From NCBI GenBank assembly GCA_963785725.1, contig CAWAWS010000039.1, positions 1 to 64,000 on the forward strand: a DNA stretch of 64,000 nt, written 5' to 3'. This document shows, piece by piece, positions 1 through 64,000 of this stretch. Both the position numbers and the translations under genes were made by a program. This DNA comes from an uncultured delta proteobacterium. GTDB taxonomy: Bacteria; Myxococcota_A; Polyangia; Palsa-1104. The first letter of the stretch is position 1, and each line of letters begins with the position of its first letter. A model generated the notes under the pieces. That model did not search any database and was not told the origin of the DNA. It worked only from the letters and a program-made list of their open reading frames with translations.

Positions 1-1143
1 GGCGAGCAGACGATGCGCGAACCGGTGTTGGACGTGGTCGGATCGAAGACGGTGGTGCTCGTCGGAACGAACCATTCTGGGGCTGCTGCGATTCTTTTTG
101 CGGCCACGCACCCGTCACGCACGTCGGGGTTGCTTCTGTGCAATAGCCAAGCTGGTTCTGCGGCGACACTCGACGACCCAGGCGCAATGTCGAAGAAGGA
201 CGTGACGGCGCTGACCGAGTTCATCGTTGGCGGCTGGGGGAGGCCGAGCCTCGCTGAGTACCTTTTACCCGACGTTGCGAAGCGAGATCCATCCTTCGGT
301 CCCCTGGCTATCCAGGATGCAGCGTTTGGGTATGACACCCACGATGGCGGCTCGGGAGTTCTCCCAACCCACGGACGTGCGCAATGCACTGTCGTCGGTG
401 CGAGTACCAACCCTCGTGCTTCATAACGAGGAGTTCGAGGCCATTCCGGTCGAATATGGGCGTTACCTTGCGGAGCACATTGCAGGAGCACGCTTCGTGA
501 GCCTCCCGGGGAGAGACTCGTGGCCTTTCGTTCAGCCTGGTGGTGAAGAGTGTCTGTGTCAGATTGATAGTTTCCTCAGCAGCCTCACCACTGCGGTGGT
601 CTCAAACCGGGCGCTCGCCGCCATCTTGTTCACCGACATCGTTGGATCGACGGAACGGGCGTCGGCGCTCGGCGACCTCGAGTGGCGGAACCTCCAAGAG
701 ATCCTGCCACCAACGCCCTCGCCAGAACCCTTGTTGGCCAATACCAGGGACGAATCGTGAAGACGACCGGCGATGGGGTCTTGGCCACCTTCGACGGTCC
801 TGGACGAGCCATCCGCTGCGTGGAGGCCCTCGGCGATGCTCCTCAAGCCGTTGGGCTTGGAGATCTGCGCCGGTCTTCACACCGGAGAGGTTGAGATCCG
901 AGAAGCAGACATCGCTGGGACCGGCGTCCACATCGCGGCGTGTGTCCTTGCCTCGGCCTCACCTGGTGAGGCGTGGGTCTCGGCTGCAGTCCCGATGCTC
1001 GTTGCCGGATCAGGGTTCGAGTCCATGACCGAGGCGAACACCACCTCAAAGGCGTTCAGGGGCCATGGCGGCTGTTCTCGGTTCGAGGCTCACCGAATGG
1101 AATCGCTCAGCTCTGCATCGAGGTGAAATCCGGCCAACCGTAA
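1..1143 (+). CDS. alpha/beta hydrolase fused to class III adenylate/guanylate cyclase (LipJ/Rv1900c-like); 5'-partial, frameshifted
   Basis: Hydrolase segments (AILFAATHPSR, VRVPTLVLH) then ILFTDIVGST, KTTGDGVLATFDGP, GLHTGEVE and HLKGVQGPWRLF across several frames. Confidence 0.85.
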
Positions 1144-1162
1144 CCCTCAGGCGCCAGTTAGA

Positions 1163-1181
1163 GGTGTCCCAGACCGCCGGG
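1163..1181 (-). repeat. cassette-boundary element, conserved arm (reverse orientation)
   Basis: Minus strand CCCGGCGGTCTGGGACACC, nearly identical to CCCGGCGTGCTGGGACACC at 61177. Confidence 0.7.
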
Positions 1182-1203
1182 TATGTGCGACGCTCTTGCC
1201 CGC

Positions 1204-1570
1204 CTACGCAGAGGTCGGCCGCCGAACGATGTTGAACGCGTCCCCCTCTGGATCGGTCATGACAACCCACTGGTGACCGAATCCCTCGATGACCTCGTCG
1301 CTCCGGAGCGGCTCGCTCCCGCAGTCCCTGCAGGCGAGCGACTTCATATTCCCAGTCCGCCATGCGAAGATCCAGATGCATCCTGTTCTTCCCGGCCGGT
1401 GGCTCAGACACCTTCTGTAGGACGAGAAGGGGTTCAGAGTCGTTCGTTGGCACCAGAGGCCAGAACTCGCCGAATCCTCCTGGGCTGGAGTAGCCAAGCG
1501 CTTGTGTCCAAACGCCGCCAGCCTTTCCGGCTCTTGGCAGTCGAGGGGTGATCGTTATGCGGGGCTCCAT
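1204..1570 (-). CDS. VOC/glyoxalase-like protein (frameshifted)
   Basis: WTQALGY...KNRMHLDL...WVVMTDPEG motifs. Confidence 0.8.
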
Positions 1571-1623
1571 GGTCACTCCGTTTTCTTCAGACCTGTGTCC
1601 TACACCAAAGCCTCACCGAGCGC

Positions 1624-1728
1624 CTCTGCCCCCGAGCACCGGGTCGGTGACGCTTATCGCTATCCGATTCCTTTGCTCCCTCAATCTGGAAATGCTGCCC
1701 CGAGCGACCTTCAACAAGGGTGGCAGAG
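1624..1728 (-). repeat. cassette-boundary element(s), reverse orientation
   Basis: CTCTGCCCCCGAGCACCGGG (1624-1643), second CTGCCCCGAGCGACC (~1695), inverted partner GGGTGGCAGAG (1718-1728). Confidence 0.5.
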
Positions 1729-1782
1729 TCTTGCGACCCTAGGCCAGACTGTTCGCGTCATGGAGATTCCCGAACCAAAGTT

Positions 1783-4483
1783 GTGGCGGTAGGCGACTCC
1801 GACGTGGCCACACCTACTGGCACCGTGACCTTCCTCTTCACGGATATCGAGGGTTCGACGCGCCCTTGGGAGGACCGACCTGACGACATGCCTGCCCTGG
1901 TTGCAGAGCATGATGCTCGGCTCCGGTCGGCGATCGAGAACAACGGTGGGTATGTGTTCGCGACCGGTGGCGATGGTTTCGCTGCGGCATTCGGACGCGC
2001 CGCCGATGCAGTAGCTGCCGCCGAGCGAGCCCAAGCCGCAATCAAGGATCTGCCCGACATCAGGGTGAGGATGGGACTCAACACCGGCGAGGTGCAAGAA
2101 CGGGGTGGCGACTATTTCGGTCCCGCGGTGAACCGGACGGCCCGGCTGATGGCCGTCGCCCATGGTGGGCAGGTCCTGTTGGCAGCGGTCACAGCTGAAC
2201 TCGTGCCTGGTTTGGCCTTACGGAACCTCGGTGAACATCGGCTACGCGACCTGGGCTCTCCAATGGTGGTGTTGCAGCTCGGAGCGGAGGAGTTCCCGCC
2301 GCTACGTACCCTTGACGAGCTCCCGGGAAATTTGCCACATCAGCTGACCAGTTTCGTGGGCCGTGACGCGGAGGTGGGAACGATTGCAGAGCGGTTGGGC
2401 GAAAACCGGTTGGTGACGCTGACCGGTGTTGGTGGGGTCGGTAAGACAAGGTTGGCGTTGCAGGTGGCAGCAGAGGTCGTTCTGCAGTTCCCTGATGGAG
2501 CATGGTTGTGCGAGCTGGCTTCCGCGGATGACGCCGAGAGTCTTATTGAGGTGATTGCGGCCTCGCTCGATGTTCCGACCCGGCCGGGTAGGACTCGTCG
2601 AGACCGTGGTCGAGTTCTTGCGGGGGAGACACTTGCTCTTGGTGCTCGACAACTGCGAACACCTGCTCGACCCGGCGGCAGAGCTCGCAGATTCGCGCTG
2701 CGGCATTGCCCATTGGTGAGCATTCTTGCCACCAGTCGCGAAGCGCTGGCCATCGACGGCGAACACGTCCATGGCATGCGGGCGATCGGCGACGAGGATG
2801 CCCTGCGGCTTTTTCTGGACCGGGCCCGGGCAGTGCGGGACTTCGAGGTCGACGACGTATCTCGTGCTGCGATTACGGAAATCTGCCAGCGACTCGACGA
2901 CATCCCGTTGGCGATCGAACTGGCTGCAGCCCGGGTGGTGTCGATGCAACCGACCGAGATCGCGGCGCGCCTCAATGAACGATTTCGGCTGTTGAGCGGT
3001 GGCCGCCGTCATGGCGTGGAGCGCCACCAGACGTTGCGGGCCACCGTCGAATGGTCGTACGCGATGCTCGAGGAGTCCGAGCGAGTGGTCTTCGACCACC
3101 TCGGCGTCTTTCCCGGATCGTTTACCAGCGAGGCCGCCGTGAGCGTCGTGGGTGGCAACGATGTGGATGAGTGGGACGTAATCGACGCCAGATGAGCTTG
3201 ACGCGCAAGTCGATGCTCGGCGCGGAGGCCGACGAGTCTGGCGTCACGCGGTATTCGGTATTGGAGACACTGCGCCAATACGGCCGAGAGCAACTGCACG
3301 CCCATGGTCAGATCGAAGCGGCGCGGCGGGCACACGCCGCCTACTACGCAGAACTTGCCGAGCGACTGGGGGACGAGCTCATCACCGACTGTGAGATCCT
3401 GGCACGACGTTCCACGCTTGCCGAACTCGATAATTTCCGTACCGCTGTCGCCTGGTCCCTCGATGCCGAGGTCTACACCGACACGCTCCTCGCGATCCGC
3501 ATCGTGGCGGGGCTAGCCCTGTTGGCGAATACAGCCAAGTCGTCGGGTCTCGGCTCTTGGGCCGAACGGTCCGTCGTGCGGCTCGACGGTGTCGAGCTGG
3601 GGCTGCGAGCCGCTGTGCTTGGCGCGGCGGCGGCCAACGCCTGGCAACGGGGCGACATGGAGTTGGCGTCCCGATACGCCAGCCTCGCCGTTGCCGATGG
3701 GATCCCGTCCAGCTGCCCGAGATCTGCGATGGCTCAGACTGCCGCGTCACCGGCGTTGACGACCATCGACCTGCAGGAAAGTATCCCGCTCTTACGCCAG
3801 GCGGTCCGGGAACTCCAACCGTTTGGCGATGTCTGGGGTGTGCTCAATCTCGAGCTCGTTGCCGTAATCCTCCTGGCCGTCCTCGGAGACTTCGGCACTG
3901 CCCAAACGGAGATTGAACCACATGTCCCCCGCGCCCGCGAACTGGGCAATCCCACGAACCTGGTCATTGCCTTGTACGCATTCGCGTGTGCGTGGCGGCT
4001 GGACAATCCAACTGCCGCGCTCGTCGCACTGGAGGAGAGCTTTTCGCTAACGGGTGGTGGCGCAAGTGACGTCGTGCTCGAGAGCGCCCATATGCTGCTC
4101 GGCCAAATCCGACTCGCGCTAGGCGACGTTCGAGGTGCCCTCGACGCCTTCCGATCAGCGTTTGAAGTTGCGGATCGATTCGGGAACCGCACCGTGGTAC
4201 TCGGCGCCTTCTGGACGGCAATTCAAGCTCTAAGTGCCTGCGAGGCATACGGCCCCGCTGCCGTCTGTATCGGAATTGCCGAGAAGAGCCACTTTGTTCT
4301 CTTCAACCCTTGGACGCAATCGCCGGACGCTGACCACCACGCCCGAGCGTGTGAGGCAACTCCGCCGCGCTGGGGGACGACCGCTACAACCAGCTCGTCA
4401 GCCAGGGTGCCGCAATGTCTTATGACGACGCGATCATCTGGGTCCGAACTGTTCTCGCGGCCGACGACGGCGGGCTTACATAA
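1783..4483 (+). CDS. class III cyclase + STAND/NB-ARC-like ATPase + TPR-like helical protein (frameshifted)
   Basis: TFLFTDIEGST, GDYFGPAVNRTAR, GNLPHQLTSFVGR, Walker A GVGGVGKTRLA, LDNCEHL (shifted frame), PLAIELAAAR, RHQTLRATVEWSY; shifts near 2600, 2690, 3190, 4365. Confidence 0.85.
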
Positions 4484-4511
4484 CATTCCACCTGGACGCA
4501 TCGTGTGTCAC

Positions 4512-4564
4512 GTGCCCCACCGGAACTGTTCAGACTGCGTCCCCTATCAGCGGCCTGGGGGCGC
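4512..4564. repeat. cassette-boundary-like hairpin
   Basis: GTGCCCCACCG...CGGCCTGGGGGCGC inverted arms between the ATPase gene and the TA pair. Confidence 0.5.
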
Positions 4565-4606
4565 CGGGAGGGTTCGCCCGGGCAGGTTTCGTAGTACGAT
4601 TGATAA

Positions 4607-4849
4607 GTGGATGAACTGCCATCTGCCTTCCGCCACGGGGTCTCGAGCGAGGACATTCAGCACGCCCTTCGAAACGCACTCGTGGTCGAGCAGGTCGCTG
4701 AAGATCCGGACAGGTACCTCGTGGTGGGACCTGACAAAGCTGCTCGGCTTCTTGAGCTGATTGTTATGGACAGACCAGCTGGTCCCGCAGTGATCCACGC
4801 CATGGGCATGCGACCGCAATATCGGTCGCTCCTTGAAGGAGGATTGTGA
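4607..4849 (+). CDS. putative type II toxin (BrnT/RelE-like fold)
   Basis: SAFRHGVSSEDIQHAL...LVVGPD...LLELIV...VIHAM pattern; overlaps downstream RHH gene (GTGA). Confidence 0.7.
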   Translation: MDELPSAFRHGVSSEDIQHALRNALVVEQVAEDPDRYLVVGPDKAARLLELIVMDRPAGPAVIHAMGMRPQYRSLLEGGL

Positions 4850-5127
4850 CGAAGAAGACCAACGGCAAGCTGAAGGACGGCACTCCGATTAGCGACGAGA
4901 TGATCGAGGCTATGGCCGATGAGGCCGAACGTGGGTACGACGTCGATTCCTTCAAAGAGAGAAACCGAGGCGGTCGACCACGCTTGGGTTCTGCGGTCGC
5001 ATCAGTCGAATCGGTCCGCCTAGATCCTGAATTGAAGCGCGACCTCCTGCTGCGAGCTTCAGATGAGGGTGTGAGTCTCTCGGAACTCATTCGCAAGGCG
5101 TTGCGGCAATACGTTGCAGCGTCATAG
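4846..5127 (+). CDS. CopG/ribbon-helix-helix antitoxin
   Basis: GRPRLG...SVRLDPELKRDL...GVSLSELIRKALRQY. Confidence 0.8.
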   Translation: MTKKTNGKLKDGTPISDEMIEAMADEAERGYDVDSFKERNRGGRPRLGSAVASVESVRLDPELKRDLLLRASDEGVSLSELIRKALRQYVAAS

Positions 5128-5132
5128 CTAGG

Positions 5133-5396
5133 TCATTTCCTGCTTCCATAAGTTCGTGGCGAGGAACTCCCGAGGGTGATCACGGCCTGAGGTAAAGCAG
5201 GTCGAAACGACTCATGATGGTGTTGGCAGACGACCGTGGTTCCGGCGTCGGGGACTTCACGCTTCTGATCTCCGTCGGTTGCCCCTCGGATGGTGACCAT
5301 CGGGGTAGATGGAGCAGCCCACGGCCACCACAAGCGGAATCCGGGATCGTCAAACTCTCCCCAGTCGTAGAGCGCACTTGCGTCACCGAGCGGCAC
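5133..5396 (-). CDS. small hypothetical protein
   Basis: 87-aa ORF starting 3 nt after the stop of the 5400-5720 gene. Confidence 0.35.
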   Translation of the reverse strand: MPLGDASALYDWGEFDDPGFRLWWPWAAPSTPMVTIRGATDGDQKREVPDAGTTVVCQHHHESFRPALPQAVITLGSSSPRTYGSRK

Positions 5397-5399
5397 GAC

Positions 5400-5720
5400 T
5401 CAGGCAGATCGGCGGTGGTCAGCCTTCTCTGCGACCGATCGCCGGCGGTCCTCAATCATCTCGAGCATCGCTGCATCGTTCCGGATCTGCTCGGCACGCT
5501 CGTCAGTCTGCTGGTACCAGCCGGCAATCACCCGCATCACTCCGTCGTGATCTCCGGCCAGCCAAGCGTCCGTGGGCGTTCGACCTCCGAGCACTTCATG
5601 CAGCCTGGTGTTCCACCATTCGTCCGACGCGCCCGACGAGGTCGCAATCCGGTGCACGAGTTCGTCGATCGCAGCTTGGCGGCGGGCCTGCTCGATCTGA
5701 TTCAGCGGCGACGAACTCAC
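5400..5720 (-). CDS. MbcA/ParS/Xre-like antitoxin C-terminal domain protein
   Basis: EWWNTRLHEVLGGRTPTDAWLAGDHDGV resembles the W...LGGxTP motif of DUF2384. Confidence 0.55.
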   Translation of the reverse strand: MSSSPLNQIEQARRQAAIDELVHRIATSSGASDEWWNTRLHEVLGGRTPTDAWLAGDHDGVMRVIAGWYQQTDERAEQIRNDAAMLEMIEDRRRSVAEKADHRRSA

Positions 5721-5824
5721 GAAATCAGGGTACCGGGAGGATGCTTCCGGAGGGCGGACAAACCACCGGAGAATCGATCTCGATTATCAGGGTCTCAAAA
5801 GGTCGGGAGCGTTGTCTCAGGTCG

Positions 5825-5878
5825 CCATCCCCGCGCTATCCCCGCGCGGCACCGAAGAACAGGGGATGACAGGGGATG
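5825..5878. repeat. paired direct repeats, putative integrase arm-type sites
   Basis: C(C/T)ATCCCCGCG x2 (5825-5846) and ACAGGGGATG x2 (5859-5878), sharing an inverted ATCCCC/GGGGAT core, ~90 bp from the tRNA fragment. Confidence 0.55.
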
Positions 5879-5964
5879 CCAACGGCGACCAAGAAAAATG
5901 GCCCAACCAGGAGATTTACCGAAACTCGCCGATCAGCGACTATTTCACAATTCCACCCAAAGGC

Positions 5965-6008
5965 GACTGGGGGTCAAGAGGTCCCGGGTTCAAATCCCGG
6001 CAGCCCGA
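5965..6008 (+). other. tRNA-Pro(GGG) 3' half, att-site remnant
   Basis: GA-CT-GGG-GG-TCAAG anticodon arm, AGGTC, T-arm CCGGG-TTCAAAT-CCCGG, acceptor CAGCCCG-A; no 5' acceptor strand or D-arm upstream. Confidence 0.85.
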
Positions 6009-6103
6009 CTCGAAAAGTGCAGGTCAGAGGCATGCTTCTCGGCCTGAGTCAGGAATCCAGAGGTTCCCTCGCCCTAGTCGCCACTCAGTACGGCCGATGC
6101 GAC

Positions 6104-7813
6104 TGTGAAATTCCGGTTCATGCTTGACGGCGTGGATCCGGCACCTGCTTGACACTTTCCGGCGCGGTTCCGGTACCTGGGCGACACTGACTCCGGTACC
6201 TGCTTGACACTTCGTGCCTGAGAGGTCCACCACGTGGCCGTTGCCACCTTCTTCGCTGTTGACGCAGTCGTCGACAGATCCGAGGGAGGCCGATCGTGCT
6301 GGTGGAGCTCAAAGCTGTGGAACAGCGCTATCGAGCGGTGATCGACGTCCTCGACGGGATGTCCGTGACCGAAGTGGCCCAACGCAACGGGGTGAGCCGC
6401 CAGAGCGTGCACACGTGGCTGCGGCGCTATGCCAACGGAGGCATGGCCGCTCTGGCCGACAAGAGCTCGAGACCCGAGAGCTGTCCGCACCAGATGGCTC
6501 CGCTCACCGAGGCCCGGGTGATCTCGCTGCGTCGCGAACACCCGAGATGGGGACCAAGGTCCATCCGCACCCGGCTCGCTAACGAGGGATTCGCGCCGGT
6601 GCCGGGACTCTCGTCGATCTATCGAACCCTCGTGCGTCATCACCTGCTCGAGCCGACGCAACGCAAGCGCACACGCTCGGACTACAAGCGCTGGGAGCGC
6701 AGCCGGTCCATGGAGCTGTGGCAGATGGACGTCGTCGGTCGCTTCCATCTCGCCGACGGCACTGAGGTCAAGGTCGTCACCGGCGTCGACGATCACTCAC
6801 GGTTCTGCGTCTGCGCCCGCGTGGTGGCCCGGGCGACGGCCCGGCCGGTGTGCGAAGCGCTCCAGTGGGCACTGCGCACCCATGGCGTGCCCGACCAGAT
6901 CCTCACCGACAATGGCAAGGTCTTCACCGCCCGCTTCGGCCAAGGGCCCGGACCGGTCCTCTTCGACCGGATCTGTGCCAACAACGGCATCCGCCATCTG
7001 CTCACCGCTCCGTATTCGCCCACCACGACGGGCAAGGTCGAGCGTTTCCACCGGACCATCAGAAGCGACTTCTTGGTCGACCACGATTGGGTGCACGCGA
7101 CCATCGAGGCGCTCCAAAGAGCGCTTGATGAATGGGTAGCCGAATACAACACGGAGCGTCCGCACCAGTCGCTGGGCGATCGTCCACCAGCTGAGCGCTT
7201 CGCCCTTGCCGCCTCACAGCGGCCGGCCGACCTCGAGCTGCCCGAGGTCATCGAGGAGGTTCCTCTGAGTGAACGGCCACCCGGGGTGAACCGCTGGGTC
7301 GACCAGCGTGGCTCGATCACCCTCGGACGCTTTCGCTATCGGGTGGGCGCAACCTTCGCCGGGGAGTCCGTCGAGGTCGTCGTGCGCTCTGGCCTCGTCG
7401 AGATCCTCCACGCCGGTGTCCTTGTGGCCACCCACGCCGAGCGCCGCCGAGCCGACAAAGGATCGGCACCCCAACGTGCCCCACGCTCTGGACGATCCCG
7501 TCCGCCCACCTCGGGGATGACCGTCACCCGCCGGGTGGACCAAGGCGGGTCAGTTTCCTTCGCCGGAGCCGGCTATCGGGTCGGGCGGAGCTGGGCCCGT
7601 CAGCTCGTCGACGTGGCCATCGTGGCCGGCTCGGTCCAGATCTCAGCCAAGGGCAAGGTGATCAGGGTCCACGCCATCCGCCACGACCGCTCCAAGGAGC
7701 ACGGCGCCTTCGCCACGCCTCAGGGCCGGCCCCGTAAGGCCAAGGTGGCCTGAGGGTTTGGGTGTCAAGGAGGTGCCGGAGTCACTCCGTCAAGCGGGTA
7801 CCGGGTCTTGACA
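6104..7813 (+). mobile_element. complete IS481-family element
   Basis: TGT...ACA ends; imperfect IRs TGTGAAATTCCGGTTCATGCTTGACGG / TGTCAAGACCCGGTACCCGCTTGACGG; flanking direct repeat ACGGCCGATGCGAC at 6090-6103 and 7814-7827. Confidence 0.93.
6296..7753 (+). CDS. IS481-family DDE transposase
   Basis: N-terminal HTH, LWQMD, VDDHSR, LTDNG, TGKVERFHRT, YNTERPHQSL. Confidence 0.95.
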   Translation: MLVELKAVEQRYRAVIDVLDGMSVTEVAQRNGVSRQSVHTWLRRYANGGMAALADKSSRPESCPHQMAPLTEARVISLRREHPRWGPRSIRTRLANEGFAPVPGLSSIYRTLVRHHLLEPTQRKRTRSDYKRWERSRSMELWQMDVVGRFHLADGTEVKVVTGVDDHSRFCVCARVVARATARPVCEALQWALRTHGVPDQILTDNGKVFTARFGQGPGPVLFDRICANNGIRHLLTAPYSPTTTGKVERFHRTIRSDFLVDHDWVHATIEALQRALDEWVAEYNTERPHQSLGDRPPAERFALAASQRPADLELPEVIEEVPLSERPPGVNRWVDQRGSITLGRFRYRVGATFAGESVEVVVRSGLVEILHAGVLVATHAERRRADKGSAPQRAPRSGRSRPPTSGMTVTRRVDQGGSVSFAGAGYRVGRSWARQLVDVAIVAGSVQISAKGKVIRVHAIRHDRSKEHGAFATPQGRPRKAKVA

Positions 7814-8682
7814 ACGGCCGATGCGACTCTGCGGATGCGTTCGGGATCGGCGATGACGTCGAGCTCGACGATTTCGTCCTTGACGACGGTGAAGGCCATC
7901 ACACCGTGCGGCTGGCCGTTGAGAGTGATGACGACGCCCGCGGCGCCGTTGATCAACGCAGGAAGGAGCACCGCCGCCGGATTGGCACCGAGGCGCGCTT
8001 GTCGAGCGACAGCCGCTGCGCCACGGACGATCGTGGACGCATGCGGCCGGCTGGGACCGAAATCGGCTCGCAGGACGACGTTGGGGTGGAGTACGGCGAT
8101 CAGTGCGTCGAAGTCACCATTGCGGGCCGCCAAGAAGAAAGCGTCGACCACCGTGCGTTGACGCGCAAGGTCGGAATCAGGGGTTTCGGCCCCTTTGACC
8201 CGGCGCCGTGCCCTGCTCGCGAGCTGCCTGGCCGCAGCCGGGGATCGACCGACCATCGGGGCGATCTCCTCATATGGCAGGTCGAACATGTCATGGAGAA
8301 CGAAGGCCAGGCGCTCAGCGGGAACGAGAGAATCGAGTACGACGAGGAGAGCGAGTCCGACCGAGTCGGCAAGCAGCGCCTCGTCCTCTGGCCCGAGTTC
8401 TCCCACGGGGCTGATAACCGGATCCGGGAGATGCACCTCAAGGGAATCCTCGCGCCGGACATTGCGCGTTCGGAGCATGTTCAGACAGACGCGGGCGACG
8501 ATGGTCGTCAACCATCCACCGAAGTTGTCGATGTCGTTCGTTTCGGCTCGGCTCGCTCGCACCCAGGCATCCTGGACAGCGTCGTCGGCCTCGTTGAGCG
8601 AGCCCAGCATCCGGTAGGCAACAGCTCGAAGCTGTGTCCTCTGCTCCTCGAATCGCTTTGCCAGCTCGTCGTTCTCCTCCAT
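7765..8682 (-). CDS. ECF sigma factor with SnoaL-like extension (ECF41/SigJ type); last codons replaced by IS sequence
   Basis: AVAYRMLGSLNEADDAVQDAW, ERLAFVLHDMF, RQLASRARRRV, GDFDALIAVLHPNVVLRAD, INGAAG, DPERI. Confidence 0.9.
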   Translation of the reverse strand: MEENDELAKRFEEQRTQLRAVAYRMLGSLNEADDAVQDAWVRASRAETNDIDNFGGWLTTIVARVCLNMLRTRNVRREDSLEVHLPDPVISPVGELGPEDEALLADSVGLALLVVLDSLVPAERLAFVLHDMFDLPYEEIAPMVGRSPAAARQLASRARRRVKGAETPDSDLARQRTVVDAFFLAARNGDFDALIAVLHPNVVLRADFGPSRPHASTIVRGAAAVARQARLGANPAAVLLPALINGAAGVVITLNGQPHGVMAFTVVKDEIVELDVIADPERIRRVASAVVKTRYPLDGVTPAPP

Positions 8683-8758
8683 CACGCACATCCTCGCCGA
8701 ACACCGCGGCTACCCAGGGCGATCCCCGATGTGACAACGGGGGGTGGGTCCTCGACAG

Positions 8759-9229
8759 TCAGCCCCACTGGCCGGGCGTGTAGTCACCGGCGGGCTGACG
8801 GGTGACGACATTGAGGCGGTTGTACAGATTGATGAGGGCAATGAGACACACCAGTGCTCCGAGCTGGTCCTCGTCGAAGTGCTTGGATGCGTTGGCCCAG
8901 GCTTCGTCATAGACGTCGCCACCGTCGGCGACCCTGGTTCCCTGCTCGGTGAGCTCGAGCGCAGCCCGTTCGGCTTCGGTGAAGACGGTCGCCTCTCGCC
9001 ATGCCGCGATCAGGTTGATTCGCACTGAGCTCTCGCCGCGGTGCTCGGCATCCTTGGTGTGCATGTCCAAGCAGACGCCGCACCCGTTGACCTGGCTGGC
9101 CCGGATCTTGACCAGTTCTTGGGTCGTGGTCGGCAAGGTCGAACCGGTGATCACCGCGCCTGCGGCATTGATGTGCTTGGTGAATTTTCCGGCAAGCTCA
9201 TTGCGGTAAAAGTCGAGTCGAGCGTCCAT
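8759..9229 (-). CDS. carboxymuconolactone decarboxylase / AhpD-like protein
   Basis: ELVKIRASQVNGCGVCLDMH, AWREATVFTEAERAALEL, INLYNRLNV. Confidence 0.9.
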   Translation of the reverse strand: MDARLDFYRNELAGKFTKHINAAGAVITGSTLPTTTQELVKIRASQVNGCGVCLDMHTKDAEHRGESSVRINLIAAWREATVFTEAERAALELTEQGTRVADGGDVYDEAWANASKHFDEDQLGALVCLIALINLYNRLNVVTRQPAGDYTPGQWG

Positions 9230-9264
9230 TTCGGTCTCCTTAGATGTTGGGCTCCCGGGACTAT

Positions 9265-9291
9265 GACCCCGTGGGCCAACGAAATGTGACA
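9265..9291 (-). promoter_or_regulatory. ECF41-type promoter
   Basis: TGTCACA-N16-GGTC upstream of the CMD gene; recalled ECF41 consensus TGTCACA-N16-CGTC. Confidence 0.7.
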
Positions 9292-9307
9292 GAGCGGGCG
9301 GATCGCC

Positions 9308-10046
9308 TTAGGGCCGGGATCGCAGCACGGCGACCTCAGGCATTTCCTCGGGCGGGCCGAAGCCGTGTGCAGCCAGCCAGCGGACGCTCGACAGGCATCG
9401 CAACGACTGCCAGGCGCGGATGAGGTCGCGGTCGACTGCCGTGCCGTAGCCGGCGACGACGTCGTCGAGGTGCTCCTCGTGTCCGAGCGTGAGGGTGGCG
9501 AGGTCGAAGAGCGCGTCGCCCTGGGACGCCTCGGACCAGTCGACAACGCCAATGACCTCATCGCCGGCGACAAAGACGTGGTCGACCTGCAGATCGCCGT
9601 GGATGAAGACAGGTGTCCAGGGCCGCAGCGCGGTTTCGGCGAGCCGGCGGTTGCGTGTGACCACGTCGGCCGGGAGGACCTCGTTGGCAACGAGCCACTC
9701 ACACTCACCGGCGAGGCGCGATGCGCAGCTCGTCGAGACTCCGACCGGGCCATGGCGGCAGCGGCGCGTCGTGCAGCATCCGGACCGCGGCACCGGCCGC
9801 GGCCCATGCTGCCGACGACGCGGTGGAGGGCTCACCGAGGCGACCGAGTGCCGTCCCCTGAAGCGCTGCGAGAGCGAGTACGGGCGGCTTCCGCCACAGG
9901 ATCTCGGGAGTCGGGACCGGCGCCATCGCCATCGCCTCGACCTCAATCTCGGTCCGGGTCTGATCAGCGTCGATCTTCAGGAACTCGTCACCGACGCGCA
10001 GGGTCGCACGCTCGCTATGAGCGACAACGACCTCTACCTCCTCCAT
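9308..10046 (-). CDS. aminoglycoside phosphotransferase (APH)-family kinase, frameshift ~9725
   Basis: FLKID, HGDLQVDHVFV, GVVDWSEA, GDALFDLA. Confidence 0.85.
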
Positions 10047-10387
10047 GTCGGCCATCATCGCAGGGCTGACCACCGGCCACCCGGGTTCCGCTCCGTAAAG
10101 TTGCAGGCCAGAGGCCCGGGAGGTTGCTCCGAGCCGAACTGTGTCGTTTCCCGCGTCAGGTCAGGGGAGATAACCCGGTAAGTTCCCACCCCCGGGTCAC
10201 GTACAACCGTTCCACGTCAGTCACGAGTCGTGGCGGGACGTGGCCCGGACTTGATCTCCGATCACCACCGCGAATGCGTCGCCAAGGGCCCGATCTAGCC
10301 TTGCGGGTATGCGGGCACCTCGATTCCCCGGCTGGGCGGACATCGCCGGGTCGGTCCTCGCTGGTCCTTGCCGTCTCGATCCCCACA

Positions 10388-10723
10388 ATGGTGATCGAAG
10401 AGGACTGGCACGGTCGGCCGATGATCGACCAGGGGACCCACCTCTGGATTCTCGCCGCCTGTCTCGTGGCCGGAGCCTTCTTTGCCGGGGGAGCGATCGT
10501 GGCCTTTCGCCGGCCGTCAGCTCCGACCAGGTACGCCGCCGCCACCGGGGTCCTGGCGGTGGCGATCCTCCTGAGCGGCGCCCTCTACCGAAGATTCTGG
10601 GTCGTCCATGAGGTCATTCCCACCCCCGTGCAGTGCCTCTGGTTCGCCGGCGTCGTCGCGGCCGTCGTGCTGAGCCTGGCGGGATCACTTCTGGGAAGAC
10701 ACCTCACTCGCTCACAGGCGTGA
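10388..10723 (+). CDS. membrane protein, start uncertain
   Basis: Three hydrophobic segments. Confidence 0.45.
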   Translation: MVIEEDWHGRPMIDQGTHLWILAACLVAGAFFAGGAIVAFRRPSAPTRYAAATGVLAVAILLSGALYRRFWVVHEVIPTPVQCLWFAGVVAAVVLSLAGSLLGRHLTRSQA

Positions 10724-10970
10724 TCAAAGGGTGTCAGAAGCTGCGCGCTGAACCCTGACGTCGCAGTTCGGATCTCCTGGGACAAGGCCCCGATCGACAG
10801 TTCCGATCGACGCGGCCTCCGTTCGCACAATTCAGGCACAAGCGTTGGGGCCCAAACGGGCGTTGGTTGCACAAGGCGAGTTTGCGGGCACCGTTGTCAG
10901 GGCAGTGCCGGCCAGCGGCCGCACGAGGCCGCACGAAGACGCCGAAGGGCGTCGGAACGGAAGGTGCATC

Positions 10971-11327
10971 ATGGAGACTCGCCGTCGTCTTGATCGCCGA
11001 ACCGTCGGTTGGGCCGCCTCGTATCGGCTCGCGGGAGAGCCAGACGGGGCGTGGCGTGATTGCCGGGTCGTCGATATCTCCATGCTCGGTCTCGGGATCA
11101 CGTTCGATCACCCGAACCCTTCCGAACTCTCCGGTCGCCTGATCTCCGTGAACCTCCCCGGAGACGGGAGCTGCGTGAACGTCCGACTCGAGGGTGAGAT
11201 CAGGAACGCGACGGCCACGATGAGTCGGGACATCCGAGTCGGCATCGAGTTCATCCGGCTGTCTGAAACCGAGCAGGCGATCACGGCCGTGCTGAGTGTC
11301 ATGAGCGATGTCTTGGTGAACGCGTAG
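10971..11327 (+). CDS. PilZ-domain protein
   Basis: RRRLDR (RxxxR) and DISMLG (DxSxxG) motifs, VGIEF. Confidence 0.8.
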   Translation: METRRRLDRRTVGWAASYRLAGEPDGAWRDCRVVDISMLGLGITFDHPNPSELSGRLISVNLPGDGSCVNVRLEGEIRNATATMSRDIRVGIEFIRLSETEQAITAVLSVMSDVLVNA

Positions 11328-11406
11328 CGCAGCGAGCTTGTGAAGAAGAACGGAGACAACGCATCCTCCGCTGAGCGGCGACGCCGGAGAAAGGGGAGGG
11401 GTCTTC

Positions 11407-11784
11407 ATGGAGTACCGCCGACGAGCAGAGCGCAAACCCACGGCCTGGGCCGGCTTCTGCCACATTGCCGGGGAATCCCCCTCAATGTGGCGCGATTGCG
11501 AGGTCATCGACATCTCCATGTTCGGTCTCGGGATCACGTTCCATCATCCGCAGCCCTGGGAGCTGGTCAATCGCCGCATTGTCGTCGACATTTCCGCGAT
11601 CGGCGACGCGGTCAACATCCGACTCGAGGGGGAGATCAAGGACGCCGCCTTCACCCTTGAAGGGGACATCTGGGTCGGACTCGAGTTCACCGGGCTCTCC
11701 GAGACCGAGCAGGCAATCGCGGCGGTTCTGAGTGGGATCAACGCGATGGAACCGAGGAGTGCGGCACCTCGAACGGTGGGCTGA
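11407..11784 (+). CDS. PilZ-domain protein (tandem paralog)
   Basis: RRRAER, DISMFG, VGLEF; strongly similar to the upstream gene. Confidence 0.8.
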   Translation: MEYRRRAERKPTAWAGFCHIAGESPSMWRDCEVIDISMFGLGITFHHPQPWELVNRRIVVDISAIGDAVNIRLEGEIKDAAFTLEGDIWVGLEFTGLSETEQAIAAVLSGINAMEPRSAAPRTVG

Positions 11785-11821
11785 GGCGCCACGGCCGAAG
11801 ACGAGCGCCCGCGAAGTCGCC

Positions 11822-12950
11822 CTACGCGGGATTCGACGGCAGCGAATACTTCTCGAAGAACTGCCACATCGTCTCGTCCGCGTTGACGAGGATGATGCCC
11901 CGGCCGACGCCGGCCAAGATCCAGTTCTTCTCGGGGCCCATGTTCAGCGGACTTCCCGGCCACACGTGTCCTGAACCGGTGAAACGCCATAGTGCGACCT
12001 CGGTGCCGGACCGGCAGTGGGTATAGGTGATCGGCGTGGCCGTTTCCCCCGCCGAAATGGAGCCGGCGGCACCCACAATGGCGGTACCGGTAGTGGGCTC
12101 TTTCCTGCACCCGTCCGCCTTGACCCACTGGTCGATGCCCTGCATCACGGATAGACGGTCGAGTGGATTGGCGCTCGGTGTGCCGTCGAACTTGGCGATC
12201 GGATCGTTGACGCTGTGGAACTCCATGGTCGGAACGGCACGGGTCGGGTGGATGACCGGGATCTCGACCTGCCCCGAAACCGACGAGATGGCGGCAATGT
12301 GCCCGGAGGCCTCCGCGGCCATGGCGTACGCCATCATGCCGCCGTTGGAGATGCCCGTCATGTAGACCCGGCGCAGGTCGACGGGAGTCTTGGCCGCAAT
12401 GTCCGAAATGACCTTGAGGAGGAATCCGACGTCATTGATGTGCTTGGTGACGGGGAGCCCACAGCACATCCCGGCGTTCCATCCGTACTGCGCGTTCTTC
12501 GCTATCGGATCGGGCGTGAGGACTTTCGAGATCCGGGTCCCGTCGGGGTAGGCGACGAGATACCCGTTCATGTCCGCATTGGGGTCCATGTCGGACGTGA
12601 TCTCCTCGAGCTGCGCATTCTGCGTGGCGCCGTGGAGATTGAGCACCAGGGGCAGCGGCTTCCCCGACGCAGCCGCCGGCGGGACATGGAGCCGGTAGTC
12701 GCGCTGCATGCCGTCGAATGTGAGCGTGAAGACATACGACCCGCTCTCCGGCGCCAGGACGGGATGTGCCGGCGTGGCGGTCGCTGCCGAAGCGGTTCCC
12801 GGACCAGCGATCGCCGCCGCGGTGAGGACGATGAGAACGGCGAGGGTGCTCAGAACGGCATCGACGGCTCTCCGAGGGCCCTTGGCTCCCGCCGCACAGG
12901 CTGTCGGAGTGGTCGGAGCCTTCTCGCCTGCGTCCCCAGATTGCAGAACA
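11822..12950 (-). CDS. secreted PHB depolymerase/LpqC-type esterase (start uncertain)
   Basis: PLVLNLHG, WNAGMCCG, DVGFL, GISNGGMMA, GHVWPG; signal-like segment. Confidence 0.85.
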
Positions 12951-13135
12951 AGCGTTCGCTCACGCTTCAGCTTCTCATGGTCCGCAGCGTCTCGCCCGCC
13001 ACAAGACGCCGGTGGCGGAGCCCTCCAGCGCGCGTCGGGAGGCGGGCCGTCACGGATCGAATTCGGGGATCGCCAAAGTGAGGAGCCGGCGGCGCCAGGA
13101 CCGCGCAAGCCAACTGGAGCCCGACGCGAGCCCTC

Positions 13136-13360
13136 CTATGCGACCCTCAGCCGGCGGATCAGCCTGCGCTCGTAATCGGTGGTCCCGCCCCACAGTCCCG
13201 TGATGGAGTCGTCGGACAACGCGAACTCCAAACACTCGCGGCGAACGGGGCACGACTCGCAGATCTCTCGTATGGATCGGTAGTCGAACTTCGGACCCTG
13301 CACAAAGTCCTCGGGTCCGCGCCCTCGGCAGGCCGCTTGCAGATGCCACTCTGACAGCAT
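13136..13360 (-). CDS. whiB: WhiB-family transcriptional regulator
   Basis: Four Cys (AAC...CESCPVRREC) plus GLWGG motif. Confidence 0.9.
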   Translation of the reverse strand: MLSEWHLQAACRGRGPEDFVQGPKFDYRSIREICESCPVRRECLEFALSDDSITGLWGGTTDYERRLIRRLRVA

Positions 13361-13696
13361 CGTCCCTCCCCCAACTCCCTAGCTCCAATCGGATGCTGAC
13401 AGTGCCCTCGAAGCCGAAATAGAGCCGTCCGGACGCATCCGGCACAACGGATGCACAACGTCTCGCTGCTCACGCACGGAGTCCGCAGACGCCCGTCGGC
13501 GCACTCTGCACAGGGCGGCCCCGCCCAGGTTCGAGCCGGAAGCCATCGCTCCGCGCCACGCGGTGCAACGCGGTTGCACCAACGCCTTCGTCGGCAATCG
13601 GCAGACAATTCACCGAGCGGCCCCTCGGAGCAGACGGGCACCGATGGTACGTTCCAGAGGCTGATCCATTCCCGGGCACGAGGGGGCGAACGGAAC

Positions 13697-16189
13697 GTGA
13701 GACGGCACCAGTACGGCCCGCGCGCCGCGTCGAAGGCACTGGCACGTGCCGTGATCGCTGGTCGCGGCTGCGCTCGGATCCTCCGTCGCCGTCGCGACCG
13801 TCGCACCGGTCGACGCAGGCGCGGCTGGCATTGTGCCGCCGTCGAAGCCCGCGGTGGACATCCCGCCTCAGGTCGTGCCCCACTGCACATCCACCCCGGT
13901 CGACGACACCAGCACGGGGTGCATCGACTCGGTGCTGCACAACATCAACTACGCCAGATCGCTCGAGGGGCTCGGCCCGATGGTCCTGCCGAGCGGCTAC
14001 GCGAACGACCCGGTGCCCATGCAGCAGTTGATCATCGCCGACGAGGAGCGTGGCGACCGCGGTCTGTCGCAGTTCGCCGGCCTCGATCCTGCTCTCGACA
14101 CAGCGGCGCTGACCGGCGCGCAGGACAACCAGGACCCGGCCGCTCCCGCCGGCTACGCAGGACAACGGTGGGGGAGCGAACTTCGCTCTCGACTTCACGC
14201 CCCTCGGAGCCGACTACGCCTGGATGTACAACGACGGGTACGGCGGCACCAACCTCGAGTGCACCTCGCCGACCGATCCCGGGTGCTGGGGCCACCGGGA
14301 CACCATCCTGGGCCCCTGGACCACCACGGGCAGCCAGACGGCACAGATGGGGGACGGGGACACGACCTCGGGCCAGTACACCCAGATCTTCATGAACCAG
14401 CAGGACCCGGCCGATGCCCTGGTCGACACCCTCTCGCCCAGCGCGCTGCCGACGCCGTCGACGGCGGCTGCACCTGACGTGGTGCAGGTCATCCCCGCCT
14501 CGACCCCGAGCACCGGGGCCGGCACGCCGGTGACCATCGAGGGGAACTACTTCAACACGTCGTCAACCCCGCAGGTGTTCTTCGGCGGCGTCGCCGCGAC
14601 CAACGTCCAGGTGAGCTGGGACGGCGAGCTGAGCGCCGACGCACCGGCGGATCCGGCGGGCACGGCGACGGATCAGGTCGTCGTCACGGTGTCGACGCCG
14701 GCCGGCTCGTCCAGCTCATCGGGGACCGAGCAGGTGAACGAGTTCACCTACGCCCCGAACAACGCGCCGAGCGTGACGTCGGTGTCCCCGGCGTCGGGGT
14801 CGCAGATCCCATCGGGCAGCGTGACGATCCACGGCACCAACCTGACCAGCGGGGGAACCCAGCCGATCGTCGATTTCGGGACGGTCGCCAGCATCGGCTC
14901 CATGACCTACGGCGCCAACCAGATCACGGCCACGATCCCTTCCGCCGTCGACCCCGGAACCGTGAACGTCACCGTCACGACGCCGTCGGGCACCAGCGGG
15001 GTGTCTGCCGGCGACCAGTACACGTACACGGGCAGCGGCGCCTCTGCGTCGCCGGCCATCACCAGCGGCAATCACGCCACGTTCTCGTCCGGCACAGCGG
15101 GCGTGTTCGACATCACGACGACGGGGACACCCGGCGCCAGCGCGGTCAGCGACAGCGCCTTCAGCGGTTGTACCCCGTCCACGCTCCCCGCCAGCATCAC
15201 GCTGAACTACACCGGCGGGACGACGGCCACGCTCGACGGGACGCCACAACCCGGTGACGGCGGCATCTTCACGGTCTGCCTCACCGCGGCCAACGGCATC
15301 GGGGCGGTTGCCACCCAGGTGTTCACCCTCACCGTGGACGCGCCGGCCGTCACGCCTCCCACGCCGACTCCTCCGACGCCCGCCGCCCCGTCGCCGCCAC
15401 AACACGGCTACTGGTTGGTCGGCTCCGACGGCGGCATCTTCACCTTCGGCGCGGCCCAGTTCTACGGTTCGACCGGTTCATTGCATCTGCAGCGGCCCGT
15501 CGTCGGCATCACGCCGACGGCGAACCGCGGCGGGTACTGGCTGGTCGCGTCGGACGGTGGCATCTTCGCCTTCGGCAATGCCGGCTACTACGGGTCCATT
15601 CCGGGGAGCGGCCTGAACCCCGCCGGATCGGGCCTGGCCCACAGCCTGAACGCGCCCATCGTCGGCATGGTGCCCTCCAACGACGGCGGCGGTTACTTCA
15701 TGGTGGCCTCGGACGGGGGCGTCTTCGCGTTCGGTGACGCCCGCTTCGAGGGCTCCTGCCCGGGCATCGGCGGCTGCAGCGGTGCCGCAGTGGCCGTGGT
15801 GCCCGATGCCACGGGCAATGGCTATTGGGTGGTCACGAGTACCGGCAACGTCTACACGTTCGGCGACGCCGTCAACTACGGGCAGCCGGGACTGCAGAGC
15901 TCGAAGATCACGTCGGCCGGCGGCCACACCGAGCGGTGGCGGGTACTGGATCCTCGACGCTGCCGGGCAGGTGTTCCCGTTCGGCAACGCGGCACCATTG
16001 GGCGGCATGGCCGCCGGCACGGCGGGGGGCTTCGATCCGGCGTCCGCCATCTTCGCCACGTCCGACGGCGGGGGCTACTGGATCGTGACCGCACTGGGCA
16101 AGGTGTCGTCCTACGGCGATGCCCCCGATGACGGCGATGTGTCGGGCACCCATCTCAACGGGCCGATCGTGGCCGCCTCCGGATCCTGA
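13697..16189 (+). CDS. secreted multidomain protein: CAP-like N-terminus, IPT/TIG and Ig-like domains, C-terminal GYWLVASDGG repeats (frameshifted)
   Basis: WMYNDG...CWGHRDTIL, PVTIEGNYF, VTIHGTNL, repeated GYWLVxSDGGIFxFG. Confidence 0.8.
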
Positions 16190-16285
16190 GCCCGCGCCGG
16201 GCCCACGCGGAGGCCGGTCACGGGGCACGGACGAGCCGATTCGAATCTATGGTGGGGTCACGAACCGACCCCTCAGGGAGGGAAC

Positions 16286-17070
16286 ATGGGCATCTTCCAG
16301 CGGGCGCACGACATTGTGCAGGCCAAGACCAACAAGGCACTCGACGCGGCCGAGAAGCCCGACGAGATGCTGGACCTCTCCTACGAGAAGATGCTCGAGC
16401 AGATCACCCAGGTGCGCCGGGCCCTGGTCGATCTCGCCGCCTCCAAGAAGCGCCTGGAGCTGCAGCAGGAGCAGTTCCAGCACACCGTCGACCACCTGCA
16501 GGACCAGGCCAAGCAGGCCCTGGGCGCCGGCCGGGAGGACCTGGCCAAGGAAGCGCTCTCGCGTAAGGCGGCCGCCCAGCAGCAGATCGACGAGATGGAG
16601 CCGCAGCGCCAACAGCTCGACGAGGAGGAGACGAAGCTCACCACGACCCTCGACGCGCTGCAGAAGCGGGTGAACGACTTCCGCACCCAGAAGGAGACCC
16701 TCAAGGCGCAGTACACGGCGGCCAAGGCCGTCTCGGAGGTCGACGAGAGCACCGCCGGCATTTCGAAGTCGTTCAACGACTCGGGGCAGTCCCTGCAGAG
16801 GGCCCAGGACAAGATCGCCACCATGCAGGCCCGCTCGGGCGCCCTCGACGAGTTGCTCGAGTCCGGCGTGCTCGAGGACGTCGGCGGCAGCACCGACGAC
16901 ATCCAGAAGGAGCTCGACCAGGTCGGCAAGGACGCCCAGGTGGACAACGAGCTGGCGGCCCTCAAGGCGCAGCTGGGCACCGGCGCTCCGCCCGAGCCCG
17001 ATGCGCTGGCCGCTCCCGCGCCGCTCCCGCGCCGGCCGCCGCTCCCGAGGAGTCGACGCCGGCCACGTAG
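16286..17070 (+). CDS. pspA: PspA/IM30 family protein
   Basis: MGIFQR...AEKPDEML, GREDLAKEAL, coiled coil; frameshift near the C-terminus. Confidence 0.85.
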
Positions 17071-18039
17071 TCAGGCCGGGGGAGTGCTGTCCCCCACGAA
17101 ACGCGCCACGACGTCCGCCAAAGGAACGCCACCGTCCTCCTGGAGGAAATGGCCGGCGCCCTCCACGGTGACGTGGCGCTGGCCGGCCGCACCCGGCACA
17201 TGCTCCTGCAGGACTTCCGCCCAGCCGCGGGTCGCGGGATCGCCGTCGGAGAACGCGGTGAGGAAGGGGGCGTCGAACGTGGCCAGCGCGCGCATGGTGC
17301 GGCGGTTCAGGCGCGCGCACTCGCTGGCGGGGGTGAGGCCCATCAGCAGCGGGAGCTGGCGCGGCCCGGCGCAGAAGGTCTCGTCGGGGAAGGGCGCGTC
17401 GTAGGCCGCCAGGACGGCGTCCGGCACCTCCCACTCGGTGGCCCCCTGCACGAACAGGCTCGGGCGGAACGGCGTGAGCTCCTGGGTGAGGCGCTGGTAG
17501 TCGAGCAGCATCTGCGCCACGGTGACGGTGCCGTCCGGTCCGGCGTGGCAGGGCCATTCCAGCCGTCCCGCCAACGCGGGATCGGCCGTGTGCAACACCG
17601 TGTTGGCGGCCACCACCCGGCGGACGAGCCCGGGGTGGGCACTGAGGACGCCCAAGCCGATGGGGCCGCCCCAGTCCTGGACGACGAGGGTCAGGTCGGA
17701 CAGGCCGACGAGGCCGATGAACTGGGCCAGCCAGTCGACGTGGGCCTGGACCGAGTACGCCGCACGGGCCACCGGCTTGTCGGAGCGACCGAAGCCGATC
17801 AGGTCCGGGGCCACGGCGCGCAGCCCCTGCTGGGCCAGGCGGGCCACCATGGTGCGGTAGAGGTACGACCAGGTGGGCTGGCCGTGCAGCAGGAGCACGA
17901 CCTCGGCATCGGCCGGGCCTTCGTCGATGTAGTGCATGCGCAGGCCGTCGGGCAGCGTGGCGTAGCGCGGATCGAAGGGATAGCCGGGGAGGTCGGCGAA
18001 GCGCTCTTCGGGTGTCCGCACCACGTCCACGGCGCTCAT
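17071..18039 (-). CDS. haloalkane dehalogenase
   Basis: RTPEERF, MHYIDEG, HGQPTWSYLYR, QDWGG, AYDAPFP, GHFLQED. Confidence 0.9.
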   Translation of the reverse strand: MSAVDVVRTPEERFADLPGYPFDPRYATLPDGLRMHYIDEGPADAEVVLLLHGQPTWSYLYRTMVARLAQQGLRAVAPDLIGFGRSDKPVARAAYSVQAHVDWLAQFIGLVGLSDLTLVVQDWGGPIGLGVLSAHPGLVRRVVAANTVLHTADPALAGRLEWPCHAGPDGTVTVAQMLLDYQRLTQELTPFRPSLFVQGATEWEVPDAVLAAYDAPFPDETFCAGPRQLPLLMGLTPASECARLNRRTMRALATFDAPFLTAFSDGDPATRGWAEVLQEHVPGAAGQRHVTVEGAGHFLQEDGGVPLADVVARFVGDSTPPA

Positions 18040-18088
18040 GTTGCCGCACCGCTGGCACCGGGGTGGCGAGCCTGATGGACTCGGGGTC

Positions 18089-19253
18089 ATGAGCGAGGAG
18101 CGCTGCGACGTGGCCGTGATCGGTGCCGGCCTGGTCGGCCTGGCCCTCGCCTACGAGCTGGCGTGCCTGGGGGCGAGCGTGGCGGTCATCGACGCCGGCC
18201 ATCCGGGACGGGCCACCGACGCCGGGGCGGGCATCCTGTCGCCGGTCACGAGCATGGAGACCGAAGAGCCGCTGTGGCTGTTCCTGCGCGAGGCCGGCGC
18301 CCACTACCCGGCCCTGCTGCTGCGGATGGAGTTCGACGGCGTGGACGTCGCCGGGACGGGCTACGGCCCCTGCGGCATGCTCTCCGTCGGCCTGCGCCCG
18401 AACGAGGACGAGTGGTTCGCCCCCTTTGCCGAGCTGGTGCTCCGCCGGGCGCCCGGTGAGATCGCCGAGATCACGCCGGAAGAGGCCAGCTCGCACTTCC
18501 CCCCGCTCGGCCCCGTGCACCGCGTGCTGCACGCGCCCGGTTCGGCGCGGGTCGACGGCCGGGGCATGGCCGCCGCGCTCCGCCAGGCCGCGGCTGCGCG
18601 CGGCGTCGTGTTCGTGCCCGGCGCGGCGCACGGCGTCCAGGCGGGCGGCGCCGTCGCGGGAGCCGGGGGCGGACGCCGCGTCGAGGCCGTCGAGGTGGAG
18701 GGGCATCAGAACGTGGCCTGCGGCGCGGTTGCCGTCGCCGGTGGCGCCTGGACCGCGGCGACCGGCGAGTGGCTCGGCACGACGACTGCCCATCGGCCCC
18801 ACCAAGGGCCAGATCGTGCATCTCGGCGTGGGTGCGGAGACGGGTGGGTGGCCGATCGTGCAGCCGCTCCTGACCCACTATCTCGTGCCCTGGCCCGGGG
18901 GGCGGGTGGCCTGCGGCGGCACGTTCGAGGCCGCAGCCGGGTTCTCCGTCAGCGTGACCGCGGCGGGCCTGCACGAGCTCCTCCGCGAGTGCCTGACGGT
19001 GGCGCCGGGACTGAACGGCGCCACCTACCTCGAGACGCGGGTGGGGCTGCGGCCCACGTCGGCCGACGATCGCGCCGTCGTGGGCCGGCTGCCGGGTTGG
19101 GGCAACGCCTGGGTGGCGACCGGACACGGCGCCAACGGCCTGCTGCAGGGCCCCTATTCCGCCCGGGTGCTGGCGCACGAAATGGCGGGCGTGGCCCAGC
19201 CGACGGACGAGGCGCCGCTGCCGGGCTCGTTCGACCCCGGCCGTTTCGCCTGA
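18089..19253 (+). CDS. FAD-dependent D-amino acid/glycine oxidase-like oxidoreductase (frameshift ~18780)
   Basis: GAGLVG, ATDAGAG, KGQIVH, GLRPTSAD, ATGHGANGL. Confidence 0.85.
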
Positions 19254-19340
19254 AGGCCTGAGCCGGAGACGGGCCCGGGCCCGGTCCGGGTCTTCGGATC
19301 ATCCACCAGGCCACGGCCGGGTGCGGAGAAACTGTCCCGC

Positions 19341-20349
19341 GTGACCGCGCCCGTGACCGCGCCCGTGTTGGTCGGCACCCTGCGCCAGGCCGGCAAAGAT
19401 GCGCCCGCCACGATGGAGAACGTGCTCGCCGCATTGGCCGGGACCGAGGCCTTCTGGCTCGACCTCGACGACGCGGCGTCGGACGGCACGGTCAGCGAGC
19501 TCCTGACCGACCACTTCAATTTCCATCACCTCGCCGTCCAGTCAGCCGAGCGCTTCAACCAGCGACCCCGGATTGACGCCTACGGCGACTTCGTCTACCT
19601 CGTGGCCCGCGGTGCCGACCCGGACCACACGGGCCACGCCGAGGTCCACTGCTTCTGGACGGACCGCTACGTCGTGACCGTGCACCAGCGGGCCGTGCCC
19701 GGCGGTGGACCACGTGCGTCAGTGGCTCGAGAACCACCCGCTGAACACCGTCGCCTCGCCTCAGCTCGTCATCGTGTACCTCGTCGTCGGCGGCCTGGTG
19801 GACAGCTTCTTCCCCGTCCTCTCCAAGTTCGACGACAAGATCGACACCCTGGAGGACCAGGTCCTCCAACAGCCGACCGAGGCGCAGCTCGGCGAGCTGT
19901 TCCAGATGAAGCGGTCCCTCATGGACATGCGCAAGATCGTCGCCCCGGAGCGGGACATGATCGCCACCATCAACACCGGCGTCACCGACATACCCGGCAT
20001 GACGGAGGAGGCCACGCGCTACTTCCGTGACCTCTACGACCACTTGATCCGCGTGGCGGACCAGATCGACAACTACCGGGACCTGCTCTCCAGCGTCATG
20101 GACACGCACCTGTCGACGGTGTCGAACCGCCTCAACGTGGTGATGAAGCAGCTCACCATCATCGCCACCATCTTCTTGCCCCTGAGCTTCCTCACGGGGT
20201 TCTTCGGCCAGAACTTCGCCTTGCTGGTGCGCTGGATCGGGTCGACGTGGAGCTTCTGGGTGTTCGCGGTCGCCGTGGACATCGTCACCGCGGTGGGGCT
20301 GATCTGGGTGTTCCGGCGCCGCGGCTGGCTGGGTGGCCCGACGGTCTGA
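19341..20349 (+). CDS. corA: CorA-family Mg/Co transporter (frameshift ~19690)
   Basis: QRPRID, YFRDLYDH, NRLNVVMKQLT, FLTGFFGQNF. Confidence 0.9.
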
Positions 20350-20380
20350 CGCTGTGCCGCTGCCGGGGCGGGTCGATCGG

Positions 20381-21840
20381 TCAGCCGCGCCCGGAGGAGC
20401 AGAGAGGCAGGCCCTGCGGCCGCTCCGCCGTGTGGGCCTCGTAGCCGGTCCACCAGTCCTCGCAGCCGTCGGGCACCGGGAAGCCGAGCTGCTTGCGCCG
20501 GTCCACCAGGGAGCGGACCTGCTCCTTGTGCTCGCGCACGAGCGCCAGCGTCCCGGCGTCGCTCTCGCCGAGACGCCCGGCGCGCCCAGAGCGACTCCTC
20601 CAGGCGCCAGGCCTCGCGGCGCGCCTCGACGATGGCGTGGGTGCCGTCGGCGATGTCGGCCCGGATGTCGGCGTCACCGTCGGCCAGGAGGTCGGCGGCG
20701 CGCAGCCAGCCGTAGTCCTTGTTGATGCGCAGGAGCCCCGGCTCGATTTCGAACAGGCCGACCACGTCGACCACAGGATCGACCGTCGTCAACGTGGTCC
20801 CTTCGGGAAGGTGGATGTTCAGGTTCGAGATCTGCCGCTCCGCCACCCCGATCATCCCCATGGAGCGGAGCCCGATGTACCCGGCCGGGGCCGCCGCATA
20901 GTCCCGCTCGTCGCGCGGCAGCCGCAGCGGCACCGCCACCACGGCGATGATCCGGGTCGCGCCGAGGGCGGCGGCGGCGGACACCGGGACGATCTCGATG
21001 ACCCCGCCGTCGACGTAGTCGTCGTCGGCCATGGGGTGGGGCGGGAAGACCATGGGCACGCTGGCCGACGCGATGGCGCCGTCGACCAGGTCGACCGGTC
21101 CGGCGGACTCGGCCGGCGCGGGGGTCCGGGCGTCGGACTCCACCAGGGTGCCGTCCTCGGTGACGTAGCGCAGGACGCCGGCACGCAACGCGGTGACGGC
21201 CAGCCGGAGTTGCAAGCCGGGGCGGGCGATCAGGTCCGGATCGACGGCCCGGACCCCGTCCTCGCTGCCGTGGCGGAGCGCACCCTCCAGCGGGTCCAGG
21301 TTGAGCACCGAGCTCCCGCTGCTGCGCAGTTGGCGCCGGACACGCGGTAGCCGGAGCCCAGCCCCGGCGACGAGGCGCGCCAGGTGGCGCTGGCGCTTGC
21401 GCCGGGCCTTGCGGGCCTGGCGCCGCCCCTTGCGGCCTGCATCGCACGCGGGCACCACCTCGTTGCCCGCCAGCACGGTCGATGGGGTCAGCGGGAAGGG
21501 CGGCCGGGTGCCCTCGGTGATCTCCTGGTGGATCTCGCGGCCCAGGGCGGTGCCGTCCGAGCGCGCCGAGCCAGGCCTGCTTGCCGAACACGTGCTCGGT
21601 CTGCGTCCAGGCCAGGACGTCACCCTCGATCTCGTTCACGCGGTCCAAGAACTCGGGGAGCGTGCGGGCCTGGGCCAGCACGGTGGCGGCGATGGCACCG
21701 GCCGAGGTCGCTGTGATGATGTCGGGGGCGATCCCCTCGACGCCGACGAGGTACTGCAGCACGCCGACCTCGAAGGAGCCCTTGGTGCCGCCTCCGGCCA
21801 GGACGAAGGCAGTGGGCCCCGGGCGGGGTTCAGGAGGCAT
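20381..21840 (-). CDS. patatin-like phospholipase (frameshifted)
   Basis: GGGTKG, TSAG, YVDGG. Confidence 0.85.
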
Positions 21841-21896
21841 CGAAGGATTCTGGCACCGGCCGCCCGGCGCGGACAAAGACACTCGGGCGACGGAGC

Positions 21897-22112
21897 TCAG
21901 CCGCCGGCGGCGGCGGTCACGACCTCGACCAGGGAGCCGGCGCGGGCGGGCGTGGTGGCCCATTCCGAGCGGGGGACGACGCAGCGGTCGACGGCGACCG
22001 CCACCCCCTTGGGGTCGTCCTGGGCGGTGAGGTCCGCCACGAGGTCGGCGATGGTGGCGCCCGGGCGGACCTCGACCGGCTCGCCGTTCAGATGGAGGGC
22101 CAGCGCCGTCAC
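21897..22112 (-). CDS. thiS: sulfur carrier ThiS
   Basis: LNGE, VAVAVD, C-terminal GG. Confidence 0.9.
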   Translation of the reverse strand: MTALALHLNGEPVEVRPGATIADLVADLTAQDDPKGVAVAVDRCVVPRSEWATTPARAGSLVEVVTAAAGG

Positions 22113-23225
22113 GCCGGCGCCAGTGCCTCAATGAGCGGGGCGACCGGGCGCCGCGCCACGAGCTCGACCACCGCGGCGGCGGTGAGCGGGCGCGAGCAGG
22201 ATGCCGTTGCGATAGTGGCCGACGGCCACGATGACGCCGTCCAGCGCGGTCCACCCGATGCGCGGCGTGTTGTCGGGCGTGGCCGGCCGCAGGCCGGTGG
22301 CGGCCTCGAGCAGCTCGAGCTCGTCGACGCCCGGCACGATGGCCCGCGCGTCACACAGCAGCTCGTGCACGGCGCCCGCCCGCACCGCGGTGTCCGTGCC
22401 CCGCTCCTCGACCGTGGCGCCCACGACGACCGAGCCATCGCGGCGCGGCACCAGGTACACCGAACGCCCGTGCACCAGGCCGCGCACGGTACGGGCGAGC
22501 AGCGGCACGGGCGTCGCGGCGTCCGGCGACCCGAGGCGCAGGATGTGCCCCTTGACGGCGCGCAGGGAGGGGAGCCCCGCACCGGCGAGCCCGTCGATGG
22601 CGGGGAGGCCCGTGCCGGCCGCCAGGACGACGTGGTCCGCGTCGAGGCGGCGGCCGTCCGCCAGGACGAGCGCGGGCCCGTCTTCGAGCGCTTCCACGCT
22701 GCCCTCGACGAACGACACCCCGCCGCCGCGGCAGGCCTCGGCGAGAGCGGCGAGGAGCGCCCGGTTGTCGACCTGGTGGTCGCCCGGGACCTCGATGCCG
22801 CCGCGCAGGGCGGGGCTGAGCGCGGGGACCAGGCCGCGGCATTCGCTCGCACTGCGGCGGTGCGCCTCGAGGCCGAGCGTGTGCTGGTAGGCGAGGAGGT
22901 CGTCGAGGCTGGCGCGATCGGACGCATCGAGCGCGACCGTGACCGTGCCGGTCGTGTCGTACCCGACGTCGTGACCGGTGGCTTCCTCCAGCGCGGCGGC
23001 GAAGGCGGGCCAGCGTCCGGCGCCCGCCACCAGCAGCGCGGTGAGGGCCGATTCGCCGAACTGCGCCTCGGTGACGGGGGCCAGCATGCCGGCCGCCACC
23101 CACGACGCGCCGTCACGCCCGGGGGCCGGCGCAACCACCGTCACCGCATGTCCGTTGCGTGACAATTCCCACGCACTGGCCAGGCCGATGACCCCGCCCC
23201 CCACGACATGGACGCGCGATCCCAT
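22109..23225 (-). CDS. thiO: glycine oxidase ThiO
   Basis: [28 protein letters not shown]; overlaps thiS. Confidence 0.9.
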
Positions 23226-23325
23226 GTGCCAAGCCTACGAGAGCCGTCGTGTATCCTGGTCTCTCCACTTCGGGCCAACGTCGTCCCGGTATCCGTTCAA
23301 CTTCTCCTCATTCGGAAGGACGCCG

Positions 23326-29427
<6,102 letters not shown>

Positions 29428-29472
29428 GAGCCGGCGATCCCCGGACACCGACCGCTCGGTACTGTGCTTCGC

Positions 29473-30285
29473 ATGCCCTTTACCGACGCCAACGGTGTCT
29501 CGCTGTACTACGAGTGCGAAGGGAGCGGGGAGCGACTGCTGTGCATATCGGGCACCGGGGGTGACCTACGCCAGCAGCCCCGCATGGACGGGCCCCTGGC
29601 CGCCACCTTCGAGGTCCTGGCCTACGACCAGCGCGGGCTCGGGCAGAGCAGCGTGCCCGCCTGGCCCTACGCCATGGCCGATTTCGCCGACGATGCCGCC
29701 GCACTCCTCGACGCCGTGGGCTGGGAGGACTGCCTCGTGATCGGGGTCTCCTTCGGCGGCATGGTGGCCCAGGAGCTGGCCATCCGCCACCCCGAGCGGG
29801 TGCGCCGGCTCGTCCTGGCCTGCACGTCGGCCGGTGGTGCAGGCGGCGCGTCCTATCCGCTGCACAAGCTGGCCGACCTGAGCCCCGAGCAGCGGTCGGA
29901 CGTGCGCCTGGAGCTCATCGACACCCGGTGGGACGAGGCCTGGCGCCGGGCCAACCCCGAGATGGTGCAGCTGCTCGGTGAGCGCATGGGACTCGACGGA
30001 GAGGGAGGCACGCCCGCGCCGGGCCTGACCAATCAGCTGGCGGCCCGGGCCGAGCACGACACGGCCGACCGCCTGGGCTCCATCAGCTGCCCAACCCTCG
30101 TGTGCGGCGGACGCTTCGACGGGATCGCCCCGCCCGCCAACAGCGAGTTCCTGGCCCGCGCCATCCCCGGCGCCCGGCTCGAGATATTCGACGGTGGCCA
30201 CGGCTTCTTCATGCAGGATGCCGCCGCCATCCCGGCGATCGTCGCCTTCCTCGCCGAGGGCGCACCGGAGGCCGACGCGCCGTAG
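29473..30285 (+). CDS. alpha/beta hydrolase
   Basis: [10 protein letters not shown] nucleophile elbow, D and H of the triad. Confidence 0.9.
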
Positions 30286-30295
30286 ATTGCGTCCC

Positions 30296-31938
30296 ATGGA
30301 CCTCACCGCGACACCGGAGTGGAAGGCGCTGGCGGCGCACTACGACGAGATCTCGACGCGGCATCTGCGGGAGCTCTTCGCAGACGATCCCGAGCGGGCG
30401 GACCGCATGACGGCCGGGGCCGCCGACCTCGTCGTCGACTACTCGAAGCAGCGGGCAACGGACGAGACCCTGCGCCTGCTCTTCGACCTGGCCCGGGCGG
30501 CCAAGGTGGAGGAGCACCGCGATGCGATGTTCGCCGGCAAGCACATCAACACGACGGAGGACCGCGCTGTCCTGCACGTGGCGCTGCGCATGCCGCCGGG
30601 CAGCAAGCTGCACGTCGACGGCCAGGACGTCGTCGGGGACGTGCAGGCCGTCCTGGGTCAGATGGGTGACCTCTCCGACCGCATCCGGAACGGGTGCGTG
30701 GACCGGGGCGACGGGCAAGCGGATCGCCGCTGTCGTCAACATCGGGATCGGCGGCTCGGACCTCGGCCCCCACATGGCCACCCTGGCCCTCGCCGATTAC
30801 GCGCAGCCGGGCCTGACGAGCCGCTTCGTGTCCAACGTCGACCCGGTCGATCTGTACTCGGCCACGCACGACCTGGACCCCGAGACGACCCTCTTCGTCG
30901 TCAGCTCCAAGACGTTCACGACGCTCGAGACGCTGACCAATGCCGCAGCGGCCCGGGACTGGCTGCTCGCCGGGCTGGGCAGCGCCGCCGGCGACGACGC
31001 GGTGGCGAAGCACTTCGTGGCGGTGTCGACCAACGCCAAAGGCGTGGCGGCGTTCGGTATCGACACCGACAACATGCTCCAGTTCTGGGACTGGGTCGGC
31101 GGCCGATACTCCTACGACTCCGCCATCGGCTTCTCCCTCATGGTGGCGATCGGCCGCGAGGCCTTCGGCGAGATGCTGGCCGGCTTCCACGCCATCGACG
31201 AGCACTTCCGGACCACGCCCTTGGAGCGAGAACGTTCCTGTCATTCAGGGGATGCTGAACGTCTGGTACAACAATTTCTACGGCGCACAGACACACGCCG
31301 TGTTGCCCTACAGCGACCGCATGGCTCGTTTCCCGGCCTATCTGCAGCAGCTGACCATGGAGTCCAACGGCAAGTCGGTCAAGCTCGACGGCACGCCCGT
31401 CACGGGGCAAACGGGGGAGATCTTCTGGGGCGAGCCGGGCACCAACGGGCAGCACGCCTTCTACCAGTTGCTCCATCAGGGCACGAAGCTGGTCCCCGCC
31501 GACTTCATCGCCTTCGCCGAATCCACCCACGACACGGGGGACCAGCAGGATCTTCTGATGGCCAACTGCCTCGCCCAGACGAAGGCGCTGGCCTTCGGCA
31601 AGACGGCGGAGGAGATCGCCGCGGAGGGGACACCGGCCGCCCTGGTGCCCCACAAGGTGATGCCGGGCAACCGGCCGAGCTCGACCATCCTCGCCCCGAA
31701 GGTCACGCCGTCCGTCCTGGGTCAGCTCGTGGCCCTCTACGAGCACACCGTGTTCGTCGAGGGCAGCATCTGGGGCATCGACTCGTTCGACCAGTGGGGC
31801 GTCGAGCTCGGGAAGGCGATGGCCAACGAGCTGGCGCCGATCCTCACCGATACCGCGGCGCCCGATCTCGCGGGTCAGGACTCGTCGACCGCCTCTTTGG
31901 TGCGGCAGTACCGGGGACTGCGGGGCCGCGCCGTCTGA
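30296..31938 (+). CDS. pgi: glucose-6-phosphate isomerase (frameshifted)
   Basis: [46 protein letters not shown]. Confidence 0.97.
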
Positions 31939-31953
31939 GCAGATTCGGGTCGG

Positions 31954-32392
31954 TCAGGCCCGCGTCTCTATGCCGTGCAGGGGCTGCCGCGGCATGAGGC
32001 CGCGCCATGCGGTCGGCAGCGTGCGGCCCAGCCGGCCGATCTCCTCGAGGTGCGCTTCGGAGAGTGCCTCGAGCCGCTTGCTCGCCCGCCGCGGTGAGCT
32101 GCAGGCGGACGATCCGATGGTCGTGCGGGTCGCGTACCCGCTTGACCAGCTTGGCCGCCACCGCCCGGTCCACCAGCCCGACGGCGCTGTGGTGGCGCAG
32201 CAGGAGGTAGTCGGCGACCTCACCGACGGTCGGGCCGCGGCGGTCAGGGTGCCCCCGGATGGCGAGCAAGAGCTGCTGCTGCGCCGGCGTCAGTCCCGCC
32301 GCCTCAGCCTGCTGCTCGCTCCAGCGCACAAAGCGCCGCAACCCGGTCCGCAGGGCCAGCAGATCCTCGTAGTCGGCGTCTCGCAGAACCAT
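31954..32392 (-). CDS. MarR-family regulator (frameshift near 3' end)
   Basis: [34 protein letters not shown]. Confidence 0.85.
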
Positions 32393-32614
32393 CGTCCTAC
32401 GATACTCTCGTGACACGATAGAGGGCGGGATGCCGCGCCGACGTGTCCCGGCCCGCCTCTGGCCGCATACTTGTGCCGTGGCTCCATGAGGCAAGTGGCC
32501 GAGGTCCGGCCGGATGGAGCCGCTCCAGTTGACAGCCTCGTCGGAGTTATAGCGTCGGGTTCATGAGCAACACATCCGGAGGCCGGCCCCACAAGACCCG
32601 AGACGCCAGCGGCG

Positions 32615-33146
32615 GTGTGCGAGCTTGGAGACTTCGAGGCTCGTGCCCTCTTGGAGGCGCTGGATCGTCGAAGAGTGGAGGAGGAACTGAGTTGGCCTCA
32701 GGTTGCCGAAGCGATATGGGCGCAGTCCTACGAGCTCAACGACCGTCGTCACGACCACCCCATCGCCGTCGAGACGATTATCGGAATGCAGAAGCGGAAC
32801 AACATCTCCTGCCAGCATGCACTGTTCATGCTCCGCTGGATCGGTCGCGCCCCCGAGGAGCTCATTGCACATCCCGTCGAGGGCAGCATTGGGGTTGCAC
32901 TCCCAGCCGCCGGACCGGACCGTCGACTCCGTTGGAACCTGGGTGCACTCTACGAGGCTATGGACGCCCATCGTCGCGAAGAGCGTCTCACTTGGAACGC
33001 GTTGGCGGACCTGCTGTGACTGCACCCACAGCCAATTGACTGGCATCAAGAGGGCCCGATTCGCCGTCGGAATGCGCCTCGCCATGCGCATCACCCAGTG
33101 GCTGGCGCTTCCAGCCTCAGAGTTCATCTACGCAGCCCGTTGGTAG
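32615..33146 (+). CDS. hypothetical protein with internally duplicated XRE-like HTH (frameshift ~33017)
   Basis: ALLEALDRRRVEEELSWPQVA and ALYEAMDAHRREERLTWNALA repeats. Confidence 0.6.
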
Positions 33147-33155
33147 TCGCCTCCG

Positions 33156-33175
33156 CCCGGCCTAGGTAGGGCACC
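33156..33175 (+). repeat. cassette-boundary element (right arm)
   Basis: CCCGGCCTAGGTAGGGCACC, 10 nt after a stop codon. Confidence 0.55.
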
Positions 33176-33278
33176 GATGGCCCTGGTGATTCCCCCCTCG
33201 TACTGTGATGTCATGGACTGCGCAATACCCGGACCCGATGACTGAGCACATCGAGAGAGCTCAGGAAGGACGAAGCTC

Positions 33279-34139
33279 ATGAGTGAGATGATGCCGGCTG
33301 CATTCCTCGGGCACGGGAGCCCGATGAACGCGTTGGATCACAACGGCTACACCGAAGCGTGGCGTGCATTTGGGGAATCGGTACCACGACCTCGTGCGAT
33401 CCTGGCTGTCTCCGCACATTGGTACGTCAACGCGTCGGCCGTTACGGCCATGAAACAACCTAAGACCATCCACGACTTCTATGGGTTCCCCGATGAGCTC
33501 TTCGCGGTGCAGTATCCCGCCGCTGGCGACCCCGGCCTTGCGGAGGAGGTGGCCGAGGTGGTCAACCCCACCTGGATCGGCTTGGACCACGACAGCTGGG
33601 GCATTGACCACGGCGCCTGGTCGGTCCTCGTGCACGCGTTCCCTCAAGCCGACATTCCCGTCGTCCAGCTATCGATCAATGCAGAAAGGCCACTCGAGTA
33701 CCACTTCGAACTCGGGGCGAAGCTCGCACCGCTGCGTCGACGCGGCATCCTCATCGTCGCCAGCGGCAACGTAGTCCACAATCTGCGTCGCATCGACTGG
33801 AACCAGCCCGACGGCGGGTTCGATTGGGCTCATCGCTTCGATGACGACGCTCGTGAACACATGACCACATCACCGGCAGGGATTCTTGGCCTGCGCGATC
33901 ACCCTGATTTCCCGAACGCGGTTCCCACGCCCGACCATTTCCTCCCGCTCCTGTATCTCGCGGGACTGGCCGCGGCGACGGGATCCATCACCGACGTGCT
34001 CGTTGACGGCTACGCCTATGGATCGCTGTCGATGACGGCCTTCACGCTCGATGCCAATTGCCCGCAGCAAGGGCGTTCTGGCCCTGCCGCCCCGCTGCCA
34101 AGTCCTCATTTGGTCCCGACGGACGACACCAACACGTAG
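33279..34139 (+). CDS. ygiD: 4,5-DOPA dioxygenase extradiol (LigB family)
   Basis: [42 protein letters not shown]. Confidence 0.93.
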
Positions 34140-34310
34140 GGAGCACCTCCGAACACAAGACACTTGTGCCCAGGTCAGCCTCGAGCTGGCGGGCCATGCA
34201 TCATCGAACTGAGGCAGGGTGACCGTCGTAGCCCGCTGCCTCCCTTCGTGGGACCGCTCACGCCACGGCCAAAAGACGACACCCAGGACGGCGTTGTCCG
34301 TGACCATCGG

Positions 34311-34367
34311 CGGATGCCACGTTCCGGGCGAGCCAGTTACGCCCCAGGCCCGGCGTTTAGGGGACAC
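34311..34367 (+). repeat. cassette-boundary hairpin
   Basis: GGATGCCACGTTCCGGG...CCCGGCGTTTAGGGGACAC; contains the ASCH stop codon. Confidence 0.65.
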
Positions 34368-34803
34368 AGACAGTTGGCCCATCGTGCACTCGCTCAACGA
34401 CGCGAAATCGTTCAAGGACGACGGGGGTGTTGTCCTCGATCGTGAACGTGGGATCACCGAGCGCCTGCCGCATTTCGTCGCCGTGCCAACCCCTCTCGTG
34501 TGCGACCCGCCATTCGGCAACGGAGGTGAATCCCTCCGCTTCGTCAACGGCGTGACCTACGCCGACATCGCTGAGCGGGACCACGGCGACACTTGTGATC
34601 TCAATGACCGCGACCGGCCGGTTGTCTGAGTCAACCACCACCGATCGCCGGCCGGGTACTGGGAGTGGAGTGCCGTCCAGATCATATTCCCGCAGAAGAC
34701 TCGTCGTCGCGACCTTTTGACCACCGAGCACAGCGGACACCAGCGCATCTCGCAGAGGCCCCGGGAATGCAAACTCAGTAAGGGGCAGGTTCTCGTGAGT
34801 CAC
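34357..34803 (-). CDS. ASCH-domain protein
   Basis: EFAFPGPLRDAL, GQKVATTSL, HAVDEAEGF. Confidence 0.88.
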   Translation of the reverse strand: MTHENLPLTEFAFPGPLRDALVSAVLGGQKVATTSLLREYDLDGTPLPVPGRRSVVVDSDNRPVAVIEITSVAVVPLSDVGVGHAVDEAEGFTSVAEWRVAHERGWHGDEMRQALGDPTFTIEDNTPVVLERFRVVERVHDGPTVCVP

Positions 34804-34804
34804 G

Positions 34805-34932
34805 CAGCCCACGGTACCGCGGGCTGCGCTCCGAACTGGTGTACTGGGGCATTTAGCCGCTCTGGTCACGGCGGGAAGGGACACATCAGGCAGCACCAAT
34901 AGTGTCGCCCCAGCCCGGCATTCGGGGACACC
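34805..34932 (+). repeat. three tandem cassette-boundary elements
   Basis: CAGCCCACGGTACC...GGTGTACTGGGGCA (34805-34851), CGGCGGGAAGGGACAC (34869-34884), GTGTCGCCCC...CCCGGCATTCGGGGACACC (34902-34932). Confidence 0.65.
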
Positions 34933-35002
34933 TTCGGGACCTCAACGCGTCGGTTCGTTCGATGAAAACGGCCGGTTGGAGGGAGCGGTGCAAGATGACC
35001 GA

Positions 35003-35998
35003 CTACGGCACGACCTTTGCTCCACCAATGGGCACGATATCGACGCGATAGATAGCTTCCGACTCATGCCTTAGGCCCGAAACAGTGATGTCGCGAACGA
35101 GTGAGGTGACCTGATCTCCGCGTAGGTTGTCGTCGATCTCAAGGTGGGCGATCACCCAAAGTCGGTTTGGACCGACGAACGTGACGAGCAGCTCGCGAAT
35201 GGCGGTCACTCCAGGGTACCCAAGGAGAAACGTCCGGAACGCCTCCTCGTCAGTCGGTTGGAATGGCTGGGTAACCGGTGGCAACACCCAGCGCCTGGGG
35301 GGCTGCGGAGCCGGGGAGGTGAGCAACCAGGCGCCGACCAGGAAATCGTGACTGCGTTGGATGAGCCGACCCCCGGTATGGATGAGCATCACTCCGATGA
35401 GCACGGCAACGATCCCCTGGGGGATCGACGATCCGGTGATCTGATTGAGGCCCAAGGCGGCGAACGCCATCAAATCTCCCAGGACTGACACCGAATCTTG
35501 CATAAACACGGTCCTCAGACTGGGGTCGGACGTCGCCTGGGACTCGCTGAGGAGACTCACGTTCCGGCGGCGCGCTCGGTTGCTCATCTGACCGGCGGAC
35601 TGGCGAAATGAAGTCAGATCAAAGACAGTGGCGATCGCAAGCACGACATAGGCCACGACGAATCGAGAGGTCACGCTTGGGTGGATCAGCTCTTCGATAC
35701 CCTCGCGCAAGGAGAACAGCGCACCGGCAACCAGCACACCGAGTGCCACAAGCAGCGTCCAAAAGTAGATCTCCCGCCCGTAGCCCAACGGATGTCGGTC
35801 GTCGCGATCTCGGGTGCTGCGGTACTGAGCGATGACGAGGAAGACACCGGTGGCGACATCGGTGAGTGAGTGCGCGGCCTCGGCTGCCATTGCGGCTGAA
35901 CCCGTCAAGACCGCGGCGCCGGCCTTGGCGAGTCCGATCCCGAAGTCCGCCGCTAGAGCTACCCAAATGGTCCGTGTGGTGCTTTCGTTTGACATCAT
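35003..35998 (-). CDS. cation diffusion facilitator transporter
   Basis: SAAMAAEAAHSLTD, HPLGYGREIYFW, DPSLRTVFMQD. Confidence 0.88.
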   Translation of the reverse strand: MMSNESTTRTIWVALAADFGIGLAKAGAAVLTGSAAMAAEAAHSLTDVATGVFLVIAQYRSTRDRDDRHPLGYGREIYFWTLLVALGVLVAGALFSLREGIEELIHPSVTSRFVVAYVVLAIATVFDLTSFRQSAGQMSNRARRRNVSLLSESQATSDPSLRTVFMQDSVSVLGDLMAFAALGLNQITGSSIPQGIVAVLIGVMLIHTGGRLIQRSHDFLVGAWLLTSPAPQPPRRWVLPPVTQPFQPTDEEAFRTFLLGYPGVTAIRELLVTFVGPNRLWVIAHLEIDDNLRGDQVTSLVRDITVSGLRHESEAIYRVDIVPIGGAKVVP

Positions 35999-36072
35999 CC
36001 GGCCCTTCTTGGGATCGCCTTGATCTTCGGGGGTCACAGGGTCATCGTAGAAAGGCGCCGAGGGCGGATACC

Positions 36073-36124
36073 GGTATCCCCCTTGTGCCGCAGGGTGTCA
36101 CCCGAGCCCGGCGTTCAGGGCTAC
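36073..36124 (+). repeat. cassette-boundary hairpin
   Basis: GGTATCCCCCTTGTGCCGCAGGGTGTCACCCGAGCCCGGCGTTCAGGGCTAC. Confidence 0.75.
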
Positions 36125-36132
36125 TAAATCAA

Positions 36133-36570
36133 TCAACTTGCGACATCTGCCGCTGACACGATCCGATCTGGGTGGAGTCGGACGAGAAGCTCTCCCTCGA
36201 CACCGTTACGAGCGCCGAATTCGTCGGCCCGACTCTTTCCCATGTAGCGGCCGCCGATGATTGTGGCCCACCTGCCAACCTCTTCTAGGTCTTCGGAAAG
36301 AACTACAGACCCTTCGATCGTTACGAACGAATACGGAGCTCGATCATCTTGGACGCAAAGAGCGGCAAGGTGCGTTCGGGCGAGGTTTCGACCCTTCACG
36401 GTATCTCTGCCTGTATTGAAGACGATGTCCCCGTTGTCGTCGGTCACAAACCAAACTGGAGCGACGTGTGGCCGGCCATCGGCGCGGGTGGTGGCGAGCG
36501 TCCCTGGGCGAGCTGGGTGAGACGCAAGAAAGCTATTCACTTCGTGGTTAGTCATCAGATGGTAGGCCAT
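36133..36570 (-). CDS. PPOX-class F420-dependent oxidoreductase
   Basis: LATTRADGRPHVAPVWF, TVKGRNL, YMG...FGARN. Confidence 0.9.
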   Translation of the reverse strand: MAYHLMTNHEVNSFLASHPARPGTLATTRADGRPHVAPVWFVTDDNGDIVFNTGRDTVKGRNLARTHLAALCVQDDRAPYSFVTIEGSVVLSEDLEEVGRWATIIGGRYMGKSRADEFGARNGVEGELLVRLHPDRIVSAADVAS

Positions 36571-36660
36571 CAAGCCGTTCTAGCGCGGGGACGTTCGGAC
36601 GTGTCGCTTCCGCAAACTAGGGCCACTCGGGCACCCAATGACTGGCCGACAAGTGTGGAA

Positions 36661-36696
36661 GTGTCCCACCCTCCCTGCTGCAATGTACTGGGCTAG
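36661..36696 (+). repeat. degenerate cassette-boundary hairpin
   Basis: GTGTCCCA...GTACTGGGCTAG. Confidence 0.5.
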
Positions 36697-36789
36697 TCAA
36701 CGACCCCACCGATAAATCGCCTCAGCGCGCTCAGGTAGCCGCCAGTGCCCGAGAGGCGGACGAGCTAGTCGCCGCTGGCCGCTTCCTGG

Positions 36790-37056
36790 TTAGTCTTTGA
36801 GTATGACGTTGTGAACTTCCGTGAGCTCGTCAACCTTGACACCCGGGACGTTCGGCTTCACATTGTTGCCGAACCAGTTCTGGAAGTCGTCACGGGTCTC
36901 CCATATCTCAGATACGTGAAACTCGCCGTCTCTCAGGAAGGCTACGTGGGCGACGAAACCCGCCGCGGCCAGAAGAGGGGGCGTCAGATGCTCTGAGACC
37001 TTGTCGTACGAATCCGTCGTCATTCCTGAGACAGACAGCCTCGCCAATACCGACAT
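36790..37056 (-). CDS. small dimeric alpha+beta barrel (ABM-like) protein
   Basis: GFVAHV...EIWET...EVHNV; paralogs at 60053 and 61909. Confidence 0.7.
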   Translation of the reverse strand: MSVLARLSVSGMTTDSYDKVSEHLTPPLLAAAGFVAHVAFLRDGEFHVSEIWETRDDFQNWFGNNVKPNVPGVKVDELTEVHNVILKD

Positions 37057-37188
37057 GTTCGCTCCTCAGGCTCGTGGCTCATGTACTGCGAAATGGACCC
37101 TACTCATATGAACCACCTCATGCACCAGGTGTTTCAGGTGCATCCACTTGTGGGCAAATCTGGGTGAACTTCGGTCGAGATTATTAGC

Positions 37189-37234
37189 TGCCCCAGTTGT
37201 GCCTGCCGTCCCACCTTCCCCGCGATGTGGGGCA
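37189..37234 (+). repeat. cassette-boundary hairpin
   Basis: TGCCCCAGTTGTGCC...CCCCGCGATGTGGGGCA; perfect 7-bp outer arms. Confidence 0.75.
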
Positions 37235-37387
37235 AGCGGGAACATTTCGCTGTGGAGGTTGCTGACGGCCGAAGTGCGACCGCCAGAGCTCAAATTCCTC
37301 CAAGTCAGGCGTATCGATTCCCCCAGCGAGTCGGCGGAGGTATCACCCAATTCCCGTTCTGACTCAAAAAAGCATGGAGCCACGACC

Positions 37388-38464
37388 ATGGCCAATTTGA
37401 GCTTGTCCAATCGACCTGCACGCATTGTTCGGGTAACGGTGTTGATTGTAGGGATCCTGACAATAGGGGCGCTGCTTGGCATTGGAGGAGTGAAGGCTGC
37501 CCACGAGCTCCACGGCCCGCCACCTCCGCCGGTCGCTCAGTACTCGGCAGGCTACGGCCTCGATGGACCGGTAGCAGCGTCGATGGTGGGTTCTGACCTC
37601 TTTGTTGCGAATGAGTCGGGAAACTCCGTGACCGAAGTCAACGCCTCGTCCGGCGCTCACGTCGCAACGATTGCCGGCCGTTCCTTTGGATTGGACCAGC
37701 CAAGGGCGATTATTTCCGACGGACCCGCCCTGTTCGTTGCCAACGGTGCCAGCAATACAGTCACCGAGATTGATCCCACCAACCGCTCTCTCATCCGAAC
37801 TATCTCAGGGTTTTCTGATCCCCTTGCCCTCGCGGCCGAGAGCGCACGCATATATGTCCTGAACGGCACCGGGTCAGTTACAGAGGTGTCCGCAAGAACG
37901 GGCAGTCTTCTTGGAGTTGCCTCGGGTAACCAGTTTGGATTCAGCACGCCCGGGGGGATTGTTGCGGCTGGTGACCATCTGTTCGTGACAAACGAAGCCG
38001 CAAACTCCGTCACCGAGATCAACGATCGATCAATGAAGTTGGTGACCATATTGCAGGGGCCTAGTTACAAGTTCCGCAAGCCGACGGGAGCAGCCGTCGT
38101 AGGCGGTGACTTGTGGGTGACGAACCAAACGGGTGACTCGGTCACGGAGATCGCGACCAACACAGACGAGGTGACGCGAGTGGTAATCGACCACACGAAT
38201 CTCCCGACTCCAGGACCGATCGCCGTTGGCGACGGATACGTGTTTACCGTCAGCCCACCCGGAAACTCTCCCATGGTGAGCCAAATAACATCCACCGATG
38301 GAGCCGTTGCCTGGATGATGTGCAATACCAACGGTGCGTATCTGTTCAATGACCCTCAGGCCGCGGTTGTGGCGGGCTCGAGCCTTTGGGTAGTGAGCAA
38401 GGGAGGCAACTCCCTCACGCAGATGAACACCGATTCTGGAGCGCTCATTCGCACCATCTCGTAG
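37388..38464 (+). CDS. membrane-anchored beta-propeller (YncE/NHL-like)
   Basis: N-terminal TM segment, repeats LFVANxxxNSVTEI. Confidence 0.8.
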   Translation: MANLSLSNRPARIVRVTVLIVGILTIGALLGIGGVKAAHELHGPPPPPVAQYSAGYGLDGPVAASMVGSDLFVANESGNSVTEVNASSGAHVATIAGRSFGLDQPRAIISDGPALFVANGASNTVTEIDPTNRSLIRTISGFSDPLALAAESARIYVLNGTGSVTEVSARTGSLLGVASGNQFGFSTPGGIVAAGDHLFVTNEAANSVTEINDRSMKLVTILQGPSYKFRKPTGAAVVGGDLWVTNQTGDSVTEIATNTDEVTRVVIDHTNLPTPGPIAVGDGYVFTVSPPGNSPMVSQITSTDGAVAWMMCNTNGAYLFNDPQAAVVAGSSLWVVSKGGNSLTQMNTDSGALIRTIS

Positions 38465-38528
38465 CTGGCTGCGCACCACCGCACCTGCCATTGCCTGTAA
38501 CCGAGCGGGACTTCTTTTGCTCCTAGGA

Positions 38529-38585
38529 CTATCCCCACGGTGCCTGCATGGTGCGCCCATCCCGGCAGCGAACTGGGCTACCCCC
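38529..38585 (+). repeat. cassette-boundary hairpin
   Basis: CTATCCCCACGGTGCC...CCCGGCAGCGAACTGGGCTACCCCC. Confidence 0.75.
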
Positions 38586-38644
38586 GACCCTGAGGGCAGG
38601 CCGCCAGCTCGATCCCGCCGCTCTGACCACGCGAGGATGGTCCC

Positions 38645-39184
38645 GTGACGCCGGTGGTTCTGATTCGTCACGCCGAGCCGCTCATGACCGGAGAGACGCC
38701 GGGAGCCGAGTGGCCTCTGACCGAAGAGGGCAGGAAAGAGGCAGCCGCGCTGGGAAGGAGTCTCACCCGCCGATCTGCGAGCACAATCGTCTTGACGAGT
38801 CCTGAGCGCAGAGCCCGCGAAACTGCTGCGCTGTCCCTCCCTTCAGTGGTCGCGGAGATCAGGGATCAGCTCAGGGAGGTGATGAAACCGTGGTATGCCT
38901 CAGCCGCCGAGCACACGAACGCCGTAGCAAGAAACCTGAAGGGCGAAACGGTTGAGGGATGGGAACGTCGTGAAGACGTGATCAGCCGGATTGCGCTACT
39001 GAAGCCCGACTTTGGATCCTCAAAGCACCTTGTTTTGGTGAGCCACGGCTTGCTCCTCACGACTTGGCTTGACCACGAGATAGGACTGAGCGATCCCTTG
39101 TCGTTTTGGTCCGAGCTAAGGATTCCCGACGCTTGGGCGGTCGATTTCGAGGACAAGTCGCTTGAGCGGATCGCTGACCGTTAA
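38645..39184 (+). CDS. histidine phosphatase family protein
   Basis: LIRHAE, TSPERRARETA, VSHG. Confidence 0.85.
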   Translation: MTPVVLIRHAEPLMTGETPGAEWPLTEEGRKEAAALGRSLTRRSASTIVLTSPERRARETAALSLPSVVAEIRDQLREVMKPWYASAAEHTNAVARNLKGETVEGWERREDVISRIALLKPDFGSSKHLVLVSHGLLLTTWLDHEIGLSDPLSFWSELRIPDAWAVDFEDKSLERIADR

Positions 39185-39273
39185 GTAGCGACCGCTTTGG
39201 AATTAGGAGCAATCTGGGTGAGGTCTTGGGCCTGCACCAACTAGCTTCTCCCACACGGATCTGAGAGGAGCGA

Positions 39274-39948
39274 GTGGTGAAGGTCGTTGTGGGGGAGATA
39301 CTCCCCCTTGCATTGGTGGTGACGATCTCGCCGATCAACGTCATTCCCGTCATCCTCCTTCTCTTCACCAAGCGACCCTTGGTCAATGCGTCGTCCTTCT
39401 TCGTCGGGTTCGTTGCCGGCGTCGCAGCCATGCTCGTGGCGCTGGTCGCTATCGCAGAGGCAGTGGATCTCTCTCCGGGGTCTGGGCATTCGACGTGGGT
39501 GGCCGTGCTGAAAATGGGCCTCGGTGCGTATCTGTTGGTGGCCGCCGTCCGAAAGTTCCGCGGGCGATCCCGAGCTGGTGGCGAGGGTGCAATGCCCAAG
39601 TGGATGGATGGGATTGCTGCGTTTGAGCCCGGACGGTCCTTGGGAACGGGTCTGGCCCTGGGTTCCGTCAATCCGAAGAACGTGGTCGTCGGTTTGGCTG
39701 CTGCAGCGACCATCGCATCTGAGGCAGGCTCACGCGGTCAGCAGATTGGTGCGATCGCCATCTACGTGTTGGTCGCTGTCTTGGGGGTGGCGGCCCCGAT
39801 CGTGGTAACGGCTTTCCTCGGAGATCGATCACCGAAAGTCCTGGAGGGGTGGAAGGTCTGGCTGACGCAGAACAATGCGACTGTCATGTCGGTGCTGTTC
39901 CTGATCTTTGGTGTGGTCCTGATTGGCCAGGGTATCGAAGCCGCGTAG
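39274..39948 (+). CDS. GAP/Sap family (DUF2910) membrane protein
   Basis: ISPINVIPVILLL, MPKWM, NPKN, WLTQNNATVM. Confidence 0.85.
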   Translation: MVKVVVGEILPLALVVTISPINVIPVILLLFTKRPLVNASSFFVGFVAGVAAMLVALVAIAEAVDLSPGSGHSTWVAVLKMGLGAYLLVAAVRKFRGRSRAGGEGAMPKWMDGIAAFEPGRSLGTGLALGSVNPKNVVVGLAAAATIASEAGSRGQQIGAIAIYVLVAVLGVAAPIVVTAFLGDRSPKVLEGWKVWLTQNNATVMSVLFLIFGVVLIGQGIEAA

Positions 39949-40164
39949 CCCGGTCCCGTAAGGGCCTAACGGCGACATCCCCTCCGGGCAGCAAGGATCG
40001 TCAGGGAAGGCCAGCGCTTGCAACGGGTCAATCGATCAACAGGTGCACGGTATTCGTTCGTCGCACTGTGCCAAGGCGGTGGAAGGGTCGTTCGGCCCAA
40101 TGAATGTTGCTTGCATTGTCGTCATCCTGGGTGACAGAGTTCGGTTACGGCGAGGAAGAGGCGG

Positions 40165-43100
40165 ATGGGGACTCGAAGGCGAGTAGGGATGTCGTACTCA
40201 TGTCGGGTCCTTTCCGGATTCGCATGTGCGGTCGCGCTTGTTCTTGGCCTCCTCTCCTTACTCGACCCGCCGGCCCAGGCTGCAACCGGTGCCGGGACGT
40301 GGAGTCTCGACGCAGCCCCAGGTCAACTCGGATTCGGAGAGGTCGATGCCATTTCGTGCGCCGACCCGACGTACTGCGTGGCGCTGTCATCCAACCAGTA
40401 CGAGGACGACGCACTGATCGACAGCAATGGTTCCTGGAGCAGCGCGCCCCTCGTCGAACCGGGCGGCGCCCTGCAGCTCAACAGCGTGTCCTGTTTTTCC
40501 GAGTCGTTTTGTATGGCTGTCGGTGAGAGTTCTCTTGCATCAGGGGGTCATCCCAATGCAGTGGGCGTGATCGAGGAATGGGATGGCTCGGCGTGGTCGG
40601 TCGTGTCAAACCCACAGTCATCGGGGCTCGACGTCTCGTTCAGCAGCGTGTCGTGTCCCGGTGCGGCGAGTTGCTTGGCGGTCGGACAGGACAGCACTGA
40701 CGGTGGGTTCATCGACAGTTGGAACGGCTTGTCCTGGACGATGGCCTTCAATGAACAGGGGGTGAGCCTCTCCGCGGTTTCTTGCAGCACCCCTGCGTCC
40801 TGCGTCGCAGTGGGGGCGGGGGCTTCAAATCTGCTCTATTCCGCGGTGTTGGTCGGCGGAACCTGGACGGCCGAATCTGTGCCCGACCCGGGCAGCGACG
40901 CCTTCCTTTACGACGTGTCGTGTGCTTCGCCAACCTTCTGTATGGCAGTCGGCTCGATACAAGTCGGTGGCGTCGGCTGGGCGACCGGTCTTACCGAAGC
41001 CTGGGACGGCACATCGTGGCTTGTCGTTCCGAGCCCGAAATTACCCCGAGGATGACCTCGGTCCGGGCTTCATAGGCGGAGGGATTTTGATCAGCGACTC
41101 CTGTGTCTCCGCGCAGGCGTGCGTCGCCGTCGGATATGGCGGCGGAGGGGTGAATGGCTCGAGCCTTTCGTATCCGGGTCTTGCCGTGGTGGAGACGTGG
41201 GACGGGGATGCTTGGTCTCTCACGCCCACACCGGCGCCGGTGGAACCGGCGGGAGGAGGGCGGGCCGACTTGCGCGGGGTCTCGTGCGTGCCTGACGCAA
41301 ATGACGCGCAGTGCGTCGCCGTTGGGCTCCAGACTCCCGACAACGCGACCTTCTCGGCTCTCGTCGAGACAACCTCTGCGGCAGTCGGATCCCTCGATGC
41401 CACGTCGACGCAGGTGCAATCGGACGGCGAGGGCGATCTCACCGCAACCGTCACCACGGGCGCATCACCGGCCTACGGAGCGCTGGAGATGGCGACGGGG
41501 GAGACGGTGCCGACTGGGAGCGTCACCTTCCTGAGCGACGGCTTGCCCATCTCGAGCTGTCCTCCCTTGGAGCTCGACTCGGGACAGGCCAGCTGTTCGG
41601 CCGGCGCCGGTGCCACAGGACCGATAACAGCCGACTATTCGGGTGATGCGATCTTCGACGGTTCATCGAGCCAGCAGGTCGGCACCCTCCCCGTCGCATA
41701 CGTGGGCAACGGCGCAACGAGCGGCACGGTGCCCGTGGACGGCGCGAGCCCTTACAGTTCCGCTGCCACGGTCACGGTGCTTCCCCCTGGCACACTCGCC
41801 AGGGCCGGATACAGCTTTTCTGGTTGGAACACAAAGCCCGATGGCAGCGGTTCCTCCTACGCTCCGGGCGCCACCTTCACAATCCTGGCCAGCACGGAAC
41901 TCTTTGCGGTCTGGAGGCCGAATGACACCGCGACGATCATTCCGAGCAACCCCTCGACGTCGGTCTCCACTCAGTTGATCAGCTACTCGGCCACAGTGAG
42001 CGGGTGGGGACCAACCCCGACCGGCACCGTGACGTTCTCGGTCGGCGACACGACGCTGTGCAGCGGGGCGTTGAACTCGGGTTCGGCTTCGTGCTCCTCG
42101 GGCGGCGCCCCCGTGGGCGAAGACACCGTCACTGTGTCCTACGGCGGCGACTCGAACTACTCCTCGAACTCGACCTCCTCGTCGATCGACGTGACCCAGG
42201 CGTCGACGTCGACGTCGGTGACCCCTTCGGTCAACCCGGCCCCGCTGTTCACCGACGTGACCTACTCGGCGACCGTCTCGGTCGACTCCCCAGGGTCAGG
42301 GACTCCGAGTGGCACAGTCGACTTCACCTCAAACGGCACCACGATCGGCACCTGCTCGGCGATCCCACTGAGTTCGGGCGTGGCGCAGTGTACGACGGAG
42401 TACTCCGACGGCGGTCCCGTGGGTCCGATCGTCGCCACCTACTCGGGCGGCACGGACTTCAGCGTGTCGGCAGTCGAACGGGTTCACCGAGAACGTCTCG
42501 CTCGGCACGTCCTCGACGTCGCCGTCGGTGTATCCCTCCGTCGTGGCCAGCGGTACCACGGTGACCTACTCCGCGACGGTCGTGGGCTCGTTGTTGACGG
42601 CGCCGGTCGGCTCGGTGGCCTTCACCGTCGGGAACACTGACCTGTGCACCGCCTCACTGACACGCGGGGACGGGGTCGTGCACGGCATCGAACGCCCCAC
42701 TGGGATCGGACGAAACGGTGACGGCGACGTACTCGGGCTGGACCACCTACGTGGGCTCCTCGAACACGACGACGCTCTCGGTGGCACCGCCCGCTCCGTC
42801 GCCTCCGGCCGGCGCAACAGGGTCGGTGAGTGCTGCCGCGGGTCCTGGAGGCACCGCCACCGCCATCGCGGGCAGGGGCGGCATCACCGGATCCGGCTCG
42901 GGCTACGGCTCGCTCACCGTTTCGACCTATGGAGCCAATCCCGCCTCGGCGGAAGTCTCCGATGGGACCGGCACCTACTACGACGTGGCCGTGTCGCCGG
43001 GGTCCAGCGTTCAGCTCGCTGACCATCACGGTGTGCAACCCGGGCTCGGCCAACTCACTCGATTGGTTCACCGGTAGCTCGTGGGTGACTTTCTCGGACC

Positions 43101-44019
43101 AGAGCACGTCAGGCGGTTGTCTGGTGGCCACCGTGACCTCATCGACCGTTCCCACCCTGGCCGAGCTCACCGGGACACCCGTCGCTCTCGTCGACATCCC
43201 AGCAGCTCCCAACCCGCCCGCGCCTGCGCCCAGCCACGGCTATTGGCTCGTCGGATCGGACGGCGGCATCTTCAGCTTCGGTTCCGCACAGTTCTACGGC
43301 TCGACCGGAAGCATCAAGCTCCAACGGCCCGTCGTCGGCATCGTTCCGACGAAAGACGACGGTGGCTACTGGCTCGACGCCTCTGACGGCGGGGTCTTCA
43401 GCTACGGCGATACGCAGTTCTACGGTTCGATCCCGGGTCTCGGGCTCCACCCGGCAGGCTCAGGGCTCCCCAACAGCCTCAATGCCCCCATCGTCGGCAT
43501 GGTGCCCTCCAACGACGACAACGGGTACTTCATGGTCGCCTCCGACGGCGGGGTGTTTGCGTTCGGCGACGCCCACTTCGCCGGGTCTTGCCCTGGCATC
43601 GGTGGCTGCTCTGGTGCAGCCGTTTCCGTCATGCCCGACGCCAGCGGCAGCGGCTACTGGCTCGTGACCCAAACTGGAAACGTCTACACGTTCGGCGATG
43701 CTCCGTATTACGGCGCTCCCGGCAGCACCAGGTCCCCCGTGACCTCGGCGGTGAGAACACCTGATGGGAAGGGCTACTGGATCCTCACGGCAAATGGCAC
43801 CGTCTACAACTACGGCGACGCTGCAAGCGATGGCGACGCCACCGGCGCTTTCGGTGGCTCGAATCCGGCCAGCCGCTGATCTTCACCACCTCGGACGGAG
43901 GCGGTTACTGGATCGCCTCGGGGAACGGGACAGTGGACCAGTACGGCGACGCTCCCAACGACGGCGGCATGTCAAGTGCGCCTCTGAACGGAGCGATCAT
44001 CGCAGCGACGGGGTTCTGA
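40165..44019 (+). CDS. large secreted protein: Cys-rich SVSC...CxAVG repeats, Ig-like (Big_3) domains, InlB B-repeat, C-terminal GYWLVASDGG repeats (several frameshifts)
   Basis: Signal peptide, repeated VSC-x(3-5)-C-xAVG, PTGTVTF/YSGD, GYSFSGWNTKPDGSG, GYWLVGSDGGIFSFG. Confidence 0.8.
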
Positions 44020-44074
44020 GAGCAGGCCGAGTCCGGATGAACAGGTCCGGTAGGCGGCTCTGAGACCGGCACTC

Positions 44075-44123
44075 CTGCCCCAAGGTGCCGCCAGATGACC
44101 ACATCCCGGCGAACGAAGAGGCC
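44075..44123 (+). repeat. cassette-boundary element with degenerate right end
   Basis: CTGCCCCAAGGTGCCGCC...CATCCCGGCGAACG. Confidence 0.6.
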
Positions 44124-44673
44124 GTCAGATCTCGGCTGACACCACCCCAACCGACGAGGGCGTACAGTCTCAACCATGATTGTCGAGCAAGAAGTTGGTT
44201 CGTGAAGAAACTGGGGAGTCTGTCGTGGCGGGCTCGGGGTTCTGGCGCCACCTGCACCGCCGAGGTCGACCATCCCATTCGCGGCTACAAAGTCAATCCC
44301 AAGTACCGGTCGAGCCCTACCGCTCTGTCCGGGCCCGAGGGGCAAACTCCCACCGTGTCATGGATCTCTTTTGACGGGGACATCTATTGGGTTCGACTCT
44401 CGGCGGCCAACGGTTGGCCGCGTTCGATTCGCATAACCCAAGCCGATGTCGACGGAGCGAGAGGGTAAAGACCGCATCGCTCGCCTGTTCCACGATCTCG
44501 AGATCAGGCCCACGATCTCGACATCAGGCGCAGGGGCGACGGTCTTGCTGCAATCCTCGAACGGGATATTCCGAGGACTTCCCCGGCGGCGGTGCATGGA
44601 GGTGAGACGCGGGCACCCTTGGCCGATCACGCTGGCCGGCGGAGGTCGGAGGTCGGAGGTCTGGCCCGGCTCG

Positions 44674-45336
44674 TCACGAAGTCAGCAGGCCCCTGATGCC
44701 GTCGGCAACGAGATACAGACCCACGAGTAGGTACACCAGAACAGCAATTGTCGGGCCGGCCCGCACCACCCGATCCCTGAGTGCTTCCAGGTGCTCTTGG
44801 GCCTCACCGGGACGCCGGGCGAAGTAGACAAACGTCAGACCGACTGTGGCAGTCGAGACCACCATGAAGACGAGGAACGCCAGCAGAGCGATTTCCCACG
44901 CGACGTGATCACGAATCACGACAACGGCCGCTGCCGCAGTGAGCGCCCACGGTTGCTTGAGGACCCCGACGATGGCGGCTTGCCACGGGTTCAGCTTTTG
45001 CATGCGATCGGTGAGATTGCGCGAGACCCCGGAGGGTGTTCTCGGCCGATTTCGACGTCGCCCTTGCCGGCCGGCAACCAAGAGGAGTCCCAGGCCAAGC
45101 AGGATCTCCACGATCTCCACAGCAGTCCGGCCTCCACCTTGTTCGGCGGTATGGCTCCCACCCACGGCGTAGCTGATGCCGAACACGACGACCAGCGAGA
45201 CGCTCCAGCCGATCAGGAAGGCAGCGGCGTTGACTTTCGCCCGAGTCGTGGCCAAGAGCAGAAGGAACACCACGATCGTGGCGGGAGACAAGCTGGAGAG
45301 GAGTCCCAACAGCAGGATCGTGATGACCAGGCTCAT
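44674..45336 (-). CDS. GAP/Sap family membrane protein
   Basis: LSPATIVVFLLLL, AFLIGW, multi-TM. Confidence 0.75.
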   Translation of the reverse strand: MSLVITILLLGLLSSLSPATIVVFLLLLATTRAKVNAAAFLIGWSVSLVVVFGISYAVGGSHTAEQGGGRTAVEIVEILLGLGLLLVAGRQGRRRNRPRTPSGVSRNLTDRMQKLNPWQAAIVGVLKQPWALTAAAAVVVIRDHVAWEIALLAFLVFMVVSTATVGLTFVYFARRPGEAQEHLEALRDRVVRAGPTIAVLVYLLVGLYLVADGIRGLLTS

Positions 45337-45414
45337 GGGAGGGCCGGCGCTCCGCAGCCGATTGCTGACGTGACCAATTCTCTTCGCTGCACAGCATCAG
45401 TTGTACCGACCACG

Positions 45415-46302
45415 TCACGTCGTCGGAGCAGGAGACGGGATGCCGCTGGCACTCGCCGGCTCAGAGGCGGGGGGTCCTTCGGCGGAGCCCAACAGCACAA
45501 TGCCGACGATGGCGAGAGCGAGGCCCACTACCGCTGAGGTGACATGCCCAGCGCCGCTGGCAGCAAGCCGCTCTCCGTATACGGCAATACCCAAGATGAC
45601 GCTGGAGAAGAGCGTCACGGCGTTGCTCGACGCCATGGCTGGTGCGAGCACACCAGTCTTGAGCGCTCCCTGCTGCAGGACGAACCCGACTATCGCCGAG
45701 ACGATAAGGACGTAGACCGACCATTCGGCCAGGAGCGAAAGGGCTCCGTGGCCCAACTCACTGACGAAGGTCTTGGTCACGGCGGCCTGGAGCCCGTAGG
45801 CGAAGCCGGCGGCGCACCCGAAGAGAAGCGCCTTCGAGCCACCTTCCATCCTGGTTCCCAGCGCAGCCATCGCACTGACGAGAACCAATGTGCCGAGACA
45901 GGCTCCCCACCACACAGAAGCACTCGGGTTGTTCGTGCCTCCGCTCGGCGCCCCTGCCCACAAGAAGAACATGATGCCGATCAGCACGGCCAAAGCTCCC
46001 AGCCACTCCCGCGGTCCGATGTGCTGTCTGGTGAGCCAGATCCCCAGCGGGAGGGCAATCACCAAGCTCATTGCGGTCAGGCACTGCACCACGACCAACG
46101 GGCCACGATCGAGCGCGGCCGCCTGAAGGATCCACCCGGCAGCCTGAGCGATCATTCCGGCCAACCAGACCGGCTTGTGGAGGATCTCGATCAAGAATCG
46201 TGGATCGTTGTCCCCTGACGAGGTCTGGAGGGTCCCCTTCTGCTGGAGGACCGTTCCAAAGGCAAAGGCCACAGCGGCCAGAGCCGCCAACACGTATGCC
46301 AC
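45415..46302 (-). CDS. DMT-family transporter
   Basis: GTVLQQ, PVWLAG, LQAAALDRGPLVVVQ, ~9 TM segments. Confidence 0.85.
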   Translation of the reverse strand: MAYVLAALAAVAFAFGTVLQQKGTLQTSSGDNDPRFLIEILHKPVWLAGMIAQAAGWILQAAALDRGPLVVVQCLTAMSLVIALPLGIWLTRQHIGPREWLGALAVLIGIMFFLWAGAPSGGTNNPSASVWWGACLGTLVLVSAMAALGTRMEGGSKALLFGCAAGFAYGLQAAVTKTFVSELGHGALSLLAEWSVYVLIVSAIVGFVLQQGALKTGVLAPAMASSNAVTLFSSVILGIAVYGERLAASGAGHVTSAVVGLALAIVGIVLLGSAEGPPASEPASASGIPSPAPTT

Positions 46303-46619
46303 GACCTCCCCCTACTCGCTGCTCGTGAACCACCCAGGGCCGAACCAACCTGCGGCCACGGCGCTGCTCATGTGGTGAGCCTGTCACCTCCTAGGCCCTG
46401 GCGCTACGGGGCGAAGCCGTGGGCAACCGGGCGAGTCAGAAGTTCTTAGCCGCTCCGAGCGATGCAGGGTGGCTCGCAGCCCTCAGGGAAATGTCCAGTG
46501 GATGTGGAAAGCCGACGCTCGCCCCGTCTCCGGAGCGAACACGGCCACAATGGCCCGCCCCCGACCAAGTCAGACCAGCGTGCTCCGCGCCGCCGGAGCG
46601 AGGCGCACCGGTCACCGCC

Positions 46620-47050
46620 GACAGATGCGGCGACGGGTGGGTTGCCGAGAGCGGCTTGGCGATGTCCTCGAGCAACTTCTGTTCGGCATCGACACCGAAG
46701 AAGCCAGCGACCAGCCCGCCGATGACCATCACCCGGGCTCCGATGAGATACCCGATGAAGAGCCGGAAGTGGTCCTGGCCGTTGCCGATGAGCTGACCGT
46801 AGAGCCAGGGCCGAGGGCGCCGAAGGTCTAGGCGATCGCGACGAAGACGGCGATGCCTTCGCCCGGACATCGACAGGAAAGATCTCGCTCACGGTCAAGT
46901 GGGCCGAAGAGGCACCGGCAGAGGCGAAGAAGAAGATGACGCACCAACACGCCGTCTGACTCACCGCGTTCAGGGTGCCGGCATTGAACAGAAGGGCGCT
47001 GATGGCGAGGAGCACCCCTGTCCCGGCGGCGGCGGCGTAGACGATCAGCG
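46620..47050 (-). pseudogene. 3' fragment of an MFS transporter
   Basis: IFFFASAGASSAHLTVSEIFPVDVRAKA...GVDAEQKLLEDIAKPLS; no 5' half, plus a frameshift and an in-frame stop. Confidence 0.75.
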
Positions 47051-47562
47051 CACACTCAGGTCCAGACCACCCACAAGCGTCCGAATCGGTCATAGAGGGC
47101 ATCTCGGTTGGGTTCTGGGTTCTGCCATCCCTTGTCGTGACGTCGGCGCGAACATGGCAGCGTGCCGAACCCACATCGGCTCGCCACAGCACCGATCGCA
47201 CCCTGACGTAGCCCGGAACCGGGCGAATTGATTCGGCGGCCAGTCCCAAGGCGACGGGACCGACAACTCGTCTGAACCCCGCTCATTCCGGCAGCTCAAG
47301 GATTGTGCGTTCGTTGTGTTTATCCGGGCGTACTGTCCAAGCCCAGTGGAAGCGCTCCGACGGCCGCGGGTGGGGGAATGGATGCGCCGCTACTTGCACG
47401 TACTCAGAGGAATGTGGCACAAGACGGGGGACTGCATTGCCGCTGACTGCGACGTCAGGGCAATGCATTTCCCGCCCTCGCGCTACTGCAAGGCGCATAC
47501 CGATTAGGCGGCGGCAACACACCAGTCGGTCGGTTTCAGCGCAGTTCAGCGGGAGGTAGCTT

Positions 47563-47580
47563 CCCGGGTACCAGGGGCAG
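47563..47580 (+). repeat. cassette-boundary element (right arm)
   Basis: CCCGGGTACCAGGGGCAG, 17 nt from the NlpC stop. Confidence 0.55.
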
Positions 47581-47597
47581 TCGGGACGCCACACCCA

Positions 47598-48569
47598 TCA
47601 AGCCGGCCGCGTCGCCCCCACGAAGAGCAGGCTCCCGAAGGGCACGCCCGGTGTGACGGGGAAATCCTCGGCCCGCACATCGGCGCCCGTGTGCGGCACG
47701 TCGACCATCACGTCCTGGTCGTTGACCACGCCGACGAACAGCCCAACGTGGTCGATGGACCCCGGCCCGCTCCCGAAGAAAACGAGATCGCCCGGCGCCA
47801 GTGCGGCGCCCGGTGCCAGCTTCCTCGTGGCGTCGTACTGGTCCTCGGCCACTCGGGGCAACGCCACCCCAGCCACCGCATAGGCGGCCTGCACGAGGCC
47901 CGAGCAGTCGAAGCCCACGCCGGGCGTCTCGCCGCCCCAGAGGTACGGCGTGCCGATCTGCGAGAGGGCCCATGAGACAGCTACGGCGCCCGCGCTATCG
48001 TCCACCACCGGCGTCGCCGTGACCGCCCCCGCTCCGGCCGATGCCGCGGCGTAGGACTCTGCCAGCGCGAGCACCTGCGCCACATACGTAGCCGAGTGGT
48101 TGTAGGCGTACACGGCGTCCGACAGGTCGGCCCCGCCAGCCGCCCCGTCAGCGCAGAGGAGACGGGCTGCCGCATATACGGCGTCCGTCGGGTCGTAAGG
48201 GCTCGGCGGGTTGGCCCCGCCGACAGGCACCGGCTCGTCGTAGGCTGCAAAGGTCTTCGGCAGAAACTGCATGGGCCCTTCGGCCCCGGCCGAATTGGCG
48301 CCGTCGTGCACGCCGGGGAGGTTCGACTGACCATTGTCCGACTCGATTGTGCCGATGGCAGCCAGGATCGTCCAAGGCAGTCCCAGGCAGGTGCCGGCCG
48401 CCTGCTGGTAGAGCGTCAGCATGGTGGTAGGGAACTGCGCTATCGCTGCCGAAGATGCCGCAGGAGCACCGCCGCCACCGAGCAGCGAGGCCGCCGAAGC
48501 CAGAATCGCCGTCCCAATAAAAGCCGCGGCCAGCCCGACCGCCAGTCCGGCGGCAACCAGGCCCTTCAC
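47598..48569 (-). CDS. lytic transglycosylase + NlpC/P60 peptidoglycan hydrolase
   Basis: LAAIGTIES, GAEGPMQF, YAYNHS, GTPYLWGG, FDCSGL, HVGL. Confidence 0.92.
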   Translation of the reverse strand: MKGLVAAGLAVGLAAAFIGTAILASAASLLGGGGAPAASSAAIAQFPTTMLTLYQQAAGTCLGLPWTILAAIGTIESDNGQSNLPGVHDGANSAGAEGPMQFLPKTFAAYDEPVPVGGANPPSPYDPTDAVYAAARLLCADGAAGGADLSDAVYAYNHSATYVAQVLALAESYAAASAGAGAVTATPVVDDSAGAVAVSWALSQIGTPYLWGGETPGVGFDCSGLVQAAYAVAGVALPRVAEDQYDATRKLAPGAALAPGDLVFFGSGPGSIDHVGLFVGVVNDQDVMVDVPHTGADVRAEDFPVTPGVPFGSLLFVGATRPA

Positions 48570-48635
48570 CGGACCTCACCGCGCCTACGCGGGACTGTAA
48601 GTGCCACGTCGGGGAACGGTCGCCCGCGTTTCCCG

Positions 48636-49538
48636 TCAGAACGTCACTACCTCGCCTCCGAGCTGGCGTAGGGGGACGCTTTCGGTCCCGCAAGACCCAT
48701 CAGTGGCAGTGATCCGGAGGAAGCGCTGTACCCGCGTCCGCTGCTCCCAGATCGTCCGAGTGCCCGGCTTCGAGCCGCGGCCATTGCGAGGTCGGACGAC
48801 CGCCTGGCCACGTCCGCAGGGGAGGCCAGTCTGGAGCCCCGCCCAGTGTCCGGGTCGCATGCCCGCGCCGGGCCAGCCCACAGGCGAGTCCTCCCAGTCC
48901 TCCTGCCTGCCGAACACGCTGATGTCCATGAGCGCGTAGCTGTAGTCCAGGACCTCGGCGCCACGACGCTTGGTCCAGTACGTCTCGAAAACCCGGTCGC
49001 CATCGCGCAGGTAGCACACCAGATGAAATAGACCGTGCTCGCGGTCGACGAGGAGCGCGTCAAGTGAGGGCTGGGCCGAGTACCACGGCATGTCCCAGCC
49101 CATGAAGGTGCGATAGATGAGGCTCTCGTCGTATGACGTCTGCGCATCGCCGGGGCCACAGGCAGTGTTCCGGCCCTGGCAGAGCACTGCGAACGTGATG
49201 TCGCGAGAGTACAGGTACGCAAGCTCGCCCACATGACTCATCACCCACGTACAGCCTTCGCACTGCTCGGCCGCAGGTCGGCGCGGCCACCACATGAAGT
49301 AGTAGGCAATGAGCTGACGCCGGCCTTCGAACGCGTCAAGCAACGTCACTGGGCCCTTCGGCCCCAGCAAGGGACTGTTTGCGGCGACCTCGACCATCGG
49401 CAGCCGGCGGCGGGCGGCAGCGATCGCGTCCCCTTCACGGGTGTGTGCCTTCTCCCTCGCCCGAAGCGCCTCCAGTTGCTCGTGAAACGTCGAGCGGTCT
49501 ACCACCGTTGGTTGAGGTCTGTTCTCGTCCTGGGACAT
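48636..49538 (-). CDS. DUF899 family protein (probable 3' frameshift)
   Basis: REKAHTREGDAIAAARRRLPM, FEGRRQLIAY, CEGC, GRQEDWEDSP. Confidence 0.88.
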   Translation of the reverse strand: MSQDENRPQPTVVDRSTFHEQLEALRAREKAHTREGDAIAAARRRLPMVEVAANSPLLGPKGPVTLLDAFEGRRQLIAYYFMWWPRRPAAEQCEGCTWVMSHVGELAYLYSRDITFAVLCQGRNTACGPGDAQTSYDESLIYRTFMGWDMPWYSAQPSLDALLVDREHGLFHLVCYLRDGDRVFETYWTKRRGAEVLDYSYALMDISVFGRQEDWEDSPVGWPGAGMRPGHWAGLQTGLPCGRGQAVVRPRNGRGSKPGTRTIWEQRTRVQRFLRITATDGSCGTESVPLRQLGGEVVTF

Positions 49539-49640
49539 CCGCACCTCGCCTGATCGCCTCCTTGCGGCTATGTGTTAGTACCCGCGACGGTAGCGACGGT
49601 CAGCGATGTCGCATGAGCAGAGTCTCGCCGATCCTGACCA

Positions 49641-49782
49641 CAGTCCTCGAAGTGCGGCCGGGTGGCACCCGGTCCCGGCGAGCTCCTATCACTTGTCAAC
49701 CCCTCCTTGGGGGCTCGGGAGTGAAAACAGCGGACACGACATTGATCAGTCACTCGAGGTGAGGACGTACGGGGGCATCCCC
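49641..49782 (+). repeat. degenerate cassette-boundary elements
   Basis: GTGCGGCCGGGTGGCACCCGGTCCCGGCG (loop similar to 36085 and 58389) and GACGTACGGGGGCATCCCC (49764-49782). Confidence 0.55.
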
Positions 49783-49895
49783 TGAAACTAGGGCGTATGG
49801 AGTTGACGGACGAAGCCATTGGCCAGATCGATAGTGTGCGATGGCGGCAGGTCCAAGGTCGGTTCGCCGGCGGCCTCAAAGCCCGGAGGTGAGGG

Positions 49896-50279
49896 ATGGC
49901 ACAACCCGTAGTGCACTTCGAGGTCATCGGAGAAGACCCAGCGCGACTCCGTGACTACTTTTCGGAGCTCTTCGGGTGGAGCTTTGCGGCGCCCTCGCCC
50001 GTAGCCGACGAAGTGTCTGCACCAGACGAATATGGGTTCTTGGATGTCATTGTCGCCGACGATGGGACAGGCATCCGCGGTGGGGTGGGTGGCGGGCCGT
50101 CTTATGAAGGCCACGCCGTGTTCTACGTAGGAGTGCCAGACGTCGGAGTTGCATTGCAACGAGCCGCAGACCTAGGAGGTACGCGAGTCATGGGTCCCGT
50201 GACGTCTCCCAACGGGCTCGTTGTCGGCCATTTCAAAGATCCTGAAGGTACTCTCATCGGGGTGGCAGGTCCCTCGTAA
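49896..50279 (+). CDS. VOC/glyoxalase family protein
   Basis: VVHFEV, FYVGVPDV, FKDPEG. Confidence 0.9.
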   Translation: MAQPVVHFEVIGEDPARLRDYFSELFGWSFAAPSPVADEVSAPDEYGFLDVIVADDGTGIRGGVGGGPSYEGHAVFYVGVPDVGVALQRAADLGGTRVMGPVTSPNGLVVGHFKDPEGTLIGVAGPS

Positions 50280-50312
50280 CGACGACTCGCTTCCGGCGTA
50301 CTGGGCGACCCC
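50268..50312 (+). repeat. cassette-boundary hairpin overlapping the VOC stop codon
   Basis: GGTCCCTCGTAACG...TTCCGGCGTACTGGGCGACCCC. Confidence 0.7.
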
Positions 50313-50349
50313 GTGGGCGCCAGGATCGATGCAAAATGGAAGCACCTGT

Positions 50350-50552
50350 GTCCATCGAAGCGCGTCAATTCCATTGACCAACTTCCTCAGCGTTGTTCCG
50401 CACGCCTGGCATACCTCGCGGAGCTCGACGAGGTCCAGACGACGTGGGCCTCGCTCGTACTCGCTGATGAAGGACCGTGGTCCATCTATCGCCTCTGCGA
50501 GGTCAGTCTGTCTGAGATCGGTTCGCTCGCGAATCTCGCGTAGTACTTTCCT
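50350..50552 (-). pseudogene. XRE-family HTH regulator remnant (not in the ORF track)
   Basis: RKVLREIRERTDLRQTDLAEAIDGPRSFISEYERGPRRLDLVELREVC, preceded in frame by TGA. Confidence 0.7.
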
Positions 50553-50642
50553 TCAGCGTGTCCTAACTTGGTGGCCGCCAGGTAGCTATCCTTTTGTCGA
50601 CGGTGCACCCTGCATCGCGTGGGCCGTCGGAGGGGACCCACA

Positions 50643-52964
50643 ATGAGACGCCTTGAATCTGGACGCATTCGGCGCCACTATTCAAATGCCGCTGAATGGC
50701 TAAGGGAGCTGTCTACCTTCAAGGCGACCGTCTTCTGCCTTCTCGTTCCTCTGCTCTCTGTCGGCGTCGTGCTGTCTGAGTCTTCGGTCTCCGGGGCCAG
50801 CCCTGTGCTATCCATCTCGATCTCGGGCGACCACTTCGTCAACCAGAATGGACTCACCGTCCGGCTCTCGGGTGTGAATGTGCCCGGTTCCGAGTACGCC
50901 TGCGAACAGGGCTGGGGTTATGGAGGGTTGGAAGGCTCAAGCCCGGCCCAGGACGCAGAAACGGCTGCCACAATCGCTGCTTGGGACGCCGATGCGGTAC
51001 GGGTGCCGCTCAACGAGGACTGCTGGCTCGGTCTCAACGGACAGCCTTCCTTCGGCAGCCAGTCCGGATACCAACAGTCCATCGAAGACTGGGTGAACGC
51101 ACTCAACGCGGACGGCATCTACGTCATATTGGATCTGCACTGGTCAGCACCAGGGACCACGGTGGCCGACGGTCAACGCCCCATGCCCGACAACCACTCG
51201 GCAGCCTTCTGGACCTCGGTGGCCACGACCTTCAAGAGCAACTCAGCCGTGGTCTTCGACATTTTCAATGAGCCGTACTCGCCGGCTGCAGACGGATTCA
51301 CCAACTGGCCTGTGAGCTGGTCATGCTGGCTGAACGGCGGGTGCACCGTTCCGGACTCGGCTGACGGCCAGACCCCGAACCCGAGCCAGACCTACACCGC
51401 CGTGGGTATGCAAACTCTTGTGAATGCAATCCGCACCACCGGGTCGAGCCAGCCGATCATGGTGGGTGGGCTGAGTTACGCCAACGATCTCTCTGGGTGG
51501 CTGGCCAACGAGCCCACCGATCCTGACGGCCAACTCGCGGCCTCCTTCCACAACTACGACGGCGAGAGCTGCGATTCCCTCAGTTGCTGGAACAGCATCG
51601 TTGCCCCGGTCGCAGCCGAACGGCCGGTGGTGACTGGGGAGTTCGACCAGGGATACGACTGTCTTAACGGCCCGCAAAACGACGGGTTCGACAACGCCTA
51701 CATGAACTGGGCCGATCAGAACGGCGTCAGCTACCTCGCCTGGGGCTGGTGGGAACTGAACCCTGGATCTCCCACCCCTGGTTGCAGTACTTACTCCGAT
51801 GACGGCAACAGCACATACGCCCTCATCGACGGCAGTGGCAATGCCTTGGCGCCCGACGGGACGGCGCTACAAACACACCTGGCTGCGCTCTCCGGGTCGA
51901 TACCCGCCCCTGGACTGATCGGGATCAGCCCCACATCTGGGCCAGAGGCTGGTGGCACCGCGGTCGTCATTACCGGGACCAACTTCACTGGAGCCAGCAA
52001 TGTCTCGTTCGGCTCGACGTCAGCGGCTACCTTCACTGTTGACTCGGCCACCGAGATCACAGCTACGTCGCCCGTGGGCACCGGCACGGTCAACGTGACC
52101 GTCACCACTTCAGCCGGTGTCACCGACACGTCAGCGGCCGACCAGTTCACTTATATGGGGTCAAGTTGCGATCCGCCGAGCTTCACCAGCCCTGGCTCGG
52201 CCACGGCGGCCGCGGGTGTCCCCTTCACCTTCACGGTGACGACCTGTAGCACGTCGACGCCCGTCATCAAGGCGTCTCACCTCCCAGCAGGCCTTCGGCT
52301 GGTCAGTAACGACAACGGCACGGCGACGATCTCGGGGACACCCGCGGCTCACGATTCCGGCGCATACGCGGCGAACGTCACGGCTACGGTCAAGGGTCAG
52401 CCGGCTGCCACTCAGAGCTTCGTTATCACCGTGGACAACGCCCCGGTCTTCAAGTCCAAGACTCTGTACACCGCCCACGACGGGGTCTCCTTCACCTACC
52501 TGATCACCACCCAATACGCCTACCCGACACCCACGATCACCACGACTTCGACCCTTCCTACCGGGATAACCCTCACCGACAATGCCAACGGCAGTGCCAC
52601 ACTGGGGGGCACGCCAGGTCCGAACGCCGGTGGCGTCTACCGGATCACGATTACCGGTACCAACGGGATCGGGGTTCCGGTCAACCAGTCCTTTGTACTG
52701 ATCGTCTACCAGTCGCCGGTGATCGCCCCCATCGACACCACCACGATCACCAGGGGGGTGGCCATGACGCCCCTTCCGATCACGGTTACCGGGTACCCGG
52801 ACCCTAAAGTCCGAGCCTCGGGGCTGCCCCAGGGGATCACGCTGGCCTCTGGGTCCATCGCGGGAACAACCTCGGTGGCATCGGGCGCTTACACCGTGAA
52901 GATCACCGCATCAAGCACGGCTGGATCGACGACGCAGACCATCACCCTCACCGTCAACTCATAG
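50643..52964 (+). CDS. secreted GH5 glycosyl hydrolase with IPT/TIG and Ig-like domains
   Basis: VRVPLNEDCW, ILDLHW, FNEP, SFHNY, VTGEF, YLAWGW. Confidence 0.9.
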   Translation: MRRLESGRIRRHYSNAAEWLRELSTFKATVFCLLVPLLSVGVVLSESSVSGASPVLSISISGDHFVNQNGLTVRLSGVNVPGSEYACEQGWGYGGLEGSSPAQDAETAATIAAWDADAVRVPLNEDCWLGLNGQPSFGSQSGYQQSIEDWVNALNADGIYVILDLHWSAPGTTVADGQRPMPDNHSAAFWTSVATTFKSNSAVVFDIFNEPYSPAADGFTNWPVSWSCWLNGGCTVPDSADGQTPNPSQTYTAVGMQTLVNAIRTTGSSQPIMVGGLSYANDLSGWLANEPTDPDGQLAASFHNYDGESCDSLSCWNSIVAPVAAERPVVTGEFDQGYDCLNGPQNDGFDNAYMNWADQNGVSYLAWGWWELNPGSPTPGCSTYSDDGNSTYALIDGSGNALAPDGTALQTHLAALSGSIPAPGLIGISPTSGPEAGGTAVVITGTNFTGASNVSFGSTSAATFTVDSATEITATSPVGTGTVNVTVTTSAGVTDTSAADQFTYMGSSCDPPSFTSPGSATAAAGVPFTFTVTTCSTSTPVIKASHLPAGLRLVSNDNGTATISGTPAAHDSGAYAANVTATVKGQPAATQSFVITVDNAPVFKSKTLYTAHDGVSFTYLITTQYAYPTPTITTTSTLPTGITLTDNANGSATLGGTPGPNAGGVYRITITGTNGIGVPVNQSFVLIVYQSPVIAPIDTTTITRGVAMTPLPITVTGYPDPKVRASGLPQGITLASGSIAGTTSVASGAYTVKITASSTAGSTTQTITLTVNS

Positions 52965-52974
52965 GCAAGCCGAA

Positions 52975-53013
52975 GCACCCTACGCGCCACACACCCGGCA
53001 GCGAGGGTCACCC
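52975..53013 (+). repeat. cassette-boundary hairpin
   Basis: GCACCCT-A-CGCGCC...CCCGGC-A-GCGAGGGTCACCC, stem with bulged bases. Confidence 0.7.
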
Positions 53014-53037
53014 GAGCCTGCGTGGCTACGTGCCGGA

Positions 53038-54378
53038 CTAAGACTTGACGGAGAACAATCGCCAGGTTCCTGGAACACCCTTCAACCGGCAATCGCCACG
53101 GTCCTCGAAACCGATCCCCGATCCTGCGACAAGGTCAGTAACGGTGCGAGAGACGAGCACCTCACCTGCGCCCGCCATTGCGGACACGCGTGCTGCAATG
53201 TGCACGGCCATGCCTGCTACGTCCTGACCTCGAAGTTCTACCTCACCGGTATGGAGACCAGCGCGAAGATCTATGCCGATACCTTTGACCGCTGCGGCAA
53301 TGGCACGGGCGCACTCAATAGCTCTCGCGGGCCCATCGAAGGTGGCCAGGGTGCCGTCTCCGGTGGTTTTTATCAAGCGACCTCGGAAACGCTCGAGCTG
53401 GCTTTGTACCGAGTAGTCGTAGCGGTTGAGTGAGTCGCGCCACTGTCGATCACCTTGCTGTGCCAGATGTTCTGTTGATCCAACGATGTCGGTGAAGAGA
53501 ACCGTGAGCAACACTCGATCGAGGACCCGCACGGGTGTGGTGCCGGTCAGAAACCGCTGTATTTCGTCCAGGAGCTCCTCGCTTTGACCGGCGAAAGGAA
53601 GATGGTCATTCCCGGAAAGTTCGACGAGATCGGCATCGGGGATGCGACCTGCAATAGTGCGACCGTGCTCGGAGCGGACGTGGCGATCTCCTTGTCTGGT
53701 GATCACGAGTGTCGGCGCCTGGATCGCTGGCAGCACGGAGGTGACATCGCTTTCCATCACGGCGCGAGTGCTTTCCGCCAGTACGTCCGGGCTCGCCGTA
53801 AGGCGTTCGATGCGCCCCCAATGTTTTCGTGCATTCTCCGTTTGGACCATGCTCGGCGCCAAGGTCTCTGTGCACACACCGGTGCCCCAAATCTCCTCGA
53901 TGGCTGAGACGTAGGCGGGAATGAGATCCGCGCTCAGTCCCCACGGGGTTGTGTCATCACGGGCGTATCGGGCGTAGGCATTGACGAGAACGAGGCTCCT
54001 TACTCGTTCGGGGTACGTCGCCGCAAAAAACATCGTCGCTCCGGTGCTTTCTCCCCACGAAAGGAAGGCCGCGCGGTCAGTCCCAACTGCGTCCATCACA
54101 GCGCCGATGTCGTCCTTCCATGCTTGTACTGCTGGAACGGCACCGGCGTCCAGCCGACCCGAGCTGCCAAATCCCCGCGGATCAAAGGTAATGAGACGGC
54201 AGAAGGAAGCCAAACGTGAAATGAATTGGCTCACTTCCGGCTCTTCCCAAATCAGCTCAATCGCCGCGCTTCCGGTTATGGGCATCACCAAGTCGATGGG
54301 GCCATCGCCCGAGACCTGATAGGCGAGGTAGGTCCCTTCGGCGGTCCTGGTGTAGCGAGTAGTAAGCGGTTCGGTCAT
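53038..54378 (-). CDS. alpha/beta hydrolase + class III cyclase (LipJ/Rv1900c-like), intact
   Basis: LAYQVSGDGP, FDPRGFG, LFTDIVGST, GDGTLATFDGP, VHIAARV, LKGVPGTW. Confidence 0.93.
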   Translation of the reverse strand: MTEPLTTRYTRTAEGTYLAYQVSGDGPIDLVMPITGSAAIELIWEEPEVSQFISRLASFCRLITFDPRGFGSSGRLDAGAVPAVQAWKDDIGAVMDAVGTDRAAFLSWGESTGATMFFAATYPERVRSLVLVNAYARYARDDTTPWGLSADLIPAYVSAIEEIWGTGVCTETLAPSMVQTENARKHWGRIERLTASPDVLAESTRAVMESDVTSVLPAIQAPTLVITRQGDRHVRSEHGRTIAGRIPDADLVELSGNDHLPFAGQSEELLDEIQRFLTGTTPVRVLDRVLLTVLFTDIVGSTEHLAQQGDRQWRDSLNRYDYSVQSQLERFRGRLIKTTGDGTLATFDGPARAIECARAIAAAVKGIGIDLRAGLHTGEVELRGQDVAGMAVHIAARVSAMAGAGEVLVSRTVTDLVAGSGIGFEDRGDCRLKGVPGTWRLFSVKS

Positions 54379-54518
54379 TGTTCACAGTCTCTCTTGCTCC
54401 AGCTCCGAGTGCTCGAACGCGGGCCGAGTCGCAAGATTGGACCGGTGGAGACTGCGCCGACCTGCGGTTGGCCTCATGTCTTTCTCAACTGACGGGGGGC
54501 TGATCCGACCGAGGAGAT

Positions 54519-54580
54519 TGTCCCGGGCCATCGGTCACCAGCCAACTTGCCTCCCACCATCCCGCCGAACGGGGACACCC
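54519..54580 (+). repeat. cassette-boundary hairpin
   Basis: TGTCCCGG...CATCCCGCCGAACGGGGACACCC. Confidence 0.7.
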
Positions 54581-54600
54581 TAAGAAGTAGGTTGCTGGCC

Positions 54601-55302
54601 GTGGCTCTATCGACGCTGCCGAAGATTGATCGTCTGGTCCTGGCGACCGTGACCACGGTGCCAGAGTGGCACCCCGAGCACGACACGTTCGTGCCCTTTC
54701 CGGTTCATGCGTGGCTCATTCGACACCCTGACGGGGCCATCTTGGTGGACACAGGCGTCGGAGTAGGCAACGAAGCAATCAACGAGTGGTACCACCCACG
54801 AACCACTTCGCTGTTCGATGCCCTCGCTGGAATCGGTGTCGCATCCTCGGACATCTCCGCCGTGATCATCTCTCATCTGCATTTTGACCACTGTGGTCAA
54901 CAGGGGGCGGTGCCAGCTCCTGTGTACGTGCAGGCCTCCGAGTTCGAGGTAGCCCAGACGCCGGGTTACACCGTGCCGGAGTGGGCGGCTATCCCCAACG
55001 ACCGGTTGCGGCTGGTACACGGGGACCAGCTAATTGCCGAGGGAATCTCCCTATTGGCCACACCAGGCCATACCCCCGGCCATCAATCGGTGCTTCTCGA
55101 AGCGGTGGGCGAGCGTGTTGTAATCGCAGCACAGTGCGCCTTTCGGGCAACGGAACTCCGTACCGGTGAACCAGTGCCTTCGAATTGCCACGGAGGAACC
55201 TGGGAGGTTGCGGCACGGGACTCCCTCGAACGCCTCCGCGCGCTCGCACCTGTTAGGGCGCATCTGAGCCACGACCCGGAGATCGTCGAAATCGCCAGGT
55301 GA
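54601..55302 (+). CDS. metallo-beta-lactamase fold hydrolase (AHL-lactonase-like)
   Basis: LVDTG, SHLHFDHCG, TPGHTPGHQS, SHD. Confidence 0.88.
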   Translation: MALSTLPKIDRLVLATVTTVPEWHPEHDTFVPFPVHAWLIRHPDGAILVDTGVGVGNEAINEWYHPRTTSLFDALAGIGVASSDISAVIISHLHFDHCGQQGAVPAPVYVQASEFEVAQTPGYTVPEWAAIPNDRLRLVHGDQLIAEGISLLATPGHTPGHQSVLLEAVGERVVIAAQCAFRATELRTGEPVPSNCHGGTWEVAARDSLERLRALAPVRAHLSHDPEIVEIAR

Positions 55303-55356
55303 CCCGACTGCGCCAGTAGGGCTCGATACTGCCCGCCTCCCGGCGTGCTGGGCTAG
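55298..55356 (+). repeat. cassette-boundary hairpin
   Basis: GGTGACCCGACTGCGCC...CCCGGCGTGCTGGGCTAG; fills the space between two convergent stop codons. Confidence 0.75.
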
Positions 55357-55359
55357 TTG

Positions 55360-56472
55360 CTAGAGGTACTGGCCGATGGACGCCGTGGATGAAACCACAC
55401 CCTCGTGTCCCGCCCCCTGGCGCAGCGACAACAGCTCGGCCAACGTGGCCTCGACCTCTCGAGGAAGAGCCCGGTCGCCGAGCCACTTGCGGGCTTCGCT
55501 CGCAGTCAGCTTGCCGACCTCAACCTGCGCGATACAGCGACCTGGCCGGACGATGGCAGGGTGAAGCCGGGCAATGGGTTCGTTCGTCGTGAGAGCGATC
55601 AGAATTGACCTCCCCTGGCCCAGCAGACCGTCGGTCAAGTTGAGCAAACGAGCCAGACCCTGGCCGGATCGCTCCTTGGCGCCGGCCGTGATGAGCTCGT
55701 CACAGTCTTCAAGAATCAAGAGCCGTGACTTTGTTGCCTTCGGCTTCTCTTCCCGATCGTCCTCGGATTGGTCATCTTCTTCGCCCAGGGCGACATTGAG
55801 CAGGTACGCAGGGTCAGCAAACAGATGCTCTGGATCGACCACGTAGTCGAATCGGCACCAGCCTCGCCACGCGTCGGCCAACGCACGCAGCGCCGTGGTT
55901 TTACCAGTGCCCGGAGGGCCGTGGAGCAGCAGGAGCTTTCCGGACAGCAGGCCACGATTGCGTCCCATGAGGTCATCTAGAGCCCGCGCCGCGTTCTTCG
56001 TGTAGTTAGGTCGGATATCCTGCCAGGTCCGTACTTCGACCCGTCGCTCGTGGCGAACTGGGCCGTGACGCCCTTGGTGCCAAAACCCCACCGCAACCTT
56101 GGTGTGATCGATCGTTTTGGGTTCTTCGGCTCCCGCCTTCGAGGCATCGAGGATGTCTTTGGCCAACTGTTCGGATACCGCGAGCACGGTGATCCTGGCG
56201 TTTCCGTGAGCCCATCGAACGACGCTCGTAATCCAACCTGGGCCAGCCGCCAACACTGATCGGGTCCCGTCGAACATTGCGACCCGATCAGGCTCAATCC
56301 CCGGTGGCAACAGGCTGGCCCCGTCGCGGGCGCGAGACAACGTCACACTCCGTGCGTAGCGGTAGTGGCCTGAGATGTAGTGCTCGACAAAGAGCAGGTC
56401 GTTCGCATCGACAACCGAATCGGCGTCGTCGAAGGACATAACTCTTTGCGAGGTGCGTGGAATCTTGTTCAT
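55360..56472 (-). CDS. AAA ATPase with DUF5925-like N-terminus
   Basis: HGPPGTGKT, LLILEDCDEL, LLNLTDGLLGQG, RPGRC. Confidence 0.88.
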   Translation of the reverse strand: MNKIPRTSQRVMSFDDADSVVDANDLLFVEHYISGHYRYARSVTLSRARDGASLLPPGIEPDRVAMFDGTRSVLAAGPGWITSVVRWAHGNARITVLAVSEQLAKDILDASKAGAEEPKTIDHTKVAVGFWHQGRHGPVRHERRVEVRTWQDIRPNYTKNAARALDDLMGRNRGLLSGKLLLLHGPPGTGKTTALRALADAWRGWCRFDYVVDPEHLFADPAYLLNVALGEEDDQSEDDREEKPKATKSRLLILEDCDELITAGAKERSGQGLARLLNLTDGLLGQGRSILIALTTNEPIARLHPAIVRPGRCIAQVEVGKLTASEARKWLGDRALPREVEATLAELLSLRQGAGHEGVVSSTASIGQYL

Positions 56473-56677
56473 TGTGCTTGCCTCTGGACGCGATGGCGCG
56501 TCCGATCGTCGACCAAAGGCACTCGGGCCAATGGTTCTGTTCCTACGGTTCGGGGTCAGGCGTATGCGATCGACGCCGACGGCTCGCTCAACCGAAGAAC
56601 GGGCGCGACAGCATCAGTCGTAGGCACCGGACGAAGTCCGAATGAATTGGTGCGATTGACTGAGCCATAGTCGGCTC

Positions 56678-56706
56678 ACTCTGACGAAACCCAACTTGAA
56701 AGTCAA
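56678..56706 (-). promoter_or_regulatory. sigma70-type promoter upstream of a putative leader peptide
   Basis: TTGACT-N17-CAGAGT, with an ATG 10 nt downstream. Confidence 0.5.
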
Positions 56707-56750
56707 GGGGAGTTTGAGGATTTGCAGGAACCACGCACGACGGGCGGGCT

Positions 56751-56797
56751 TGCCCATAAGTGCCGAACTGCCAAACTGTCCTGGCGCAGTGGGCACC
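56751..56797 (+). repeat. cassette-boundary hairpin
   Basis: TGCCCATAAGTGCC...CCTGGCGCAGTGGGCACC. Confidence 0.75.
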
Positions 56798-56934
56798 TTG
56801 ACCTGTTCACCGGGTCGACTACGGGCAGTACCTCTTGCGCCTACTCGACATAGCCCTTCTGGGTGCCTTTCGAGATCAACGCGGACGGTCTTCGTATAGC
56901 TGCCGTCAACAGTCAGGTTGAGGCGATACCTCTT

Positions 56935-57432
56935 TCACTCATTCTCTGTGAACGTGTTTCTCACCCTTTTCGAGGTGAGGAAGTAGCAGAGGCCAACGAG
57001 ATAAGGAAGGACGTCGATCACCGTACCGACAGGGGACTTCGCTCCCATCAGGTGCCAGGAAACAACGATCGATGCCGACAAGATGTTGAAGACAATGTTG
57101 TTCGCAATCGCAGAGTGGCGTCTCTTAAACATCAAAGTGAACAAGACGACCGTGTACACAGCACCGGCGGTGTTTGTGAGCACGTAGTACAGCAGTCCAG
57201 CCAGCGGAATGAAGGTGTGCAGACCCACGATCGCCGGGTCTGAGTAGATGACGATCGCTCCCACCGTCAATCCGAGCCCGTGCACGACTAGGAATGCCAA
57301 GGCAATGACATAGAGCAGTAACCACCCGGCAATCCCTCGAGGTTCCCCGTGAAGCGAGTCGCGGGAGTGGAGGAGTGCCGGATCGCCCGTGCCGCCGTAG
57401 CGGGGTGAGCCCACATCGCCGCCGTCGGCCAT
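56935..57432 (-). CDS. DUF2569-like membrane protein
   Basis: GIAGWLLL and C-terminal YFLTSKRVRNTF. Confidence 0.8.
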   Translation of the reverse strand: MADGGDVGSPRYGGTGDPALLHSRDSLHGEPRGIAGWLLLYVIALAFLVVHGLGLTVGAIVIYSDPAIVGLHTFIPLAGLLYYVLTNTAGAVYTVVLFTLMFKRRHSAIANNIVFNILSASIVVSWHLMGAKSPVGTVIDVLPYLVGLCYFLTSKRVRNTFTENE

Positions 57433-57654
57433 GGTCACGATGTGAGCGAGAAGGGCGGCTGTTCTAACTCTTCTGCCATGCAGAGAATGGTGGCCAAGCC
57501 TGAGCACGATCACAATCGGGGATTACCCTTAAATGTCCCTGAGACCGAATTCGCTCGTCTGTGTCGCGCGGGAATTCTGATGATTTTGGAGCACGGTCGT
57601 CCGTGTCTGCACATCCTCGGAGAACCATCCTCGGCCTCCATCCTGGCCTCTGGA

Positions 57655-57708
57655 GGTACCCCGTGGCGCAAAGGGGTCACGCCCACTCCCGGCGATCAGG
57701 GATACCCC
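57655..57708 (+). repeat. cassette-boundary hairpin
   Basis: GGTACCCCGTGGCGC...CCCGGCGATCAGGGATACCCC. Confidence 0.75.
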
Positions 57709-57760
57709 GAGAGCGCCCTATCGGCACATCCCGGTCGCTCTGACCTGCCACCATGAATCC

Positions 57761-58285
57761 GTGACCGACAGCCGGTTCACCATCCGTCCGGCTCGCCCCG
57801 AGGACGCCCCACGTCTCCAACACATCGAGTTGGCCACCCAAGGCCAGTTCGCCGCCATCGGTTATGACCAGGTTGCTGCCAGCCCCCCGGACTCCATCGA
57901 GTTGCTGGTCGAGTATGCGCGGTCAGAACACTCCTGGGTAGCCGTGGTTGACAACGAGGTAGTGGGCTACATACTCGTAGGTGTCCTTGACAACGCCGCC
58001 CACATCTTTCACGTTTGCGTCCATCCCGGCCACCAGGGAATCGGGGTCGGGAAAGCACTTATTGAGAAGGTCAAGAGCTGGGCGCGTTCGGCAGGACGCC
58101 CGGCAATAACCCTGGCGACCTTCTATGAGGTGCCATGGAACGGTCCGCTCTACGAGCACCTCGGCTTCCGAGTGCTGGATGAGTCGGAACTGGGACCCGA
58201 GATGCTGGCCAGAGGGGAGCACGACGTGGCCGGAGGATTATCGCCTACGGGGCAGGTGACCATGCGGCTCGACCTCGACATCTGA
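57761..58285 (+). CDS. GNAT acetyltransferase
   Basis: VHPGHQGIGVGKAL, TFYEVPWNGPLYEHLGF. Confidence 0.92.
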   Translation: MTDSRFTIRPARPEDAPRLQHIELATQGQFAAIGYDQVAASPPDSIELLVEYARSEHSWVAVVDNEVVGYILVGVLDNAAHIFHVCVHPGHQGIGVGKALIEKVKSWARSAGRPAITLATFYEVPWNGPLYEHLGFRVLDESELGPEMLARGEHDVAGGLSPTGQVTMRLDLDI

Positions 58286-58378
58286 CCCAGGTTGGTCGGG
58301 CTGCGAGTCTGTACGAACAATCGGCATAGCCGACCGTCCGCAACTGCCGGTTACCGAGCGGGTCGACCCTTCCCCGCC

Positions 58379-58432
58379 CAGCCCGGAAGTGCCGCAGGGT
58401 GGCACGCTCCCGGCAGCGTACTGGGGGGCACC
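58379..58432 (+). repeat. cassette-boundary hairpin
   Basis: CAGCCCGGAAGTGCCGCAGGGTGGCACGCTCCCGGCAGCGTACTGGGGGGCACC; shares GTGCCGCAGGGTG with the 36073 copy. Confidence 0.75.
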
Positions 58433-58454
58433 TGGACCAAGTCGGATTCAAGCA

Positions 58455-58800
58455 TCAGCTTCGAGGAGCGACGACGATGAGGGCGGACCCGAAATCGGAC
58501 AGCGTCCATGAGATCGGGGCCACGTACGACTTGCCGCTCGTGATTCCGTTAGGGAGCGCGAAGCGGACGACGTAGCCATCTCGCACTACCACTCGAGCTT
58601 GCGTGTCACGGGCTATAGAACCGGCCGGAGGATTGCCGCTTACTCCTTCACGGCTCACAGGCGCATAGACGATGACCTCGGGCAGCAGTGGAATGGACGG
58701 AATGGTGCAGATATACGTGCCACCGTGGACAGCTTCAATCTTGGCGTTCGTCAGAAGCCCAATCGGTGGGAGTCCAGCCACCCATGCGTAGCGGGCATCA
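58455..58800 (-). CDS. hypothetical protein or gene fragment
   Basis: Open frame between two boundary-like sites; no recognisable motif. Confidence 0.3.
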
Positions 58801-58869
58801 AAGGGGTTACCCAGGAACAGGTTGTAGTTGTGGTTCACTCTATCGGTGGCACTTAGTCTGGGCACTGCC

Positions 58870-59865
58870 GTGACCACCGTCGTTGATCAGGATCTGGGCG
58901 ACCTCGAGCCCTATCGCCGCCCGCTGACCGCCTATTGCTACCGGATGCTTGGGTCCCCCCAAGACGCCGAGGATGCGGTGCAGGACACCTTCGTGCGGGC
59001 ATGGCGGGGCCTGGGGGGATTGGAGGACCGAACCGGGTTGCGCCCATGGCTGTATCGGATCGCTACGAACGTCTGCCTGGACATGGTGAAGGGTCGGGGA
59101 CGGCGCGCTCTGCCAATGGACCTCGCGCCGGCTAGCAGCGGGCGGCGATGGGAGTCTTCCCATGAGCTCGCTCTCGGCACCCCTCGCCCAGAGGCGACCT
59201 GGGTGCAGCCGATCCCCGACCACCTGGTCTCATCCCCGAACGCAGACCCGGCTGACGTCGCCGGGTTCCGAGAGTCGATCCGACTGGCGTTCATCGCCGC
59301 CCTCCAACACCTCATGCCCCGCCAGCGCGCCGTTCTGATCCTCCGTGACGTCCTGAGCTGGCGGGCTCACGAGGTGGCGACGCTGCTCGAGACCAGTGAG
59401 GACGCTGTCAACAGCACCCTGCGCCGTGCCCGGAGTGCCCTGGAGGCGGTCGACCCCGATGCCGTGCCGAGGGCGGCGACGGAGGCCGACCGTGAGCTCC
59501 TGTACCGCTACATCGAGGCATTCGAGCGCTACGACGTCGACTCGCTCGTGGCGCTGTTGCACGAAGACGCCAGTCTCAGCATGCCGCCCTACGAGCTGTG
59601 GCTCCGGGGCATCCCCGACATCCGTCGCTTCCTGGCCGCCCTGAAGGTCGAAGGCGGCCGCGACCAGGTAATCGAGGTCGCGGCCAATGGATGTCCGGCG
59701 CTGGCCGTATACCGATCTGCCGGCCCCTCCGGGGCGTTAGAACCATTCGAGATCCACGTGCTCGAGATCGCTGGCGGTCGCATTGTTGCGATTCACGCTT
59801 TTCTTGAACCGGCTCTATTTCCCGTCTTCGGACTCCCTCCGACGGCCGCACCGATCAGCGAATAG
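58870..59865 (+). CDS. ECF sigma factor with SnoaL-like domain (SigG/ECF56 type)
   Basis: YCYRMLGSPQDAEDAVQ, WLYRIATNVCLD, WVQPIPD, RESIRLAFIAALQHL, SMPP, ANGCPA. Confidence 0.92.
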   Translation: MTTVVDQDLGDLEPYRRPLTAYCYRMLGSPQDAEDAVQDTFVRAWRGLGGLEDRTGLRPWLYRIATNVCLDMVKGRGRRALPMDLAPASSGRRWESSHELALGTPRPEATWVQPIPDHLVSSPNADPADVAGFRESIRLAFIAALQHLMPRQRAVLILRDVLSWRAHEVATLLETSEDAVNSTLRRARSALEAVDPDAVPRAATEADRELLYRYIEAFERYDVDSLVALLHEDASLSMPPYELWLRGIPDIRRFLAALKVEGGRDQVIEVAANGCPALAVYRSAGPSGALEPFEIHVLEIAGGRIVAIHAFLEPALFPVFGLPPTAAPISE

Positions 59866-60052
59866 GTGATGCCCACGTAGTCGGACTCGCCGAGTTCACC
59901 GCCCAAGCCTCGATGACGGAGTTTGGGGGCCGCCGGGATGCTGTCAGAGACTTCTCGAGCCGCGACGACTTTTGTGCTCCGGCGCAGTTGTACTCAGTGG
60001 GGAGCCGCGAAGGACGCCCTTCCCCGAGAACAGACCCAAGGAGGCAACACCG

Positions 60053-60325
60053 ATGCCTGTACTCATGATTGCCGAACAACCAAACATGGACGAGGCGACC
60101 TATGCCTCGATGTTGGAGCCGCTGATGCCGTTGCTGCGTTCGACGACGGGCTTCATTTCTCATGCCGGAGGTCAGAGTCCCGCCGGCGGAATGCGCATCA
60201 TCGAGATCTGGGAGTCCGAGGCGGACCAGCAGAAGTTTTTTGACGAGAACCTGAAGGCAGATCTTCCACCTGGACTTGTACCTGACCTCACGTATTCGGA
60301 GCTACACGCCGGATTCACTCGGTAG
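60053..60325 (+). CDS. small ABM-like protein
   Basis: GFISHAG...EIWESE; RBS AAGGAGG. Confidence 0.75.
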   Translation: MPVLMIAEQPNMDEATYASMLEPLMPLLRSTTGFISHAGGQSPAGGMRIIEIWESEADQQKFFDENLKADLPPGLVPDLTYSELHAGFTR

Positions 60326-60685
60326 GCGTAGCCTCGTCGCTTCGAGCCTGTCGAGGGGCCGATCAGAGGTGGAAGGGACACGAGCGCGCATGGCGGCGAG
60401 CCCCTTCCACTTCGGACGGCTCCTGCCAACGGCCCCTCTGTCCAACCTCAGCGGGAATCAGAACCCGCACGGGACCCGTTCTGAGGCAATGTTTTGCCAA
60501 CTCGAACCTACCCCCAAGCCCACATCGTTGGAACTAGTCGATGCAAAAATTATTGGGTCGACGCCGAGGCGCTGTCAGTCGAACTCGTCGAAAGGTTCGT
60601 CCAGTTCGACCCGGGTCACGTCTTGGCGCATAACCGGCAGCGGAGGCAGTCGATCTTCAGACTTGCGGCTACAGGTTGGCGAACT

Positions 60686-61057
60686 TCAGCGGCGAGCGAG
60701 CCGACGGCCGCTTTCCGTGCTGATCGGCGTGTAGTTCATCTCAAAGTGGTGATAGAGCTTTGATTCGTCGGCTTGCGAGAGTTCCTCGCCATGCATCTCG
60801 ATGTGGGGCGCAGACTTAACCTGCTCCTTCGTTACCGCGACCTGCAGGTCATCGGGACCGATCTGGATGTTGCCCAAAGGAACGAAGGCCAGGTGTCGGT
60901 CGAGAAAGCCCTCTTTGACAGTCGCAAACATCGGCTCGTCGGTCTCGACGTCAACGTAGACATCTTGCAGCTTTCCGATTTTCCCGCCGTTACGATCGAT
61001 CAGCATTTTGCCGTGCCATTCGGCCACATTCCATTGGGCTTCCTGATCGTCAGTCAT
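60686..61057 (-). CDS. PRC-barrel domain protein
   Basis: GKIGKLQDVYVD, FVPL, KEQVKSAP, LYHHF. Confidence 0.88.
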   Translation of the reverse strand: MTDDQEAQWNVAEWHGKMLIDRNGGKIGKLQDVYVDVETDEPMFATVKEGFLDRHLAFVPLGNIQIGPDDLQVAVTKEQVKSAPHIEMHGEELSQADESKLYHHFEMNYTPISTESGRRLARR

Positions 61058-61120
61058 AACAGCCTCCTCATCGTCTCTAAACACAGCCTACCGAGCGCAC
61101 TGTGTGCACATAGCAAAAAA

Positions 61121-61198
61121 AGCCCAGTGGAATCGGCTTGAAGTGCCGATCAGCCACCCTTGGCGACGCACCCCCTCCCGGCGTGCTGGGACACCCCC
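61121..61198 (+). repeat. cassette-boundary hairpin
   Basis: AGCCCAGT...AAGTGCCG...CCCGGCGTGCTGGGACACCCCC. Confidence 0.75.
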
Positions 61199-61347
61199 GA
61201 AGGCAGCCGTCGTCGTGGCATTGTTATGCGGTGCTGGACTATTCGGGCGGCAGTCCGAAACGCATCGACATTGGTTTCATTCCGGCACCATCGGGTCCTC
61301 AGATGCACTTCTGGTAGGACGAGGAGGAGCACAGCTGCTTCATCATC

Positions 61348-61782
61348 ATGACCGAGTATGCCCCGGACATGGAGTCCCCAGATCGGGTTGAAACCGAGGC
61401 CCTGATCAGTGGAGTGGGCTGCGTTCAGAGCGTCTTCGGCTATCCGAACGAAGAGGCCTTCTGGAAGGACCCGAGAGGTGACTTCCGCCATGGTTGCTTT
61501 GAAATCGACGGATCAAAGTGGCATGAGAACATCGACGCCTACAACCTCAGATCGTTTGGGAACCACTATTGGCGTGACAACAGTCCTGCGCTGCATCACT
61601 ACTTCGTCGGATCCAAGGATGCCTCGTGTCAGTTCCTGGCAAGGAGTCTGGAGGTCGAACTCTTCCCAGGAAGGTCTCGCGGAGACATCATTCGGACCGT
61701 CTACGGACGACAGCGTGAGCAGTTCACAGAAACCCTGAGACGCATCAGAGAGATGCAACAGCACTCGCAGCCGAGCGAGTGA
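61348..61782 (+). CDS. hypothetical protein (start may be further upstream)
   Basis: FGYPNEEA...CFEIDGSKW...LHHYFVGSKD...FLA; plausible coding pattern. Confidence 0.6.
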   Translation: MTEYAPDMESPDRVETEALISGVGCVQSVFGYPNEEAFWKDPRGDFRHGCFEIDGSKWHENIDAYNLRSFGNHYWRDNSPALHHYFVGSKDASCQFLARSLEVELFPGRSRGDIIRTVYGRQREQFTETLRRIREMQQHSQPSE

Positions 61783-61788
61783 CCTCGT

Positions 61789-61807
61789 CCCGGTGAACTG
61801 GGGCACC
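61789..61807 (+). repeat. cassette-boundary element (right arm)
   Basis: CCCGGTGAACTGGGGCACC, 6 nt after a stop codon. Confidence 0.7.
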
Positions 61808-61908
61808 TCGGAGGTCGGTGAACAGCTCGACATTCAGAGCCAACCTAGGGGTATGGTCCCGCTTGGCAGTGGGGATTGGCCGAGCACAACGTACGGAGGT
61901 GGTGCCCA

Positions 61909-62184
61909 ATGGCACTTGGAATCTATTTCGCACACGAAGGCTTCACACCGGAGAAGTACGGCAGTGCAATCGAGCAGCTGGAGGCCGCCGGTGCGGGCAA
62001 GCCGAAGGGGCGTACTTACCACTGCGCGCTCGAATCGGACGGTGCAATCCAGGTCTTCGACATCTGGGAGTCCCAGGCGGACTTCGATGCTTTCGGGCCG
62101 ACGCTGATGCCGATCCTCACCGAGTTGGGAGTCGGACTAAAGGAGCCGATGGTCGCCACTGTTCACAACGTGATAACCGGCTGA
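61909..62184 (+). CDS. small ABM-like protein
   Basis: GRTYH...DIWESQADFDAF...VHNV; RBS GGAGG. Confidence 0.75.
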   Translation: MALGIYFAHEGFTPEKYGSAIEQLEAAGAGKPKGRTYHCALESDGAIQVFDIWESQADFDAFGPTLMPILTELGVGLKEPMVATVHNVITG

Positions 62185-62218
62185 GTCTTCGCAACTGAGT
62201 AGTCAGTCGGCGGATTGG

Positions 62219-62266
62219 TTCATTGGTCGCCACCCCCGAGCCGGCGGCGGTGAATGGGGGCACCCC
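62219..62266 (+). repeat. cassette-boundary hairpin
   Basis: CATTGGTCGCC...CCGGCGGCGGTGAATGGGGGCACCCC, abutting the next stop codon. Confidence 0.65.
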
Positions 62267-62664
62267 TACTTCGTCAGTTCCCGCACCTCCGGCACGGTCG
62301 TGACTACGAGGTCCACCAGCTCCCAGAGAGAGGGCAGGTCGGGTTGGTCCAACGCCTGCGCTCTCGTTAGACGCTGGCCGTAGTAATCCGCCTCGCCCTT
62401 TCCTGCCACCAGAGCATCCACAAGTCCCGCTCCCTCGCTGTTGATACGGCAGGAAAAAGTGACGTGGTCGGCAAACGGTTCCTCCCATGAACCAAAGGTG
62501 GCATCCAGCCAGACTTCGTCCTTCGGGTGGCCATGACACACGGCACTTACGACCGAATAGGCGTCCCCACTCTGAGTGGCGAAGACGACCACCCGCTTGT
62601 AGTTGCGACCGCATTCCGCACACGCCTCGTCCTGGACCTGGCGATCACTGAGGTCGATGGACAT
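62266..62664 (-). CDS. hypothetical protein (CxxC)
   Basis: ~132-aa ORF, CAECG, GSWEE, DHVTFSCR. Confidence 0.55.
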   Translation of the reverse strand: MSIDLSDRQVQDEACAECGRNYKRVVVFATQSGDAYSVVSAVCHGHPKDEVWLDATFGSWEEPFADHVTFSCRINSEGAGLVDALVAGKGEADYYGQRLTRAQALDQPDLPSLWELVDLVVTTVPEVRELTK

Positions 62665-62711
62665 CACAGCAACTGTATTTCGGAATGTCTGTCGACCCTT
62701 GTGGCCGATGG

Positions 62712-62888
62712 CTAATCCTCTGGCTCCACCAGCGCCAAGGCATCACTCACCGCCCGTGTCGCTCTGTCCCACGAACGCCGCGCTCCCGCTACGTCTTCGT
62801 TCTCGCCGGGCAGTCGGCCCTCTAACTCGATGAGGGCGCCCTGGGCGTCGATCAGGAGGTCAGCAAGGCGCTGCTGCTGCTGAGTCAT
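62712..62888 (-). CDS. small helical hypothetical protein, 58 aa (below ORF-track cutoff)
   Basis: MTQQQRLADLLIDAQGALIELEGRLPGENEDVAGARRSWDRATRAVSDALALVEPED. Confidence 0.45.
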   Translation of the reverse strand: MTQQQQRLADLLIDAQGALIELEGRLPGENEDVAGARRSWDRATRAVSDALALVEPED

Positions 62889-63003
62889 GGACCGATGGTA
62901 CGCCTTCGTACGTCTCGTTGATGTCGGTGCTTCACCGTCTCAGTCGAGCCGACAGGTCCCACACCCGGCGAACGAGGATGCACTGTGTGCGATGCTCTGA
63001 CTC

Positions 63004-63681
63004 GTGCGACGTGCTGTCCCGTACCTGCTGCTGGGATTGTTGACGCTCCTAGTCGCAGCGGCGGTCGGAATCGGCTTGCGGGACCAGCCGAACGCGACCA
63101 ACGGCGCCGCTACGAATGGTGTCGGAGACGCAGCGGCATCGCCAATCACAAATCCAACTCCGCTCACCATTCCGACCACAACGACCGTGCCCCCGGGCGC
63201 TGTCGTGTCATCGACGAATATTGCACCCTGTCGGAGCGCAGCCGTCCAGATCACCACTCCTGTGCATTTCGGAGCGGCAGGAACGCAAGTCTTATATCTA
63301 CAGCTCGTAAACGTGGGCAGTATTCCCTGTTCGCTTGAGGGATATCCCAAGGTGTTTGGCTTGAACTCGGCTGGTCTGCCGGTCGCGCAGGCTGTTGAGC
63401 ACGACTTGGGTATTGCGTGGGACTCTAAGTACCCTCAACCACCCATTGTCGTACTTGCTCCGGGCGAGGCGGCACATGCGACGGTGTTCGGGAACGACTA
63501 CGACTTCTACGGCGGCGTGGACGGTGCTGCGAACTGTCCGTCTTACCTAGCCTTATCGGTCACGCTTCCCGGCGATGACGTGGCAAAAGTCATCTCGATG
63601 ACCAACTACGGCGGCAGCCCGGGGTTTCCCAGCTGCGGAGGTGAATTCAGCGTCAACTTCGTCAGGCCATTCACGCAGTGA
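63004..63681 (+). CDS. secreted DUF4232-domain protein
   Basis: TM + Thr-rich linker, GAAG...LVNVGSIPCSLEGYP, VVLAPGEAA. Confidence 0.85.
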   Translation: MRRAVPYLLLGLLTLLVAAAVGIGLRDQPNATNGAATNGVGDAAASPITNPTPLTIPTTTTVPPGAVVSSTNIAPCRSAAVQITTPVHFGAAGTQVLYLQLVNVGSIPCSLEGYPKVFGLNSAGLPVAQAVEHDLGIAWDSKYPQPPIVVLAPGEAAHATVFGNDYDFYGGVDGAANCPSYLALSVTLPGDDVAKVISMTNYGGSPGFPSCGGEFSVNFVRPFTQ

Positions 63682-63704
63682 GGAGGACGGCCAACCGCCG
63701 CTCC

Positions 63705-63739
63705 GGTAACCGCCCCGTCCCCGCGACTGGGATACCCCC
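63705..63739 (+). repeat. cassette-boundary hairpin
   Basis: GGTAACC...CCCCGCGACTGGGATACCCCC. Confidence 0.65.
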
Positions 63740-63765
63740 GAGGCAGTAGTGGCACACTTGCGGAC

Positions 63766-64000
63766 ATGGTCCAAATGATCTCCGGAACGCACCTGCTCGA
63801 CCCCTCCGTGATCGCTGAGCCGTACGGGTTCTACGAGGAGCTGCGATCCGAAGCGCCAGTCTGGGAAGTACCCGGCGCTGGGATCTTCACGGTGGCCACA
63901 TACCAGCTCCTCGCTGAAGCCGCTGCCCGAGTGGAGGACTTTTCGTCCAATCTGAACTGCCTCTTGTACAAAGACGCCCAGGGAATGCCCTGTCGGTTCT
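63766..64000 (+). CDS. cytochrome P450, 3'-partial
   Basis: LLDPSVIAEPYGFYEELRSEAPVW...EDFSS N-terminal signature. Confidence 0.75.
   Translation, partial: MVQMISGTHLLDPSVIAEPYGFYEELRSEAPVWEVPGAGIFTVATYQLLAEAAARVEDFSSNLNCLLYKDAQGMPCRF

Follow-up and report, generated by a model that had tools for sequence, protein, structure and literature searches.

From about 33 kb to its end, the window (the whole 64,000-nucleotide stretch of DNA analysed) holds a low-GC array of gene cassettes arranged in two blocks (Table 1), with a GC content per kilobase of 0.58–0.69 in the array versus about 0.70–0.77 in the core. The gene separating the blocks encodes an NlpC/P60-SLT protein and falls within the stretch that an earlier sequence-only reading gave as array. 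It belongs to the core, although array flanks it left and right; it lies between MarR and acyl-CoA ligase genes and is syntenic in nine relatives. We searched for sites, at a threshold of 12, with a weight matrix built from 467 sites of other genomes and none of the window. It gave 22 hits on the forward strand and none on the reverse strand in 33–65.2 kb, none in the flanking core at 13.7–32.4 and 65.2–104 kb, and a mean of 0.25 hits in 20 shuffles. The sequence-only reading had described about 20 related repeats, all facing the same way and missing from the 13.7–32.4 kb core, and on each of these points it is borne out, as is the clustering relative to core DNA and shuffled sequence. The window-independent matrix recovered 19 of its 22 listed entries, one of which (34805–34932) consists of two sites. 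The entries at 33156, 47563 and 52975 scored below 10; that at 52975 matches a strict site pattern, and at 53005, immediately beyond its core, a contig of a different sample joins the window. Two matrix hits had not been listed, one at 48668, which is plausible, and one at 47028, which is a core only and lies within an open reading frame.

Table 1. Array, sites and associated features in the window (C39 is the host contig; core end, last position of the CCGGCG core).
Feature	Coordinates	Strand	Details
Cassette array, low GC, two blocks flanking core gene	33100..64000	+	runs on to about C39:65100
Site, 28-bp arm-CCGGCG-arm, core end 34355	34339..34366	+	score 19.3; contig joint at 34349
Site, degenerate core, core end 34841	34825..34852	+	weight matrix
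Site, core end 34920	34904..34931	+	score 28.6
Full site, upstream third arm and GTGCCG box, core end 36113	36074..36124	+	score 35.8
Degenerate site, start of ABM cassette (36673–37130)	36663..36696	+	weight matrix
Full site, core end 37224	37186..37235	+	score 31.6
Full site, tail 3 nt longer, core end 38567	38528..38581	+	score 25.8
Full site, weak right arm, core end 44111	44073..44122	+	weight matrix
Core NlpC/P60-SLT gene, not a cassette	47598..48569	-	Pfam; synteny
Weak site, not listed earlier, core end 48668	48652..48679	+	weight matrix; starts DUF899 cassette
Left part and core of full site, right arm displaced by insertion	49641..49680	+	
IS110-end remnant directly behind CCGGCG, then joined to cassette start	49681..49766	+	
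Site, core end 50298, closes VOC cassette	50282..50309	+	weight matrix
Probable site, below matrix threshold, core end 53000	52984..53014	+	pattern; contig entry at 53005
Site, core end 54567, starts MBL-fold cassette	54551..54578	+	weight matrix
Site, core end 55345	55329..55356	+	one contig leaves at 55346, another enters at 55340
Full site, core end 56786	56748..56797	+	score 24.3; contig bridges it
Site, core end 57694	57678..57705	+	score 26.1; contigs of two runs bridge it
Full site, core end 58415	58377..58432	+	contigs of three runs exit window at 58414
Site, core end 61183	61167..61194	+	score 26.0
Site, core end 61795, starts cassette 61790–62246	61779..61806	+	weight matrix
Site, longer tail, core end 62246	62230..62263	+	weight matrix
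Site, weak right arm, core end 62970	62954..62981	+	score 16.9
Site, core end 63725, starts cytochrome P450 cassette	63709..63736	+	weight matrix
Site of second low-GC region near contig start	1164..1191	-	score 32.1
Weaker opposite-strand site	1626..1653	-	score 16.1

The gene names given earlier agree with Pfam, and most of the layout of one gene per interval stands, although several intervals, such as 38.6–44.1 kb and 58.4–61.2 kb, hold more than one gene. Within the paired entry 49641/49764, the stretch 49681–49766 is an IS110 end inserted at a core; after 49766, contigs run on into IS110 sequence. The sites gave no Rfam match and the RYYYAAC...GTTRRRY pattern occurs in 0 of 21 window sites, in agreement with the earlier statement that they are not attC. 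Several of the cassettes recur elsewhere. The gene at 44155–44479, after the site at 44073, is a site-bounded cassette in two other genomes (G062 and G064), the DUF899 cassette (48665–49684) has 88% identity to a site-bounded cassette of G064, the MBL-fold cassette (54566–55361) has 83% identity to one of G209, and the VOC cassette is common to the window and the same locus in G062 (79%). The cassette at 61790–62246 is 93% identical to a G064 cassette that has other neighbours.

The same site is found in other genomes of Acidimicrobiaceae, in arrays of up to 96 copies, and G064 alone has 117 matches spread over many islands. Neighbouring sites lie on the same strand in 421 cases and switch strand in 24, of which 18 are divergent and 6 convergent. 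No gene is common to all divergence points: the recombinase described below is at 3 of the 18. Resolvases are missing from G064 and G065. The genes of integron cassettes are aligned with an upstream promoter; no such alignment is seen here, as 91 cassette genes run with the site direction and 93 against it, a random pattern. Inversion of genes between the tail and the upstream box was considered as a cause of this, and no such pair was found. Searches of GTDB relatives of the window's bin gave no arrays in 40 genomes queried with array DNA and none in 60 queried with a first covariance model; these results carry no weight, as the bin's relatives are not those of the segment and only 95 candidates were scored per genome.

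To locate the point of exchange, we compared the neighbours of 534 sites from 11 sources. Among these, 88 site pairs, which are not independent of one another, share one neighbour: 45 share the upstream body only, 43 the downstream body only and none both. In upstream-sharing pairs at least 90% alike, identity drops from 97% at position −1 to 48% at 0 (31 pairs), while in the corresponding downstream-sharing pairs it is random left of −6 and 67–93% at positions 0 to 3 (27 pairs); 28 of these 58 pairs are between genomes. Positions 0 to 3 nevertheless differ in 7 of the 27 downstream-sharing pairs and are shared in 4 of the 31 upstream-sharing pairs, and the exchange point is thus mapped only to about −6 to +3. 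Contigs from other samples (sequencing runs with shares of at least 0.2) part from the window at its own sites, in three samples at 58414 and in further contigs at 55346/55340, at 36069 and at 34836. At 36069 the contigs of two runs diverge and one has a different upstream box; at 34836 contig pieces from two runs end, one of them continuing unlike the window. No circular cassette junction was found among these contigs. Near-identical single-gene units are present in different genomes and, on these sequence comparisons, the repeats are the borders of cassettes that have different neighbours in related DNA. The earlier proposal that they are recombination junctions of an integron-analogous cassette system gains support, the switch in identity being at the near-invariant CCGGCG core.

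The candidate enzyme, a tyrosine recombinase of 303 aa, is Xer-like and does not have the I2 insertion of integron integrases. Sites are present at 49 of 80 metagenomic loci carrying its gene (the reversed-sequence control gave one hit) and missing from 31, many of them short; among genomic loci with the gene, 12 of 16 have sites and 4 have none. These loci are not independent of one another. At the metagenomic loci, 105 of 114 nearby sites point outward (60 of the 62 upstream sites, 45 of the 52 downstream ones) and 9 inward, and the nearest site is outward in 31 of 32 cases upstream and 29 of 33 downstream. In ten related loci a docking site lies 76–79 nt from the start codon and is followed by ten different cassette starts. 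The platform of these relatives consists of a docking site, the recombinase gene, often a convergent gene for a 167-aa protein, and a further docking site behind either this partner gene or the stop codon, with the sites pointing outward on both sides. A CCGGCG in the last codons of the recombinase was rejected as docking site; the bases following it are fixed (Gly and stop), unlike tails. Two window cassettes have homologues in recombinase-headed arrays: the ABM cassette lies within the array of locus L295 (84.6%), and in L317 the first cassette next to the recombinase is a homologue of the P450 cassette (76.6% over 1246 bp). The suggestion of a tyrosine recombinase encoded elsewhere is supported by what is found at other loci.

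Residues R158, K184/187, H246, R249, H272 and Y281, which we take to be the catalytic columns, are invariant in 28 recombinase sequences. TIGR02249 matches the enzyme in two stretches at 50.6 bits, against a cut-off of 265, and IntI4 matches it only at 226–283; residues 144–284 align to positions 23–168 of PF00589, leaving no room for the insertion. Its nearest named relatives are integrases of Arthrobacter and Gordonia phages (51% identity; 85 phage records), and its architecture is of two domains without an arm-binding domain. The structure model of the recombinase is poor (pLDDT 46.7) and that of the 167-aa partner good (87.4). Foldseek gave no match to the partner at E ≤ 0.001; by sequence it matched no Pfam family or named Atlas cluster, had no significant hit in PDB and did not resemble the recombinase.

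The window contains no recombinase gene, and no tyrosine recombinase was found on the first 104 kb or so of its contig. Nor is there a docking arrangement: the docking site beside the recombinase gene and the variable first cassette are seen in relatives, and we found no fixed docking site at the window's locus and no site there in five relatives. The recombinase query found no match in the array-rich genomes G061, G062 and G065, none in G203, which is the closest relative, and none in the bin that holds the window, all of them incomplete; the gene is present in 21 of 126 genomes negative for the site pattern. Because the host contig appears to be a chimera, failure to find the gene in the bin carries no information. 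As for the HUH enzyme proposed earlier as an alternative, Y1 transposases were found in none of five incomplete genomes, four of them array-rich relatives (the control gave a signal in 6 of 14), and Y2 transposases (IS91/ISCR) in none of the five, though there the control gave no signal anywhere.

The anatomy of the site bears on how such an enzyme would act. Across 433 sites, the best mirror axis lies in the middle of CCGGCG (6.1 bits versus 3.5 for the next axis) and gives 11-bp arms around a 6-bp spacer, the geometry of dif; spacers of 4, 8 and 14 bp on the same axis score equally, and the length of 6 rests on conservation. The exact core is found in 380 of the 433 sites, an invariance that is partly circular as the detector scores the core itself. 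About a third of sites have in addition an upstream third arm and a GTGCCG box 21 or 23 bp earlier; in 293 of the 433 this upstream box is missing and both arms are kept. Because the left arm is missing in two-thirds of sites and the stems show no covariation, the site is, from its sequence, best read as a 28-bp arm-6-arm site of dif/lox type rather than as the bulged hairpin described earlier. Alternatively, the same enzyme could act on full sites as folded single strands like those of attC, with GTGCCG pairing with CCGGCG, the outer arms pairing too, and one strand being exchanged. The upstream box is indeed complementary to the core and tail and keeps two spacings (−27 in 58 of 140 sites and −29 in 50 of 140), the loop differs in nine upstream-sharing pairs and is common to three downstream-sharing pairs, and folded full sites are about 1.5 kcal/mol more stable than shuffles (p about 1e-7), a weak excess that leaves room for a hairpin. 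Eight single sites, on both strands, are no stabler than shuffles (z −1.35 to +1.22), a first 14-site alignment showed no covariation in pair counts, 176 inner stems held one compensatory change, and top and bottom strands show no asymmetry. In a first loose test the left box seemed to pair better with the start of its own cassette (6.2 versus 5.8, p 0.007), an effect that was gone in stricter sets (p 0.08, then p 0.26 for the circular junctions of 98 unique sites). As the enzyme also lacks the I2 insertion that, according to PMC7790495, integrases use for such chemistry, we regard folded-strand exchange as unlikely.

It is still less probable that the host's XerC/XerD recombine the sites, as with pdif modules, and that the 303-aa enzyme is a passenger or helper. 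The 11-6-11 geometry is that of dif (PMC10132070), and G061, with an array of 21 sites, has just two matches that pass the family cut-off, and by score and length both resemble XerC/XerD; the TTAT/ATAA arms of dif are, however, found in 0 of 500 sites, the long direct-repeat runs speak against it, and a passenger enzyme would leave the outward polarity and the variable first cassettes unexplained. Movement of cassettes by the bridge-RNA recombinases of IS110 elements appears very improbable. With 48 copies, IS110 outnumbers every other gene family in the arrays, and 14 of 16 ends of one IS110 type, including the remnant in the window, lie directly after CCGGCG, but the bases at 0 to 3 beside the core vary freely, unlike a fixed RNA guide, the cassettes lack IS110 ends, and site polarity is centred on the tyrosine recombinase; parasitism explains the pattern, IS110 elements being known to target repeats such as REP (PMC11208160) and, by a work cited there, attC. 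Dispersed repeats of an ordinary kind (REP, MITE or terminator-like), lying in variable islands and shuffled by general homologous or illegitimate recombination, would suit the degenerate sites, the many islands per genome and a preference of recombination for identical blocks, and are largely refuted, being hardly credible given the lack of Y1/RAYT genes in the five genomes searched and of Rfam matches, an orientation independent of gene direction, breakpoints gathered at one block, near-identical single-gene units across genomes and docking sites with variable first cassettes.

We return to the dedicated recombinase: the repeats are probably the recombination sites of the 303-aa enzyme, which is predicted to act on double-stranded 28-bp sites made of an 11-bp arm, the CCGGCG spacer and a second 11-bp arm. 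The asymmetric, near-invariant spacer would supply homology and direction. Cassettes would be excised as circles between two direct sites and inserted at a docking site or any array site in one orientation, whatever the direction of the gene, and the upstream third arm with its GTGCCG box may act as an accessory site or as a second point of exchange. Having no adjoining recombinase, the array in the window would be served in trans, like a CALIN. More broadly, this is likely a form of integron-style gene capture assembled from other components, in a phylum from which complete integrons are reported to be absent. We lean slightly towards an independent origin in Acidimicrobiaceae, in which a phage-integrase-like Xer-type enzyme and its partner, set between two outward docking sites, extend arrays in both directions, to as many as about 100 cassettes, on one directional double-stranded site, with neither I2 domain nor folded substrate, and seed many chromosomal islands in trans, invisible to integron detectors.

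We found no description of this system in the literature searched. The shuffling of integron cassettes has been tied to I2-dependent single-strand chemistry (PMC7790495); if our reading is true, plain direct-repeat double-stranded sites suffice to build and keep long cassette arrays, and the question becomes what keeps them from collapsing through excision, for which the third arm upstream and the partner of 167 aa are candidates. With a defined enzyme, a pair of docking sites and a site of 28 bp, the system lends itself to a simple assay. The site would also serve as a marker that splits hundreds of kilobases of accessory DNA of soil and peat actinobacteria into mobile units, and the enzyme is a possible directional recombinase for high-GC hosts.

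Among known systems, integrons share the mostly single-gene cassettes in co-oriented arrays, a docking site that lies upstream of the tyrosine recombinase gene and diverges from it, the variable first cassette, the enzyme-less arrays (CALINs) and the IS110-family parasites at sites. The present system differs in lacking the GTTRRRY core (given, with the inverse core RYYYAAC, for attC/attI in PMC8876359) and the I2 insertion, and in having a near-invariant 6-bp spacer with mirror arms, two docking sites and two arrays that face outward, genes in random direction and a host among the Actinobacteria; one survey of complete RefSeq genomes reports complete integrons as absent from Actinobacteria (PMC9024848). 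REP/RAYT repeats are likewise short, GC-rich, intergenic imperfect palindromes targeted by IS110, whereas the sites studied here are clustered and co-oriented and mark exchange points, and no Y1 enzyme was found. The pdif/dif sites of Acinetobacter, served by XerC/XerD, also bound modules with an 11-6-11 site and attract site-targeting insertion sequences (PMC10132070); ours have GC-rich arms lacking TTAT/ATAA (the host's own dif was not located), form long direct-repeat chromosomal arrays, are linked to a dedicated recombinase and in some cases have an upstream third arm. In sequence matches and domain layout the enzyme also resembles the simple arm-less actinophage integrases, the IntBrujita-like group described in PMC8138268: its closest named relatives are actinophage integrases, and it has two domains and no arm-binding domain. 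Unlike those integrases, which integrate one phage genome, this enzyme sits between two docking sites that collect accessory genes of the host.

The repeat elements are present in the sequence as the sequence-only reading had listed them, about 20 in number. The site is best read as a 28-bp element of two arms around a near-invariant CCGGCG core, with a loop to the left of the core and a tail to its right. With training restricted to 467 sites found outside this genome, a matrix recovered 19 of the 22 entries. Between 33 and 65.2 kb, this independent matrix gave 22 matches on the forward strand and 0 on the reverse, in agreement with the claimed co-orientation, and it had 0 matches both in the 13.7–32.4 kb core, where the motif had not been seen, and from 65.2 to 104 kb of the contig. 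The frequency in shuffled sequence was not equal to that in the array, at 0.25 matches per shuffle, and the relatives' core DNA, of which 203 kb was scanned, contained eight matches; one was left at a threshold of 15 (19 in the window array). A first profile built from the window's own sites found 16 matches across the 8.9-Mb bin, of which 14 fall within the window, but that test was circular and the bin was the wrong background. The site element had no match in Rfam, and the cassette genes named earlier were concordant with Pfam.

The sites mark the places where neighboring sequences change. Comparison of 534 sites, drawn from 11 sources, gave 45 pairs with only the upstream body in common, 43 with only the downstream body and none with both, the pairs not being mutually independent; where the shared part is 90% identical or more, similarity changes over at CCGGCG. 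Of the 31 upstream-sharing pairs of this kind, 18 have the same loop but different tails, 9 differ in both and 4 in neither; of the 27 downstream-sharing pairs, 17 differ in the loop but not in the tail, 7 in both and 3 in neither. Comparisons between genomes account for 28 of the 58 pairs, and the within-genome pairs may include assembly faults. These classes point to exchange mostly at the core and in some cases at an upstream GTGCCG box, with a few exchanges perhaps slightly beyond it on the tail side. Peat and soil runs supplied contigs of 90–99% identity to the window, which offer examples and not a rate: among the longest pieces listed, they diverge from it at 58414 (three runs), 55346, 36069 and 34836, join it at 55340 and at 53005, and run straight across 54567, 56786 and 57694. 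Several window cassettes also recur in related genomes (table). The sites are very likely cassette junctions.

Coordinates of features in the window, its contig and related loci
Feature	Coordinates	Occurrence elsewhere	Identity
Cassette	48665-49684	G064	88%
Cassette	61790-62246	G064	93%
Cassette	54566-55361	G209	
Cassette	44155-44479	G062 and G064	
Cassette	49804-50301	G062	
IS110 type	49681-49766	15 places in relatives	
IS481-family transposase	6296-7753	G065	85%
Right arms with extra RYG bases	38567, 58415, 62246, 36679	relatives	
~126-bp repeat units in surface-protein genes	43238-43966, 15403-16190, contig 70.7-71.4 kb	common to relatives	
Frame-split core genes	18038-31997		
Two-armed array	G209:C4 2068903-2177434		
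167-aa gene	L138:6029-6532	41/80 metagenomic loci	

Across 433 distinct sites, the mirror axis falls in the middle of CCGGCG. The best partner of the 11-bp right arm lies at −17 to −7 (6.1 bits; next, 3.5), and column frequencies are mirrored at −8/+1, −9/+2, −10/+3, −11/+4 and −13/+6. Spacers of 4, 8 and 14 bp on the same axis score equally well, and the 6-bp length was chosen because of the conservation of CCGGCG, exact in 380 of the 433 sites, partly by selection. Two arms and the core are all that 293 sites possess. The other 140 have additional parts 21 or 23 bp upstream: a third arm (9.1 bits), the box GTGCCG and a stretch resembling an arm (6.3 bits). These parts give rise to the bulged hairpin of the sequence-only reading, but hairpin tests were negative or weak. 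An early positive test was lost on repetition. Double-stranded chemistry at the sites is probable. Some right arms start with 3 or 6 extra bases, RYG, that look like duplications of the last three bases of the core.

A pattern scan covering 5 of the 64 parts of the species collection gave at least 120 loci, and a window-trained covariance model, run on 80 long loci, showed clusters of same-facing sites in L013, L016, L031 and L067. Five genomes scanned in full yielded 17–117 matches each. A strict pattern matched 25 of 151 family genomes, with six control matches in all, and some 7 of the 25 appear to be chance matches. As regions were fetched around clusters, site counts describe arrays and not whole genomes. 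The largest array, in the relative G209, holds 96 sites in 108 kb on two divergent arms; no recombinase was found at its center and no sites beyond its ends. Only 5 of 491 sites lie inside called genes. The 357 intervals (median length 934 bp) contain one called gene in 184 cases, two or more in 68 and none in 105, gene calling missing short genes, and gene direction is unrelated to that of the site (91 with, 93 against).

Of the two enzymes suspected to be encoded elsewhere, a tyrosine recombinase or an HUH protein, the former was found linked to arrays in relatives, as a 303-aa Xer-like protein, while no Y1 enzyme was found in five genomes; neither was a universal resolvase, and a Y2 search without hits was uninformative. 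The gene lies inside the arrays of G064 and G063, and 16 of 20 fetched genomic loci have it, 12 of these with sites, mostly oriented away from the gene. In an independent test on 80 metagenomic loci picked by protein alone, 49 had sites (control, 1 match). Sites pointed outward in 60 of 62 cases upstream and 45 of 52 downstream of the gene, as did the nearest site in 31 of 32 (P = 1.5e-8) and 29 of 33 (P = 1.1e-5), P values that are overstated because some loci are near-copies. Of the 151 genomes, the 25 with the pattern include 13 that have the gene, and the 126 lacking the pattern include 21 (odds ratio 5.4). Kin in this sample are nonindependent, three of the matches come from distant homologues, and the unpublished positive genomes G113 and G213 underpin nothing else here. 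Searches of G061, G062, G065 and G203 did not find the gene. The protein scores below every curated Xer and IntI cut-off; its closest relatives are Arthrobacter and Gordonia phage integrases (51%) and, among solved structures, XerD and XerA. Outside the family it is rare (3 of 401 phylum genomes at E 1e-80, center included).

The recombinase gene sits on a platform flanked by docking sites. Upstream, 31 of the 66 loci with sufficient sequence have a core-like match followed by GGG, one mismatch being allowed, and in a group of ten close kin a common docking sequence lies 76–79 nt from the start codon, each locus continuing from it into a different cassette. A convergent 167-aa gene lies downstream in 37 of 64 loci with enough sequence; the second docking site is usually 40–75 nt beyond its start, or after the stop codon instead (L317, L318 and L324). 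The window's P450 gene has a homologue as the first cassette of L317, and its ABM cassette occurs in the array of L295. On these sequence comparisons, the recombinase is likely the enzyme acting on the sites. The 167-aa protein is all-helical, with 554 homologues and a confident structure model, from which no fold match was obtained, nor was there a family match. In L282–L361, a conserved leader of ~35 nt separates the recombinase start codon from the docking site and could be an operator.

The gltD–pgi stretch of the window is 79–85% identical to G203, G181, G065 and G075 (79–86% for the first 104 kb of the contig), against only 67–75% between that stretch and the bin's own genus. Word use changes abruptly between 104 and 112 kb: it is Acidimicrobiaceae-like over the first 104 kb, in which the whole window lies, and the remainder matches the bin, which has gltB, gltD and pgi in a second copy. 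The contig looks chimeric, with a junction near 104–112 kb, although a genuine 100-kb transfer that took core genes along may have occurred instead. Given a chimeric contig, the absence of sites and enzyme elsewhere in the bin carries no weight, and neither do the array searches of the bin's relatives, which found none in genomes uninformative for this segment. DAO, CorA, patatin, gltB and pgi are split across frames, and in other parts of the window, contigs of other runs differ from it by single-base indels, so the splits are likely sequencing errors.

Nine true relatives have the core order pgi, MarR, NlpC/P60-SLT and acyl-CoA ligase, and the window has insertions on either side of the NlpC gene. 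The same locus contains no sites in G209, G064, G189, G181 and G075, one each in G203 and G152, three in G062 and thirteen in G065; it is a locus without a fixed docking site. The IS481-family transposase belongs to a second low-GC region with two opposite-strand sites. The surface-protein repeats are unrelated to the sites.

The site, its polarity, the breakpoints and the platform layout are direct observations; from general tyrosine recombinase chemistry, we infer that two monomers would bind the arms of each double-stranded site and exchange strands across a matching asymmetric spacer. Two direct sites would release a circle, which would then enter a docking site or an array site in a single orientation, and two inverted docking sites would give two outward arrays. 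Enzyme-less arrays such as the window's could result from loss of the center or from integration into a sequence that resembles a site, such as the one at 48668. Taken jointly, cassette junctions, this recombinase and double-stranded chemistry form a combination that, judged from sequence, we favor by a modest margin.

The IS110 type inserts directly after the site core at 14 of 16 ends, with one insertion in a docking site beside the recombinase, and is best read as a parasite. No description of the system was found in searches of the open-licence literature of PubMed Central and bioRxiv. We class these as recombinase-driven cassette arrays belonging to neither integrons nor dif modules: they resemble integrons in their presumed way of working but differ in core sequence, in having no I2 insertion and in unaligned gene direction, and they share the site geometry of pdif modules but have other arms.
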